Assembly (NCBI GenBank): GCA_031416075.1
Contig: JANOSY010000056.1
Coordinates: 9,872 to 73,871, forward strand
Reading direction: 5' to 3'
DNA length: 64,000 nt
Source of the DNA: Candidatus Tenderia sp.
Lineage (GTDB): Bacteria > Pseudomonadota > Gammaproteobacteria > Tenderiales > Tenderiaceae
Shown here: positions 1-64,000 of the stretch, one piece after another
How positions within the stretch are numbered: position 1 is the stretch's first letter
How the letters are laid out: each line of letters begins with the position of its first letter
Program-made: the position numbers and the translations under genes
Notes under the pieces: generated by a model
What the model saw: only the letters and a program-made list of their open reading frames with translations
What the model was told of the DNA's origin: nothing
The model's database searches: none

Positions 1-1419
<1,419 letters not shown>

Positions 1420-1482
1420 ATTAAGGTGTAGGTAGTATAAAGAGGGGGGCTTTTTTGCCTGATGGTTCTGCTTTTTTAAACG

Positions 1483-4164
1483 TTGGAATGTCACTTGGTT
1501 TTAGAACGCGAAAAGCACAGGATTAATGTTGTGGGCGGTCTCCTTCTAGTTGTTCTGACACTGGTAGCGGGAATATCGGTTTTTGTGGTGATGCAGCGAC
1601 ATGCAGAGGCCTTGCTTGGCAAAGGGCTTGGGGTCTCTCTAGCGGGCAATGTTCGTCTGTTTGAGGTGCGCATTGAGCAGGTGCTGAGTAATGCCCAGTC
1701 CGTTGCGAACCACCCGTTTGTCATTCAGAATCTGCAGCTTATTGAGTCGCAGCCAGGTGGTGAGGTAGATATGCTCGGCCTGCAGAGTGTTGCCGCATCG
1801 TTTCCAGCAACGATTTTTACCGCCCTCTCTTTTTACGATGTTAACGGTCGTGAAGTCGCTCAGGTGGGTGATTTCTCTGACAATTATGTTTTAAATGTCC
1901 CTTTAAATACAAAAAATAGAACCTTTCTGTTGTGGGATGGGCAGTTCTTTTTGCGCACCAGTGCTGACATATTGGATCCGCAAGGGCGGCTTATTGGTAG
2001 TGTCAGTGTGGAAGCCTCAATGCCGGTGATTACAGAAGTTTTTGCTGATATTGCTTCAATCGGCGAAACAGCCGAGTTTGCTGTATGTGTGCAGTTGGCG
2101 GACGATGTTAAAAACATGGACTGTTTTCTGAATAGACTCGCTGGAAAGCTGTTTGAGCGATTCCCCCGTATTGTCGATGGTGCTTCTCTGCCGATGGACC
2201 ACGCCCTGGAAGGGGATGCAGGCGTGATTTTTGCCAGGGATTATCGAAGAGAGAAGGTTGTTGCCGCCTATGCGCCTGTGGGTGATTTTGGGATTGGCAT
2301 GGTGATGAAGGTAGATCAGACAGAGCTGTACCATCCTATAGTGGCACAATTAAAATATATCATTCCGCTGCTGGCTGCGTTGGTGATGGTGGGAATGTTG
2401 TTGCTGCACGTTCTGGTGAGGCCATTGGTGCGTAAGCTGGTGGATTCTGAGCGTGCCATGCGTAAGCTCCATGTGGAGTTGAGTCAGTTTAAAAATACCT
2501 TGGATCAGACACTGGATGGTGTTTTTATGTTTGATCCAAAGACCTTGCGTTTTACCTATGTTAATGAAGGGGCAAGGCAGCAGGTGGGGTATAGCGAAGC
2601 GGAATTGATGCGGATGCTGGTGACCGATATTGGGACTGATTTTACGCTGAAAGGGTTTCAAGAGTTATTACGGACATTGATAGAGGGTGTTCAGCCATCG
2701 CTTACTTTTCAGAGTGTGCATCGTCATAAAAATGGGCATGATATACCCGTTGAGACATTTCTCCAGCTTATTAGCCTAGAGGGGCAGGGGCCCCGTTTTG
2801 TGGCGATGGTGAGTGATATCAGTGAACGTCTGCAAGCAGAGCAGAGAATTGCCCATTTGGCTAACCATGACGCATTGACTAATTTGCCAAATCGCAATCT
2901 GTTACAGGACCGAATTACACAGGCGTTGCTGCAGGCAGCACGTAACAATACGCGCGGAGCGGTGTTGTTTATCGATCTTGATCAATTTAAAACCATCAAT
3001 GATTCGATGGGCCACAGTGTCGGTGACCTTTTGTTAAAAGAGGTAGCACAAAGACTGGTCGCCAATTTGCGTGGTCAGGATACGGTGGCACGTCAGGGAG
3101 GTGATGAATTTATCGTTCTGTTGCCGTCAGTTGCAACTGCTCAGGATGCAGGGGGTATCGCGCAGAAGCTGCTGAGAGATCTGTTTTTACCTTATGAGAT
3201 CAATGGTAAGGAGCTGCACCTCAGTGCCAGTATCGGTATCGCCGTCTTTCCTGACGATGGCGATGAGGCGGATACATTGCTGAAACATAGTGATACGGCG
3301 ATGTACCACGCCAAGGAGGCGGGGCGTAACAATTTCCAGTTTTTTGCGCCACAGATGAACCAGCAGGCCGCAGAAAACCAGATGTTAGGCTCCTGCCTGC
3401 GTTATGCCCTGGAACGTAATGAGCTGCTGCTGCACTACCAGCCCATTGTTGATATGGTGAGTGGAAAGCTGGTTGGTCTGGAGACCTTGATCCGTTGGCA
3501 GCACCCTGAGCAGGGGTTGATACCGCCGCTTAAGTTTATTCCGCTGGCAGAGGATACCGGGTTGATTGTGCCCATTGGTGAGTGGGTGTTGCGAACGGCC
3601 TGTATGCAGTTGAAGTGGTGGCAGGATCAAGGGTATGAGGTGCCGCAGCTGGCGATCAATCTTTCTGTTAAACAGTTCAGACAAAATACCTTGGTAGAAA
3701 GCATTGTGCGCATCCTGGACGAGACTGGTGTAGATGCCCGTTTTGTGGAGCTGGAGATTACCGAAAGTATTCTCATTGATAATTTTGATGAGGTGGTTAG
3801 TATGTTGCGCACGCTCAGTGATATGGGGCTTAAGTTCTCTCTTGACGACTTTGGTACGGGCTACTCCAGTCTGAGTTATCTGAAACGTTTTCCGATTAGC
3901 ACACTGAAAATTGACCGTTCCTTTGTTCATAATATGGTGACTGATGTTGATGACGCCTCGATTGTCTCGGGTATTATCGGGCTGGCCCATAGTCTGCGTA
4001 TGAACGTGATTGCAGAAGGGGTCGAGACAGAGGCGCAACGTACTATTCTGGCTGAACAGGGGTGTGATCAATATCAGGGCTACTACTTTAGTCGGCCGCT
4101 GCCAGTCTCTGACATCACCTTAAAGTTGCAGCGGCGAGAGGTGCCGGAGTCGTTGTCGGAGTAG
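1483..4164 (+). CDS. Membrane-anchored PAS-GGDEF-EAL c-di-GMP enzyme
   Basis: Two TM segments flank a periplasmic sensor. It has a PAS domain, HDALTNLPNR, an RGQD I-site followed by GGDEF, an ETL (EAL) motif and DDFGTGYSSL. The start codon is uncertain. Confidence 0.93.
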   Translation: MECHLVLEREKHRINVVGGLLLVVLTLVAGISVFVVMQRHAEALLGKGLGVSLAGNVRLFEVRIEQVLSNAQSVANHPFVIQNLQLIESQPGGEVDMLGLQSVAASFPATIFTALSFYDVNGREVAQVGDFSDNYVLNVPLNTKNRTFLLWDGQFFLRTSADILDPQGRLIGSVSVEASMPVITEVFADIASIGETAEFAVCVQLADDVKNMDCFLNRLAGKLFERFPRIVDGASLPMDHALEGDAGVIFARDYRREKVVAAYAPVGDFGIGMVMKVDQTELYHPIVAQLKYIIPLLAALVMVGMLLLHVLVRPLVRKLVDSERAMRKLHVELSQFKNTLDQTLDGVFMFDPKTLRFTYVNEGARQQVGYSEAELMRMLVTDIGTDFTLKGFQELLRTLIEGVQPSLTFQSVHRHKNGHDIPVETFLQLISLEGQGPRFVAMVSDISERLQAEQRIAHLANHDALTNLPNRNLLQDRITQALLQAARNNTRGAVLFIDLDQFKTINDSMGHSVGDLLLKEVAQRLVANLRGQDTVARQGGDEFIVLLPSVATAQDAGGIAQKLLRDLFLPYEINGKELHLSASIGIAVFPDDGDEADTLLKHSDTAMYHAKEAGRNNFQFFAPQMNQQAAENQMLGSCLRYALERNELLLHYQPIVDMVSGKLVGLETLIRWQHPEQGLIPPLKFIPLAEDTGLIVPIGEWVLRTACMQLKWWQDQGYEVPQLAINLSVKQFRQNTLVESIVRILDETGVDARFVELEITESILIDNFDEVVSMLRTLSDMGLKFSLDDFGTGYSSLSYLKRFPISTLKIDRSFVHNMVTDVDDASIVSGIIGLAHSLRMNVIAEGVETEAQRTILAEQGCDQYQGYYFSRPLPVSDITLKLQRREVPESLSE

Positions 4165-4499
4165 CTCCTGCTCTGCAGTGCGTACCTTTGTGGTGCGACA
4201 GCCGGTGATAGCGGCTGATTGCTTTTCTGCTGTTTTTTCGTGATATTGAATCCCATAGCGCTTGCTATACCTGCCCGGGGGGCTGTGCTGCCGCATCTCT
4301 TTATTAGTACGGGGGGTGGCGCTGATTTCCTGTTTAGCGCAAAAAAAGGTAAAATCGCCCGCTTGTTTCAGCGGTTTGAAAGCAGACCCCCGGTTTTATA
4401 AAGGTTTGAAGATCGCTGATCTTAGCGTGGTGGCCCGGTAACGGCCCGCGTTGCATCCGCCTGAGAGGCGGAAATTACTATATTGAGGATTGGAGTTCT

Positions 4500-7160
4500 A
4501 TGTCTCAGCTAGCGCAGTTACCCGATATCGACACCGTTGAAACCCAGGAGTGGATTGACGCCCTTGAGGCTGTCATCGAAAAGGAAGGTGTCGAACGCGC
4601 CCACTATCTATTGGAGCAGATGATCGACAAGGCACGCCGCAGTGGCGCCAATCTGCCTTACTCAGCCAATACCGCCTATGTAAATACCATTCCGCCTCAC
4701 CTCGAAGCGCCGATCCCCGGTGATCAGGCGATGGAAGAGCGCATCCGCTCCTTCATCCGCTGGAACGCCATCGCCATGGTGGTGAAGGCCAATCGCAAGG
4801 CATCAGAACTGGGTGGCCATATCGCCACGTTTGCCTCGGCGGCGGTGCTTTATGATGTGGGTTACAACCATTTTTGGCGCGCCCCTTCCCATGAACATGG
4901 CGGTGATCTGATCTACTCCCAGGGTCACGCCTCACCCGGTACCTATGCCCGTGCCTTCCTTGAAGGGCGTCTTACCGAGGAGCAGCTCGATAACTTCCGT
5001 CAGGAGGTGGATGGCAAAGGTTTGTCCTCCTATCCGCACCCCTGGCTGATGCCTGACTTCTGGCAGTTCCCCACTGTATCCATGGGTCTTGGTCCGATCA
5101 TGTCGATCTATCAGGCCCGTTTCATGAAGTACCTGCAGGATCGTGGTCTGGCTGATACCAAAAACCGTAAGGTCTGGGCCTTCCTTGGTGATGGCGAGAC
5201 CGATGAGCCGGAGTCTCTCGGCGCCATCACCTTGGCTTCACGTGAGAAGCTCGACAACCTCATCTGGGTGGTCAATTGCAACCTGCAGCGCCTTGACGGC
5301 CCGGTGCGTGGCAACGGCAAGATCGTGCAGGAGCTGGAGGCGAGCTTCCGTGGCGCTGGCTGGAATGTGATCAAGGTATTGTGGGGCTCTTATTGGGATC
5401 CACTGCTGGCCAAGGATAAAAACGGTCTGTTGCAGAAACGTATGATGGAGTGCGTGGATGGTGACTTCCAGAACTACAAATCCAAAGATGGCGCCTATGT
5501 GCGTGAGCACTTCTTTGGCAAGTATCCAGAGCTGCTGGCGATGGTCTCAAAGATGTCTGACGATGATGTCTGGCGTCTCAATCGTGGCGGTCACGATCCA
5601 CACAAGGTCTACGCCGCCTACAAGGCAGCCGTTGAAAGTGGCCAGCCGAGTGTCGTTCTGGCCCATACCGTAAAAGGGTACGGCATGGGTGCGGCGGGTG
5701 AAGGGCAGAACCGCACCCACTCACAGAAGAAGCTCGGCGATGACGAGATGATCTACGTCCGTGATCGTTTTAATATCCCGATGAGTGATGAAGATGCTGC
5801 CGCCGGGACCTACTACAAACCGGCCGCAGACAGCCCCGAAATGCTTTACATGCACGCCCGTCGCAAGGAGCTGGGCGGTTACCTGCCAGCGCGTTACCAC
5901 AGCGCTGCACCGCTGGAGGTGCCGCCACTGTCGGACTTCGATGTGCTGTTGCAGGGCAGTGGCGACAAAGAGATGTCCACCACCATGGCTTATGTACGTA
6001 TGTTGACGTTGCTTTGTCGTGACAAAAAGATCGGCAAACACATCGTGCCGATCGTGCCTGATGAGGCACGTACCTTCGGTATGGAAGGCATGTTCCGCCA
6101 GCTTGGCATCTACTCATCCGTCGGCCAGCTCTACACGCCGCAGGATAAAGAGGAGATCATGTTCTACAAGGAGGATAAGTCCGGCCAGATCCTCGAAGAG
6201 GGGATCAACGAAGCGGGTTCCATGTCCTCCTGGATTGCGGCGGCGACCTCTTACAGTTCACACGGCGTCAATACCGTTCCTTTCTATATCTATTACTCCA
6301 TGTTTGGTTTCCAGCGCATCGGCGATCTGGCCTGGGCGGCGGGTGACATGCAGGCGCGTGGTTTCCTGATCGGCGCCACTGCCGGTCGTACCACATTGGC
6401 CGGGGAAGGACTGCAACACCAGGATGGCCACGGCCTGATCCTGGCGGGCACCATCCCCAACTGCATCAGCTACGATCCAACCTTTGGTTACGAGTTGGCG
6501 GTGATCGTGCAGGATGGTATGCGTCGCATGTACGAACAGCAGGAGAGTCTCTTCTACTACATCACCACCATGAACGAAAACTATGTTCATCCGGCCATGC
6601 CGAAGGGTGCCGAGCAGGGCATCATCAAGGGCATGTACAAGCTGCGTACTGGCGGTAAAAAGAAAAATAAGGTGCAGCTGCTTGGCTCCGGCACCATCCT
6701 GCGTGAGGTGATGGCCGCGGCCGATCTGCTGCGTGATGAGTGGGATGTCGATGCCGACATCTGGAGCGCCACCAGCATTAACGAACTGACCCGTGAGGCG
6801 CAGGATTGTGATCGCTGGAACCGCTTGCACCCGGCAGAAACAGCAAAAGTGCCCTACGTCGCGCACTGTTTTGATGGCGTGAAAGGGCCGTTTATCGCCG
6901 CCACCGACTACATTCGCAACTACGCCGAGCAGCTCCGCAAGTGGGTTCCCGGCCGTTACGAAGTGCTCGGTACCGATGGTTTTGGTCGCAGTGATACCCG
7001 TGCCCAGCTGCGCAAACACTTTGAGGTGAACAGCTACCACGTGGTGGTGGCTGCCCTTAAGGCGCTGGCTGATGAAGGTCAGCTGCCTGCTGCCAAGGTG
7101 ACTGAGGCGATTGCCAAATACGGCATCGATGCAGAAAAAATTAATCCGTTGTTTGCGTAA
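4500..7160 (+). CDS. aceE: Pyruvate dehydrogenase E1 (homodimeric type)
   Basis: Motifs GGHIATFAS, SSYPHPWLMP, the TPP motif GDGETDEPES...NCNLQRLDGP, and GEGLQHQDG. Confidence 0.98.
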   Translation: MSQLAQLPDIDTVETQEWIDALEAVIEKEGVERAHYLLEQMIDKARRSGANLPYSANTAYVNTIPPHLEAPIPGDQAMEERIRSFIRWNAIAMVVKANRKASELGGHIATFASAAVLYDVGYNHFWRAPSHEHGGDLIYSQGHASPGTYARAFLEGRLTEEQLDNFRQEVDGKGLSSYPHPWLMPDFWQFPTVSMGLGPIMSIYQARFMKYLQDRGLADTKNRKVWAFLGDGETDEPESLGAITLASREKLDNLIWVVNCNLQRLDGPVRGNGKIVQELEASFRGAGWNVIKVLWGSYWDPLLAKDKNGLLQKRMMECVDGDFQNYKSKDGAYVREHFFGKYPELLAMVSKMSDDDVWRLNRGGHDPHKVYAAYKAAVESGQPSVVLAHTVKGYGMGAAGEGQNRTHSQKKLGDDEMIYVRDRFNIPMSDEDAAAGTYYKPAADSPEMLYMHARRKELGGYLPARYHSAAPLEVPPLSDFDVLLQGSGDKEMSTTMAYVRMLTLLCRDKKIGKHIVPIVPDEARTFGMEGMFRQLGIYSSVGQLYTPQDKEEIMFYKEDKSGQILEEGINEAGSMSSWIAAATSYSSHGVNTVPFYIYYSMFGFQRIGDLAWAAGDMQARGFLIGATAGRTTLAGEGLQHQDGHGLILAGTIPNCISYDPTFGYELAVIVQDGMRRMYEQQESLFYYITTMNENYVHPAMPKGAEQGIIKGMYKLRTGGKKKNKVQLLGSGTILREVMAAADLLRDEWDVDADIWSATSINELTREAQDCDRWNRLHPAETAKVPYVAHCFDGVKGPFIAATDYIRNYAEQLRKWVPGRYEVLGTDGFGRSDTRAQLRKHFEVNSYHVVVAALKALADEGQLPAAKVTEAIAKYGIDAEKINPLFA

Positions 7161-7178
7161 TCAGGGGCGAGAATAGAG

Positions 7179-8471
7179 ATGGCAAAAGAGATATTTGTAC
7201 CTGATATTGGCGACTTCAAAGAAGTTGAAGTGATCGAACTGCTGGTCGGCGTGGGGGATACCATCCAGGCCGACCAGTCACTGATCTCGGTCGAGTCTGA
7301 CAAGGCGGCGATGGAGATCCCGGCCCCCGAGGCGGGTGTGGTCAAAGAGCTGAAGATCAAGATGGGCGATCGCATCTCTAAAGGTTCGCTGATCCTGTTG
7401 CTGGAGCCTGCTGCCAGCGAGGAGAGTGCTGTTCCGGTTTCCCAGGCACCCGCGCCAAAGGTTGAAGCAGCGCCTGCTGCGGCAGCGGTACCGGCACCAG
7501 CCAAACCTGCCGCGCCTGTTGCAGCAGCCCCCGTGCGTCAATCCCCTACCGCTCAGATCGACGAGACCGGTTTTGCCAAGGCCTATGCCAGCCCCTCGGT
7601 ACGCAAGTTTGCCCGCGAACTGGGGGTTGATCTCGGCAAGGTCGATGGCACTGGTCGCAAAGGTCGTATCACCCATGAAGATGTGCAGAACTTCGTCAAA
7701 CGTGTCCTCAGTCAGCCCGCCGCGGCGGGTGGTCTGGGTGTGGCGCCGATGCCCGATATCGACTTCAGCCAGTGGGGCGCTGTTGAAAGCAAGCCACTCA
7801 CCAAGATCAACAAGCTCACCGGCCAGTTCCTCCACCGCAACTGGGTCACCGTTCCCCACGTCACCCAGTTCGACGAATCCGACATCACCGACATGGAGAG
7901 CTTCCGCAAGGAGATGGCCGAAGAGTACAAGGCCAAGGGGATCAAGATCACCCCGCTGGTATTTATGATGAAGGCGGTGGTCTCGGCAATGAAGCAGTAC
8001 CCACGTTTCAACTCATCACTCGATGCGACGGGTGAAAATCTGATCATGAAGAGCTACTTCAACATCGGTATCGCGGTGGATACGGCGGACGGCCTGGTCG
8101 TGCCGGTGGTGCGCGATGTCGATCGCAAGACGCTGGTGGATCTGGCGGTGGAGTTGGGTGAGATCAGCGCCAAGGCCCGTGACAAAAAACTCAAACCCGG
8201 CGACATGCAGGGTGGTTGCCTGACCATCTCCAGCCTCGGCGGCATTGGTGGCACCAAGTTCACGCCGATTGTGAACGCGCCGGAAGTGGCGATTCTCGGC
8301 GTCTCGCGCGCCAAGATGCAGCCGGTCTGGAACGGCAAGGAGTTTGAACCACGCCTGATGTTGCCGCTGTCACTCTCTTACGATCATCGTGTGATCGATG
8401 GTGCCGACGGCGCCCGCTTCACCTCGTTCCTCAGCCGCGTCTTGTCTGATACACGTCGTCTGCTGCTGTAA
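7179..8471 (+). CDS. aceF: Dihydrolipoamide acetyltransferase E2 (single lipoyl domain)
   Basis: Lipoyl motif [11 protein letters not shown], Ala/Pro linker, E3-binding [13 protein letters not shown] and catalytic DHRVIDGA. Confidence 0.97.
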
Positions 8472-8473
8472 TT

Positions 8474-8528
8474 TGTAGTCTGGAGAGCCTGCTCAAAGCA
8501 CTTCGTGGGGCAGGCTCTCCAAGCTAGA
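8474..8528. repeat. Long imperfect inverted repeat (REP-like hairpin) after aceF
   Basis: TGTAGTCTGGAGAGCCTGC...GCAGGCTCTCCAAGCTAGA, with a 12-bp perfect core at 8481-8492 and 8510-8521. Confidence 0.7.
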
Positions 8529-8562
8529 CGACTGATGTAAGTGGCCAGATAGGGAGCACTGT

Positions 8563-9021
8563 ATGCCCGAGTTAGAAAAAAAATACCAGAGCCTCGTCGC
8601 ACAAGGTTGGAGTGGTATGTTGTTCCTGCTGCTCACAATGTTCATCACTGATTTAGTGGAGTTTTCACTGCCGGGGGATTTTAAAGCGCTCTCTACGCAG
8701 CTCTCCCTCGATCCCGGCATGGTGGGGTTGTGGGTATTGGCCGGAATCATCTGCCTCAATGTTGTTGGGCAGATGGCGATACGTGCCGTCTATAAACGCG
8801 TCTGCCGCTGGTGGGTTTTTGGCGTCACTGTTGCCTATGTCGCCTTTTTTCTGCTCCACCAGATTGTTCACCTGCTGAATGGTGAAGGCTTTGATATCCA
8901 CTTTATTTTGGACGCCACTCACCATGTCGTCGGATTTTGGGCGATCTGGGCGGCCTACCGTTGGGCAAAATCGGCGACGCGTGACCATGACGACTCGCCC
9001 GCGCCGCTACTCTTTAATTAA
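8563..9021 (+). CDS. Hypothetical membrane protein (about 4 TM) inside the PDH operon
   Basis: GGGAG RBS upstream. The 152-aa product has four hydrophobic segments and His clusters (HQIVH, HFILDATHH). Confidence 0.75.
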   Translation: MPELEKKYQSLVAQGWSGMLFLLLTMFITDLVEFSLPGDFKALSTQLSLDPGMVGLWVLAGIICLNVVGQMAIRAVYKRVCRWWVFGVTVAYVAFFLLHQIVHLLNGEGFDIHFILDATHHVVGFWAIWAAYRWAKSATRDHDDSPAPLLFN

Positions 9022-9056
9022 AAATAAGACAAATTCGAGAACCAAAGGGATAAGCC

Positions 9057-10805
9057 ATGAGTAATATCGTTGAGATCAAGGTACCGGACATTGGCGACTT
9101 CAAAGAGGTTGAGGTCATCGAGATACTGGTTGGTGTTGGTGACACCATCAAGCCTGAACAGTCATTGATCTCGGTCGAGTCTGACAAGGCCGCTATGGAG
9201 ATCCCCGCGCCGCAGGGTGGTGTGGTGAAAGAGCTATTGCTCAAGATCGGTGACAAGGTCTCTCTCGGTAGCACCATTCTCAAGCTTGAAATGGAAGAGG
9301 CTGTGGCCGCAGCACCTGCACCTATTGCAGAAAAACCTGGGGTTGCTTCAGCGCCAGTCGCCACAGCACCGCAGTCCGTCAGCTATAGCGGCAGTGTTGA
9401 TCTTCAGGCTGAAATCGTTGTGCTCGGCTCCGGCCCTGGCGGTTACACAGCCGCTTTTCGCGCCGCCGACCTTGGTAAAAAGGTTGTCTTGATAGAACGT
9501 TACGACATCATTGGTGGTGTCTGTCTCAACGTTGGTTGCATCCCCTCCAAGGCGCTGCTGCACACCGCACAGGTGATCAACGAAGCGGCGGAGTTTCATG
9601 AGATTGGTGTTGAGTTCAATAAACCAAAGATCGACATCGACAAACTGCGCACTCATAAAAACAGCGTCATCAGCAAACTCACCGGCGGCCTCAAGCAGCT
9701 GGCCAAGCAGCGCAAGGTTGAAATCGTGCACGGCTACGGCAAGTTCATCTCGCCCAACACCATCGAAGTGGTGGCCAGCGATGGCAGCAAGAAGGTCGTA
9801 GGTTTTGAAAACTGCATCATCGCCGCCGGTTCACGTGTCACCAAACTGCCGTTTATCCCTTGGGCCGATTCACGTGTTATGGACTCTACCGATGCGCTTG
9901 AAATTGAAGAGGTGCCAAAACGACTGTTGGTGGTCGGCGGCGGCATCATCGGTCTGGAGATGGCGACGGTTTACGATGCACTCGGCGCCAAGGTTACCGT
10001 GGTGGAACTCTCGCCGGGTTTAATCCCCGGTGTTGATCGTGACATCGTGCGGCCACTCGAACGGCGCATTAAAAAGCGTTACGAAAATATCTACCTCAAT
10101 ACTAAAGTGACTGCCATCGAACCGACGGACAAAGGTTTGGTCTGTTCGTTTGAAGGCAAGGGTGCACCGGCGACGGATACTTTTGATCGTGTGCTGGTCT
10201 CCATTGGCCGTACCCCCAACGGCAAGTTGATCGATGCAGATAAAGCGGGCGTTACCGTAAACGAGGCGGGCTTTATCCCGGTTGATAAGCAGATGCGCAC
10301 TAACGTGCCGCACATCTTTGCCATCGGTGACGTTGTTGGCCAGCCGATGCTCGCCCACAAAGCAACACATGAAGGCCGAACTGCGGCTGAAGTGATTGCC
10401 GGCATGAACTCATTTTTTGACGCTCGCACCATTCCCGCTGTTGCCTACACCGATCCAGAAGTGGCGTGGATGGGTAAAACTGAAGAGCAGTGCAAGGCCG
10501 AAGGTATTGAATATACCAAAGGTGTATTCCCTTGGGCCGCCTCTGGCCGTTCACTCTCCATTGGCCGTGATGAAGGCATGACCAAAGTTCTTTTTGGCGC
10601 TGATCATAAAATTATTGGTGCCGCGATTGTCGGTACCAACGCCGGAGAGTTGATTGCTGAAGCAGTGTTGGCGTTAGAGATGGGAGCCGATGCCCATGAT
10701 ATTGGTATGGCCATTCATCCGCATCCAACGTTGTCAGAGACGTTAAACTTTGCTGCCGAGGTGGCGCTGGGGAGCTGTACGGATATTTACGCGCCAAAAA
10801 AATAG
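9057..10805 (+). CDS. lpdA: Dihydrolipoamide dehydrogenase E3 with N-terminal lipoyl domain
   Basis: Lipoyl motif [14 protein letters not shown] motif GSGPGGY, redox motif [14 protein letters not shown] and HPHPTLSE. Confidence 0.97.
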
Positions 10806-10825
10806 TGGCGGTAGGTTATATATTT

Positions 10826-10857
10826 AAAAGTCCCAGCCATGTGTTGGGATTTTTTTT
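10826..10857 (+). terminator. Intrinsic terminator after lpdA
   Basis: AAAAGTCCCAGC-catgt-GTTGGGAT followed by a T run. Confidence 0.8.
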
Positions 10858-11033
10858 GTCGAAAAAAATATTGGCTATAAAGTAATATGTAGCTTGTGTC
10901 GATAAGCTAAGTTGTTTTGTTTTTTTAGGGGGTGTCATGGATGGTACAACTAACGGATGGTAAGTCGCAAAAAGCTGGGGCAGGGTTGTACATCCTAAGA
11001 CATTATATTTTAGTCTAAGTAAAGGGAAGAACT

Positions 11034-11879
11034 GTGATGAATGTTGTGAGTAATGTATTGAAAAAATCCGAAAAAATCAGATTACTAGCGCCGGCACTTT
11101 TGGCAGCCACACTGTTTGTATTTTGGTCTCCGGCGCAGGCGTTGCCATTTACAACTGATATCACGATTACCGGGATGTCAGATTTTAGTGATAACCACGC
11201 CTCCGAAGGTGGTTTTACCCAGCTGGGAAGTTATTCGGTAACGCAAGGGGGAGTGACGACAACCAATACAGTTAATGGTACGACAGTAACAGGCGGCCGT
11301 CCTCTGAATGCGGCGTTGACTCAGACAGGTGATGGTTTTGGGATCTCTGCTGATGTGAGTGGTACCAGCACTGGGGTAGGTAGTGAGTTCCCTATGAATA
11401 TTGAATTCTCTATTTTTAACAGTGCAGTATCAGCTATTTATCAATTGACGTTGCAGTTTGATTATAGCCATACCGTTAATGTTAATGGTGGTAATGCATA
11501 TGCCTTCAGTGAGTTTTTATTGACTGATACCACGAATAATCTGGATGTAATGATGCGTAACGTTCTGTCGGATACTTTTTTTGGGGATCATAAAAATGGC
11601 TCTAATCCTGGAACGTTTGGTGATGTGGTGGCGGATGGAGGAACACTATTTCTTGATCTGATTCTTAGACCTGGGGAGCTGATTGAGTTTTTTGCTCAGT
11701 ATGATATGAGTCTGGGTGTTATTTCTGACCCCAGCTCTGCTGTGGGGAGTTTTTCCGGATTTCTCAGTGTTGCCAATGTTGTGCAGGTTGAGACAGGTGC
11801 CATCCCTATACCAGCAACACTGTTTTTGTTGTTGATGGGTGGTTTGGGGTTGGTAGTCCGTCGTCCTGAACGGATCTGA
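11034..11879 (+). CDS. PEP-CTERM-like (exosortase-sorted) surface protein
   Basis: Signal peptide ending PAQA, a Thr/Gly/Ser-rich body, and a C-terminal IPIPA + hydrophobic helix + RR. Confidence 0.82.
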   Translation: MMNVVSNVLKKSEKIRLLAPALLAATLFVFWSPAQALPFTTDITITGMSDFSDNHASEGGFTQLGSYSVTQGGVTTTNTVNGTTVTGGRPLNAALTQTGDGFGISADVSGTSTGVGSEFPMNIEFSIFNSAVSAIYQLTLQFDYSHTVNVNGGNAYAFSEFLLTDTTNNLDVMMRNVLSDTFFGDHKNGSNPGTFGDVVADGGTLFLDLILRPGELIEFFAQYDMSLGVISDPSSAVGSFSGFLSVANVVQVETGAIPIPATLFLLLMGGLGLVVRRPERI

Positions 11880-11900
11880 TCAGTTTTACTAGGGTGTTAT

Positions 11901-11928
11901 AAAAAGCTCGGCACTGCCGGGCTTTTTT
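11901..11928 (+). terminator. Intrinsic (possibly bidirectional) terminator
   Basis: AAAAAGCTCGGCA-c-TGCCGGGCTTTTTT. Confidence 0.85.
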
Positions 11929-11985
11929 GTATATAAAATATGCGCAGAGAAATATGGGCACGGTGTATTTAGGCGGAGTGATTTT

Positions 11986-13146
11986 ATGATTATCCCTGAC
12001 TATCAAGCTGGAAGTATTGTTAATCTGATGAGCAGTATCACTCAGTCGCGTGGGGGAGCTATCAATTCGCTCTATGCACCACTGCGAGGTCTGGATATGG
12101 CCCGTTTGTGTGCGGTGGATAATGTGGTGTTGCTGGTGATTGATGGTCTTGGATATGACTATCTGCTACAGCACCGGCAAAGTGTTTTATATAAACATCT
12201 GCATAGTTGTATTACCTCTGTCGCGCCACCGACCACGGTCGCCTCTATTACCACCTTTTTGACGGGCATGGCACCACAGCAACATGGACTGACAGGATGG
12301 TTTACCTATTTTCGTGAGCTGGGCAGTGTGGTGACAGTATTGCCCTATACCCATCGTAATGGTGGAGCAACCTTGAGTACGCAGGGTATTGAGGCGCGGA
12401 AGTTTTTTGATCATACCTCGGTGTTTGAACAGATGGCAGTGAAGTGTTACTCGGTAACACCCAGTTGGTTAAAAGCATCTGAGTACAACATCTCCCATAC
12501 CGTTGGGGCGGAGATGGTTCCACATTCTGGTTATCAACACTGTTTTGATGAGATAGTACGATTGGTGCATTGTCATAAACAGCGTAAATATATTTATGCC
12601 TATTGGCCTGAATTTGACGGCTTGGCACATGAGCACGGCGTGGGTAGTAATGAAGTGGCGCGACACTTTACTAAGCTTGATGCAGTATTTTCTAAATTAT
12701 TAGATCAGCTGCATGGGAGTGGGACGACGCTGCTGGTGACGGCTGACCACGGTTTTGTGGATATACCACCGGAGCATCGACTGGACTTGGCTGATCATCC
12801 ACAATTAAAAGAGTGTTTGTTGATGCCCCTGTGTGGTGAGCCACGTCTGGTTTATTGTTATGTGCGTTATGAAAAACGTCAGCAGTTTGAACGTTATGTG
12901 AGAGATATATTGATTGATGTGTGTGATCTGTATCGTAGTGCAGATCTGATTGCTCAAGGCATATTTGGTCTCGGGGTACCGCATGCAGAGCTGTTATCCC
13001 GAGTGGGGGATTATACATTGGTGATGAAAGATAACTACGTGTTGACAGGGCGTATTCCTGGCGAGTCACCACTGCGGATGGTAGGGTTTCATGGTGGCTT
13101 GTCAGCGGCAGAGGTTCATGTGCCACTGGTACTGGTGGAGTGCTGA
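11986..13146 (+). CDS. Alkaline-phosphatase-superfamily protein (type I phosphodiesterase/nucleotide pyrophosphatase-like)
   Basis: Metal and nucleophile motifs IDGLGY, PPTT, DGLAHEHG, TADHGF and HGGLS. Confidence 0.85.
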   Translation: MIIPDYQAGSIVNLMSSITQSRGGAINSLYAPLRGLDMARLCAVDNVVLLVIDGLGYDYLLQHRQSVLYKHLHSCITSVAPPTTVASITTFLTGMAPQQHGLTGWFTYFRELGSVVTVLPYTHRNGGATLSTQGIEARKFFDHTSVFEQMAVKCYSVTPSWLKASEYNISHTVGAEMVPHSGYQHCFDEIVRLVHCHKQRKYIYAYWPEFDGLAHEHGVGSNEVARHFTKLDAVFSKLLDQLHGSGTTLLVTADHGFVDIPPEHRLDLADHPQLKECLLMPLCGEPRLVYCYVRYEKRQQFERYVRDILIDVCDLYRSADLIAQGIFGLGVPHAELLSRVGDYTLVMKDNYVLTGRIPGESPLRMVGFHGGLSAAEVHVPLVLVEC

Positions 13147-13423
13147 TTAAGTTGCAGAAGTTCTTAAGCGACTTTTTATTATGTGTTTGTTAAATGCATA
13201 TTAGGTTTGCGCGCTCTGGTGATGGCATGCAAAAACTATTTTGTAAAAGAATGTGCACTGTTTTTATAAAGTGTGCCTGTGTTAGGCCGATATTTTCTTG
13301 AAGTTGCATCTATGTGCTGAACTTTGTGCAGGTTTTCAGCGTTATCTAAGTGTTTCGTTGAGTTAGTGGCCTGCATGATGTGGTTGTGTGGCCGAGCGGA
13401 AAAATATTCGGGGGTCACCCACC

Positions 13424-14317
13424 ATGAGTTACACATTAAAGCCAGAGCGAAAACAGTTGTTTGCTATCAATTTCCGGCAGAGGCTTGAGTCGGCTATTGA
13501 GTTGCCGCCACTGCCGGAGGTGACACGTGAGTTGCTGTTATTAAGAAACAGTGATGTGGATATAAAACGATTGATTCATATTGTGGCGAAGGACGCCTCT
13601 ATCGCTGCACAAATGCTCTCCTATGCAAGGCTCTCTATGTTTGGTTATGGCAATCGCATTCAAACACTTGATGATAGTGTCATGTTGGTATTGGGTTATG
13701 ACAAAGCGTTGCATATGGCGATGGGCATTGCGGCAGGAAAGTCGTTACGCATGCAGGCAGATGGACCGTTGGGGCGTAAGGCATTCTGGCACCATTCGTT
13801 GCAGATGGCCATGTTGACACAGGCGTTGTGTATGACGTTGCCAGCGGCAAAACGCCCAGAACCAGGTGTCTGTTATCTTGCAGGTCTGTTGCATGATATT
13901 GGCTACATGCTGTTTGGCCATCTCTATCCGGCAGAGTTTTCCATGCTTAACCAGCTTGTCGCCCAATATCCCGAGAGGGACGTGCGTGAGCTGGAGATGT
14001 CCGGTTTTGGTGTGAGCCATGACATGATTGGTATGTGGTTGATGCGAGCCTGGAATATGCCTGAGAGTATTGTGGTGGCAGTAAGAGAGCACTGCTTCTT
14101 TGATTATGATGGTAAACATGCCATTTATTCCAAGCTGGTGGCGTTTGCTAACCAGATTCTGCGGGCAGAGTCTGGTGAGAGTGCGTTAGCGGGGAATGGT
14201 GAATTTATAGCTTGCGAAACATTGGGTTTAGACGCCCAGCAGGTCGAGCAGCTGCTTGAGCGCATGCGTGAGGCCTCTTCCCCCCTGGAAGCGATGGCTA
14301 GAGAACTGGCTGCCTGA
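13424..14317 (+). CDS. HDOD-domain signalling protein
   Basis: ELPPLPEV, FWHHS, AGLLHDIG, HDMIG...WNMP. ATG 13424 is preferred over GTG 13388. Confidence 0.9.
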   Translation: MSYTLKPERKQLFAINFRQRLESAIELPPLPEVTRELLLLRNSDVDIKRLIHIVAKDASIAAQMLSYARLSMFGYGNRIQTLDDSVMLVLGYDKALHMAMGIAAGKSLRMQADGPLGRKAFWHHSLQMAMLTQALCMTLPAAKRPEPGVCYLAGLLHDIGYMLFGHLYPAEFSMLNQLVAQYPERDVRELEMSGFGVSHDMIGMWLMRAWNMPESIVVAVREHCFFDYDGKHAIYSKLVAFANQILRAESGESALAGNGEFIACETLGLDAQQVEQLLERMREASSPLEAMARELAA

Positions 14318-14450
14318 TTAGCGTGTAGGCCACCGCCGGCCAGACGGTGAAGTGGCTATCTATTGTGCTGTTGTGCAGGCCATCTGCACACCGCGCCCCT
14401 TTCCGTTATAATTGTCCCCTGTCCTAATCATTCCCAAATGAGATTTAACT

Positions 14451-15677
14451 ATGTCACAAACAGCTGTGAAAAAAGTGGTACTGGCCTATTCCGGTGGTCT
14501 TGACACCTCCATCATCGTTAAATGGTTGCAGGATGAGTATCAATGCGAGGTGGTTACCTTTACTGCGGATATCGGCCAGGGAGAGGAGGTTGAACCGGCC
14601 CGCGCCAAAGCTAAGGCGATGGGGATCAAAGAGATCTATATCGAAGATCTGCGTGAAGAGTTTGTCCGCGACTTTGTCTTTCCTATGTTTCGTGCCAACA
14701 CCATTTATGAGGGTGAGTACCTGCTGGGTACCTCCATCGCCCGCCCGCTGATTGCCAAGCGGTTGGTTGAAATTGCAACCGAGACCGGCGCTGATGCCAT
14801 CTCTCATGGGGCCACCGGCAAGGGTAACGATCAGGTCCGTTTTGAGCTGGGGGCCTATGCACTGAAACCCGGCGTCAAGGTCATTGCGCCATGGCGTGAA
14901 TGGAATCTCACCTCGCGTGAGACATTGATGGCCTACGCTAAAGAGCACAACATTCCTATCGATTTTGCCAAACAGGGCAAAAAGTCGCCCTATTCCATGG
15001 ATGCCAACCTGCTGCACATCTCATACGAAGGGGATGTTCTGGAAGACCCCTGGCACGAGGCTGAGGATGACATGTGGCGCTGGTCCGTATCACCGGAGCT
15101 GGCTCCAGATCAGGCAACCTATATTGAAATCAGTTATATCAATGGTGACCCGGTTGCCCTGGATGGCCAGACAATGAGCCCGGCGACCATGCTGGAGACG
15201 CTGAATAAGATTGGTGGTGCCAACGGTATTGGCCGTCTTGATATTGTTGAAAATCGTTACGTTGGCATGAAGTCGCGAGGCGCTTACGAGACGCCGGGTG
15301 GCACTATTATGATACGCGCCCATCGTGCCATTGAATCGATCACTCTCGACCGTGAAGTTTCTCATCTAAAAGATGAGTTGATGCCACGTTACGCCAGTCT
15401 GATCTATAACGGTTATTGGTGGAGCCCAGAGCGCAAGATGCTGCAAGCGATGATTGATGCCTCGCAGGCGAGCGTAAACGGTGTCGTCCGCTTGAAGTTA
15501 TATAAAGGTAATGTGATTGTTGTTGGTCGTAAGTCTGACGACAGCCTGTTTGATGCCTCTATTGCGACTTTTGAAGATGATGCCGGGGCGTATAATCAGG
15601 CCGATGCAGCCGGTTTTATTAAACTCAATGCATTGCGTATGCGTATCGCAGCCAACAAAGGGCGTAGCCTTAAATAA
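14451..15677 (+). CDS. argG: Argininosuccinate synthase
   Basis: [30 protein letters not shown] and [17 protein letters not shown] lies at 14407-14412. Confidence 0.98.
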
Positions 15678-15730
15678 AAAACAGTGCTGCCGAATGGTTG
15701 CATCGATGAAAAAATCAGGAGTGATTTAAT

Positions 15731-16039
15731 ATGGAATATACAAACGCCAGTGTTAAACAGAAGGCCAACATCTATCATGATGGCAAGGTGACCAGTCGTA
15801 GTGTGGTGACCGCTGAAGGTGAGATGAAGACGTTGGGAATCATGTTGCCAGGACTCTACCGTTTCTCCACTCAGGCGGCAGAGGTGATGGAGGTGACTCA
15901 GGGGAGCTGCCGTGTCAAATTGGCCGACGAGCAGGAGTGGGTCAACTTCCAGGCTGGGCAGAGTTTTAATGTGGCAGCCAACTCACACTTTGATATTGAA
16001 GTGGATGACATCCTTGATTACATCTGCCACTTTGCCTGA
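15731..16039 (+). CDS. ppnP: Pyrimidine/purine nucleoside phosphorylase (DUF1255 cupin)
   Basis: ANIYHDGKVTSRS, KTLGIMLPG and DYICHF. Located next to argG. Confidence 0.85.
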   Translation: MEYTNASVKQKANIYHDGKVTSRSVVTAEGEMKTLGIMLPGLYRFSTQAAEVMEVTQGSCRVKLADEQEWVNFQAGQSFNVAANSHFDIEVDDILDYICHFA

Positions 16040-16065
16040 TTAGGGTAGTACCGTTTTAAATCTAT

Positions 16066-16094
16066 AAATCCCCCGTTATGGGGGATTTTCTTTT
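16066..16094 (+). terminator. Intrinsic terminator after argG-ppnP
   Basis: AAATCCCCCG-tta-TGGGGGATTTTCTTTT. Confidence 0.75.
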
Positions 16095-16106
16095 GAGGAA
16101 AAAATA

Positions 16107-16490
16107 GTGCGATTACTACATACAATGTTGCGTGTTGGCGATCTTGACCGCTCGATAAAATTTTACACAGAGGTGTTGGGTATGCGGTTATTACGCCAGC
16201 GCGACTGCCCCGATGGGAGTTTTACCCTGGCGTTTGTTGGCTACGGTGATGAGACGGACACTGCGGTGATTGAGCTTACCTATAACTGGGGGGTTGATAG
16301 TTATGAAATAGGCACCGGTTACGGCCACATTGCCATCGGCGTTGATGGTATTTACGAGGTGTGTGATGCGATTAAAAAATGTGGTGGCAAGGTTGTACGT
16401 GAACCAGGCCCGATGAAAAACAGCACCACTGTGCTGGCTTTTATTGAGGATCCGGATGGCTACAAAATCGAATTAATAGAGGGGCGTTGA
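16107..16490 (+). CDS. gloA: Lactoylglutathione lyase (glyoxalase I)
   Basis: [25 protein letters not shown] and [10 protein letters not shown]. Confidence 0.96.
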
Positions 16491-16536
16491 CGCTGGCTAA
16501 TGGCTTTATGATTTTGTCCGATGATTAGGGGTGTAG

Positions 16537-16959
16537 ATGAAGGAACACTCCATGCCATATATTGAATTTAATAACAGCCTGCGGGTTGGCAACAGGCTCA
16601 TGGATCAGGAGCATGAGATGCTTGTTGGGTATATCAACCAGTTGCAAAAAGTGGTTGAGGAGGATGCTGACAGCAATGTTATTAAACAGGTTATACGGGG
16701 TCTGGTTGAGTATAGCCGTACCCATTTTTTTGTTGAAGAAGAGTTAATGAGGGCGTACGGCTATCCAGACAGTGAGTTTCATCTTCGTGCACATGAAGGA
16801 TTTCGTGCCAATGCCAGTGCATTAGTGCGTGACATGGATATGGGGAATGAGATTGATCTGGGGCAGATGTTGGGATTTTTAACCGAATGGTTAACCGATC
16901 ATATTCTAAACACGGATGTTCAATTGGCGGATTTCCTCAGAGATCAGACGCTGGTTTAA
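16537..16959 (+). CDS. Single-domain bacteriohemerythrin
   Basis: Di-iron ligand pattern DQEH, HFFVEE, HLRAH and WLTDHILNTD. Confidence 0.92.
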   Translation: MKEHSMPYIEFNNSLRVGNRLMDQEHEMLVGYINQLQKVVEEDADSNVIKQVIRGLVEYSRTHFFVEEELMRAYGYPDSEFHLRAHEGFRANASALVRDMDMGNEIDLGQMLGFLTEWLTDHILNTDVQLADFLRDQTLV

Positions 16960-17360
16960 CCGCTGGTCTTGGTGAGCAGGGTCTGCATGATTGCCAACAG
17001 CTCGTTGGATTTATAAGGCTTATGTAAAAAACCACCCAGCCCCAGTGCTTGGGCGCGTGCTTTATCAATGGCATCGCTATAGCCGGTGCAGAGCAGGAAG
17101 GGTAGTGTGGGGCGTAAAATAAACATCTGTGCGGCCATCTCTGTGCCGGTCATGCCAGGCATTGTTTGATCTGAAATGACTAGGTCGACTGTTTCAAACG
17201 CATTTTCAAAATGGTGTAATGCGGTGGCAGGGTTGTTAAATGTGGTGACCTGATAGCCGCGACTGCCGAGCAGTGCTGCAAGAAACAGCGTGATTGACTC
17301 TTCATCATCAACAACCATGATGTTGGCGGGGTGTTGTTGCTGTTGTGAAAAATTATCCAT
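16956..17360 (-). CDS. Stand-alone response regulator receiver
   Basis: VVDDE, DLVISDQTMPGMTG, CTGY and HKP. It has its own GGAG-containing RBS region. Confidence 0.92.
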   Translation of the reverse strand: MDNFSQQQQHPANIMVVDDEESITLFLAALLGSRGYQVTTFNNPATALHHFENAFETVDLVISDQTMPGMTGTEMAAQMFILRPTLPFLLCTGYSDAIDKARAQALGLGGFLHKPYKSNELLAIMQTLLTKTSG

Positions 17361-17383
17361 GACGCTCTTTTATCTCCAGGCAT

Positions 17384-20083
17384 TTAGGTGCAGAGTGATT
17401 CATGTTCGTTAAACAGTAGCCGGAATTGACTGCCGGTTTCAGGTGAGCTGGATAGCATAATGTGCCCCCGCGCCTCGTGCATAATGCCATGGACCATGGC
17501 TAGCCCCATACCGGTCCCTTTGCCAATCGGTTTGGTGGTGAAGAAGGGTTCGAATATGCGCTGTTGTGTGGTGGCATCCATGCCGGGGCCACTGTCGCTG
17601 ATACATAACTCCACATGGTTGCCGGAGAACCCCTGATGACAGGAGCTGCATATGGCATTTTCCAGGGTGATTTTTTTCACGGAGATAGTGAGTGACCCAG
17701 TGCCATTCATGGCATCACGTGCGTTAATGCAGAGATTGAGCACGATCTGTTGCAAGCCAATGGTATCGAGCAATACTGTTGGTGTATCGGGATCAAGCAC
17801 GGTCTCCATGGCGATGCTTGATGGTAATACAGGTCGTAACAGTTTGAGCATCTCAGGAATGGCGTTGGAGAGCAGCACAGGTTCAGGCATGTTGGCGTCG
17901 CGGCCACGGCTAAATGCCAGCATCTTGGCGACCAGATCACGCGCTCGTTCACCAGCACGATAGATCTGTGCCAAGTGGCTGCTGAGTGTGGCGTACCCCT
18001 GTGCCTGAGCGATCTCTTGTGATAGTTCAGTAAACCCCAGAATGCCTGATAGCATGTTATTAAAATCGTGGGCAACACCGCCTGTGAGTTGGCCAATGGC
18101 CTCCATCTTCTGTGCCTGTGCAAGTTGCCGCTGAAGTCGTTGTCGTTCGAGCTCTGCAGTTTTACGCTCGGTGATGTCGCGCACTACGCCGATAAAGACG
18201 GGACGTCCAGCACGGCTGATTTGCGATACTTGTAACTCCATTAAAAAAGTTGCCCCATCTTTACGCCGTCCTGTTACTTCCCGACTCATGCCAATAACAT
18301 GTTTCTCTCCGGTAGTGAGATAGTGATGTAAATAGTGATCATGTTGGTTGTGATGGGGTTCTGGCATTAACATGTTGATGTTGTTGCTGATAACTTCGGC
18401 GGCGGTGTATGCAAAAATTGATTCTGCTGCATGGTTGAATGCAGTCACAATACCGTGTTCGTTAATAGTGATAATACCTTCAATCAAATTGTCGAGGATA
18501 GCCTGGGTATGTCGGGCCTGTTCTTCACGGCTGCGCTCAGCGGCAGCCCTTTCCATTTCGGCACTCAGGCGGGTGGCAAATATTTTCATGATAGTAATAC
18601 TGCGCTTCTCATCTTCAATGGGCTTCCGGAAGAGAATCGTCATGTGGCCAATAATACGTCCCTTGTCATTAAGAAATGGAATGACCAGAAGTGACTCAAT
18701 GCCTAGCAGGAGAGGACAATCGGGGTAATGTATGTATGCCTGCTCGGTGATACATAAATGTTCTCCTGGATTGATAAGAGAACAGGGTGTTTCATCAATG
18801 TTGCACTCAAAATTGTCATGGAACTCACCATTGCTCCATACGGCAAGTGTCCGGGATCGGCGTAATATCGGATCGGTAATCTCTGTGACTATCACAGTGT
18901 CCGCTTCCAAAGCCGTTGCAGCGGTCATTGCACTCACTCTGAACACCTCATCGGCAGAGTTTGCGGTTGTTCCAAGAAAAATCGCCTGCAGGGTGTTTTT
19001 TTCCCGCTCCATATCGATCATTGCGGTTCTTAGTATCTGTTCATCCCGTTTACGCTCGCTGATGTCCTGGACAAGAGTTAAATAGAGTGTCTCATCCTGC
19101 CCTGTTATTTCAGTGATTTTAAACTCAGCGGGGAAAAGTTGCTCACCACGACGGACAGCATGAGTGGTAATAGCCCCCTGATTGATGACACGATCCCGAT
19201 GCTCAGCAGAGCCCATCCAGCTTTGATGTTGGGTGCGCTGTTTTGGCGGCATTAGTATGTTGACGTTACGTCCTTTCAGTTCATGTTCTTCATAACCAAA
19301 AATAGCGCAGGCCGCTGCATTTACTGACTCAATAGTACCGTTGGCCCACACGGTAATGATGCCGTCTGGGATGTGTGATACTACAGCGAGCAGTCGCTGT
19401 TTACTTTGCAGTAGTTTGTTTGTCATGGTTTGAAGCTGGGTCCGCATAGTCTCCAGAGCAGCGGCTAACAAACCTATTTCATCGTGACCACGTTGTATAA
19501 TCGGTTCATTGAAGTTGCTTTGTGCCAATATTTTTGCGGCGGATGCCATCTCTTCCAGCGGGCGTCGTATTAACCAGTCCTGCAGTATAAAATTCAGTGT
19601 TAATCCCGTAGCAATGAACGCAAAAACTATCAGGCTGATCAGGTTTATCTTTGAAAGCTCGGCCTTTAATTGTGTGCGTGGATCAAACTGTAGTGTGATT
19701 TGTGCCAGTGGTGCGCCACCAAAATCGATGGGTGCCGAGATGTTCATCATATTAGACGAATCACTTTTATGGGTGACTATCAACGGGTAGATCTGTTTTT
19801 TATCCGGGTTGTGGAGTTGAAGTCTCGTCCAAGTTGAATCGGTAGCGATGACAGCATCTAATGTTTTGTAAATTTGACTAAAGTCATCAGAGAGCAGTGG
19901 TTCGACCAGTGCAAGGCTGAGTATGTGCAGCTTAATCTGTTGCTCCTGCTGTATGTTAGTGATGGTGTTGTTGGTTTGCCACGGTACCCATAACCATTGA
20001 GTCAGGGCGAGCAACAGACCTAATACTACCAATCCAGGTAGCAGTAGTTTAGTGCGAATGGTAGTGAATCGGTTAATCTTCAT
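17384..20083 (-). CDS. Sensor histidine kinase (2 TM-HAMP-PAS-GAF-PAS-HisKA-HATPase)
   Basis: H-box GGVAHDFNN, N-box NLCINARDAM, DSGPGM, FTTK and GTGMGL. The second PAS is FixL-like. Confidence 0.93.
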   Translation of the reverse strand: MKINRFTTIRTKLLLPGLVVLGLLLALTQWLWVPWQTNNTITNIQQEQQIKLHILSLALVEPLLSDDFSQIYKTLDAVIATDSTWTRLQLHNPDKKQIYPLIVTHKSDSSNMMNISAPIDFGGAPLAQITLQFDPRTQLKAELSKINLISLIVFAFIATGLTLNFILQDWLIRRPLEEMASAAKILAQSNFNEPIIQRGHDEIGLLAAALETMRTQLQTMTNKLLQSKQRLLAVVSHIPDGIITVWANGTIESVNAAACAIFGYEEHELKGRNVNILMPPKQRTQHQSWMGSAEHRDRVINQGAITTHAVRRGEQLFPAEFKITEITGQDETLYLTLVQDISERKRDEQILRTAMIDMEREKNTLQAIFLGTTANSADEVFRVSAMTAATALEADTVIVTEITDPILRRSRTLAVWSNGEFHDNFECNIDETPCSLINPGEHLCITEQAYIHYPDCPLLLGIESLLVIPFLNDKGRIIGHMTILFRKPIEDEKRSITIMKIFATRLSAEMERAAAERSREEQARHTQAILDNLIEGIITINEHGIVTAFNHAAESIFAYTAAEVISNNINMLMPEPHHNQHDHYLHHYLTTGEKHVIGMSREVTGRRKDGATFLMELQVSQISRAGRPVFIGVVRDITERKTAELERQRLQRQLAQAQKMEAIGQLTGGVAHDFNNMLSGILGFTELSQEIAQAQGYATLSSHLAQIYRAGERARDLVAKMLAFSRGRDANMPEPVLLSNAIPEMLKLLRPVLPSSIAMETVLDPDTPTVLLDTIGLQQIVLNLCINARDAMNGTGSLTISVKKITLENAICSSCHQGFSGNHVELCISDSGPGMDATTQQRIFEPFFTTKPIGKGTGMGLAMVHGIMHEARGHIMLSSSPETGSQFRLLFNEHESLCT

Positions 20084-20909
20084 AAAACTCGTCCAGCCGC
20101 ATTTTTTTCATAGGTTCATAATCTTTCAGCTGGGCGATAGCGATGTTTTTGATGGGGATTTGGCTCAGCATCTTCTGTCCGGATTTTGTTTTTCCTAGTG
20201 ATAACATCGCTTGCTGTATTGCATCTCTGATGGATTGAGGGACTCGTGGATGTGCTGTCAGTGGATGCGGGGCAACAGCGATGGTGGTATGAAGAATACG
20301 GAGTTGATCTTGTATCGTTGCGGACTGATGGGCGAGTGTACTGGCAACGCCTCCGCCTGCTGCGGTATTGCCTAGAGCTACATTAAGATAAACCGAGTCG
20401 TGACTGTTCACGTATCGCGGTTTAAAGGGTATTTTTTCCTCGCGTGTCAGCATTGCACGTATCATTAATGAGGCCCCTAATGCATTGGGTGAAGGGAAGG
20501 CGATGCTTTGATCACGCAGGTCTTCAATTTTCATATAGGGGCTGTCTTTTCGTACAACTAAAATACCGCGCAGATCTGTTGCAATATCGCGCACCAGAGG
20601 GATGTATTCATTAGGTGCAGTGGTTTTAAGAAGTTGGTAGGGATTGACATAAGCAAAGTCAAATTCGCCGGCGAGTAACTGATTCTCAAATACGGGAATG
20701 GTCTGACTGCCGCGTAGCACAAAACTGTGCCCGGTACGTTGTTGTAACTCTTTTAAAATAGGACGCCAGATCTGCTGTGTGGTGCGGGCATCAAATTGCG
20801 GTACAACACCTATGGTGAAACTATCGGCTTGGCAGATGTTCGCCATCATCAGGGCAATGATAGTGAACCAATGGCAACTTTTTTTTCTATCGGTTACCTG
20901 AGCGGCCAT
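20073..20909 (-). CDS. Phosphate/phosphonate-type periplasmic binding protein (PhnD-like)
   Basis: Signal peptide, IGVVPQ, DFAYVNPY, IAFPSPNALGAS and SHDSVYLNV. It overlaps the kinase start. Confidence 0.8.
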   Translation of the reverse strand: MAAQVTDRKKSCHWFTIIALMMANICQADSFTIGVVPQFDARTTQQIWRPILKELQQRTGHSFVLRGSQTIPVFENQLLAGEFDFAYVNPYQLLKTTAPNEYIPLVRDIATDLRGILVVRKDSPYMKIEDLRDQSIAFPSPNALGASLMIRAMLTREEKIPFKPRYVNSHDSVYLNVALGNTAAGGGVASTLAHQSATIQDQLRILHTTIAVAPHPLTAHPRVPQSIRDAIQQAMLSLGKTKSGQKMLSQIPIKNIAIAQLKDYEPMKKMRLDEFYED

Positions 20910-20945
20910 ATAAATTCCTTTTGGAGTTGGTGGTAAATATCAGGA

Positions 20946-21332
20946 TCACCCGGCAATCGTTGAAATTGCGGCACATAGCTCCTCACGTTTGAAGGGTTTT
21001 CTTAGAATATTTCCCGCTCCAATCAGTGTGGCCAGTGGCAGATAATCAAAACGACCATTGAGGCCACCACCACCAGACATCGCCACAATTTTTGCGTTGG
21101 GGGCGAGTTGGCGGATTTCTAGAATAAGGTCGATGCCGTTTTTTTCTGGCATGACTAGGTCAGTGATGACCAGGTCGATCTGTTCGCGACGCAGTATCGT
21201 TAACGCAGCATTGCCATTTTCGGCAGTCAGCAGCTCATGTTCTGGTGACTCCAGCATGGCGCTTACCAGCAGCCGCATGTGGGGTTCATCGTCGACAACT
21301 AAAATTTTTATCAGAGTGATCTCCTTGTCCAT
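20946..21332 (-). CDS. Stand-alone response regulator receiver
   Basis: ILVVDDE, DLVITDLVMPEKNG, AMSGGG and KPF. The start codon is uncertain. Confidence 0.9.
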   Translation of the reverse strand: MDKEITLIKILVVDDEPHMRLLVSAMLESPEHELLTAENGNAALTILRREQIDLVITDLVMPEKNGIDLILEIRQLAPNAKIVAMSGGGGLNGRFDYLPLATLIGAGNILRKPFKREELCAAISTIAG

Positions 21333-21553
21333 AGGCCTATGGCAGTTGTGGTTGCTGCGGCGCGGCAACCTGTCTATGAGTACGGTTTATAACAGTAGAA
21401 AAAACTCTAATCATCTACGCCAGCGCTGTTTGGTAGCGGTGTGCTTTTCAGATTAGCGACAGTTAGGCGGGGAACTTGATTGCCAGGATAGTCAAGGTGG
21501 AGGGAGAGGATTGTGCTGTTTGAGTAAAACTAAATGTTAAAGTGAAGTTAATG

Positions 21554-21578
21554 AAAAGGGGACTGATGATCTGTCCCC
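21554..21578 (-). terminator. Probable terminator of the PhoX-like gene
   Basis: AAAA-GGGGAC...GTCCCC hairpin, which reads as a stem plus U run on the minus strand. Confidence 0.6.
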
Positions 21579-21604
21579 GGGTTCTTTATATAGTGTTGTC
21601 GCTG

Positions 21605-22873
21605 TTATTTTTTGTGGCGGGTGATGGCCCAAGTGCCATCGCCATCCGGTGCGGCAGAGTGCTGAATGTTAACAAAGAGTGTGTGTGGATCCTTACCGAA
21701 GTAGATACCGGTCCCTTCAGCCTCAGGATCGCTCAGGGAGCCAAACAGCCAGGTATGGTCTGCCGCACCATCTCCATTTTTATCCATACCTGCAACCCAT
21801 ATGTCAGAGGGGACATTGTCCTCAATGATCATCAGCTTGCCATCAGGCGTTACTGCCAGATTGTCAGGGTTGTCAAAACCAGTCTGGAAGTTGGCATCGC
21901 CAGGTTTACCGATCTCAATCGGAACATTGATACCAGGTTTGATGAAGTTGCTGACCATCATGGAAGAGAGGTCGATAGCCAATACACGGCCGTCATAACT
22001 CTCCTTGTCTGCCAGGAAGTCGCCCTCGGTAATGGCGGCATAAAGGGTATTGCCGATGATCTGTAGATCTTCCGGACGATTATAGCTGGCACCACCGGCC
22101 GTAGTGCCCGCCTGGCGTGCGGTGTAAGGGTCGATTGGTCCGACCCACTCACCCAAACCAGTACCATCGCTATTGCCAGTTACCTTTAGCACATAGAGCT
22201 TGCCGGAGCTGAGATCGCCGTAGCTGTTGGCTACAAACTTGTAGATGCCGCCGCCATACCCTTCCTTCTGGCCACGGAACTCATCGACGACATAGACCGC
22301 GCCATCGCTGCCGATTTGAATCCCCTCATGAGCCAGCAGGCCCACGGCGGGACGTTCAGAGACGGTGCCGTACATTGGGTTTTGCTCGTCCAGCGTGATC
22401 TCGAAGAGGCGGCCATTGGTGGTCTCTTCCGCGAACAGCACGGTGCCCCATGGGGTCCAGACGATGCCGTCGAGGGCGGTCCAGGTGGCGTTCTGCGCCA
22501 GCACGCGGGCCGCGCCGGTCTTCAGGTCGACCACGGAGACGGCGCCACCTTCAGGCACACCACGCACCTCGTGGGTGCGGTAGAGATAACGGCCAGCATG
22601 TTTGCCGGTTTCGTTGACGGTGTTCATGTCGTGCCAGTCATCACGGCCATTGTCATAGATGTTGAGGTTGGTCTCATTGGAGACGACGCTCTGGGTGAAG
22701 CCTTCAGGTAACTTCCATGGTGAAGCTGGATTCCAGGCCGCAGCGCTGGCCGAAGCGTCGATGGGCTTGAAGCCGAACGGGCCGGTCTGGCTGCCCTTGT
22801 CGGCATGGGCGGAGGATACGGACAGGCAGAGGACAACGGCGCTGGTGACAGTGCTGAGTTTGAAACGGTTCAT
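21605..22873 (-). CDS. Secreted PhoX-like (DUF839) alkaline phosphatase / beta-propeller
   Basis: TPWGTVLFAEE, AHEG, YNRPED, DNPDNL, IIED, AEGTG and FVNIQH. It has a signal peptide and an upstream Pho-box-like repeat. Confidence 0.82.
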   Translation of the reverse strand: MNRFKLSTVTSAVVLCLSVSSAHADKGSQTGPFGFKPIDASASAAAWNPASPWKLPEGFTQSVVSNETNLNIYDNGRDDWHDMNTVNETGKHAGRYLYRTHEVRGVPEGGAVSVVDLKTGAARVLAQNATWTALDGIVWTPWGTVLFAEETTNGRLFEITLDEQNPMYGTVSERPAVGLLAHEGIQIGSDGAVYVVDEFRGQKEGYGGGIYKFVANSYGDLSSGKLYVLKVTGNSDGTGLGEWVGPIDPYTARQAGTTAGGASYNRPEDLQIIGNTLYAAITEGDFLADKESYDGRVLAIDLSSMMVSNFIKPGINVPIEIGKPGDANFQTGFDNPDNLAVTPDGKLMIIEDNVPSDIWVAGMDKNGDGAADHTWLFGSLSDPEAEGTGIYFGKDPHTLFVNIQHSAAPDGDGTWAITRHKK

Positions 22874-22936
22874 GTTCGAGTCTCCCGAAGGTTAAAGGTT
22901 CGAGCGCTGAGTATTGGCCGGTAATGTTAACCGGTA

Positions 22937-22976
22937 GTGAAAGAGCGGTGAAGATTTTGTGACAAAGGCGCGACGG
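22937..22976 (-). promoter_or_regulatory. Pho-box-like array (four heptamers, 11-bp period)
   Basis: Minus strand reads CCGTCGC-gcct-TTGTCAC-aaaa-TCTTCAC-cgct-CTTTCAC, then TAACAT. The PhoB consensus is CTGTCAT-N4. Confidence 0.65.
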
Positions 22977-23063
22977 AACCGATGGCTGTTTTCACGGTCC
23001 TTTTGTGCACGCCGCTTTGTTAGAATGGCGACAACAATATTAACCAGCAGACAGGAAAAAACC

Positions 23064-24038
23064 ATGGAACTCTCCACCACGCAACAGGCAGTGCAGACGC
23101 TTAAGCAGCAGATATCGCAACAGATCATCGGTCAAGAGGTGCTGGTAGAGCGGCTGCTGATTGCACTGCTCGCCAATGGTCATCTGTTGGTAGAAGGGGC
23201 GCCGGGGCTGGCCAAGACCCGCGCCATCAAGGCGTTGAGTATGGCGATTGAGGCGGATTTTCATCGTGTCCAGTTCACGCCTGACCTGCTGCCCGCCGAC
23301 CTCACCGGCACCGACATCTTCCGGCCCCAGGACGGCTCGTTCCAGTTTCAGCGTGGCCCGCTGTTTCATAACCTGGTGCTGGCCGATGAGATCAACCGCG
23401 CCCCGGCCAAGGTACAGTCGGCGCTGCTGGAGGCGATGGCCGAACGTCAGATCACCGTTGGTGCTACCACCTACAGACTGCCCGAGCTGTTTCTGGTGAT
23501 GGCGACCCAGAATCCTATTGAACAGGAGGGCACCTACCCACTGCCCGAGGCTCAGCTCGATCGCTTTCTGCTGCACGTCAACATCACCTACCCCTCGGCA
23601 GAGTCAGAGCGCGAGATTCTGCAACTGACCCGGCGTGAAGCCGCATCCTCCCCCCCTAAAGCGGAGCCAGTACCGCGCCTGACACAGCAGACGCTGTTGC
23701 AGGCGCGTGATGAAGTGCTGCAACTCTACATGGGCGATAACCTGGAGCGTTATTTGATTGAGATCATCCTCGCCACCCGCAACCCCGCCCCCTACGGAGC
23801 GGAGCTGGTGGGCTGGGTACAGTGGGGGGGCAGTCCACGGGCCACCATCGCCCTGGACCGCTGCGCCCGGGCACATGCATGGCTGGCCGGGCGCGATTAC
23901 GTGAGCCCCGAGGATATCCAGACCATGGCCTACGATGTACTGCGTCACCGGGTATTGTTAAGCTACGAGGCCGAGGCCGAAGGGATCACCCCAGACCGCT
24001 TTATTGAAACATTGCTAAACCGGGTGGCGGTGCCGTAG
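23064..24038 (+). CDS. moxR: MoxR-family AAA+ ATPase
   Basis: GAPGLAKT, QFTPDLLPAD, LADEINRA and ATQNPIEQEGTYPLPEAQLDRF. An extended -10 (TGtTAGAAT) lies at 23018-23026. Confidence 0.95.
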   Translation: MELSTTQQAVQTLKQQISQQIIGQEVLVERLLIALLANGHLLVEGAPGLAKTRAIKALSMAIEADFHRVQFTPDLLPADLTGTDIFRPQDGSFQFQRGPLFHNLVLADEINRAPAKVQSALLEAMAERQITVGATTYRLPELFLVMATQNPIEQEGTYPLPEAQLDRFLLHVNITYPSAESEREILQLTRREAASSPPKAEPVPRLTQQTLLQARDEVLQLYMGDNLERYLIEIILATRNPAPYGAELVGWVQWGGSPRATIALDRCARAHAWLAGRDYVSPEDIQTMAYDVLRHRVLLSYEAEAEGITPDRFIETLLNRVAVP

Positions 24039-24127
24039 AGTCGCCGCTGCAGGGCATATATATAGAATAGAGAGCCGGTGGACCGGCCCAAATATAAAAA
24101 ATAGATACAAAAATGCCAAAGGGGCAG

Positions 24128-24794
24128 ATGATGAACAACCCGCCAAAGGCTTATGTTGCCAGCATAGGCATGGTCACACCGTTGGGGTTTAACAGCGCCA
24201 TGACTGCCGCCATACAGGCCGGGCAGAGTGGCTATGCCGCGTCTGACTATTACAACTATGTCGGAGCGGCGCTCACCCTCAGCCTGATCCCCAATGGATT
24301 TTTTGATGCACAAGAGTGCGAGATCGACACAGGTGATTACTACAGCGCCCAATATGAGCGCACCATTAAACAGGCTGTTTTTTGCCCTGCAAGCGCTGTC
24401 CAAATCCCACCCCCTAAAAGAGCCAGTGCCCCTGATACTCGCACTGGCAGAGCCACAGAACGATGTCCGCCACATCGATCCCCTGCTGTTGATACACAAC
24501 CTGCTCAGTCAGCCCAACCTGCCGACTGCCCGCGACAAGGTACGCCGCACCTACACCAGCAGGGCGGGTGGCATAGAGGGGCTCGATCTGGCGTTGTGCT
24601 ATCTGCACGATGGCGGAGAAGATTACGTGTTGGTGGTGGGCAGCGACAGCCATCTGGGGGGCGCGGTTGAGCGACCTGGACAGACAGGGGCGGCTGCTGG
24701 CACCGGGGACGGCTTTGCCCCCGGCGAAGGGGCGGCCTTTTTACTGCTCACCCGCCACCCGGAGCAGGCGCTCTGCCGTGATGGCCAGTATTAA
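24128..24794 (+). pseudogene. Frameshifted, truncated beta-ketoacyl-synthase/thiolase-like gene (PRK06147-like, T6SS-accessory type)
   Basis: Segments IGMVTPLGFNSAMTAA, PLILALAEP, RAGGIEGL, VLVVGSDS, RLSDLDRQGRLL and DGFAPGEGAAFLLL are spread over three reading frames. Confidence 0.7.
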
Positions 24795-24890
24795 TAGGGT
24801 TGATTTGTTATAGGGTGGACTGGCGCTGTCTTTTGTGCCGCCCACATAACGGTTCTGTTTTGATGTGTATTGGTAAGAGAAAACTGTTTC

Positions 24891-25865
24891 ATGATGTGGT
24901 TGTTTGGTAAAAAACAGAAAACAGAGTCTGCTGTCGTGCCGCTGGAGCGGGATGTGGTGTCGGTGAGCGCCCCGTCGCTGATTGCGCTACGCCATGGCGC
25001 GGCGTCGTTAACGTTAAAACCGACCCGTATTCGTGCCCAGCAGAGTGGTGGTTATCTGTCACCCTTTAAGGGGCGGGGCATGGAGTTTGAGGAGTCGCGC
25101 CCTTATACCCCCGGTGATGATGTGCGTAGCCTGGATTGGCGGGTGATGGCACGTAGCGGCAAGCCCCATACCAAGGTGTTTCGTGATGAGCGTGAGCGGA
25201 TGGTACTGCTGTGGGTGGATCTGCGTCGACCGATGTTTTTTGCCACACAGGGGGCATATAAGTCGGTACGGGCGGCACACGCGGCGGCGCTGTTGGGGTG
25301 GAGTGCGATTCAGCATGGCGACCGTATCGGTGCGCTGATTTTTTCTGAAGATGAACATCTGGAGTTGCGCCCTAAACGGGGTAAACAGGCGTTGTTACAG
25401 CTTTTTAAACGGATGGCGGATGCCCGTGTCTGGCATGTTGATCTGTCGCTGCCATTCCCACCGCCACCGGTGACTGCGTTGCAGCAGTCGCTGTTGCGGC
25501 TCAGGCGTGTGGCGCAGCCCGGCAGCCTAGTCTTTCTGTTGAGTGATTTTGGTGACATGGATGAGCAGGCTCGTGCACATCTTACCCAGCTGTCACGCCA
25601 TTGTGATCTGGTGCTGGTATCGGTTTACGATCCACTGGAGGCGGAGTTGCCACCACCGGGGCGCTATCGTGTCAGTGATGGTGAGCGGGTGGTGACGGTT
25701 GATACGACGTTTGACGCGGTATGCCAGGAGTATCGCCAGCGTTATCAGCGGCGACAGGCGGAGCTGCAGCAGTTTTGCCGTCGTCACGGTATCTATCTTT
25801 TGCCAATGAGTACGGCGGAGGATCCATTAACGGTGTTGCAGCGTGGGCTGGGGGGGCGACTATGA
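24891..25865 (+). CDS. DUF58-domain protein
   Basis: GRGMEFEESRPYTPGDDVRSLDWRVMAR, LLSDF and VYDPLE. Typical MoxR partner. Confidence 0.93.
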   Translation: MMWLFGKKQKTESAVVPLERDVVSVSAPSLIALRHGAASLTLKPTRIRAQQSGGYLSPFKGRGMEFEESRPYTPGDDVRSLDWRVMARSGKPHTKVFRDERERMVLLWVDLRRPMFFATQGAYKSVRAAHAAALLGWSAIQHGDRIGALIFSEDEHLELRPKRGKQALLQLFKRMADARVWHVDLSLPFPPPPVTALQQSLLRLRRVAQPGSLVFLLSDFGDMDEQARAHLTQLSRHCDLVLVSVYDPLEAELPPPGRYRVSDGERVVTVDTTFDAVCQEYRQRYQRRQAELQQFCRRHGIYLLPMSTAEDPLTVLQRGLGGRL

Positions 25866-26314
25866 ACCCGGATCTGAGTCAGCTGCATGATATTCATCTG
25901 CCGACATCGGTCTCCTGGTGGCCGTTGGCACCAGGGTGGTGGTTGTTACTGGCGCTGCTGTTGGTTGTGCTGCTGTTGGGTTTTGGGTTCTACCGTCGTT
26001 ATCAGCGGCAGCGCTGGCGGCGTGAGGCGCTGATGCTGTTACGGCAGCTTCAGCAGCAGTCGCTGACACCAAAGATGTTGGTGGTTGAGTACTCCCAGTT
26101 GCTGCGGCGGGTGGCGATCAGCCGTTTTCCGCGTACCGAGGTGGCGGCCCTGACCGGTGAGCAGTGGCTTGTTTTTCTGGATCAGCAGATGAAGGTGCCA
26201 GGGTTCCAGCAGCAGGGGCGTATGTTGATCACCGCCCCTTACAGCGCCACGGTGGAGGGTGATCTGGAAGAACTCAGTGTGCTGTGTGAACGCTGGATTG
26301 TGGGGGTGGCGTGA
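25862..26314 (+). CDS. DUF4381-family membrane protein
   Basis: LHDIHLPTSVSWWPLAPGWW and LTGEQWLVFLD. An ATGA overlap with DUF58 supports the 25862 start. Confidence 0.88.
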   Translation: MNPDLSQLHDIHLPTSVSWWPLAPGWWLLLALLLVVLLLGFGFYRRYQRQRWRREALMLLRQLQQQSLTPKMLVVEYSQLLRRVAISRFPRTEVAALTGEQWLVFLDQQMKVPGFQQQGRMLITAPYSATVEGDLEELSVLCERWIVGVA

Positions 26315-27300
26315 TGGTGGAATTTGTCTGGCCATGGCTGTTTGTGACCTTGCCGCTGCCCTGGTTGGTTCGCTGGTTTTTGCCCGCCGCTGCCACGGCA
26401 GAAGAGGCGGCGTTGCGTGTGCCACAACTGAATACGTTCACCTTGCCACAGCAGCAGACACTGCGCGGTGTGAGGAGGGGGCGTTGGCTGTTGTGGCTGG
26501 CGGCACTGGCCTGGCTGTTGCTGGTAGCGGCGGCGGCGCGTCCCGTCTGGTACGGTGCCCCCATGGAGTTGCCGGTGAGCGGGCGTGACCTGATGCTGGC
26601 GGTGGATCTTTCTGAAAGTATGCAGACGGAAGATTTTACTATTAATGGTAAACAGGTGAACCGTCTGATTGCCACTCAGGTGGTGGCCAGTGATTTTATT
26701 GAACGCAGGATCGGTGACCGTATTGGTCTGATCCTGTTTGGTACGCAACCCTATGTGCAGGTACCGCTGACCTTTGACCGGACCACCGTGCGTACGCTGC
26801 TGCGTGAGGGGGCCATTGGTCTGGCAGGACCGGCAACTGCTATTGGTGATGCGATTGGTCTGGCGGTTAAACGGCTGCGGGATAATCCCCAAGGGGGACG
26901 TGTATTAATCCTGCTGACGGATGGTGCCAATACGGCGGGGGAGATAGAGCCGATCCAGGCTGCACAGATGGCGGCTGAGCAGGGATTGAAGATCTATACC
27001 ATTGGTATTGGTGCGGATGAGTTGGTGGTGCGTTCACTGTTTGGAACGCAACGGATCAATCCTTCCAGTGATCTGGATGAGAAGACATTGACGGCGATTG
27101 CCGATGCCACTGGCGGGCGTTATTTCCGCGCCCGTGACAGTGCGGAGCTGGAGCAGATCTACCAGATACTGGATGAGCTGGAGTCGGTGCAACAGGAGGC
27201 GCAGACCTTCAGGCCACAACAGGTGCTGTTTTACTGGCCATTGTCAGTGGCGCTGTTGTTGGCAGGGCTGGTGGCGCTGATAAAAGGGGTGCGGCGATGA
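26314..27300 (+). CDS. batA: BatA-like VWA-domain membrane protein
   Basis: MIDAS motif DLSESM, TAIGDAIG, LLTDGANT and TGGRYFRA. Confidence 0.9.
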   Translation: MVEFVWPWLFVTLPLPWLVRWFLPAAATAEEAALRVPQLNTFTLPQQQTLRGVRRGRWLLWLAALAWLLLVAAAARPVWYGAPMELPVSGRDLMLAVDLSESMQTEDFTINGKQVNRLIATQVVASDFIERRIGDRIGLILFGTQPYVQVPLTFDRTTVRTLLREGAIGLAGPATAIGDAIGLAVKRLRDNPQGGRVLILLTDGANTAGEIEPIQAAQMAAEQGLKIYTIGIGADELVVRSLFGTQRINPSSDLDEKTLTAIADATGGRYFRARDSAELEQIYQILDELESVQQEAQTFRPQQVLFYWPLSVALLLAGLVALIKGVRR

Positions 27301-29162
27301 GCTTTTTGGGTGGCCTCCATTTCATCCGTCCCCTCTGGTTCTGGGCGCTGTTACCCCTCTGTCTATTGATGGTTTTACTCTGGCGTCAGCGCTTGGTGAG
27401 TCGTAGCTGGCGTGCGGTGGTTGATGCACAGCTCCTACCCCATCTGCTGATGGGCAGTGGCAAGGTGCAGCGTCGCACATGGCCGTTGGTGTGGGTGATG
27501 TTTGCTGGTGTGCTGGCGATTGTGGCGCTGGCCGGACCGACGTGGCAGACGCTGGAACAGCCGGTATTTCGCCAGCAGTCAGGTTTGGTGGTATTGCTTG
27601 ATCTGTCTCGCTCGATGGATGCGGCGGATGTACGCCCGAGCCGTCTGGAGCGTGTGCGCCTGAAGCTGATTGATATTTTGAATCAGCGTAAAGAGGGGCA
27701 GACCGCACTGGTGGCCTATGCCGCCACCCCTTTTGTGGTGACACCGCTGACCAGTGATAATAAAACCATCATCAGTCAGCTGCCCAGTATGACCACCGAT
27801 TTGATGCCCGCCCAGGGGTCGCGGCCTGACCGCGCCATTGCTATTGCCTTGCAGTTACTGCAACAGGCAGGCATTGTCCGTGGCAGTGTGCTGCTGGTGA
27901 CCGATGGTGTGGAGGGTGTTGCACCGCAACAGTTAAATGATGCAACGGCGGCGCTGCGGGCGGCTGGCCATCGTCTGTTGGTATTGGGTGTGGGCACAGC
28001 GACAGGCGCACCAATACCGATGTTAAGTGTGGGTGGTTTTCTGACGGATGCCAGTGGTGCCATTGTTATCCCCAAACTGGGTGAGGCGAGTTTGAGTGCA
28101 ACGGCCAGTGCAGGGGGTGGACTTTATCGTCAGCTGAGTGGTGATGATAGTGATATTAATGCCCTGTTGGCGCAGGTGGAGAGTGATACCAATCGTGAGC
28201 TGACAACACGGGTCTCAGAGATGATGAGTGATCAGTGGCAAGAGTCCGGTGTCTGGCTGCTGCTACCACTGCTGCTGTTAGTGCCGTTTGCATTCAGGCG
28301 TGGTTATCTGGCAGCGGTGGTCTTGGCGCTGGTGATTCTGCCGCAACCACAAACGGCCCATGCGTTTGAATGGAATAGCCTCTGGGCTAACAGTGACCAG
28401 CAGGGGGAGCGGGCGCTGAAAGCGGGTGATGCAGCAAAAGCGGCGCAACTGTTTAAAAAGCCCGAGTGGCGTGGCGCCGCTGAGTATCGCGCCGGTGAGT
28501 ATGAAAAGTCACTGCAGTCGTTGCAACAGGTGGAGAGTGCGGATGGTTATTACAACCGTGGCAACGCCCTGGCCAAGCTTGGCCGTCTACCCGAGGCCAT
28601 CAATGCCTATGATGAGGCGCTTAAACGTAACCCCAGTATGCAGGATGCAAAAGAGAATCGAGAGTTGGTCAAAAAACTGATGCAGCAGCAACAGCAGCAG
28701 GATAAAAAAAACGATCAGGGCAAGGATGACCAATCACAGCAGCAGCCAGATAAACAGGATCGTGCCAACGAGGGGGACGATTCAAAACAGCCCTCTGAGG
28801 AGGGTGGCAAAAAGAGTGAACAGCCGGGCGAGGGGAAAGAGTCACCGCCGCAATCGGGAAAAGAGGGTGACGATAATAGCGAGTCACCACAGCGCAGTGA
28901 TGCCAATCATTCCAAGTCTGATCAGCAGCCATCGGCGCCACAGCAGCAGGCAGAACAGGCGGGAGAGAGAGCTGATAAAAAACCGGAGCAGTCTGCGGCA
29001 AAACAGTCTCCACAACCGCAGCCGCAACTGAGCGAAGAGCAGCGTGCTAACGAGCAGTGGTTGCAGCGTATCCCCGATGATCCGGGTGGTTTGTGGCGGC
29101 GTAAATTTCTTTACCAGTATCAGCGGCAACAGCAGCAGGGCAAGGAAGAGATAACATGGTGA
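27297..29162 (+). CDS. BatB/BatC-like VWA + TPR protein with Gln-rich linker
   Basis: DLSRSM, LVTDG, TPR YNRGNALAKLG, Q/D/E low-complexity tract and WLQRIPDDPGGL. Confidence 0.9.
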   Translation: MSFLGGLHFIRPLWFWALLPLCLLMVLLWRQRLVSRSWRAVVDAQLLPHLLMGSGKVQRRTWPLVWVMFAGVLAIVALAGPTWQTLEQPVFRQQSGLVVLLDLSRSMDAADVRPSRLERVRLKLIDILNQRKEGQTALVAYAATPFVVTPLTSDNKTIISQLPSMTTDLMPAQGSRPDRAIAIALQLLQQAGIVRGSVLLVTDGVEGVAPQQLNDATAALRAAGHRLLVLGVGTATGAPIPMLSVGGFLTDASGAIVIPKLGEASLSATASAGGGLYRQLSGDDSDINALLAQVESDTNRELTTRVSEMMSDQWQESGVWLLLPLLLLVPFAFRRGYLAAVVLALVILPQPQTAHAFEWNSLWANSDQQGERALKAGDAAKAAQLFKKPEWRGAAEYRAGEYEKSLQSLQQVESADGYYNRGNALAKLGRLPEAINAYDEALKRNPSMQDAKENRELVKKLMQQQQQQDKKNDQGKDDQSQQQPDKQDRANEGDDSKQPSEEGGKKSEQPGEGKESPPQSGKEGDDNSESPQRSDANHSKSDQQPSAPQQQAEQAGERADKKPEQSAAKQSPQPQPQLSEEQRANEQWLQRIPDDPGGLWRRKFLYQYQRQQQQGKEEITW

Positions 29163-30898
29163 CGATAAAACAGATGCGTTACATGATTGTGGTATTGGTG
29201 CTGTTTACTGGTCAGAGCTGGGCTGCGGTGAGCGCCTTTGTTGACCGTAATCCAATAAGCATTAATGAGTCGCTGACGCTCACGATTGAGAGTGATAACG
29301 GTGGTGATAAACCCGATTTTTCAGTCCTGCAAAACGAATTTGAATTGATGGGGCAGAGCAGCAGTACCAGCTTGCAGATTATCAATGGTGCAGTCAGCCG
29401 TAAGCAGCAGTGGCAGATAAGATTGATGGCAAAACATGCCGGTGAAATTCAGATCCCGGCCTTTACTGTTGGCACAGAGCAGAGCCAGCCACTGTTATTA
29501 AATGTTGAGACAGCGGATGTGCAAAAAGTAGAGCAGAGCAGCGATCTTTTTATAGAGGTGAGTGCCACACCAAAAAAATCCTATGTACAAGAGCAGCTGA
29601 TATATACAGTAAAACTCTATTTTGGTGTCAGCATGGCTGAAGGCAATACCCTCACAGAGCCAAAAGTGGCAGGTGGGGATGCCATTGTTGTTAAGCTTGG
29701 TGATAATCGTCAATACCAGACCACCATCAACGGTCGGCGTTATGGTGTGATGGAGCAGCAGTACGCGCTCTATCCACAAAAAAGTGGCAGGCTCACCATT
29801 AAACCGCCGGTTTTTGATGGCAACGTGGTGGAGCAGGGGCGCAGTGGCGGCATTTTTTTTGATCCGTTTAATCAGACAACACGTCATGTACGTGTTAGTG
29901 CAAAAGAGATGAAGATCGATGTGCAACCGATGCCCGCCGGAATCACTTCCCACTGGTTGCCAGCGCGTAGCGTGCAGCTGCTCGAGCAGTGGTCTGAAGA
30001 TCCGCCCAACTTTATAGTGGGTGAGCCGATCACCCGTACGCTGGCACTTATGGTTGATGGGCTGACCGCAGCGCAACTGCCTGATGTAGGTGGTAATCTG
30101 CCTGCGGGGCTGAAAAGTTATCCAGATCAACCGCAGTTGACAGATACCACCGATGCAAAAGGTGTTACGGGTATGCGGCAACAAAAAATTGCCTTGATTC
30201 CAACGCAGCCGGGAACACTAACCCTGCCTGCCATTGAGCTGGCCTGGTGGAATGTTGAAAAGCAGCAGTTGGAGATTGCACGGCTGCCTGAACGTACTGT
30301 CACCGTGGCAGCAGGCAGTGGTACGGCTACGCCAGTGCCAGAAAAGACAATCCCCCAGGCACAGGTAGTGGAGCATGAGGAAAAGAGTAGTACAAATCGA
30401 TTAATGGATCTTGTTAGTACCACTCAGGGGGCAATGAACCCGCTTGGGTGGTGGCCGTGGTTATCGCTTGTTTTGGGACTTGCCTGGCTGATTACGTTGA
30501 TAGCGTGGTGGCGACGGCGCACAGTGCCCCGGCAAGTGACAGCGGTTGCAGCAGCAGAGCAGCAGCAGTTACGCCCCCTTGAATTACAGTTAAAGCAGGC
30601 CTGCCAGAAAAACAGTGCAGTGCAAAGCAAAGCCGCATTGCTTGCATGGGCGAAGGTATATTGGCCACAGCAGTCAGTGGTGAGTCTGCCTGCTATTGCA
30701 AAGTTGAGTTCAACATCCCTGGCCGATGAGATTCTTTCCCTCGATCGGGCGCTCTACGCTGAAAGTGATGCGGAGTGGAAGGGAAATGTATTGTTGCAGG
30801 CGTTTGAGAAAAGCAGGGAGAAAAAATCTCGTCCAGCGAATAAACACAATGAGTCGCTGTTAAAACCACTTTATCCTGGAGAGAACTCAGCGGGTTAA
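29156..30898 (+). CDS. batD: BatD-family protein
   Basis: Signal peptide, VDRNPI, SLQIING, YVQEQLIY, GEPITRT, YPDQP and WWN. Confidence 0.88.
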   Translation: MVTIKQMRYMIVVLVLFTGQSWAAVSAFVDRNPISINESLTLTIESDNGGDKPDFSVLQNEFELMGQSSSTSLQIINGAVSRKQQWQIRLMAKHAGEIQIPAFTVGTEQSQPLLLNVETADVQKVEQSSDLFIEVSATPKKSYVQEQLIYTVKLYFGVSMAEGNTLTEPKVAGGDAIVVKLGDNRQYQTTINGRRYGVMEQQYALYPQKSGRLTIKPPVFDGNVVEQGRSGGIFFDPFNQTTRHVRVSAKEMKIDVQPMPAGITSHWLPARSVQLLEQWSEDPPNFIVGEPITRTLALMVDGLTAAQLPDVGGNLPAGLKSYPDQPQLTDTTDAKGVTGMRQQKIALIPTQPGTLTLPAIELAWWNVEKQQLEIARLPERTVTVAAGSGTATPVPEKTIPQAQVVEHEEKSSTNRLMDLVSTTQGAMNPLGWWPWLSLVLGLAWLITLIAWWRRRTVPRQVTAVAAAEQQQLRPLELQLKQACQKNSAVQSKAALLAWAKVYWPQQSVVSLPAIAKLSSTSLADEILSLDRALYAESDAEWKGNVLLQAFEKSREKKSRPANKHNESLLKPLYPGENSAG

Positions 30899-30923
30899 GG
30901 TTCGGGCAGAGTCCGGTTTTATA

Positions 30924-31181
30924 TTATTGGTCGGAACTGCCTGCCTGCTCAGGCAGAACAGGGTCGAACAGATCGCCAAATAGGCTATGCAGTACCAGTT
31001 TATGCTCCTCTCTTTTGGTGCTGCCCTTTGTCTCCTCCCACGGGACCATGTACAAAATTTGTGGTGCCTCTTTGTTGTCTTTGATGATGGTGGTATCAAG
31101 CTCCAGCGTATCGTCAGCATGAGTAAGCGAAGAGAATAAAAGGAACATTAATACAACAAGCGTATTGTTTAGTCTGTTCAT
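30924..31181 (-). CDS. Small secreted protein (GltF-like by size and position)
   Basis: 85 aa with a signal peptide ending THA and the segment IKDNKEAPQILYMVPWE. ATGA overlap with the upstream gene. Confidence 0.7.
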   Translation of the reverse strand: MNRLNNTLVVLMFLLFSSLTHADDTLELDTTIIKDNKEAPQILYMVPWEETKGSTKREEHKLVLHSLFGDLFDPVLPEQAGSSDQ

Positions 31182-31774
31182 GGTCTGTTCTTACTGAGTG
31201 TGGATTTAAGTTCTTCCAGCCAATTGGCAGTTGCCACATCTTTATGATCGGTAAGATCAAGGTAACGTTGATAGTGGGGAATGGCCTGTTTTATATCTTG
31301 GAGATAAGTATCATACAGCAGGGCAAGATTGTAATGGGCGATAGCATAGTCATCTTTTTGCATAATTGCCTGGGTATAAAATTTTTCTGCCTGACGAATA
31401 TTTCCTTTTTTTATCTCAATCAAACCGAGCAGGTTAAGCGTCTGCGGAAATGTGGGATCTTTGTCCAGAGCAGTGTTTAGTAGTTTCTCGGACTCCTCCA
31501 CCTTGCCCCGTTTTAACTGCATGATCCCCAGATTGACCCAGACGCCTGTAATGGCGCTATTTTTTTTGGTCAATGACTGGAAAATCTTCTCCGCCTTATC
31601 CGGCTCGTTACTGTTTAGATGGGTAATGGCCTGCTGATAAAGAACACTATCGTCACTCCGGCTGCCATCACTCGACCCAGGCAGCGAATCGTTGCGATTT
31701 TGTGCACTGCAGGCAAATAGCAGTATCAGAGAGCAGGCCAATAGCCATCTAGTGCAATAGGTCAACATAGTCAT
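31178..31774 (-). CDS. TPR lipoprotein (GltE-like by position)
   Basis: Lipobox LFAC and TPR units WVNLGI, LNLLGLI and HYNLALLYD. Confidence 0.85.
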   Translation of the reverse strand: MTMLTYCTRWLLACSLILLFACSAQNRNDSLPGSSDGSRSDDSVLYQQAITHLNSNEPDKAEKIFQSLTKKNSAITGVWVNLGIMQLKRGKVEESEKLLNTALDKDPTFPQTLNLLGLIEIKKGNIRQAEKFYTQAIMQKDDYAIAHYNLALLYDTYLQDIKQAIPHYQRYLDLTDHKDVATANWLEELKSTLSKNRP

Positions 31775-34562
31775 CTACTTTTGCTTCTCTTAAATATCTG
31801 GCGGGGAATAGCAGCTTTAACTGATCATGGCTGCGTTGAATCCATGAGTCAAAAACTCCATCGCTGATATGGGCCATATTGGCTTCGAAAAATTCGATGG
31901 CTTTCTCTTCAAAGGGGAATGCCTGATCTTCGAGCAGCAGGTTGTACTGCTCAAGTTCTTCTTCATTTAAGTTGTTAGGCCGCTCTGACTTTATAAGGGC
32001 ATGGTTAAAGAGCTGGTATATTTCACCAATGCTGTGTTTTGCCTGGGTAGAGGTTTCAGCAACGCCATAGCCAGAGGCTTGGCCAAAAAGTCTGACGGCT
32101 TTTTGCATCGCTGCTTTCTTTTTGTCGAGACTCTCTCCCAGTGGTAGCGTGAGTGATATTGTTTTGTATAAACCAAACTCTTTAATAGCCAGATTGAGCG
32201 CAGCGGTTGAGGTGATGAATTTGGTACGGCTGTTCATGGCATCGCGGGAACCATTTTTGTCCGCATCAAGAATGGCGTGTTGCCATATATCTACGTTAGC
32301 CATCTCCTTTTCAGCTGTGTAGAGGGTGACAAGCTTCTGCATCGCTTCAAGATGTTGGGCGTAAGGCTTCTGGTAGGTAGTTGCAAATGCTTTGTAGGCA
32401 GTAATCGCTTGCGCCGTTTTATTATTTGCCTCATAAAGCTCAGCTGCTTTCCATTGCGCTGCCATTTTGATAGCAGCATCACCACCGGCCAAGGCAATTT
32501 TTTCATACTCCCTGGCGGCGGATATCTCCTGTCCACTCTTCAAATATACGGAAGATAGTTTGATGTTGATCGCGTTGTTAAGTGAATGGTTTGGAAACTG
32601 TGTCTGGAATATTTTTATGTTGCCAATGGCGATATCCCATAGTTCGTTTGTAATCGCCAGATCGATCGCCTCATTTACGGCATCTGGTGCAATGCCCGCG
32701 TCAGGAGCCGCTTTTGATATACGCATTAAGTGCTCAATTGCACTTTGAGTATTACCATTGCTCTTCTCCGACAACCCCTGTTTGTAGATGGATAGTGCTA
32801 GCTGGTTGCCTATCTGGTAGCGGGCTTTATAGGTTGAGCTTGATGACTTTAATATGGATGTATACGTGGTTTCAGCATTGCTGAATTGACCACTTTCGAA
32901 ATAAGAGTGCCCACGTATGGTTTTTATCTCTTCCATTTGCATTGCATCGGCACTGTTATGCACCAGGTTTGTTAATTCAATGGCATTGGCATACTGTTTT
33001 GCTTTAAAGGCAAGTTCAGCGGCATGGGCAATCACCTTGGGCGTTAACTCATCATTAGGGTAAAGCTGCGCATAAGCACGTGAATATTGTAAGTTTCTGT
33101 CCAGGTATGATGATTTTTCCTGATCAGTGCTGGATGATCGGTGTAGCTGGCTGGTGATAAGGATAGTGCTGTAGGCAGCGCGCTTGTTGAGTATGATGTC
33201 ATCGTTGTATGCGGCCTTTTCATAGTGATAAAGGGCCTCTTTGTCACTCTTGTTTTCGGCCAATAACTCGGCATATAAAAAGTGTACGTTATCTTTGCGG
33301 GAATATTGTGAAAAATGGCTAAGGTAGCGTTTATACCACTGGTCAGCGTTTGAAAAATCCTGCTTCTGATGAGTTGATTGATACCTGCTGTGGTAGTTGG
33401 CCATCATCAACAAGGTGTATTCTTTGAGTGAGTTGGCGATGCTCTTCTGTAATGCAGGATTGCTGTCTTCAGTCCAATACGAGCTATCTGGGTTGTAGGC
33501 TGTGTAAAAGAGATCAATCGCATCGTATGTTTTTTGGGTAAAGCCGCTTAATTTCCAACTTTCGATCAGTTTAACCTGTGATTCAGGCACATAAGGTGAT
33601 GAAGGGAAGTGCTCAGAAAAATGGGCCAATGCTCTGGCTGAATCAGAGTAGCGATTCTGTTTTAAATAGATGTCACTGATGCTGCTGTATATATTGTAAA
33701 TATAGCTGAACGCTGGCCTCTCTTTGAAATAAGCGGTTATCTCGTCCAGGTTTTGCATGTACGCAAACGATAGCCCAATGGCCCTGAAGTACTCATTGAA
33801 CAGATCTTTCTCTGTAGAGCTCAGGTTGTCGATGTCTGAGAAGCCGTGGTAAGCAACAGCGTTAATGTAGTCGTCGGCGGCTTCGGCGTAATACTCCAGT
33901 TTCAATCTTGACCAACCACGTTTGAAATAGGATTTCTCAATGAAGCGTTCATTTTTGGGCGTAGAGATCACGTTGGTATAAGCATCATCGGCGGCTATGT
34001 ACTCACCTTTTGAGAAATAGCCTTCGGCAACCCTGAATTGGCTCTCCAAGTAATATTTGGAGCGCGGGTATTTGTTAATGATGGTTGTCAGGGCGGCTAA
34101 TGATGGTTCTATTTTTCCCTGCTGGTCATAAGCATTGGCAAGATTGTATAAAAGCTTGTCATTGCCGCTGGCATTTGGGTATTCCTGTAACGAAGTGGTG
34201 ATTAACGTAATAGTGGTCTCAAGTCTTGCATTGTATGTCTCATCCATGAGTACGGGGCTGTCGCCGGCCAGACTGTTTTTTTCCTGGGCGACACGATTGC
34301 CAAGCTCAAATTCTAATTCGGCAAGACGATTGATGGCGGTTAATCTGGAAATGTCATTTTTTGAGGCGCTGTGCAGATAGTCTGCGTAGGCTTTTCTGAT
34401 GGCGTCGTTGGATGTCTGTATTGATGAGTCACTGTTTTTGCCAATATCGTTATGGACGATGTCAATGTCTGATAGGGTTGCATCTTTGTGTGATGTTGCA
34501 CAAGCAGCCAGACTGATACAGAGCGGAATGATAAGCACTTTATATCTCATACGGTATTTCAC
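31749..34562 (-). CDS. Large TPR lipoprotein (GltD/AgmU-like)
   Basis: Lipobox LAAC, many TPR units, and C-terminal QYNLLLEDQAFPFEEKAIEFFEAN. Confidence 0.85.
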   Translation of the reverse strand: MKYRMRYKVLIIPLCISLAACATSHKDATLSDIDIVHNDIGKNSDSSIQTSNDAIRKAYADYLHSASKNDISRLTAINRLAELEFELGNRVAQEKNSLAGDSPVLMDETYNARLETTITLITTSLQEYPNASGNDKLLYNLANAYDQQGKIEPSLAALTTIINKYPRSKYYLESQFRVAEGYFSKGEYIAADDAYTNVISTPKNERFIEKSYFKRGWSRLKLEYYAEAADDYINAVAYHGFSDIDNLSSTEKDLFNEYFRAIGLSFAYMQNLDEITAYFKERPAFSYIYNIYSSISDIYLKQNRYSDSARALAHFSEHFPSSPYVPESQVKLIESWKLSGFTQKTYDAIDLFYTAYNPDSSYWTEDSNPALQKSIANSLKEYTLLMMANYHSRYQSTHQKQDFSNADQWYKRYLSHFSQYSRKDNVHFLYAELLAENKSDKEALYHYEKAAYNDDIILNKRAAYSTILITSQLHRSSSTDQEKSSYLDRNLQYSRAYAQLYPNDELTPKVIAHAAELAFKAKQYANAIELTNLVHNSADAMQMEEIKTIRGHSYFESGQFSNAETTYTSILKSSSSTYKARYQIGNQLALSIYKQGLSEKSNGNTQSAIEHLMRISKAAPDAGIAPDAVNEAIDLAITNELWDIAIGNIKIFQTQFPNHSLNNAINIKLSSVYLKSGQEISAAREYEKIALAGGDAAIKMAAQWKAAELYEANNKTAQAITAYKAFATTYQKPYAQHLEAMQKLVTLYTAEKEMANVDIWQHAILDADKNGSRDAMNSRTKFITSTAALNLAIKEFGLYKTISLTLPLGESLDKKKAAMQKAVRLFGQASGYGVAETSTQAKHSIGEIYQLFNHALIKSERPNNLNEEELEQYNLLLEDQAFPFEEKAIEFFEANMAHISDGVFDSWIQRSHDQLKLLFPARYLREAKVDDYVDLLH

Positions 34563-35956
34563 TCGGTAAGGCTGCTGTCATAGAGTAATGCAAGGCCGTA
34601 TCTTGATTGAGCTATGTAGCTATTGAGTTGTGTGGCCCGTTCGGTCAGAAACGCCCTGGCGACGTTGATTAACGCATCATTGTAAGCAGCTTCAAGCGGG
34701 TTTAACTGTTGTGTCAATCCAATATCTGTTTGTATTTTGAGTTCTTTAATGTGCAGATAGTTGTCGATGAGCGATTGTGGAAAACGCTGGAGGGTATCCA
34801 TTGGGTATTTGTCTATCATCAATATTTGATTGTCTGTTATTTGAATCGTATTAAGCAGCATGTTGTTTTTTTCTAGCAATGTTTCGATAGCCTGAATCTC
34901 TTGCGTGTAGTGTTCAATTGCGCTGCTGTAGCTGGCCGATGCGGTGAGGCTTTGATCCAGCTTGCTATAGATATAGGGGATTAATAGATAAGATTCTGCA
35001 CTTGGCAGATCATGTTCTTGTTTTTCTTTGAGTATGGTCGCCGCATTCAGGGCTCCCACATAGTTATCCTGGTTGATGGCAGCCAGTGTTATACCGATCA
35101 ATGCTTGATTGGTGTACTGGCTGGTAATGTTTACTTTTCTGAAGGCATCTCGTGCATTTCTATAATAACCTTGGCGCATGAGTGAGTAACCGAGAATAAC
35201 ATTAAAACGATTTTCCAGTTCGCTCAGGCTGCCATTGAGTGGTCGTTTCAGCAGTTCGTTAATGGCGGCGTGAGCATCTGTCCACCAGTCTTGGCGAATG
35301 TAAGCAACGGCAAGGTTTAAAGTGATTTGTGGATGCAGCGTGGATATTGCTGTATTTTTTTCGTAGATCTCAATCGCTTCTCTATGTTTCTTTAACCGTT
35401 GAAGTGCAACGCCATGCATTAAATTGGCGTAATCCGCATCGTTGACGACAAGATCACCAGTAATGCCATCCAGTTGTTCGATGGCTTTTTGCCATTGGTT
35501 TCGCCTCATATAGTGTTTTGCCATGATAAAGCGGGCATTGGAGACGATGGTTTTGTTACTGTCATTCTGAATAGTGGTGAACAACCTGCTGGCAGAGTCC
35601 CACTCATTGTATTTTAAAAGCAGTGCCAGGATGTTGATAACAGCGGGTGAGTCTATATTGCTTTGAATTAGGTTCAGATGTGTGACAATTAAAGTGATGG
35701 CATCAATAGTCTGTTTATTCTGTTGATGTTTCTCTACCGCTTGTATAAGGGGTTGGAAGTTATTATATGGCGTGCTGGTTTGAGTTGATTTTTGTAGGTA
35801 AAACTGTTTTGAAAAGTTTTGATAGAGTTTGTCAAGCTGATCAATGTCGCTGCCGTTTAAGTCCGTTGCTGCTGCCTGACCGATAAGTATGATGCCCAGC
35901 AGGATGGCTCCTGTAGTCTTGGCGAATAGATGCAGATTTGTTCGGTATTGTGGCAT
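34559..35956 (-). CDS. Secreted TPR protein (GltC-like by position)
   Basis: Signal peptide from ATG 35956 ending QAAA, TPR-like helices, and C-terminal QSRYGLALLYD. It overlaps the next gene by 4 bp. Confidence 0.8.
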   Translation of the reverse strand: MPQYRTNLHLFAKTTGAILLGIILIGQAAATDLNGSDIDQLDKLYQNFSKQFYLQKSTQTSTPYNNFQPLIQAVEKHQQNKQTIDAITLIVTHLNLIQSNIDSPAVINILALLLKYNEWDSASRLFTTIQNDSNKTIVSNARFIMAKHYMRRNQWQKAIEQLDGITGDLVVNDADYANLMHGVALQRLKKHREAIEIYEKNTAISTLHPQITLNLAVAYIRQDWWTDAHAAINELLKRPLNGSLSELENRFNVILGYSLMRQGYYRNARDAFRKVNITSQYTNQALIGITLAAINQDNYVGALNAATILKEKQEHDLPSAESYLLIPYIYSKLDQSLTASASYSSAIEHYTQEIQAIETLLEKNNMLLNTIQITDNQILMIDKYPMDTLQRFPQSLIDNYLHIKELKIQTDIGLTQQLNPLEAAYNDALINVARAFLTERATQLNSYIAQSRYGLALLYDSSLTE

Positions 35957-36122
35957 GGTTGGGTATGTTAGATGTGCGCGGCAAATGAGGCGAAAATATA
36001 CCATTTTCGGAGATATTGTGTCTATGCGCCAGGTTCGGTTTGTCGGCGCAGTGGATGATGTTACATCCACTGCTGGGAATTACAATAGGTTGATGTGATG
36101 GGTGTACCGTGAGTTGTGAGTT

Positions 36123-38807
36123 CTATTTTATTTCGTAGAGGAACTCTCCCTCTTCAGTTGTAGTTACATGTATGGTTGAGATGGTTTCCTGCAGCGCCAT
36201 TTTTGATAAACACTCGGTGGCTAATGCTGGCATTAATGTTCGAGTCAGAATGTTTTCAATATTTCGGGCACCTGTGTCAACCTCCTGGCTGCGTGCAACA
36301 ATGTGTAGCAGCACATCGTCATGGTAAGTGAAACGGGCATCGTAATGATTTTTTATCCGTTTTTCTATCCGGGCCATGTTGATTTTGCATATATCCAGTA
36401 GATTATCATCGCTGAGTGGGTAGTAAGGGATGATGGTCGTCCGTCCTAAAAATGCAGGTTTAAAATAATTTAATAGGTGTGGGCGGAAGTTGTCTAGCAG
36501 TGTATCTGGATCGGGCAGCGTTTCGCTTGCGGCACAGATTGCGCGAATATGCTCTTCGGCGGCATTGGATGTCATGATGATAATGGTATTGCGAAAATCA
36601 ATGTCGCGTCCTTCGCCATCTTTTATGGTCCCTTTGTCGAAGAGGTTGTAAAAAATATCCTGCACTCCGGGATGTGCTTTTTCCATCTCATCCAGCAATA
36701 TTACGCTATAGGGTTTTCGCCGTACGGCCTCTGTTAATACGCCACCCTCGCCAAAGCCGACATATCCAGGGGGTGAGCCGAGCAACATTGATATCTTATG
36801 CTCTTCTTTAAATTCTGACATGTTGATGGTGGTGATGTTGTGTTCGCCACCATAAAGCAGATCTGATAGCGCCAATGCAGTTTCGGTTTTACCTACGCCG
36901 CTGGGTCCCACCATAAAAAAGACACCGATAGGTTTGCGGGGGTCGGTGAGGCCGGCGCGGGATGTGCGTATGCTCTGTGCAATAGCATCCAGCGCATGTG
37001 TCTGGCCAATGACACGTTTACCAAGAAGTTCCTTGAGCTTCATAATAGATTGAATTTCATCGGCGACCATCTTTCCAACAGGAATGCCTGTCCAGTTGGC
37101 GACAACCTCGGCAATGGACTGGCTATCAACATTGATCTGGATCATGGGGGTTTCACCCTGTAGCTCAGCCAGTGCCTGTGTGCATTGGTTTAACTCTTTT
37201 TTAATGGTGACGAGTTCACTTTCAGTCAAGGGTGGTGGTGAACTGTTCTGTTTTTTCTGCTCTTCAGTGAGATGGCTGAGTTTAAAGTCCTCTTCGATGG
37301 TTTTCTGAATGGCGTGAATTTGAGCGACCTGTTGTCGCTCTTTTTTCCATTGTGTGAGTTGTTCTTCGAGCCGTATTTCAAGTCTGGATTGCTCTTCTGT
37401 GAGCGCCTGAATTCGTTCATCATGGCCCCCTGTTGTTGCATTTTCGCGCCCCAGAGAGATGATGTTGGCTTTGCATTGAGCTATGCGTCGTTGACTATCT
37501 TCTACAGGCGCAGGTGTTGTGCTTTGGCTTAAGGCCACACGTGCACAGGCGGTATCCAGCAAACTTACCGATTTGTCAGGTAGCTGGCGTGCCGTAATGT
37601 AACGGCTTGATAGGCGCACAGAGGCTACAATGGCATCATCCAAAATTCGGACGCCATGGTGAGTTTGCAACATGTCAGAGATGGCGCGCATCATATCTAT
37701 GGCTTTTTCCTCGCTGGGCTCTTCAATCTTTACAACCTGAAAGCGCCGTGTCAGTGCCGGATCGCGTTCAAAGTATTTTTTATACTCTGCCCAGGTTGTC
37801 GCGGCGATGGTACGCAGTTCACCGCGTGCCAATGCAGGTTTGAGTAAGTTGGCGGCATCGCCTTGTCCCTCTTTGCCACCAGCACCAATGAGGGTGTGGG
37901 CCTCATCTATAAACATGATAATGGGCTGAGGTGATGCCTTTACTTCGGCAATAACAGATTTGAGGCGATTTTCGAATTCGCCTTTGACGCTGGCACCGGC
38001 TTGCAACAGACCAAGATCCAGGCTGCGTACACAGACACCTTTTAACTGATCTGGAACATCACCGGAGGCGATGCGCTGGGCAAAGCCTTCAATGACGGCT
38101 GTTTTACCGACACCTGCTTCGCCAGTGAGGATGGGATTGTTTTGGCGACGACGAATTAATATGTCGATGATCTGACGGATCTCTTCGTCGCGTCCTAGTA
38201 TGGTGTCAGTTTTTCCCTGTTTTGCCTCTAGTGTCATATTGACAGTGAATTTATCGAGGGCGGGTGTCTGGCTAGGGGTACCCGTTGCGCTAGGTTTTGT
38301 ATCACCGTCAAGGGCTGCGTGGCTAAGTGATTCGCTGGTCGAGCCTACAGTTGCGCGAATAACCTCACGCAGAGATTCGGGGGCGATTTTTTTTAACTCT
38401 CCACCGGTGATGGAGGTAGAGCGGCTCAGGCTCTCATCTAACATTAGTGCCCCTAATATGTGGGCAGAGGTGGTTTGTGTGTGACCATACTCTATGGATG
38501 CGAGCATCCATGCTGTTTTTGCCACATCAATAATATTGGTCGACAGTGCTGGTGCGCGGGTATTTCCGGTTTTTATATTGTCCAATTCTCGATTTAATTC
38601 ACGGGTAAAGGTACCTATATTGATATTGAATCGATTTAAAATGGTTAACAGATCGGTGTCAGGTGTCTCTATCAATTTGAGAAGCCAATGTTCTATTTCA
38701 ACATTGTAGTGTGTCCGTGCCATACATAAACCGGCTGCCCCCTCCAGGGCGCTGCGGGTGGTGTGGTTCATTTTGGCGACCAAGGATTTTAAGTCAATGG
38801 TGATCAT
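36123..38807 (-). CDS. tssH: T6SS ClpV ATPase
   Basis: [39 protein letters not shown] and a ClpV-type N-terminus. Confidence 0.96.
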
Positions 38808-38865
38808 TCCGGCTCTCTCTTTCTGAATATATAGGTACGTTTAAACGTTAATATTTGGAATCGTA

Positions 38866-39960
38866 TTACATTAATCGATCAGCAGAAACTGATATTTCCA
38901 TGGTAGCATTTTCTGCATATACACGATCTTTTTTGCTGGCCAGCCAGGTATTCCAGCTTATACACGGTGGGTTGTGGGAGTCCAGTTTGACTTGATATGG
39001 GATGTCCGATTTCCTGATCTGTATTTTAAAATCGTAATCATATTCCATGCCGGCATATAGCCTTACAATCTCATTCATGGCTTTCAGTGCTTGTGTTCCT
39101 GGTGCAAACTCTTGTAATTGGTCTTTTTTAAGGGGGCCAATAACGATGCTGAACTTTCCTTGGGTGAGCCAGCCTTTTTTTCCAATCATGGCGGATTTTC
39201 CCAGGTTGTTATTTTGACCGGGAGAGACTCTTCCATTAGGGAGCCTTGTTCGCACATCATCAATCAGCTCTTGCCATTGGCCGATAAACTCTCTGATGTT
39301 GATGGGGACATTGAAATGGTTTTGCAATATCTGCTTGAGATTGGCGCTGGTTTTAATCTGTTCTGATAGCAGCCCGCTATAGTAGATAAGGGACTCATCC
39401 TCGATATGCAGCCGGTTATTAAGGCGTGTAGTACCCATCCCTATGAGTGATAGAAAAACTCTTGTGAAATGATCGCTTTTTTTATCAACGCCTGTTTTGC
39501 TATGTTCATAGTTCAGGGCAAGACTGTATTTTGTACTGGCTTGGTAAAATAGTGAGATGGTTCTGTGGTTAAAGAGATCAAAAAATTCTTTTAATGCCTC
39601 ATCTTTTATTTTGAGTCGTTGAAGAATTGTTTCGGTATAGTGGTGTGGTAGCACACCTGAACTGCCCGTTAATCCCATAAAGTTGACATCAACACCCCAG
39701 TGTTTTTCTCCAGCGATATTAACGATGTCGTCGACAGATTCAATCTCTGTGGCAGGAAAGCTGAGTGATTGATTGACTGAGAAGCGTATGGACTCTGCAG
39801 TAGGTGGTGTGAAAAGCCCAACAGGTTTGGATGCAGGGTTTTTATTGAGCGTGGCGGAGCGCTGAATTAGTCTGACAGTTTGTATAAATGTATATTTATA
39901 CGGAGCGCCAGCTAGGTCCTGAATTATAGAAATATCTTTTCGCCGGCGCTGGGAGGGCAT
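38866..39960 (-). CDS. tssG: T6SS baseplate TssG
   Basis: NFMGLTGSSGVLPHHYTE, FDLFNHR and IVIGPL. Confidence 0.94.
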   Translation of the reverse strand: MPSQRRRKDISIIQDLAGAPYKYTFIQTVRLIQRSATLNKNPASKPVGLFTPPTAESIRFSVNQSLSFPATEIESVDDIVNIAGEKHWGVDVNFMGLTGSSGVLPHHYTETILQRLKIKDEALKEFFDLFNHRTISLFYQASTKYSLALNYEHSKTGVDKKSDHFTRVFLSLIGMGTTRLNNRLHIEDESLIYYSGLLSEQIKTSANLKQILQNHFNVPINIREFIGQWQELIDDVRTRLPNGRVSPGQNNNLGKSAMIGKKGWLTQGKFSIVIGPLKKDQLQEFAPGTQALKAMNEIVRLYAGMEYDYDFKIQIRKSDIPYQVKLDSHNPPCISWNTWLASKKDRVYAENATMEISVSADRLM

Positions 39961-41753
39961 TTTTTAAGGTATCCTTCTCTGTTTTTTAGTTTGACCAGTA
40001 CACGGGTAAATGAGTTGATTGAGCAGTATAGGGCAAAAAAGTGTTCCAATATTGTGGCAAATAGATAAGCGCTGCTTCCGGTGAGCTGCTGATCATCCAG
40101 TAAAACCTCAATTTCGGTTCCCCTGTACATGGCCGCACGACCATTGATGGTGAGTGGTGCACTGATGGGGCGGACCTGAATATCGAGTATTGCGTCAATT
40201 AAACCACGGGTAATGGATGACTCTTTGAAGTCATACAGTCGTAATATCTCTTTCAGTGCTTTGGTAGCATTGTCACCACCCACCAGTGATAGATGGTTGA
40301 GATTTAAATGTGAGATTAAGCGCCAGCGGGCATGGTTTCGTAGCGCAGGCCTGACGGTTGCCGATGGCTGTGTCAGGCAGCGGATATTGATGCAGGGTGG
40401 TGCGATGTCAAGGCATTGAAGTTTTGGTTGTGTGGATGAGTAGGGCAGTTTTTCGGGCAGATTGCGGTTGCTGCAGGTAGTGTCTATTACTAGTGTGCGC
40501 GCCTCTGGCATGTCAGGGTTAAAATGCAGATCCACCAGACTGAGGAAGATATCGGTGGCCTCATCTCTGGTGCCGGCGCTCATGGTTGCAGGGCGTCGTG
40601 TGGCGCACCAGAATACTCCGGAGGCCGAGTCACTCTGTTTATGATTTAGCCCGTAGAGCGGTAGACACTCCTGATTGCCTGACGGTGATGTGGCCGTGAC
40701 TTTGTCGACGGAGTAGATCTCATAGCTTTTAGGTCGGCGTGACTCGGGCATTATCTGATGTTCGGAATTGTGGTGGTCTAATTTAATAGGGTCGGCGCGT
40801 AGTGGAAAGAGATTGATACCTGGTGTGGCACCCAGTACAAACATCTCGCCGCTAAGATTATGTTCAAGTTCTATGTTGGTTGATGATAAATAGATGTAAA
40901 TTTCTAGCGTGTTTTTGGCGTTGGCGGGTATGAATTCGGCCAATCCGTTGAGATCGATGAACATGAATTTTTCTGGAAAAGTGAGAAACTCTGTTAATAG
41001 TCGATAACCGACAAACGATGTGGGTGGGTATGGGTAGAGTCCATCATTTGTTCCAAAACCAACGGGTTGTATGGCACTGTTATTGATGGTGATTGATTCG
41101 CCGGTCTCCGGGATGTGCATGACAAGGGTTAGGGCATCCCTTAATAACAGTTCGTAGAGCGGATTAATATATTGAGATTGCCCTTTGAGATAAAAACGAA
41201 TCGTTTCAAGTTTGATATCTGAAAACATCAGTTCATTAGAGAAGGTGGTGAGCGACAGTTTAAGCACAGATTTTGCGCCATTCACTTGGGCGGATTTAGG
41301 TGTTTTAAAGGGGCGTCCGATAAGATGTGCTGACTCAACCCGGATTGGGAGTAGTTCAGTGGGGTAGATGGTTGAAAATTTACAGCTTTCACCCCCAAAG
41401 TGTTCTGTTTCCAAGAGGGTGTTTTCGGCAATAAAATATTTTGAATCCAGCTGTTCTTCATCAGCGATAAACTGAATGATGGTTGATGATGGTAATGGGC
41501 GCTGATAGTGCGGAAAAATCACACTTAGCATCGCATCACTCAACTCAGGAAAATCATCATCCAGTTTATGTTGAATCCGGGCGTTGAGGTAGGCAAACCC
41601 TTCGATAAGCCGGGAGACGTGTGGATCTTCAATGGTATCGGTACTAATACCCAGGCGACCGGCGATCTTGGGGTGCTCTTTAGCAAAGCGAGCACCTAAC
41701 TGCCTGATGTAGGCCAGCTCTTTTTCGTAATAAGGGAGCAGTTCGTCAGCCAT
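39924..41753 (-). CDS. tssF: T6SS baseplate TssF
   Basis: YYEKEL, DPHVSRLIEGFA, LLTEFLTFPEKF, WRLISHLNLNHLSL and SINSFT. Confidence 0.96.
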   Translation of the reverse strand: MADELLPYYEKELAYIRQLGARFAKEHPKIAGRLGISTDTIEDPHVSRLIEGFAYLNARIQHKLDDDFPELSDAMLSVIFPHYQRPLPSSTIIQFIADEEQLDSKYFIAENTLLETEHFGGESCKFSTIYPTELLPIRVESAHLIGRPFKTPKSAQVNGAKSVLKLSLTTFSNELMFSDIKLETIRFYLKGQSQYINPLYELLLRDALTLVMHIPETGESITINNSAIQPVGFGTNDGLYPYPPTSFVGYRLLTEFLTFPEKFMFIDLNGLAEFIPANAKNTLEIYIYLSSTNIELEHNLSGEMFVLGATPGINLFPLRADPIKLDHHNSEHQIMPESRRPKSYEIYSVDKVTATSPSGNQECLPLYGLNHKQSDSASGVFWCATRRPATMSAGTRDEATDIFLSLVDLHFNPDMPEARTLVIDTTCSNRNLPEKLPYSSTQPKLQCLDIAPPCINIRCLTQPSATVRPALRNHARWRLISHLNLNHLSLVGGDNATKALKEILRLYDFKESSITRGLIDAILDIQVRPISAPLTINGRAAMYRGTEIEVLLDDQQLTGSSAYLFATILEHFFALYCSINSFTRVLVKLKNREGYLKKCPPSAGEKIFL

Positions 41754-42243
41754 GACCAAGTTCTGTCACGCTAACACTTCGTGTGACAGACTCCAGAACA
41801 GAGTCGAAAACGACGATTTCTGGCGAAGGGTCGGCATAGAGTACCGCATCAATTCTAAAGCGTAACGCCCGGTCAGTTTTATCTTTATTATCATGGTGTG
41901 TCACTTTTACCGATTTGAAGCGCGGTTCGTATGTTCTAATAACTTTTTCCATGTGACGGATAAACTCTTTTTTCTGATTGGCATCAATAATGTTGATTGT
42001 AGCAAGGTCTGGCAGGCCGTAGTTGAGTAACGAGTGTTCTAACTGCCCATGTTCTGGTGGTGGGCTGACGATTCGATATCGGGTATTGAGAAGTTGCTCG
42101 AGATCGCGGCGCACACTTTGCCGCAGTGTTTTCAGGTTTTGATACCTGTCGGGTTCTGACTCCAGTTTGTTGTGGGGCGCATCATCCAGCAGTCTGTCAA
42201 ATATCGACGGGCGGAGTTTTTTTGATCTATCAATATGGGCCAT
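41746..42243 (-). CDS. tssE: T6SS baseplate TssE (gp25-like)
   Basis: PSIFDRL, RRDLEQLLNTR, NYGLPD and YEPRF. Confidence 0.94.
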   Translation of the reverse strand: MAHIDRSKKLRPSIFDRLLDDAPHNKLESEPDRYQNLKTLRQSVRRDLEQLLNTRYRIVSPPPEHGQLEHSLLNYGLPDLATINIIDANQKKEFIRHMEKVIRTYEPRFKSVKVTHHDNKDKTDRALRFRIDAVLYADPSPEIVVFDSVLESVTRSVSVTELGHG

Positions 42244-42245
42244 TT

Positions 42246-43730
42246 TTAGCTCGCCGAGGTCAGTTCAGTGCTGAGTTCAAGTTCAGATATCATCTGGTCA
42301 AGTTGGTAATGGGGACGCAGCCTGATAATGGATATGTATTGTCCCGGTTTTTCAGGGTGTTCTTTCACCTCAACGGCGGCTTCTCGGAGCGGGTATCGTG
42401 CCTGCTCCTCCCAGGCTAAATCTTCCCTGGCTGTTGTATAACGAAACAGCCAGTTGCGTAAATAGTCCTCACACTCGCTGGCAGTGATAAATGAGCCGAT
42501 CTTATCCCTGATAATAACCTTAACGTAGTGTGCGATCCTGGAGCCACATAGCACATGTTGTAACATGGCCGATAATTTTGCATTGGTGCCGGATTGATAT
42601 TGTGGTTTGTGCAAGGATTGATTGTTATAAAAAGAGGCAAAAGAGGTGTTATAACATTGGCACAGCGGAATAAAACCAAATTCACTAAGCCCCCGTTCAA
42701 CGGAGTCAGTAATAATAATATCAGTGACTGGTTTAATAGCGATTCCGTCGGCATCGATCTCAAAAGAGTCGATAGGCAAGGTGTTTAGCAGTCCGCCTGA
42801 GAGTTGATCACGAGAGGCACCTCTGATATGCCCAAACCAGCCAATATTGGCAAACTCCCTAATTAATACAGCACCAAAGCCGTAACAGGCATTGCCCCAT
42901 AGGTACCCATCAGCAGTACTGGAGGTGTGCGTCTCATAAAAATAGAGTCCCTTGTAGCTGCCAGGTTTGGTGCGATAAGGGCGGCGTATCAAAATTCTGG
43001 GGAGTGTTAAACCAATAAATCGGGTGTCTGCATCATCACGCAGTGAGCGCCATTTTATATACTCGGATTGAGCAAAAATAGCATCGAGGTTCAAGGGTGA
43101 TCTGAGTTTGGAGAAATTATCCAAGCCAAAGAGCTCGCTGGAGGCTGAGGTGATAAAGGGTGCAAATGAGGCAGCGGCGATTTTTGCCACGCCATTTAAG
43201 GTGGCTACATCGTCATGTGGGTGTCTATCAGAGATTCTGTGGTTAAGTTCGTAGTCACCAATCAATACACCAAAGGGTTCTCCTCCGGGGGTATCGTACT
43301 CATCACTATATATTTTCCGAAAGAGCTGGCTCTGGTCAAACTCCAACGCTTTATCGATATCTTTAGTCACTTCAAGCCAGTTGATATCGAGTACTTTGAT
43401 TTTAATATTGGAAGCGCTATTTGCCTGGGTAATGAGATACCACAACCCGCGCCATGAGGCTTCCAGTTTCTGCAGTTGTGGATGGTGGATGATCCGATTT
43501 AGCTGTTCATTAATTAAATCATCAATAGAGGCAATGGTTTGATTGATTGCATAATCAATGTCACTGGCCGTTTTCAGTACGCAGTTTTTTTCAAACGTGG
43601 TCATCCAGTATACAAGCGCATGTATGTGGTCTTTTTCACTTAAAAAAGCGTCAATTCCGATAATATAGGCGGGCTGGGTATACAGCTCATCCATATTGAT
43701 ACTATATGCGTTGTTACCTGCTTGAGGCAT
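42246..43730 (-). CDS. tssC: T6SS sheath large subunit, second divergent copy (TssC2)
   Basis: QKLEASWRGL, FDQSQLF, GGEPFGVLIGDY and YPLREA. Confidence 0.92.
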   Translation of the reverse strand: MPQAGNNAYSINMDELYTQPAYIIGIDAFLSEKDHIHALVYWMTTFEKNCVLKTASDIDYAINQTIASIDDLINEQLNRIIHHPQLQKLEASWRGLWYLITQANSASNIKIKVLDINWLEVTKDIDKALEFDQSQLFRKIYSDEYDTPGGEPFGVLIGDYELNHRISDRHPHDDVATLNGVAKIAAASFAPFITSASSELFGLDNFSKLRSPLNLDAIFAQSEYIKWRSLRDDADTRFIGLTLPRILIRRPYRTKPGSYKGLYFYETHTSSTADGYLWGNACYGFGAVLIREFANIGWFGHIRGASRDQLSGGLLNTLPIDSFEIDADGIAIKPVTDIIITDSVERGLSEFGFIPLCQCYNTSFASFYNNQSLHKPQYQSGTNAKLSAMLQHVLCGSRIAHYVKVIIRDKIGSFITASECEDYLRNWLFRYTTAREDLAWEEQARYPLREAAVEVKEHPEKPGQYISIIRLRPHYQLDQMISELELSTELTSAS

Positions 43731-43769
43731 GGGGTATGGCCAATGTTGTAGGTGGATTGCTGCAAAGAA

Positions 43770-43791
43770 GTGCGGGGAGAACTCCCCGCAC
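43770..43791 (-). terminator. Perfect hairpin between tssC1 and tssC2 (partial terminator or mRNA stabiliser)
   Basis: GTGCGGGGAG-aa-CTCCCCGCAC, followed by TTCTTT on the minus strand. Confidence 0.65.
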
Positions 43792-43796
43792 GAACG

Positions 43797-45284
43797 TTAA
43801 CCCGCTTTGGGAATACTGGCCACCAGTCGGAGTGATGCGGTGAGCTCCTCCATCTGTAGCCAAGGGCGCATCCAGGCAATGGCGCTGTAGACACCCGGTT
43901 GGCCAGGGACTTCCTTTACTTCAATGTTGGCTTCAGCAAGGGGATACCGTGCCTTCATTTCGGCACTGGCCCCCGGCGTGGCGTTAACATATTTGGATAT
44001 CCACTGATTGAGCCACGCCTCTGCTTCGGAGGCCTCCATAAACGACCCTACCTTGTCACGCGCCATCACCTTGAGGTAATGGGCGATACGGGCAGTTGCC
44101 ATAATGTATGGCAATCGTGTTGAAATCTCGGCATTGGCAGTTGCGTCCGGATCATCAAAACGCTGAGGCTTTTGTGTTGTTTGTGAACCGAAAAATACCG
44201 CGTAGTCGGTGTTTTTGTAATGGCATAAGGGCAAGAATCCAAGCTTGCTGAGCTCAGCTTCGCGACGATCGGTAATGCCGATTTCGGTGGGGCATTTCTG
44301 ATCCATATCGCCATCATCACTGACGAAGGCATGGCTTGGCAGGCCTTCGACCTTTCCTCCGCCCTCGGCACCACGTATGCTGGTGCACCAGTTATAGCTG
44401 GCAAATGAGCGTGTTAATACGGTGCCCATTGCATAGGCGGCATTGGTCCAGCAGTATTCGCCATGTTCACTCTGTGTATGTCTGCCGGAAGTATCAATAG
44501 ACATTTCTTCAAAGTTGAATGCGTCAATGGGCTTGGTTGCTGAGCCGTAAGGCAATCTAGCTAAGACACGAGGCATTGTCAGTGTCACAAAACGAGAATC
44601 TGCGGTTTCACGGAAACTGCGCCATTTGATGTACTCTGCGGAATCAAATATTTTTTCCAGATCACGGGGTTTTGAGAGTTCAGTAAAACTATCAAAGCCA
44701 AACATGTTTGGAGAGGCAGCTGAAATGAAGGGGCAAAACCCTGCGGCTGCAATATTGGACATGTTTGAAAGCATATCGATATCTTCGGGGTGGGTTGAGA
44801 ATTCGTAATCACCGATGAGTGCAGCATACGGTTCACCGCCAGCGATCCCGAACTCGCTCTCATAGATCTTCTTGAAGGTTTGACTTTGGTCAAATTCAAC
44901 AGCTTTCTCAAGATCTTTGGCCAGCTCTTTTTTGCTGATGCTCATCATCCGTATCTTTAGTTGAGAGCTGGTTTCACTGTTCATCACCAGATGGTTTAAT
45001 CCGCGCCATGAACCTTCGAGTTTTTGGAATTTCTCATCATGCATTACGGTAGCCAACTGCTTGGACATCAGTTTGTCGATGGCTGCAATAGCGGAATTGA
45101 TGGTGATGGTCAAGTTTTTGTCCCACTTGACAGTCCCCTTCATCGCTTCCTGGGTGAGGTTCTTTAAGAGACTCTCCGTTTCATCTTTGGGGGTCTGTTT
45201 GGTGGCTGTTATCGCCTGTTCAAGAAAACTGACCTCAAGGCTGGCTGCCTCGGTGGCATCATTTTTTTGCTGTTCTGTGCTCAT
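43797..45284 (-). CDS. tssC: T6SS sheath large subunit TssC1
   Basis: [14 protein letters not shown]-like [26 protein letters not shown] and ARDKVGS. Confidence 0.97.
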
Positions 45285-45812
45285 TTATTTATCTCCCCCT
45301 TTGTTGTCTTTGCTGTCGCTTACACCAAGCTCCTGGGTGAGTGAAGACATCGCTGCGGAGTTGCTGAGCACCTGTTCCAGTAAAGACTCCAGTTCGTCAG
45401 AACGATCAGCCTTGGTCAGCAGGTCTCGTAATTTATTGCGGGTATCAAGGAGTTTCTTCAGGGAGTCAATTTGCTCGATAACCCGATGTGGCTCGAAATC
45501 TTCCATAGTGTTAAATTTCAGGTTAACGGACATATCACTTCCGTCCCCCTGTAGAGTGTTTTCAACCTTCATTTTGAGCTCTGGTGATATTTTATTCATC
45601 ACCTCATTGAAATTATCACGATCAATTTGGGAGAACTTGCGCTCTTTCAGTGGCTTTTTGTTGTCGGTATTGTCGCCTGAGTAGTCGCCCATCACGCCCA
45701 TCACAAACGGCAGTTCTTTATCAGCAACGGCACCATTGGTCTCAAGATCATAGGTGATATGAACCCGTGGCTTGCGTACGCGCTTCAATTTATCGTGAAT
45801 ACTCTCAGACAT
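45285..45812 (-). CDS. tssB: T6SS sheath small subunit
   Basis: [21 protein letters not shown] and IDRDNF. Confidence 0.97.
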
Positions 45813-45947
45813 GATTTATCCTTTTATATATGTATTGTGGTGGTTTTAATATTTCCATAACAGGGCTCCACAACAGCAGGTTGTCATCTTATTACCAAAG
45901 GGCCCAAGCCGCATGCTCAATATTGTTGTTAATCTAACATAAATTGG

Positions 45948-47072
45948 TTATTGATCTTTGGGAGTCACTCCGGTAAGTGATTTATAAATATCACGGGATG
46001 AATCATCAGGGATCAGCTCGAGAATGAGTTCATTAAGGGGCATATTACCCCATTTGATCGCTCTTTCTATGGAATAGCATATGGGTGAATGAGGCTCTGT
46101 CTTCCGGAAAAAGTCGGCGATATTGTTCAGCTGCCTGAACGCGTCGTCTCTGGAGCGTATGGGGCCAAGGCGCTGTGTGGCTTCACTGCTGGCAGTGGTG
46201 CCCTGGTTGGAATCGTGGCCGGACTGTGCAGCAGGGATGGAGGGGGAGGCATCGGAAATACTGTCGGGTATCTTTGATTTTCCAAGGAATTTAACTGTCG
46301 CCAAGGCATCTTCAAGGGCGTTGATGATGTTACTTGTGGGTGGGCCTTCATGGGTGCCGCAACGGTTATCAAGTAACTCCCCTATCTTTCTATATTCTGC
46401 GATTGAGGTGTGGATATCACTGTGAAGATCGATGAAGAACTGGTCACTGGACTTTGATACAGCTGACTTTATATCGGCGATGCTAAAGCCTATTTGTTCG
46501 GTTTTTTTGTCGCGTAAATCGGCATCAGAAATTTTTTGTATATCCAGGGCCTGTTTGTACTGCCAGATGGTAAACGGGCCGGGATAATGAGATTCCGTGA
46601 TAACACTGTTGCGTATAGGGGGGATTAACACACCATCGGTCCCCTCGCCATTTAGGCCTGTGAGTGGAGATACGCGTGTTTCCAAGCCATCTTCATCAGG
46701 CATGGGGTAGAGGCTATCCCAGAAAGTTTCTATCAAGTGCCTGATAAGGGTGAAGCCGCTGTTCAGGCCTTTAAATCCCTGTTTACGAATTAATGCCTCC
46801 GTATACCAAGCGGCAATTTCAAGATCTTTTGCGTGATCACGCAGTATTACTGGTGCCAAGTCAAGTATCTTTTGCCAGTTTTCCATGGCCATATCACTTT
46901 TGCCATCAAATAGACTGTTGCGTTCGGCAGCACGAGCAGTGGCACGGGCATCCTTAATCTGGTTGTACGGTGATGAAATGGATTGATTTTGGCGAATATC
47001 GTGCCCGCTTGGAATCTCTCCGGGTATGGGAGAGAGTAGCTCGTTTAAATCAACAGTGCCTAGCGATGACAT
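45948..47072 (-). CDS. tssA: T6SS TssA (ImpA)
   Basis: ImpA-N motifs LLSPI, KDLEIAAW and FWDSLYP. C-terminal FRKTEPHSP. Confidence 0.93.
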   Translation of the reverse strand: MSSLGTVDLNELLSPIPGEIPSGHDIRQNQSISSPYNQIKDARATARAAERNSLFDGKSDMAMENWQKILDLAPVILRDHAKDLEIAAWYTEALIRKQGFKGLNSGFTLIRHLIETFWDSLYPMPDEDGLETRVSPLTGLNGEGTDGVLIPPIRNSVITESHYPGPFTIWQYKQALDIQKISDADLRDKKTEQIGFSIADIKSAVSKSSDQFFIDLHSDIHTSIAEYRKIGELLDNRCGTHEGPPTSNIINALEDALATVKFLGKSKIPDSISDASPSIPAAQSGHDSNQGTTASSEATQRLGPIRSRDDAFRQLNNIADFFRKTEPHSPICYSIERAIKWGNMPLNELILELIPDDSSRDIYKSLTGVTPKDQ

Positions 47073-47711
47073 CTTTATCCCTTCAACCTTGTACTTACTT
47101 TGAGAAAATAGCTATCTGTAGCCAAGTGCATTTCTCGTAATATATCTATGTTAATCAAATTGTTATTGTTTTTCTGCCGTAAAAATGACATCTGCGTGTC
47201 TGTGTGGGGCAGGAAACTACCACTTCAAATGCCCGAGCCTATGGTTATTTTAGGGTTTTCTTATAGACACAAGAGAAAGATTAAATGCCTGAAACTTATA
47301 ATATATTATTTATACCGTGTAAAGCGCTGTTGGCAAAATAGACAGCTGTCGTCTTTATGAGTGTAAGTAGCAGTGTGTCCAGCTACCCGACGGGGTTATG
47401 GTGATTGGGTAGTTATGAGCGCTTTGCTGTTAGTATTGTGATTCGTTATTGTATTGAGGCGTGGCTTGATGGTTTGTTCAGGCGAAAAACATCATTAGTT
47501 GGGTAGTGCTTGGTGTAATATGTCGACACGGTTTACGTAGACGCTAAACCAACGTGAGGGGGAGCTTAATGCAGGTGGAGTTGATGATGGTTAACTGGTG
47601 GTTTGCCATATCGCTTTAATGTGAATGTTCATGGCCAGAATGGTGCGTGGCAAGTCATCCATAGCTGCATTAAGTATTGGTAGGCAGTGATTTAATTTGA
47701 ATGTTTGGTTT

Positions 47712-49199
47712 ATGTCAGTTATTACAGTTTCAATGGCCAAGGCCCCTAGTAATGCCACAAATGCCCGGACAAACATGACGTTTTCGGCTCGGGGTGGCAC
47801 GATCGGTCGCAGTTCGGATAATGCTTGGGTGCTGGATGACCCCGATCGCTTTATTTCTGGGCGGCATGTTCAGATTGACTGTTTGAGCAACAGATTTTAC
47901 CTGACCGATCTAAGTACAAACGGCACGTTCCTTAATGGTGCCGCTGAGCCCGTTGGCCGGGGGTGTAAAACCGTTTTGTCCGATGGAGACGTATTTACAC
48001 TCGGTGATTACGAGTTTGCTGTCTCAGTGTCGGCTAATGCTGTTGTCAGTGAGCCTTTTCATGAGGAGCCTGCCAAGCATCAGGTTTCAGGGCCTTTTTC
48101 TGGTCTGGATATAGAGCCTCAGCGGAATATTGACCCATTGGCATTCATTCCTGATCAGGCCGATCCGTTGTGGGCGCGTGAAGCTTTAGAACGCCCCCTA
48201 CGGCCTGTTGTCCCTGAGATGCCGGGTAGTGTTACCGAACAGAGGGATCCCCTGGCACTGCTGGGTGGCGGTGAGTCTGAGCTATTTGCTGACCCACCCG
48301 AGTGGGACGGTGTTGTTAGCTATTCAGATGGTGCGGGTGCGGTAAATCAGGCTTATTCATTCCCCAGCGCAATCCCGGAAGATTGGGATGATGATTTTTC
48401 AGATGCGGTTATATCTAACTCACAGCCACCCGTGTCGCCACCAGTGCGCAAACCTGACACGCCAGATGTTGATTTTGGGCGTGTTCGTCAGCTGGAACAG
48501 AAGATTAAAGCGTTAGAAAAGGCCAACGGCGCGCTTGAGTTGCGTTTGCGAGCGCTGCAGGAACAGGAGGTATCTGCCCCACTTAAGGTTGACCTAACGG
48601 CGGGGCATGTCAGTTTGATTCGTGCGCTGGGTCTTGATAAACGGGGCCTAAGTGATGAAAAAGTGGCGATGATCAATCAGGTGGCAGGGGATTTTATTCG
48701 CGTAACCATTGCCGGCATGATGCAGGCTGTTAGTTACAAAAATAGTATAAAAAATGAATTTCGTATGAATGTCACTACTATTCAGCCAGTTGAGAACAAT
48801 CCGCTTAACTTTTCTGCAAACATTGAAGATGCCATAGAGAATATGTTTGTAAAAGAGGGAAATGCTTATAAAAAGCCAGTTGATGCTATTCGTGAAGGCT
48901 TTCAAAGCATTGGTGACCATCAGGTTGCCGTATTGGCGGGTATACGGGCCGGTTTTAATCGGGGGCTTGAGCGGTTTGATCCTGAGGTGCTGGAGATGAG
49001 ATTTAACAAGTACCTTAAATCAGGACTGATCCAAGTGAGTAAAAAAGCCAGGCACTGGGATTCGTACAGGGACTATTACAATGAGCTGGTGAATGATATG
49101 GACGCATCATTTAAAGATCTGTTTGGGGATGATTTTGTAAATGCATACGAAGATCAGCTGCAAAAGTTGTCGTTAAATCGTAGCAAGGGCTCAAAGTGA
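47712..49199 (+). CDS. tagH: T6SS FHA-domain protein (Fha/TagH)
   Basis: FHA motifs IGR, ISGRH and STNGTFLN. C-terminal TTIQPVENNPL, HQVA and LFGDDFVNAYE. Confidence 0.92.
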   Translation: MSVITVSMAKAPSNATNARTNMTFSARGGTIGRSSDNAWVLDDPDRFISGRHVQIDCLSNRFYLTDLSTNGTFLNGAAEPVGRGCKTVLSDGDVFTLGDYEFAVSVSANAVVSEPFHEEPAKHQVSGPFSGLDIEPQRNIDPLAFIPDQADPLWAREALERPLRPVVPEMPGSVTEQRDPLALLGGGESELFADPPEWDGVVSYSDGAGAVNQAYSFPSAIPEDWDDDFSDAVISNSQPPVSPPVRKPDTPDVDFGRVRQLEQKIKALEKANGALELRLRALQEQEVSAPLKVDLTAGHVSLIRALGLDKRGLSDEKVAMINQVAGDFIRVTIAGMMQAVSYKNSIKNEFRMNVTTIQPVENNPLNFSANIEDAIENMFVKEGNAYKKPVDAIREGFQSIGDHQVAVLAGIRAGFNRGLERFDPEVLEMRFNKYLKSGLIQVSKKARHWDSYRDYYNELVNDMDASFKDLFGDDFVNAYEDQLQKLSLNRSKGSK

Positions 49200-49243
49200 G
49201 CGGCCGGGGCGTAACGAGTGCAATCTAGTTGGGATGCAGATAT

Positions 49244-49744
49244 ATGGTTCATGCTCTAAGGCTGGTACTTAGTGTGGTAGTTGTTTTGTCGGTTGCAGCG
49301 TGTACGGCCACTAAGGAGAAGATTGCTCCGGTGCTTCCAGCTGATACTGAGTTAACGCTGGAAGTGAAAGTAAATGGGGATATTAACCCTGACGACAACA
49401 ACGTTCCATCGCCTCTGTTTGTTCGTATGTATGAATTAAAATCGGACAAAGCATTTTTGAAAACAGGGTTTTTGGATATATACGAAAAAGATAAACAATT
49501 GTTTGGTGGGGAGTTACTTGTCAAACATGAGCTTAAACATCTTGTGCCTGGCCAGGGTGTTACCAGTAAATATACGTTGACTAAAGAGACTCAATACATC
49601 GGCGTCTATGCAGAGTTCGTTCAGTACAAAGATGCAGAATATAAGCTGGCTGTGCCGGTTGTGAAAAAAATTGATGGAAGCATGCGCTTGGTCGTCTCAG
49701 TATCCGGCAACAGCATCAGAATAGATCAGTCGGTTAATGAATAG
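49244..49744 (+). CDS. tssJ: T6SS outer-membrane lipoprotein
   Basis: Lipobox VAAC, INPDDNNVPSPLFVRMYELK and LVPGQ. Confidence 0.9.
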   Translation: MVHALRLVLSVVVVLSVAACTATKEKIAPVLPADTELTLEVKVNGDINPDDNNVPSPLFVRMYELKSDKAFLKTGFLDIYEKDKQLFGGELLVKHELKHLVPGQGVTSKYTLTKETQYIGVYAEFVQYKDAEYKLAVPVVKKIDGSMRLVVSVSGNSIRIDQSVNE

Positions 49745-49880
49745 GCCATTGTGTTTAATGGGAACTGAAAAAATTATCAGGTAAGAAGAGCTGAGGTATG
49801 TGTTACTGGATTTATGGTAGATCATTTGTACCAGAAAAATATTTCAGACATATCGATGTGTAAAATATAGGCGCATTTAA

Positions 49881-51215
49881 ATGTCACTAGATAGCAAGGT
49901 TGTTTGGTCTGAGGGGATGTTCTTAAATCCCCAGCACTTTCAGCAACAAGAGCGTTATTTTCAACGTTACGTTGATGGTAGATGTTCTGCTTTAGGTAGT
50001 TATGACTGGGGGTTGCATGAATTTGAGGTGGATGGGCAGCTGCTTAAACTTGGAAAAATTTCCATTGTTAAAGCGGCAGGTGTCTTTCCGGACGGCACCC
50101 CATTTTCGTTCCCCGAGCAAGATGCCCCACCAGCAGTTTTGGAAATAGCTAGTGGCACCCATAATACAGTTGTCTGTATTGGTATAACGGTAAACCGTCC
50201 GGGTGTGGTTGAAGTGTCCAGTGATGATGGTGCAAGAGGGGTATCCCGCTACTATTCATTGGAACAGAGTACTCGTGACGTCACCCAGATAGGGGGCGAG
50301 AGCATACCGATAAATGTGGGCATGCTTAGGATTAAGCTGCTGCTTGAGTCGGATGATTTGAGTGGTTACGCCTGTATAGGTGTATTGCGGATCGCTGAGT
50401 CCCGAGAGGATAAAAACATCTTGTTGGATAACAGTTTTATCCCTACCTTTCTTGATTGTAATTCAACCCCAAAGCTGTCTGCCATCATATCGGAATTGCT
50501 TGGGTTGTTGCACCACAGGGGCGAATCGATAGCAGGTAGATTGGCAGATGTCAGATCTGGAGGGACGGCTGAAGTTTCTGATTACATTATGTTGCAGTTG
50601 ATTAACCGGCATGAGCTGCTTATGACGCATCTGGCAAAAATTAAAGGCCTGCACCCCCTGACCCTGTTCTTTTATTTGTTGCAAGTATTGGGTGATCTTA
50701 GCGTCTTTTTTAGCCAAACCAAGCGTCCTCCAACACTGACGCCATATCTGCACGATGATTTGCGTGCCACGTTTACACCACTGGTTGTGGCGTTGCGTCA
50801 AGGATTGAGCGCGGTATACGAGCAGACTGCTGTTGCGTTGAATCTGGTTGAAAAGAAGTATGGCATTAAGGTCGCACAAATTCCTGATGTTACTTTATTA
50901 AGCAGCTCCATGTTTGTACTGGCGGCACGTGCCAATATCGCGGATGATGTTTTACGTGCCCGTCTGCCTGCTCAGGTTAAGGTTGGCCCCGTAGAACGTA
51001 TACGCCAGTTGGTTAACGCCGCGATTCCTGGAATACCGATGAAGGCGTTACCTGTGGTACCACGACAAATCCCCTTTCATGCCGGGTATACCTATTTTGA
51101 ACTGGATAAGAGTAACCCGTTGTGGAAAGAGCTTCAGCACTCCGGCGGCATTGCACTGCATGTAGGCGGAGAGTTTCCTGGGCTTGAGTTTCAATTCTGG
51201 GCGATTAGGCAATAA
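49881..51215 (+). CDS. tssK: T6SS baseplate TssK
   Basis: VVWSEGMFLNPQHFQQ, PRQIPFHAG and FWAIR. Confidence 0.96.
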   Translation: MSLDSKVVWSEGMFLNPQHFQQQERYFQRYVDGRCSALGSYDWGLHEFEVDGQLLKLGKISIVKAAGVFPDGTPFSFPEQDAPPAVLEIASGTHNTVVCIGITVNRPGVVEVSSDDGARGVSRYYSLEQSTRDVTQIGGESIPINVGMLRIKLLLESDDLSGYACIGVLRIAESREDKNILLDNSFIPTFLDCNSTPKLSAIISELLGLLHHRGESIAGRLADVRSGGTAEVSDYIMLQLINRHELLMTHLAKIKGLHPLTLFFYLLQVLGDLSVFFSQTKRPPTLTPYLHDDLRATFTPLVVALRQGLSAVYEQTAVALNLVEKKYGIKVAQIPDVTLLSSSMFVLAARANIADDVLRARLPAQVKVGPVERIRQLVNAAIPGIPMKALPVVPRQIPFHAGYTYFELDKSNPLWKELQHSGGIALHVGGEFPGLEFQFWAIRQ

Positions 51216-51276
51216 TGTTGATAAAAAGTATAGGCCAGGGTTTTGGACAGAGAACCATTCGTAAAGGGAGGCGCTG

Positions 51277-52158
51277 ATGTCTTCTGACGAGTCAGATAAA
51301 ACAGTTTTCTGGCAACCCAAGAGTGGTGATAGCACGGTTGTTAGACCGACACCTGGCGGAGGACGTAGAGGAGCGGCTCAGCCCAGTGCCCCAGAAACAA
51401 GGATGGATAAACCAGCAGTATTGGATCATGGTTCTCTGCCCGTATACAGTCAGCCGGAATATAGTTTGAATCCATTGATTGCCGCGGCGTCTGCACTGCT
51501 GGTTGTATTTGAGAAAACACGTGTCTCTCTCAGTCACCCCAATGTTGATGGTCTGTATCAGCGTTTAGTTGCTGAGATCAAAGCTTTCGAAGCGCAGGTC
51601 AGAGAGCGTGGCATTAAATCTGAAATTGCACTGACAGCACGTTACATACTCTGCACTGCACTTGATGAGGCCGTCCTGAATACGCCATGGGGTGGCGAGA
51701 GCAAGTGGCCACAACAAACGTTGTTGAGTACATTTCATGGCGAGACAGCGGGTGGTGAAAAGTTCTTTCTTATACTGGAGCGGTTGCGTGGCGCCCCTAG
51801 GGAGAACCTCCATATTTTGGAGCTGATCTACCTGTGCCTCAGTCTGGGGTTTGAAGGCAAATATAAACTGACCCACAGTGGCCGGAATACATTGGAAAAA
51901 ATCAGAGACGATCTGTTTGCCATGATACGGGCATCCCGCGGTGAGTATGAGCGCTCTTTGTCGCCCAACTGGCGTGGAATGGGGCGTGTTAAAAATACAT
52001 TGGCCAGCCATATTCCACCTTGGGTCGCGGTTGTATCAATATTGGTACTGTTGCTGCTGATCTACTCTGGCTTTAAATACGCCCTACACTACTCATCTGC
52101 TGCTGAAGTGCAAAAGCTGATGGATATTTCTGATGCTGGCAATGGTATTGAGCTTTAA
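51277..52158 (+). CDS. tssL: T6SS membrane protein TssL/DotU (no OmpA domain)
   Basis: ARYILCTALDE, GGEKFF, CLSLGFEGKY and a C-terminal TM. Confidence 0.94.
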   Translation: MSSDESDKTVFWQPKSGDSTVVRPTPGGGRRGAAQPSAPETRMDKPAVLDHGSLPVYSQPEYSLNPLIAAASALLVVFEKTRVSLSHPNVDGLYQRLVAEIKAFEAQVRERGIKSEIALTARYILCTALDEAVLNTPWGGESKWPQQTLLSTFHGETAGGEKFFLILERLRGAPRENLHILELIYLCLSLGFEGKYKLTHSGRNTLEKIRDDLFAMIRASRGEYERSLSPNWRGMGRVKNTLASHIPPWVAVVSILVLLLLIYSGFKYALHYSSAAEVQKLMDISDAGNGIEL

Positions 52159-52204
52159 CGATGGCTCCCATGGCTGGCACACATGATCTTTGTTGGATAA
52201 TCAG

Positions 52205-55200
52205 ATGAAAAACGTCGTTGTATTTTTAAAAAGCAGGATTTTTATCTCCATTGTTGGCCTCGTTCTTCTGTCGTTATTGATCTGGTTTGTTGGCCCGTTG
52301 ATTAAGTTTGGGGCCAATAATTTTGCCCCGCTTGGCGAGGCCATCTATAGACTGTTTGTCATCCTGTCGATTGTGGTGCTGTGGGGCCTGAATGTTTTAC
52401 GAATCCAATTGCGTGATAGTAAAAAAGATAGGGAGTTGTTGGCAGGTCTGCAAGGACATGGATATGAACAAGCCATTGATCAGGGAGCGATTCAGTCAGC
52501 CGACGAGCTTGAACAGATAAACGAAACATTTTCACAAGCACTGGCAACACTTAAAAAGGTGAAGTTTTCAGGGGGTGGTCGTCGCAAGGCGCTCTACGAG
52601 CTGCCCTGGTACATTATTATCGGCCCCCCGGGCGCAGGTAAAACCACCGCGCTGGTCAACTCAACACTGGAATTTCCTCTGGCGGAGCAGTTTGGCAAGG
52701 GGGCGCTTCATGGTGTAGGTGGTACGCGCAATTGCGATTGGTGGTTCACTAATGACGCTGTACTAATTGATACTGCAGGTCGGTATACCACGCAAGACAG
52801 CCACAGGGTTGCTGACAGCGCAGTGTGGAACGGTTTTCTTGAGCTGCTGAGAAAAAAACGCCGCCGCCGCCCAATCAATGGGGTCATTGTTGCCATTAGT
52901 TTGCAGGATGTCATGATGCAAACTGATGTTGAACGCAGTGAACATGCAAAAACCATCAGGGCACGAGTTGATGAGTTGATGGAAAAACTGGGGATTCGTA
53001 TTCCTATTTATCTGGTGTTTACCAAAAGTGACCTGGTGGCAGGATTTGCAGAGTTTTTTGAAGACCTTAATAAAGAAGAGCGAGAGCAGGTGTGGGGGAT
53101 CTCCATGCCTGATATGCCAGACGTCTCCAGAAGCCCAGACTTTAATCTGTTTGCACAAGAGTACAAAAAGCTCCTATCAAGAATCTACGAACGGGTGATG
53201 TCGCGTATTCATCAAGAGCGGGATACACGGCGTAGAGGGGCCATTTTTGGTTTCCCTCAGCAGATGGAAGCTTTGGGGCCAGCATTGCAGAGTTTTGTCC
53301 AACAGGTATTTGTTAAAAACAGGTACCAGCACCAACCCTATATGCGTGGTGCCTACTTCTGTAGTGGCACACAAGATGGAACCTCTATTGACCGTTTGAT
53401 GACACAGGTTTCCAACAGTTTTGGCATCCCCCGTATTGCGGTGCAGCCAACATATGCTCAAGGCAAAAGCTTTTTTCTGGGCGATCTTTTCCGGTTGGTT
53501 ATATTTCCAGAGGCGGAATTAGCAGGGGCAAATAGACGTAACGAAATGTTGGAACGCTGGTCTAGACGGGGGGTGTACATCGGTGGGGCCGTTGTGCTCG
53601 TGGGTGCCACACTTGCGTGGTTGGGCAGTTTTACGCAACACGCGCTTTATGTACAAGAGGTAGATCTCCATCTGCAGGAGTTCAAAGAAGTGCGTAGCAA
53701 GCTCCCTTCCGTAAATGCCACTCCAGTAGCTGTTCTGCCCGCATTAAATGCGCTTGAAAAAGCCAGCACGGTGTATGACCAGGAGAAACATCCATGGTTG
53801 TCTGGGCTTGGTCTGTACGATGCAAGTGTTGATAAAAATGCCAATTTGGCTTACCAGACCCAGCTGCAAAAGCTATATCTTCCCAGTGTTATCAATTATC
53901 TTGAAAACAGCCTCAAAAATGAAATTCAGGACGGTGATCTATATAACTCATTTAGAGTTTATATGATGTTTAATAAGCATCAGCATATGGATAAAGCTGT
54001 GATGAAAAAATGGTTTGCTTCCGCCTGGGCGTCAGATTACAGCGGGCAGAATGCTGTCAATGATGAGCTTAACAGGCATTTGGCTGCACTTATGGAGATA
54101 GAGTGGCAGCCGGTTGAGTTGAATAAACAGCTGGTGAGTCTAATCAGGGGGCTGGTTTTGCGTGTCCCAGTATCTCAGCGGATATACAGCCGTATCCGGA
54201 CTACTCCGGAGTATGCTGATGATATTGATATGCTCAGCCGTTTTGGTGAATCTACCAAACAGACGTTTGTGATTAGCCCCAAAACCAAAAGTGCACTCAC
54301 TACTCCCTATCTGTTTACAGAAGAGGGGTATAAAAAAGTGGATGTCTCACCAGACTCAGGTCTTGTAAAAGCCATTCAGGATGACCATTGGGTGTTGTGG
54401 GATGATGACGCAAGTGGTGAACGAATAGAAAAAGAGAATTTAAAAGAGGTGAGTGAACAGGTCAAAGAGCTCTACCTGTCGGACTATAATAATCACTGGC
54501 GTAATATATACAGTAGTTTGGAGGTTGCTCAATTCAGAGATATTGGTCACGCCAATGATGTGCTCACCAAAATGGCAGATCCGGTCTACTCGCCTATATT
54601 ATTAATACTCAAACAGGGGGCGACCAATACACAACTCTCCAGCCAGCTTCTTGATAATGTGGCAAAAAAAACGGCAGGTGGAAAAGCAGCAAAAGCGATT
54701 GGTATGGCGTCGTCACTCCTTGATAAAACCATTGTTGATAAACAGTTCCAACATATCAATGATGTTGTGAAAACAACAAAGGATCGTCCTGCCGCCATTG
54801 ACGAAAGCATGGCAAAAATTCGTCAATTGCAAGAGTTTATGAATGAATTGGCCTTGTCACCGGAACCTTCAAAACAGTCGTTTGCTTTTGTTAAGGCGCG
54901 TTATCTTTCAGGGCAAGGCGGTGCTATCACTGCACTTTTAATTCATGCAAAAACCAAACCTCAACCGATAAGAGATTGGCTGGAGACGTTGGCAGATCAA
55001 TCGTGGAACGTTGTGTTGCGTTCATCCAGCCAACATATGAATGCCGAATGGAAGGCCCAGGTATACACCCCCTACGCCAAGGCTTTGGCAGGGCGTTATC
55101 CACTGAATGCATCGGCTAAAGATGAAATTGCACTGGCCGATTTTAGTGAGTTTTTCAAACCGGGGGGTACCATTGATCAATATTTTGAAGAGTACTTAAA

Positions 55201-55750
55201 ACCGTTTGTCGACACCCGTGGGCAATGGAGAAACAAAGTTGTTGATCAACGTGCACTGGGACTCTCCAGTAGTTTGTTAGCAAAGCTGAGCACAGCAAAT
55301 GAGATAAAAAATGTCTTTTTTAGAGGGGCGTCTGAAATTCCAAATTCAACGTTCCAATTGCGACCCTTGCAGATGGATAAAAATGATGCGCGATTCACCT
55401 TTGAATTAGGCGCTCAAAGCATCTCTTACAGCCACGGTCCCAAACTATGGAACCCCATGCAGTGGGTAGGCAATGATGAATACAACAGGGTGCAGGTGAG
55501 TTTTGAAAGTTTGAATGGGGCGCTTTACTCAAAAGTATACGAAGGATCGTGGGCATGGTTCAGGTTGCAAGAAGAAAATCGTACTGTAAAGACCGCTCAG
55601 CCTAACATTTATAAAATAGAGTTTAGCGTGCCAGATGCAGCATCAGAGAATAAAAGCAGGCGTATTAGTTACGAGTTAAAAGCAGACAGTGTAAACAATG
55701 CTTTTGGCAGGAGTTTGCTGGCCTCCTTCCGGTGCCCGGAGACCATATAA
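52205..55750 (+). CDS. tssM: T6SS membrane protein TssM/IcmF
   Basis: LPWYIIIGPPGAGKTT, CDWWF, DTAGRY, RYPL and YSHGP. Confidence 0.96.
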   Translation: MKNVVVFLKSRIFISIVGLVLLSLLIWFVGPLIKFGANNFAPLGEAIYRLFVILSIVVLWGLNVLRIQLRDSKKDRELLAGLQGHGYEQAIDQGAIQSADELEQINETFSQALATLKKVKFSGGGRRKALYELPWYIIIGPPGAGKTTALVNSTLEFPLAEQFGKGALHGVGGTRNCDWWFTNDAVLIDTAGRYTTQDSHRVADSAVWNGFLELLRKKRRRRPINGVIVAISLQDVMMQTDVERSEHAKTIRARVDELMEKLGIRIPIYLVFTKSDLVAGFAEFFEDLNKEEREQVWGISMPDMPDVSRSPDFNLFAQEYKKLLSRIYERVMSRIHQERDTRRRGAIFGFPQQMEALGPALQSFVQQVFVKNRYQHQPYMRGAYFCSGTQDGTSIDRLMTQVSNSFGIPRIAVQPTYAQGKSFFLGDLFRLVIFPEAELAGANRRNEMLERWSRRGVYIGGAVVLVGATLAWLGSFTQHALYVQEVDLHLQEFKEVRSKLPSVNATPVAVLPALNALEKASTVYDQEKHPWLSGLGLYDASVDKNANLAYQTQLQKLYLPSVINYLENSLKNEIQDGDLYNSFRVYMMFNKHQHMDKAVMKKWFASAWASDYSGQNAVNDELNRHLAALMEIEWQPVELNKQLVSLIRGLVLRVPVSQRIYSRIRTTPEYADDIDMLSRFGESTKQTFVISPKTKSALTTPYLFTEEGYKKVDVSPDSGLVKAIQDDHWVLWDDDASGERIEKENLKEVSEQVKELYLSDYNNHWRNIYSSLEVAQFRDIGHANDVLTKMADPVYSPILLILKQGATNTQLSSQLLDNVAKKTAGGKAAKAIGMASSLLDKTIVDKQFQHINDVVKTTKDRPAAIDESMAKIRQLQEFMNELALSPEPSKQSFAFVKARYLSGQGGAITALLIHAKTKPQPIRDWLETLADQSWNVVLRSSSQHMNAEWKAQVYTPYAKALAGRYPLNASAKDEIALADFSEFFKPGGTIDQYFEEYLKPFVDTRGQWRNKVVDQRALGLSSSLLAKLSTANEIKNVFFRGASEIPNSTFQLRPLQMDKNDARFTFELGAQSISYSHGPKLWNPMQWVGNDEYNRVQVSFESLNGALYSKVYEGSWAWFRLQEENRTVKTAQPNIYKIEFSVPDAASENKSRRISYELKADSVNNAFGRSLLASFRCPETI

Positions 55751-56494
55751 ATGTCAACATGCTACCGTCCTGGGCTATATGGAAAACTGCCAGCGTATGG
55801 TGATTTTGTTGTCCGTAATTTGACGCCTAGCTTTGTCAATGAGTGGGACGTATGGATGCAACAGTTCATGAATGGAACCCAGGAGAGAATTGGCACAGAT
55901 TGGCTGGATATCTACCTAACCAGTCCATTATGGCGATTTGTACTATCCTCTGGAGTGATTGATGAAAATGTCTGGGCAGGTGTTGTGATGCCCAGTGTTG
56001 ATAAGGTAGGGCGTTATTTCCCTTTCTCCATTGTTTTAAAACTGCCAGCGAATATCAACCCACTCGATTTTTTGTCAATAAAATCAGCATGGTTTTCTGA
56101 GATGGAGACGTTGGCGCTCTCGGCATTGCAGGGAGAGATTGTGCTGGATGAGCTGGCGCAGCGTCTGGAAAACAGTCCGTTAACGCTGGATCTATCATAC
56201 AGACGGGTGATGCATAAAAAAGGCATGCGGGACCTGTATGCTGAAATTGACGTTGAGGAGCCGCTGCCTTTTTCAGTCTATCCCCAGTTCCTGGATTACT
56301 GCTTATCTGAAACCTTTAGCAGCTACAGCGTATGGACAACAGAAGGTTCTGAAAGAGTTGCCCCGTGTCTCTTCACCACTCAGCATCTACCTACAATGGA
56401 AAAAATGTCGGCAATGATAGATGGTCAGTGGCATCGATGGGGCTGCCATCAGCCATACGCCTTGGCGAGAGATTCAAATCTGGATTCTAAATAA
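55751..56494 (+). CDS. tagF: T6SS regulator TagF (ImpM)
   Basis: YGKLPAYGDF, YLTSPLWRF and PSVDKVGRYFP. Confidence 0.93.
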   Translation: MSTCYRPGLYGKLPAYGDFVVRNLTPSFVNEWDVWMQQFMNGTQERIGTDWLDIYLTSPLWRFVLSSGVIDENVWAGVVMPSVDKVGRYFPFSIVLKLPANINPLDFLSIKSAWFSEMETLALSALQGEIVLDELAQRLENSPLTLDLSYRRVMHKKGMRDLYAEIDVEEPLPFSVYPQFLDYCLSETFSSYSVWTTEGSERVAPCLFTTQHLPTMEKMSAMIDGQWHRWGCHQPYALARDSNLDSK

Positions 56495-57276
56495 TGAGTG
56501 ATATAACAATCAGACGTCCAACTGCCTGGAGTGCTGCCGGTGGCAGTGATGTTGGTACAGTCAGGAAAATTAATGAAGATGCAATTGTTTTGCGAAATGA
56601 TGTGAACCTATGGGCAATCGCTGATGGCATGGGTGGACATGAAGCCGGTGATGTGGCCAGTAATATGGTTGTTAAATCACTGGAGCTATTGGATCTAAGT
56701 GCACAGCTTGATGAGGCGATCAATACAGTAAAAGAGTGCATTCTTGATGTGAATCAACGCATCATGGAATATGCTGAAATCATGCTGGAAGGGCGTACAT
56801 TTGGAACCACTATCGTTAGCTTTGTTATTAAAGGCCAACGTGGCGCATGTGTATGGGCGGGAGATTCCCGTTTGTATCGGTACCGTAATAATCAGATTGA
56901 AGCCCTTTCCCATGATCACAGCCGGGTGGCTGAACTTCTTAAAAAAGGGATGCTTGACTCTGAGAGTGCAGCAACGCACCCAGACTCTAATATCATTACA
57001 CGCGCAGTGGGCGTGAGTGAGGGGTTGAATCTGGATGTCAACATTTTTCCAGTTCAGATGGGAGACACATTTTTACTCTGTAGTGACGGACTCTATAACT
57101 CGGTCACGGAAGAGGATATGTTGCAACAGCTTGGCAGTGGCTCATCTCAGGACGCAGTTCAGGGATTGATAACAACGGCGTTGAATAATAAAGCTAACGA
57201 CAATGTGTCTGTCATTGTGGTGAAAAGTGCGTTTCACTCAGCTGCTGATGAAGAGCATGAACAGGTGGTTATATGA
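56494..57276 (+). CDS. pppA: PP2C Ser/Thr phosphatase (PppA-like)
   Basis: RKINED, ADGMGGH, GDSR, CSDGL and DNVS. Confidence 0.92.
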   Translation: MSDITIRRPTAWSAAGGSDVGTVRKINEDAIVLRNDVNLWAIADGMGGHEAGDVASNMVVKSLELLDLSAQLDEAINTVKECILDVNQRIMEYAEIMLEGRTFGTTIVSFVIKGQRGACVWAGDSRLYRYRNNQIEALSHDHSRVAELLKKGMLDSESAATHPDSNIITRAVGVSEGLNLDVNIFPVQMGDTFLLCSDGLYNSVTEEDMLQQLGSGSSQDAVQGLITTALNNKANDNVSVIVVKSAFHSAADEEHEQVVI

Positions 57277-57392
57277 GTGGTACCAGACTCACGATACCCG
57301 TTAGTAAAAGCATTTTTACTGTTCAAAAAAAAGGTTGATATTGCAGATGTATCTCCATCGCCTTTTTAAAACCGTAAAAGAGCAAAGATAAG

Positions 57393-60056
57393 ATGTGTCC
57401 AGAAAACCGGGAGGATAAAACTGAGCCGAATTTTAAAAAAACAGCTCAAACGGGTAAACATGTTAGTTCAAAAATTGATACAGATATTGCCCCCTCTGCA
57501 TCGGATAGAACAGTCATTGCTGGTCATAAAATTGACAGCAATAGCCAAGAAGCCCTTCGGCCAACTCCCACCGAGTTAAAAAAGAACCTCGACGACTTTA
57601 AGGAGAGTGCCGAATTTTCTAATGATGACGCCACTCGGTTTCAGCCTCCTGAAGAATCGCTTGACCTTGATGCTACTCGACTGGTTTCTGATGCGACGTA
57701 TGTGAAACCAACTCCTCCAGCAATCACGCCGCCGTTTGAACTTGATGCGGAACCTGAAAGCTTTATTTTGAAACAACGGTTTTTAATGGAAAAAGTGCTG
57801 GGTGTGGGCGGCATGGGGGTTGTTTACAGAGCTAAAGACAGGCTGAAAGTGGAGGCGAAGGATAAAGATCCCTATGTTGCCATTAAAGTATTGAGTGATG
57901 AGTTTAAAACGCATCCTGAAGCATTTATCTCGCTGCAGCGTGAGTCAAGAAAAACACAGCGTCTTTCCCATACAAATATCGTAAAGGTATTTGACTTTGA
58001 TAAAGATGGTGAGCTTTTTTTTATGACGATGGAGTATATGGAGGGAAAACCTCTTGATCGGTTGATAAGGCAGTATAGCGTCACTGGGTTGCCGCTGGAG
58101 GATGTCTGGACCATCATCGATGGCATGTGTTCAGCGCTCAGTTATGCCCATATTGAGAAAATAGTACATGCTGATTTTAAGCCGGGAAATATTTTTGTCA
58201 CTACAAGTGGCATGGCGAAAATATTTGATTTTGGTATTGCCCGCGCTGTGACCAATATTGATAAAAATGAGAGTGGCACGGCTGACCGCACAATATTTGA
58301 TGCTGGAAATTTAGGCGCATTAACACCCGCATACGCAAGTTATGAGATGTTAAAGGGGGAAGAGCCTGACGTTAGAGATGACATATATGCACTTGGCTGT
58401 ATAACCTATGAACTGCTCTCAGGAAAACATCCGTTTGATAAAATCCCTGCGGATGAAGCCAAAAACAGACGGTTGAAGCCCAAGAGAATACCAAAAATAA
58501 CCAAACGTCAGTGGCGTGCGATAGAGAAAGCATTGGCGTTTGATCGTAAAGATAGAATTGAGACGGTAGATCTCTTTTATCATGAGTTGACCGAAAAATC
58601 CAAATCACGATGGCTGCTGTCGATATTTTTTATCCTTGTCGTGGCAGGTATTACGGCACTGTTTTTTAATATAAAAAAAGAAGCAGCGGTTGATCAATCC
58701 CCAATTATTTCTGAAAATGATATTAGAAATGAGATAGAGCTTCAGGTAAGGGCAGACTTCCATAAAGAGGAACTCGAAAAACTAATTTTGAACCCCACCT
58801 TTTCTATCATTTGGGAGGAGAATATCTGGAATCAATATAGCGGCATGAGTGAGTTATTGCCTCAGGGGGATGATTGGCTGGCCTCTGTTAAAGAGAAAAT
58901 CTATACGTTATATATAAAAAAGATACAAGACGAAATGGGTGCTGCTAATCATGAACGTGCCAGTGGCCTGGTTAAAAACAGTTATCGATTTGCCGGTGAT
59001 ACAGCCGTATTAAAAGAGCTGGAGATAAAAATTGTCGATGCCCTTAGGCGGTTGCCCAAGACAGAGCAGGCTGCAACCCTTGTTAAACCCAGACCCGTTG
59101 CAGAGCCAGTTGTTATAGTCAAGTCAGAAGTTGAGCCGCGCTCAACCATTGATGAATATAATCTGGCACTCTCAAATGCTCACCGGCAGCTGGAGTGCCG
59201 CAGTCGATTGAACATGCGAGATTTTGCTGTCGCCATCGATAAAATAAAATCACTGGATATCAATAAATACCAGTCCATTAAAGAGGAGCTGGTAACGTCT
59301 TTAACCTCATGTATTACCGAGGAAGCCAAACGTTTTCCTGAGCGTGCGCTGGAGTCAAAAAAATCTGCATTGCGTATTTTTGATGATCATGCACTTATAG
59401 CTGCGATTTCCATAGTTTCGCGGGACGCTTGTGATGACTCAATCGCGGGGTTGGGTGGTAGTGGCAAACGCGCAGCCTGCCGGGACACCATTAAAGGCGT
59501 GGGCGATGGCCCCGAGTTGGTTGTTATACCCACAGGAAAAAACATCAAGAGTTTTGCAATTGGCAAATACGAAGTATCAACTGCAGAGTTCCGGTTCTAC
59601 TGTGATCAGACAGGACGATGTGTAACGTCGGCATCGGATAGTGGTCTGCCCATTACCGGGCAACCGTTAAGTGCAGTGCGTGATTACCTTAAATGGCTGA
59701 CCGAAAAAACAGGCAATAAGTATCGCTTGCCAACCAAAGATGAATGGGTCCATGCCGCCAGTGCAACGGCAATCATGCAGGACCCGAATCGTAACTGCCA
59801 GTTTAGTAGCCGGGGCATTCAAAAAGGGGATGGTCTGATAAGAACCACCATCGGTAGAAATAATGCGTGGGGACTGGTTAATTACCTCGGGAATGTTCAG
59901 GAATGGGTGTACGGTAAAAGTGGTCAGATTGTGGCAGTGGGCGGCTCTTATCTCAACTCCATGGATGAGTGTCAGATCACCACGTTGCAAGAGCACTCAG
60001 GGCAGGCAGATGAGGTGACCGGATTCCGTGTTGTACGGGAAGTCACTGCCAATTAA
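57393..60056 (+). CDS. ppkA: Membrane Ser/Thr kinase with C-terminal FGE-sulfatase-like domain (PpkA-like)
   Basis: GVGGMGVVY, VAIK, HADFKPGN, DFG and a TM helix. C-terminal YRLPTKDEW, GNVQEW and GFRVVRE. Confidence 0.9.
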   Translation: MCPENREDKTEPNFKKTAQTGKHVSSKIDTDIAPSASDRTVIAGHKIDSNSQEALRPTPTELKKNLDDFKESAEFSNDDATRFQPPEESLDLDATRLVSDATYVKPTPPAITPPFELDAEPESFILKQRFLMEKVLGVGGMGVVYRAKDRLKVEAKDKDPYVAIKVLSDEFKTHPEAFISLQRESRKTQRLSHTNIVKVFDFDKDGELFFMTMEYMEGKPLDRLIRQYSVTGLPLEDVWTIIDGMCSALSYAHIEKIVHADFKPGNIFVTTSGMAKIFDFGIARAVTNIDKNESGTADRTIFDAGNLGALTPAYASYEMLKGEEPDVRDDIYALGCITYELLSGKHPFDKIPADEAKNRRLKPKRIPKITKRQWRAIEKALAFDRKDRIETVDLFYHELTEKSKSRWLLSIFFILVVAGITALFFNIKKEAAVDQSPIISENDIRNEIELQVRADFHKEELEKLILNPTFSIIWEENIWNQYSGMSELLPQGDDWLASVKEKIYTLYIKKIQDEMGAANHERASGLVKNSYRFAGDTAVLKELEIKIVDALRRLPKTEQAATLVKPRPVAEPVVIVKSEVEPRSTIDEYNLALSNAHRQLECRSRLNMRDFAVAIDKIKSLDINKYQSIKEELVTSLTSCITEEAKRFPERALESKKSALRIFDDHALIAAISIVSRDACDDSIAGLGGSGKRAACRDTIKGVGDGPELVVIPTGKNIKSFAIGKYEVSTAEFRFYCDQTGRCVTSASDSGLPITGQPLSAVRDYLKWLTEKTGNKYRLPTKDEWVHAASATAIMQDPNRNCQFSSRGIQKGDGLIRTTIGRNNAWGLVNYLGNVQEWVYGKSGQIVAVGGSYLNSMDECQITTLQEHSGQADEVTGFRVVREVTAN

Positions 60057-60341
60057 AGCGGTTGTTAGGCAGATTATTTATGAACCCGGTGATCTGTGGG
60101 CGTCGCAAAGATAGAATCAACGTATAATGCGCCGGACAAACAATGGGGTTAAGCGGTTATTTATCGGCTGGCAGCCCAAGCAAGGCTAAACTATCGCTCG
60201 TTGTCCGTGTAAAATAGATGGGTTCATAATGGTTGTGCGGAGAACCCCCGCCCTCAACGGGATGAACGCTAATTTGAGTGAAATCGCATCACAGGCATTG
60301 GTGCCTGTTGATAAATACTTGGTGATTTTAGAGGATGTTTT

Positions 60342-60959
60342 ATGGAAATTGTAAAGTTCTTCCAATCCGGCGGCGCTTTTATGTATCCAATACTGATTGT
60401 ATTTGCGATTGGTTTGGCAATAGCGATAGAGCGTTATCTCTATCTAACTAAAACCCAACGCCAAACAACCAAAATCTGGGATCAGCTGGTGCCAATGTTA
60501 AAGGCAGAAGACTTTCCTCGCGCCGCAAAATTAACAGAGTCCCTGAATACGCCGCTTACTGTGATATTGAACTATGGCTTTAGCCGTCACAGTACAAATA
60601 GCCGTCGCGAAACAATTGAAGCAGCGATGGAAGAGGGCATGATGGATGTTATGCCAGAGCTGGAACAGCGCACCCACTATCTGGCCACCTATGCCAACGT
60701 TGCCACCCTGCTTGGACTGTTGGGTACCATTGTTGGACTCATTCAGGCCTTTACCGCCGTTGCATCGGCAGACCCGGCAGAAAAAGCGGACCTGCTCTCG
60801 GCCAGCATCTCAGTCGCGATGAATACCACCGCATTTGGTCTGATTGCCGCCATACCGTTGCTGCTCATACACTCGTATCTTGTGACAAAAACGGTACGCT
60901 TGGTGGCTAATCTTGAAAATGCTGCTGTTAAAAGCATCAACCTGATGGTTGAAGAGTAA
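60342..60959 (+). CDS. MotA/TolQ/ExbB proton-channel protein (AglR-like)
   Basis: GGAFMYPI, TLLGLLGTIVGLIQAF and ISVAMNTTAFGL. Confidence 0.93.
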   Translation: MEIVKFFQSGGAFMYPILIVFAIGLAIAIERYLYLTKTQRQTTKIWDQLVPMLKAEDFPRAAKLTESLNTPLTVILNYGFSRHSTNSRRETIEAAMEEGMMDVMPELEQRTHYLATYANVATLLGLLGTIVGLIQAFTAVASADPAEKADLLSASISVAMNTTAFGLIAAIPLLLIHSYLVTKTVRLVANLENAAVKSINLMVEE

Positions 60960-60968
60960 GCGCCGAAC

Positions 60969-61478
60969 ATGAAGCGGTTTAGTAAAAATATGGCAAGAGA
61001 GGCTGAAGAGCTCAACATCACCGCGTTCATGAACTTAATGGTGATACTGGTCCCTTTTCTACTGATCACCGCCGTCTTCTCTCGTATATCCATACTCGAA
61101 TTAAACCTGCCCGCGCTCAATGCCAACGATCAGGCCCAGGAGCAGGTCAAGTTACAGCTGGAGCTGGTGCTGCGCGAAAACAGTTTTGATCTGCAGGATA
61201 AAACCATTGGCCTGATCAAACGCTTTGAACGCAGCAACAATGAAACGCGCTGGAATCTGTTTAGCAAACTAATGGTCGAGATAAAAACCCGCTTTCCTGA
61301 TGAAAGGGCAATCACGTTGCTGCTGGAGCCAGGCATTGACTACAAAACATTAATTACCGCCATGGACCATGTGCGTAGTGCCGATGTTGTGCAGGTGACC
61401 AGTGTAGAGACCATAGAGCTGTTTCCCGATATCTCCATCGGTGATGCCTCCGTGATGATTGAAGCGATAGAGAAGTAG
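60969..61478 (+). CDS. ExbD/TolR-family protein 1 (AglQ-like)
   Basis: ELNITAFMNLMVILVPFLL, LNLP, Y..L...MD and LFPDISI. Confidence 0.88.
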   Translation: MKRFSKNMAREAEELNITAFMNLMVILVPFLLITAVFSRISILELNLPALNANDQAQEQVKLQLELVLRENSFDLQDKTIGLIKRFERSNNETRWNLFSKLMVEIKTRFPDERAITLLLEPGIDYKTLITAMDHVRSADVVQVTSVETIELFPDISIGDASVMIEAIEK

Positions 61479-61487
61479 CACCGCACA

Positions 61488-61997
61488 ATGAATAAGCTGA
61501 AAATATCAAATCGTGCACGCCGAATGGAGGGGTTAAAAAAACTCCATAAAGGCGCAGGTCTTAATCTGGTGTCACTAATGGACATCTTCACAATTCTGGT
61601 GTTTTTTCTACTGGTCAGCTCATCCAGCGTACAACAGCCACCCAGCAAAAAAGACCTTACCTTACCCACCACCGTTGCCCAAAAAGCACCTAAAGAGACG
61701 CTGGTTATCACCATCACCAAAGAGAGTATTCTGGTTCAAGGTGTTAAGGTTGCCACTATACGAGCAGTGTTGGCAGAAAAGGGGGCGCTAATAGCAGCGC
61801 TTGAAAAAGAGTTAAATATCCACGCCGCCAACGCGCCAACACTCAGTGAAAATGGTGACATTGGGCGCTCAGTCACCATCATGGGTGATGAAAACTTACC
61901 CTACGAACTGCTAAGAAAAATTTTAGCCACATGCAGACAAGTCAATTACACACATGTTGCCTTCACCGCCATGCAAAAGGGCAAAGGTAAAGTGTAA
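61488..61997 (+). CDS. ExbD/TolR-family protein 2 (AglS-like)
   Basis: LNLVSLMDIFTILVFFLL, LTLP and GDENLPYELLRKILAT. Confidence 0.9.
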   Translation: MNKLKISNRARRMEGLKKLHKGAGLNLVSLMDIFTILVFFLLVSSSSVQQPPSKKDLTLPTTVAQKAPKETLVITITKESILVQGVKVATIRAVLAEKGALIAALEKELNIHAANAPTLSENGDIGRSVTIMGDENLPYELLRKILATCRQVNYTHVAFTAMQKGKGKV

Positions 61998-63031
61998 TGA
62001 GTGCATTAACGTATGAAAACCAGGCGTTACAATGGCGGCCCGGTAGCAGCAGTGATCGCAAATTTTCCACCATAATCGCACTGGTCATTACCTTTGCGCT
62101 GATATTGAGCCTGCTGTTCTCTATCATCAAAGTGCCGCAGGAACCTCGCCAGTTGCGTGCAGCGGTGCCCGAGCGCATTGCAAAGTTTATTTTAGAAAAA
62201 GAAAAACCAAAACCTCAGCCCAAGCTTGACGTTGCACCGCCACCTAAACCCATGCCCAAACCGGAAATCAAGGTAGAGCCGCCGCCAGAACTAGAGCCGA
62301 TATTAAAATCGGATGATCCAGAGCCTGTCCCGCAGCCCAAGCCGCAAAAACCAGAACGTACAGAAGTGCTCACAGACGCACAACAGAAAGCACGCGCCAC
62401 AGCGCAGAAAAGTGGTTTGTTAGCACTTGGCAACGAATTGTCAGACTTAATGGATACCTCCGACGTCAGCAACATGGCCCGCGCAAAAATATCCACCACT
62501 ACAGGCTCGTCAACCGCCGTAGCAGGTGTCAATACCAGCGTACTTTCTGCTGCTGCTGCAGGAGCGGGCGGTGGTTCGTCCGTCAACATCAAACCCAGTG
62601 ACTATTCAACCGCCGTTGTTTCCACGCAGCTCAATCAGCAGGAGCGGGTAAAAATTGCTTCAGCCCTTGCACCTGAAAAAAATGAGACCACAGCCAATGG
62701 TAAAGCCGCTGACTCTAAAAAACAGAAAACAACGGCAGGCAACGGAGTCCGGTTTGAAGAGGATATCTACTACGTTATTGATCAAAACAAAGGCAAGTTG
62801 CACGCAGTATATCGTCAGGCACGACGTGTTAATCCCGGCCTAAAAGGAAAAATTGTTTTTGATATCACCATCCTTGCCTCGGGCCAGGTCTCAGCGGTTG
62901 TCATCAGGTCCAGCGAACTGGATGATGCAGCACTACAGGAAAGATTGATCTCCCGGCTAAAGAGTTTTGATTTTGGTGTGCGTGAAGGTGGTGAAATGAC
63001 AGTCACCTACCCAATCGAATTCCTACCGTAA
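61997..63031 (+). CDS. TonB/TolA-like energy transducer with AgmX/PglI (GltG)-type C-terminus
   Basis: One N-terminal TM, a Pro/Lys/Glu-rich spacer, and C-terminal YRQARRVNPGLKGKI...SSEL...YPIEF. Confidence 0.85.
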   Translation: MSALTYENQALQWRPGSSSDRKFSTIIALVITFALILSLLFSIIKVPQEPRQLRAAVPERIAKFILEKEKPKPQPKLDVAPPPKPMPKPEIKVEPPPELEPILKSDDPEPVPQPKPQKPERTEVLTDAQQKARATAQKSGLLALGNELSDLMDTSDVSNMARAKISTTTGSSTAVAGVNTSVLSAAAAGAGGGSSVNIKPSDYSTAVVSTQLNQQERVKIASALAPEKNETTANGKAADSKKQKTTAGNGVRFEEDIYYVIDQNKGKLHAVYRQARRVNPGLKGKIVFDITILASGQVSAVVIRSSELDDAALQERLISRLKSFDFGVREGGEMTVTYPIEFLP

Positions 63032-63066
63032 CATGGTGCCCGGCTTATCGAACTGTTGTGGCTTAA

Positions 63067-63200
63067 TGAATCTGTACACCTGAATGGGATAAAATAACCC
63101 ATAAAAATACAAGGTGTATGTCATGACTAAAATGAGACCAACTTACTCGGCTGAATTCCAACATGAAGGTGCAAGCCTGGTGCTAGACGAAGCAGCCTGA
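63067..63200 (+). mobile_element. IS3-family left-end remnant (putative IRL plus about 22 codons of OrfA)
   Basis: TG-initiated putative end, AAGGTG RBS, and ATG 63123 encoding MTKMRPTYSAEFQHEGASLVLD (OrfA-like YSxEF...xLVL). It stops at 63200. Confidence 0.65.
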
Positions 63201-64000
63201 CCGGTGGTAGTGGCACCAATATCTGGAGCATCACGGCGACCAATGCGGGTACGGTAGGTGGGTTGAGCTTTGCTGGATTTAACCGCTTGGTGGGCGGCAG
63301 TGGTCAGGACACCTTCCGTTTGCATAACACCGTTGATTTCAGCGGCAGCATTGATGGCGCGGGTGGGAGCGATACCGTGGTGGGTGGTGATCGTGCTAAT
63401 ACCTGGGTGATTGATGGGGAAGGCAGTGGCACTGTTACTGGATTGGCCAATGGTTATGGTTTTAGCCAGATCGAAAACCTGACCGGTAATGCCGGTGATG
63501 ACAGTTTTCTGTTCACCTCTGCCAACACCAGCATTACGGGCCTGATTGATGGTGCGGGCCATGTTGTAGAAGATAGTGTTGATCTGAGAAATGCGGGCGA
63601 TAAATCCATCGTCATTGGTCAGGGGCTGCTGAATGTTGAGCGTATTACTGCCAACGGCTCCAGCACCTTAACGGGTGGCAGTGGCACAAACAGTTGGCTG
63701 GTGACGGGTATTGATGCAGGCACTGTAGGGGGTTTGAATTTTGCCGGCTTTAACAGGCTGGTTGGCGGTGATGGCCAGGATACCTTCCGGCTGCATAATA
63801 CGATCGATTTTGCCGGTAGCATTGCCGGGGGTGCGGGCAGTGACGTGGTGGTGGGTGGCAATCGGTTTAACAGCTGGAACATCAGCGCTGCCAACGGTGG
63901 CAGTGTGACGGGGTTGCGTGATGGCTTTACCGGGGTTGAGGCGCTGGTGGGTAATGGTGGCCAGGACATTTTTAATCTGCACGATACCACCGATTTTGTC
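63191..64000 (+). pseudogene. 5'-truncated repetitive beta-solenoid adhesin/hemagglutinin-like frame (runs off the window)
   Basis: 270 stop-free codons: SSLTGGSGTNIWSIT...FNRLVGGSGQDTF...IENLTGNAGDDSF. There is an in-frame TGA at 63164 and no ATG before the repeats. Confidence 0.8.

Follow-up and report, generated by a model that had tools for sequence, protein, structure and literature searches.

The region between positions 30924 and 63031 of the 64,000-nucleotide stretch of Candidatus Tenderia DNA analysed here (hereafter the window) is best explained as one horizontally acquired, evolutionarily conserved unit, in which a complete two-TssC type VI secretion system (T6SS) core, identified from open reading frames (ORFs) and Pfam matches, is flanked by eight genes that make up the two halves of one Agl-Glt-type core. 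The 13-gene T6SSi core set is accounted for by tssA-C, tssE-H and tssJ-M in the window together with hcp and vgrG on contig C92. The T6SS genes in the window are arranged in two divergent arms, assigned by Pfam and, for the plus arm and ppkA, by sequence as well:

36123-47072, minus strand, T6SS minus arm tssA-tssB-tssC-tssC-tssE-tssF-tssG-clpV
45948-47072, minus strand, tssA
45285-45812, minus strand, tssB
43797-45284, minus strand, first tssC
42246-43730, minus strand, second tssC
41746-42243, minus strand, tssE
39924-41759, minus strand, tssF
38866-39960, minus strand, tssG
36123-38807, minus strand, clpV/tssH
47697-60056, plus strand, T6SS plus arm fha-tssJ-tssK-tssL-tssM-tagF-pppA-ppkA
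47697-49199, plus strand, fha
57393-60056, plus strand, ppkA

Sequence comparison of the two TssC proteins gave 41% identity of the second to the first. The cluster holds ppkA, pppA, fha and tagF, and in PpkA a kinase domain is combined with a transmembrane segment and, on the periplasmic side, an FGE-sulfatase-like domain. Pfam finds only the DotU domain in TssL, without a peptidoglycan-binding extension, and neither ORFs nor Pfam revealed a TagL/TagN-like gene in the T6SS cluster. There is also no tagQRST beside ppkA, pppA and fha, and no free ORF of at least 70 aa is left in the cluster.

The preliminary description of this DNA held that both arms run into envelope genes, and ORFs and Pfam matches bear this out, with TPR proteins and an 85-aa peptide beyond clpV and an ExbB, two ExbD and a TonB-like protein beyond ppkA. 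The first gap (clpV to TPR503) measures 52-167 nt and the second (ppkA to exbB) 285 nt, while genes inside each half overlap or stand 9 nt apart. The flanking genes are as follows:

34559-36070, minus strand, 503-aa periplasmic TPR protein (TPR503) in the GltC-like position, from TPR matches
31749-34562, minus strand, 937-aa TPR lipoprotein (TPR937) in the GltD-like position, lipobox LAAC and TPR matches
31178-31774, minus strand, 198-aa TPR lipoprotein in the GltE-like position, lipobox LFAC and TPR_1 and TPR_2 matches
30924-31181, minus strand, 85-aa secreted peptide (sm85) that closes the TPR half, with a signal peptide recognised in its sequence
60342-60959, plus strand, ExbB/TolQ/AglR-like stator subunit (MotA/TolQ/ExbB; PF01618, 99.8 bits)
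60969-61478, plus strand, ExbD/TolR-like protein 1 (PF02472)
61488-61997, plus strand, ExbD/TolR-like protein 2 (PF02472)
61997-63031, plus strand, GltG-like TonB-type protein (NF033768, predicted TonB-CTD fold)

Within the TPR half, comparison with orthologue starts in G001, a genome of the same genus, placed the likely start of TPR503 at Met39 (position 35956), followed by a signal peptide. Residues 138-229 of TPR937, which has three paralogues in the genome, form a YbgF/CpoB-like stretch (66 bits) that is also present in TPR503, and the one-to-one assignment of the three TPR proteins to GltC, GltD and GltE follows size and gene order only. The small peptide sm85 has no Pfam or NCBIfam match and is highly conserved in an alignment of 47 copies; its AlphaFold model (pLDDT 62.8) has no fold, and the peptide may not fold on its own. 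Within the motor half, Asn replaces the transmembrane Asp of ExbD 1 in 7/7 copies, and ExbD 2 keeps that Asp in all seven (alignment A1). The TonB-like protein consists of an N-terminal transmembrane helix, a Pro/Lys-rich linker and a C-terminal TonB-CTD fold, the last modelled from residues 253-344 with a pLDDT of about 90. The 17 best PDB matches to this model are all TonB-family C-terminal domains (TonB, HasB, FusB), and a profile search of the protein against PDB sequences returned nothing significant, the best TonB match having E = 0.18.

That the two halves belong to one Agl-Glt-type core, as had been proposed, is shown by a paralogue in the same genome, where contig C58 encodes contiguously and on one strand TPR481-TPR937-TPR210-small93-ExbB221-ExbD165-ExbD166-TonB346. 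The window counterparts have sizes of 503/937/198/85/205/169/169/344, and it is this contiguity together with the nearly identical protein sizes that identifies the eight extra genes as one set. Because the sizes equal those of free-standing cores, no T6SS-specific domain has been gained. The nearest contiguous cores are those of G357 and G142 (67% and 66% identity in ExbB, 36% and 33% in TPR937). We also considered a simple insertion of the T6SS into such an operon, which is ruled out because the TPR half is inverted relative to the contiguous form. We regard it as very probable that the eight proteins form one complex and that the linkage is conserved. A complex prediction for TPR937 residues 22-100, small-protein residues 23-85 and TonB-like residues 250-344 scored 0.31, the mark being 0.32, and speaks on neither side of the question of binding.

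Comparison with Group B of the Agl-Glt systems revealed the same set of parts, namely a motor of one TolQ/ExbB-like and two TolR/ExbD-like proteins (here with two distinct, conserved ExbD paralogues), a GltG-type TonB-like membrane protein (recognised by NF033768, architecture and TonB-CTD fold) and three TPR proteins with an extra small gene. Clustering in a single region, which is also a feature of this group, is seen in the C58 paralogue, G357 and G142, whereas in the window the T6SS separates the halves, which stand on opposite strands at a distance of 24 kb. According to the part of Luciano 2011 (PMC3169522) available to us, gammaproteobacteria cluster aglRQS and gltC, D, E and G with one extra gene, this extra gene has no homologue in Myxococcales and the function of the core is unknown. 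Our sm85 corresponds to that extra gene, and its earlier equation with GltF is not supported, given the missing Myxococcales homologue in the same part of that source. The profile comparison with AglRQS and Glt proteins that had been suggested gave a divided answer, in that the TonB-like protein passes the AgmX/PglI C-terminal domain model NF033768 (69-72 bits, cut-off 40), which only the window and C58 TonB-like proteins passed and which gave 0/14 in control genomes, whereas the GltG, GltE and GltJ equivalog models all stayed far below cut-off (full-length GltG on the TonB-like protein, 43.9 vs 650; GltE on the 198-aa lipoprotein, 32.5 bits vs 225). Among the best 120 relatives listed in a profile search aimed at GltD-named proteins, all of them close ones, none is named Glt, and homology to the Myxococcus Glt proteins is read indirectly, from the domain model, the parts list and the paper.

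The linkage is not peculiar to the source genome. Our synteny survey (G003, G123, G346, G334 and metagenome loci) found it again around two-TssC T6SSs, as anticipated, and the split layout recurs in three other gammaproteobacterial families, being identical in G003 and G123, present with a 6.6-kb insert in G346 and split over two contigs in G334. Within a 401-genome sample of the class, whose tallies of TssC2 and ExbB identity include G311 and G263 (counted nowhere else), TssC2 at 62% identity or more was found in 5 genomes, all of which hold the module; it was absent from the 3 more distant two-TssC clusters examined (G203, G313 and G326). Metagenomes yielded 50 loci, 37 of them assessable because no less than 1.5 kb of sequence upstream of TPR503 is visible, and in 29 of these clpV lies upstream of TPR503 (26 directly, 3 with an insert of 2.3-5 kb), leaving 8 without it; motor genes followed the small gene in 0/22 metagenome loci with at least 2 kb there. 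The tightest link is that of ppkA to the motor half, as the two adjoin in 7/7 genomes with a window-type motor, and in G156 ppkA-exbB-exbD-exbD-tonB and TPR503 diverge without an intervening T6SS core. A search of genome contigs with a single protein retrieved only the two close relatives. The module is common, since the matches listed include at least 120 distinct clusters of proteins with 42-55% identity to the window protein and two closer ones at 69% and 97%. Cultured Aliikangiella species are among the source names of these listed protein matches, such that the system, matched there at the protein level, may be bench-testable.

The split form is a distinct clade inherited together with the two-TssC T6SS lineage. 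T6SS-linked copies of TPR937 form a clade of their own (SH-aLRT 100, stem length 1.23, in a tree from a quick search), and ExbB identity is 72-100% among T6SS-linked copies vs 57-68% to other cores. The co-phylogeny of T6SS and module that had been proposed as a check, carried out here on TPR937 against ClpV and TssF, held up, with TPR937 distances tracking those of ClpV (r = 0.91) and TssF (r = 0.96) across 20 loci and 0/2000 permutations as high; ClpV and TssF distances gave r = 0.94 at the same 20 loci. This set comprises the 20 of 55 sources in which all three proteins had at least 90% coverage and no stops, G123 and G334 being left out because their genes straddle locus pieces. Linked genes are expected to co-diverge in any case. 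Base composition revealed a GC of 0.44-0.48 for the block of T6SS and module, 0.528 for the genome, 0.561 for the Bat operon and 0.556 for the C58 core.

We propose that the two-TssC T6SS would be controlled by PpkA, PppA, Fha and TagF, with each of its divergent arms ending in half of a dedicated Agl-Glt core paralogue. The motor half comprises a TolQ/ExbB-type proton channel, two ExbD/TolR-type subunits (one with Asp, the other with Asn) and the GltG-like TonB-type protein, and the TPR half one periplasmic and two lipid-anchored TPR proteins with the small, very conserved peptide. The rod would reach the TPR scaffold at the outer membrane, and the trans-envelope device so formed would act on the T6SS, most likely as the input or positioning module of a PpkA-Fha threonine-phosphorylation switch. 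It would take the role that TagQRST or TssW plays in other T6SSs and govern the timing and site of membrane-complex assembly; for a trans-envelope module that acts upstream of PpkA there is precedent in TagQRST and TssW, as described in the available parts of two sources (PMC13584744, PMC12607579). Functional coupling of the module to the T6SS/PpkA pathway seems to us probable, and the specific PpkA-input or positioning mechanism is offered tentatively, as a possibility. A bolder and rather unlikely extension is that the Glt-type core serves as a trans-envelope sensor and mover powered by protons, which would tell PpkA where the outer membrane has been touched or damaged and may drag the membrane complex there.

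The alternative that survives best, although we judge it fairly unlikely, is that the Glt-like core works as an envelope machine in its own right (for example Tol-Pal-like or cargo-moving) that travels on the same mobile island and has no role in the T6SS. It would fit protein sizes that match free-standing cores, a TPR half that in G001 lies after pgm, away from clpV, and, on contig C31 of the source genome, a second TPR-only module with no motor next to it. It would also fit G012 and G156, which retain parts or all of the module without a two-TssC T6SS beside it, as G012 (95% complete, 300 contigs) has a TPR half of the T6SS-linked clade, whereas searches there turned up neither TssC nor PpkA nor a matching motor. 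The gaps between arm and half point the same way, since they are sizeable, at 285 nt (ppkA-exbB) here and 327-463 nt with a small extra ORF in other families, and alignment of the ppkA-exbB spacer revealed no motif conserved beyond the genus; with gaps of this size and poorly conserved intergenic DNA, each half may be transcribed from a promoter of its own. Positions 36024-35995 resemble a promoter, with site counts within the range of shuffles, and a terminator scan found none on the coding strand in either junction (clpV-TPR503, ppkA-exbB). Against such independence, chance would hardly maintain an inverted split at both 3' ends in no fewer than 4 families and in 29/37 metagenome loci, the halves are re-joined in 0/22, the T6SS-linked copies make up a separate clade with a long stem, the module is present in 5/5 T6SSs of the lineage sampled, and ppkA stays with the motor where the T6SS core is gone.

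Decidedly unlikely, in our estimate, is a structural or energising part that acts independently of PpkA, in which the TolR-like, TonB-like and TPR lipoproteins would replace TagL-type anchors, tethering the membrane complex to both cell wall and outer membrane, or would move it laterally. Such a part would suit a TssL reduced to DotU and the lack of a TagL/TagN-like gene in the cluster, and Glt and Nfs relatives do move outer-membrane cargo in the part of Wartel 2013 (PMC3858216) available to us. However, the sister two-TssC clusters of G203 and G313 are also without the TssL extension (read from gene spacing), and the ppkA, motor and TPR half of G156 stand without an adjacent T6SS core, which speaks against a part that is purely structural in the T6SS and indicates that the module can persist without that core.

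The preliminary description had further counted an adhesin-like gene downstream of the TonB-like gene as part of the system:

63191-64000, plus strand, RTX-like repeat fragment, with the repeat unit beginning at 63191 and the frame at 63263-64000

On this reading, which we consider highly improbable, the machine would display or move the adhesin and aim the T6SS at adhesin contacts. An RTX-like frame does follow the TonB-like gene at a real junction, as 63044-63310 and 63074-63298 are spanned by short contigs from two additional runs, which rule out an assembly chimera at the repeat junction (63191-63310), and giant exoprotein genes lie near the same T6SS type elsewhere. A TPS-domain protein is encoded 4.7 kb downstream in G003, a repeat protein precedes tpsB-hcp-vgrG at loci L126 and L147, and a giant repeat protein does so on contig C92 of the source genome (G000). 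However, the frame starts inside a repeat unit, is closely preceded by in-frame stops and lacks an N-terminal region, its GC is 0.547 vs 0.44-0.48 for the block, no such frame follows the TonB-like gene in any of 6 other genomes, and the sequence of G003, at 97% identity, diverges with the very first base beyond the TonB-like stop codon. At its other end the frame runs off the contig, because the window and contig C56 end at the same position. The repeat fragment is not part of the conserved unit, and the adhesin has to be removed from the proposed system.

Ordinary TonB-ExbBD nutrient uptake with accessory TPR proteins, which the preliminary description had named as an outcome that would count against it, is scarcely credible despite public automatic names ('putative component of TonB system') and the TonB-CTD fold of the C-terminal domain, as the unit has no TonB-dependent receptor gene, its two ExbD paralogues are differentiated, and the ExbB (45.7 vs 206), ExbD (25-27 vs 153-216) and TolQ (71.8 vs 221) equivalogs and Pfam TonB_C all fall below cut-off where the AgmX/PglI domain passes.

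Agl-Glt cores were described from gammaproteobacteria in 2011 without an assigned function, and a clade linked to a T6SS and a Ser/Thr kinase offers a concrete, testable phenotype. The time and place of T6SS assembly are known for few accessory modules (TagQRST, TslA/TagM1, TssW), none of them a motor driven by proton motive force, and the recurrence of the layout in distant bacteria hints at a new way to control or place a T6SS. Were the sensor and mover idea true, a contractile injection system would for the first time be seen to have a motor-driven means of targeting, and the ancestral core behind the Myxococcus gliding and spore-coat machines would gain its first function. The literature searched held no link of a T6SS to Glt or to ExbB and TPR proteins, with 0 occurrences of 'type VI' or 'T6SS' in the available parts of the Agl-Glt core papers (PMC3169522, PMC3858216) and 0 of ExbB, TolQ, TonB, tetratricopeptide or proton in that of the 2026 T6SS accessory-factor review (PMC13584744); Figure S1 and Tables S2-S3 of Luciano, where the gammaproteobacterial loci are listed, might show a T6SS neighbour on which the text is silent.

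Among known systems, the Pseudomonas aeruginosa H1-T6SS with TagQRST, PpkA, PppA and Fha offers a functional analogy only, in that a trans-envelope module of outer-membrane lipoprotein, periplasmic protein and inner-membrane complex is encoded with ppkA, pppA and fha and decides when and where the T6SS assembles. Its proteins are unrelated, as TagST is an ABC-type complex and not a proton channel, and both a TonB-like rod and a TPR set are missing from it. The TssW-PpkA-Fha axis of Acidovorax citrulli (PMC12607579) and the contact-site factors TslA/TagM1 (PMC13584744), as the available parts of these sources present them, resemble what is proposed for the window module in that an outer-membrane-anchored accessory protein touches PpkA, TssM and TssJ on their periplasmic side and fixes the T6SS position, but unlike the window module they are single proteins without a motor. 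Tol-Pal (TolQRA, CpoB/YbgF) and TonB-ExbBD resemble the window in stator families, TonB-CTD fold and a YbgF-like TPR stretch, whereas the window has no TolB, Pal or receptor gene, has two differentiated ExbD paralogues and scores below the equivalog cut-offs. Closer is the Agl-Glt/Agl-Nfs machinery of Myxococcus xanthus, in which GltG, a TonB-like protein, couples a TolQR-type proton motor to TPR proteins of the periplasm and outer membrane, and whose AgmX/PglI-type C-terminal domain model the window TonB-like protein also passes. The window lacks the Myxococcus partners GltA, B, H and K barrels, GltF, GltI, GltJ, AglZ and MglA, and Myxococcus Agl-Glt serves gliding, whereas there is no motility evidence for the window system. 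Closest of all is the gammaproteobacterial Agl-Glt core (Luciano 2011, PMC3169522; Wartel 2013, PMC3858216), with the same parts list as the window set; in those papers it is a single clustered region, whereas the window set consists of split, inverted halves, forms its own clade and always follows ppkA.

ORF listing and Pfam scans of the window (C56:9872-73871, whose end is also the contig end) recovered every gene named in the preliminary description, those lying 3′ of both T6SS arms included:

Minus strand: T6SS arm 1, tssA, tssB, two tssC, tssE, tssF, tssG and clpV (ORFs and Pfam)
First gene 3′ of clpV: 503-aa TPR protein, signal peptide after Met39 (from sequence)
31749-34562, second gene 3′ of clpV: 937-aa TPR lipoprotein (TPR937, GltD-like)
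Third gene 3′ of clpV: 198-aa TPR lipoprotein
30924-31181, fourth gene 3′ of clpV: 85-aa secreted protein
Plus strand: T6SS arm 2, divergent, fha, tssJ, tssK, tssL, tssM, tagF, pppA and ppkA (ORFs and Pfam)
3′ of ppkA: MotA/TolQ/ExbB protein, two ExbD/TolR proteins (60969-61997) and 344-aa TonB-like protein (Pfam)
63263-64000: adhesin-like frame, starting within a repeat unit that begins at 63191

The two tssC genes are 41% identical to one another, and hcp and vgrG are absent from the window, both lying on contig C92 of the same genome (G000; 3.49 Mb, 95 contigs). The nearest public records are a Gammaproteobacteria bacterium MAG (97% identity) and an uncultured Chromatiaceae bacterium MAG (69%), and automatic annotation in public records labels the proteins either as TPR proteins or as 'putative component of TonB system'. 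Positions 1-22000 hold ordinary genes, among them phosphoglucose isomerase, a PAS-GGDEF-EAL protein, pyruvate dehydrogenase E1/E2/E3, argininosuccinate synthase, a PAS histidine kinase and a PhoX-like phosphatase.

The eight extra genes constitute one set. TPR937 has three paralogues in G000, and the one on contig C58 belongs to a run of eight contiguous genes on a single strand whose products (481, 937, 210, 93, 221, 165, 166 and 346 aa) nearly match their window counterparts in size (503, 937, 198, 85, 205, 169, 169 and 344 aa). This contiguous order also occurs in other genomes of the family and class, the cores nearest to the window version being those of G357 (ExbB 67%, TPR937 36%) and G142 (ExbB 66%, TPR937 33%). 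The two ExbD paralogues are differentiated, with Asn at the transmembrane proton-binding position in 7/7 copies of the first and Asp in 7/7 copies of the second (alignment A1), the free-standing C58 core included. A third paralogous TPR module (C31:113700-119300, L032; 623, 931, 209 and 101 aa) has no adjoining motor genes, a PAPS reductase gene being next, so the TPR and motor halves are separable also without a T6SS.

The split arrangement around a two-TssC T6SS extends beyond one genome. The layout is identical in G003 (same genus, 97%) and G123 (different family), is kept in G346 with a 6.6 kb insert between clpV and the first TPR gene, and in G334 is divided between a contig with clpV then the TPR half and another with fha...ppkA then the motor half. 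A TssC match was present in 80 genomes of a 401-genome class sample and a second TssC of at least 62% identity in five (G000, G003, G123, G334 and G346), all five of which carry the module; it was found in none of the three more distant two-TssC clusters fetched (G203, G313 and G326), which have hcp-vgrG after clpV or elsewhere. On contig C14 of G334 (L100) a T6SS arm ends after the second tssC; of the genes beyond it, several have paralogues at other places in G000 and some are putatively of a cbb3-type oxidase. With tssC1 in fragments on two small contigs, either the locus was rearranged or its assembly is wrong.

When metagenomes were scanned with a TPR937 alignment, at least 50 loci matched at 38-46% identity. 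Among the 50 listed, clpV lies directly upstream of the TPR half in 26 and beyond a 2.3-5 kb insert in three, and eight show at least 1.5 kb upstream with no clpV (in one a T6SS arm converges from the opposite side, and in one vgrG lies downstream); seven have upstream sequence too short to judge, and six lack the first TPR gene. Beyond the small gene, motor genes follow in 0/22 and vgrG-module genes in 11/22 of the listed loci with at least 2 kb there.

The tightest link of the layout is that of ppkA to the motor: exbB follows ppkA in all seven genomes with the window motor type (G000, G003, G001, G123, G334, G346 and G156), whose ExbB is 72-100% identical, against 57-68% in other cores. In G156, ppkA-exbB-exbD-exbD-tonB and the first TPR gene are divergent, and no T6SS core separates them (C88:1-11169, L177), an arrangement equal to the window unit minus fha...pppA and tssA...clpV; next after the TonB-like gene is a vgrG-module gene with HEAT repeats, the remaining TPR-half genes are on contig C114 (L183), and the sole T6SS found is of a different, single-TssC type. 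Linkage to clpV and the T6SS is weakened by two exceptions, G001, where the TPR half follows pgm, away from clpV, and G012 (95% complete, 300 contigs), where a TPR half of the T6SS-linked clade was found and TssC, PpkA and a matching motor were not. Between ppkA and exbB, G123, G334 and G346 have a small conserved ORF with no counterpart in the window's 285-nt spacer, nor in G001:

L103:1587-1850: spacer ORF, 87 aa
L123:12497-12727: spacer ORF, 76 aa
L096:10108-10365: spacer ORF, 85 aa

A 25-protein tree of GltD-like proteins, from a quick search, grouped the T6SS-linked copies in one long-stemmed clade (SH-aLRT 100), separate from the free-standing paralogues. Across 20 loci, pairwise TPR937 distances correlate with the ClpV (r = 0.91) and TssF (r = 0.96) distances as tightly as these two do with each other (r = 0.94), a correlation that reflects co-inheritance and not function, because linked genes are expected to co-vary. 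GC content is 0.44-0.48 in the block 30924-63031, 0.528 in the genome, 0.556 in the C58 core and 0.547 in the repeat 3′ of the TonB-like gene; both halves therefore share the base composition of the T6SS, and the stop codon of the TonB-like gene marks the end of the unit. Given its GC of 0.561, the neighbouring Bat-like operon (22959-30898, plus strand, convergent on the small gene) falls outside the acquired block; it runs from a MoxR-type AAA ATPase gene (22959-24038) to a VWA+TPR protein and BatD.

Judged from their families, the ExbB-like and ExbD-like proteins would form a proton-driven stator that would energise the TonB-like protein, whose C-terminal domain would reach either the TPR lipoproteins or the small peptide. 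TonB-system C-terminal domains of this kind bind an extended peptide. The 85-aa peptide is highly conserved and has no fold alone in predicted structure, and its mature start resembles a short conserved stretch that all GltD-like lipoproteins carry right after the lipid-anchor Cys; this stretch may be a candidate docking site or strand for a TonB-type domain. Tentatively, the set most likely serves the PpkA-Fha switch as an input or positioning module powered by the proton-motive force, a role we favour because ppkA is the constant neighbour, because the cluster includes fha, pppA and tagF but has no space for tagQRST, and because known T6SSs place trans-envelope accessory modules upstream of PpkA. 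Passages of the accessory-factor review 2026 (PMC13584744) and of the TssW paper (PMC12607579) give two such modules, TagQRST and TssW, the latter contacting periplasmic parts of PpkA, TssM and TssJ. A pure hitch-hiker on the same island would suit the exceptions in G001 and G012, the core-less G156 locus and the motor-less C31 module, is harder to square with the constant ppkA-motor pairing, and seems unlikely to us. That the module anchors or moves the T6SS membrane complex would accord with a TssL that has only the DotU domain and with the moving of outer-membrane cargo by Glt and Nfs relatives, and sits poorly with the core-less G156 locus; we consider it improbable.

The adhesin, proposed earlier as part of the system, did not hold up. 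Its frame (63263-64000) lacks an N-terminal region and is closely preceded by stop codons, the junction to the repeat being backed by contigs from three runs; such a frame follows the TonB-like gene in 0/6 other genomes, and G003 (97% identical) departs from the window at the first base past the TonB-like stop codon. This frame does not belong to the conserved unit, and a model in which the machine works with this adhesin is very improbable. A loose association of giant exoproteins with this T6SS type may nonetheless be kept in play, because their genes recur near it (G003, L126, L147 and, before tpsB-hcp-vgrG, C92 of G000). The hcp-vgrG module of C92 (50895-71255, L174) reads in order:

Start: giant repeat protein (DUF5649 repeats), open at the contig end
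Next: DUF6795 lipoprotein, class-3 lipase, ShlB/FhaC-type TpsB transporter, hcp and vgrG
Last: DUF6484, DUF2169, HEAT protein, unknown gene and Tle1-like phospholipase-domain protein

The repeat end of C92 could join the window end, and genes of this module type adjoin the TPR half in G123, G346 and 11 of the metagenome loci listed. Several paralogous giant TPS- or RTX-like exoprotein loci occur in G000 (C22, C57, C90, C92 and C56:135-2559), where the assembly is broken up by the exoprotein repeats; the sequence 3′ of the TonB-like gene in G003 has its match in C57.

An ordinary TonB system is very improbable: the best 17 PDB matches listed for the predicted model of the TonB-like C-terminal 90 residues (pLDDT ~90) are TonB-family C-terminal domains (TonB, HasB, FusB), but the equivalog models GltG, GltE, GltJ, TolQ, ExbB and ExbD all fall far under cut-off in the window proteins, which marks the system as something other than a set of Myxococcus orthologues or an ordinary TonB or Tol machine. 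Against the NCBIfam AgmX/PglI C-terminal domain model (cut-off 40), the TonB-like protein scores 69-72 bits; within G000 its C58 paralogue is the only other protein to pass, and a passing protein occurs in 0/14 control genomes. A conserved fusion of a T6SS and a Glt-like core as one unit was not found in the literature searched, and ExbB, TolQ, TonB, tetratricopeptide and proton have no occurrence in the 2026 review (PMC13584744); the T6SS and the Glt-like core are each known already. In the relevant passages of Luciano 2011 (PMC3169522), the core complex comprises aglR, aglQ, aglS, gltC, gltD, gltE, gltG and one extra gene without Myxococcales homologues, and in gammaproteobacteria forms one clustered region whose role is not established; a passage of Wartel 2013 (PMC3858216) regards it as a possible 'basal transport machinery'. 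This parts list matches the window's eight genes and, with the AgmX/PglI result, supports the Agl-Glt likeness first drawn from the sequence.
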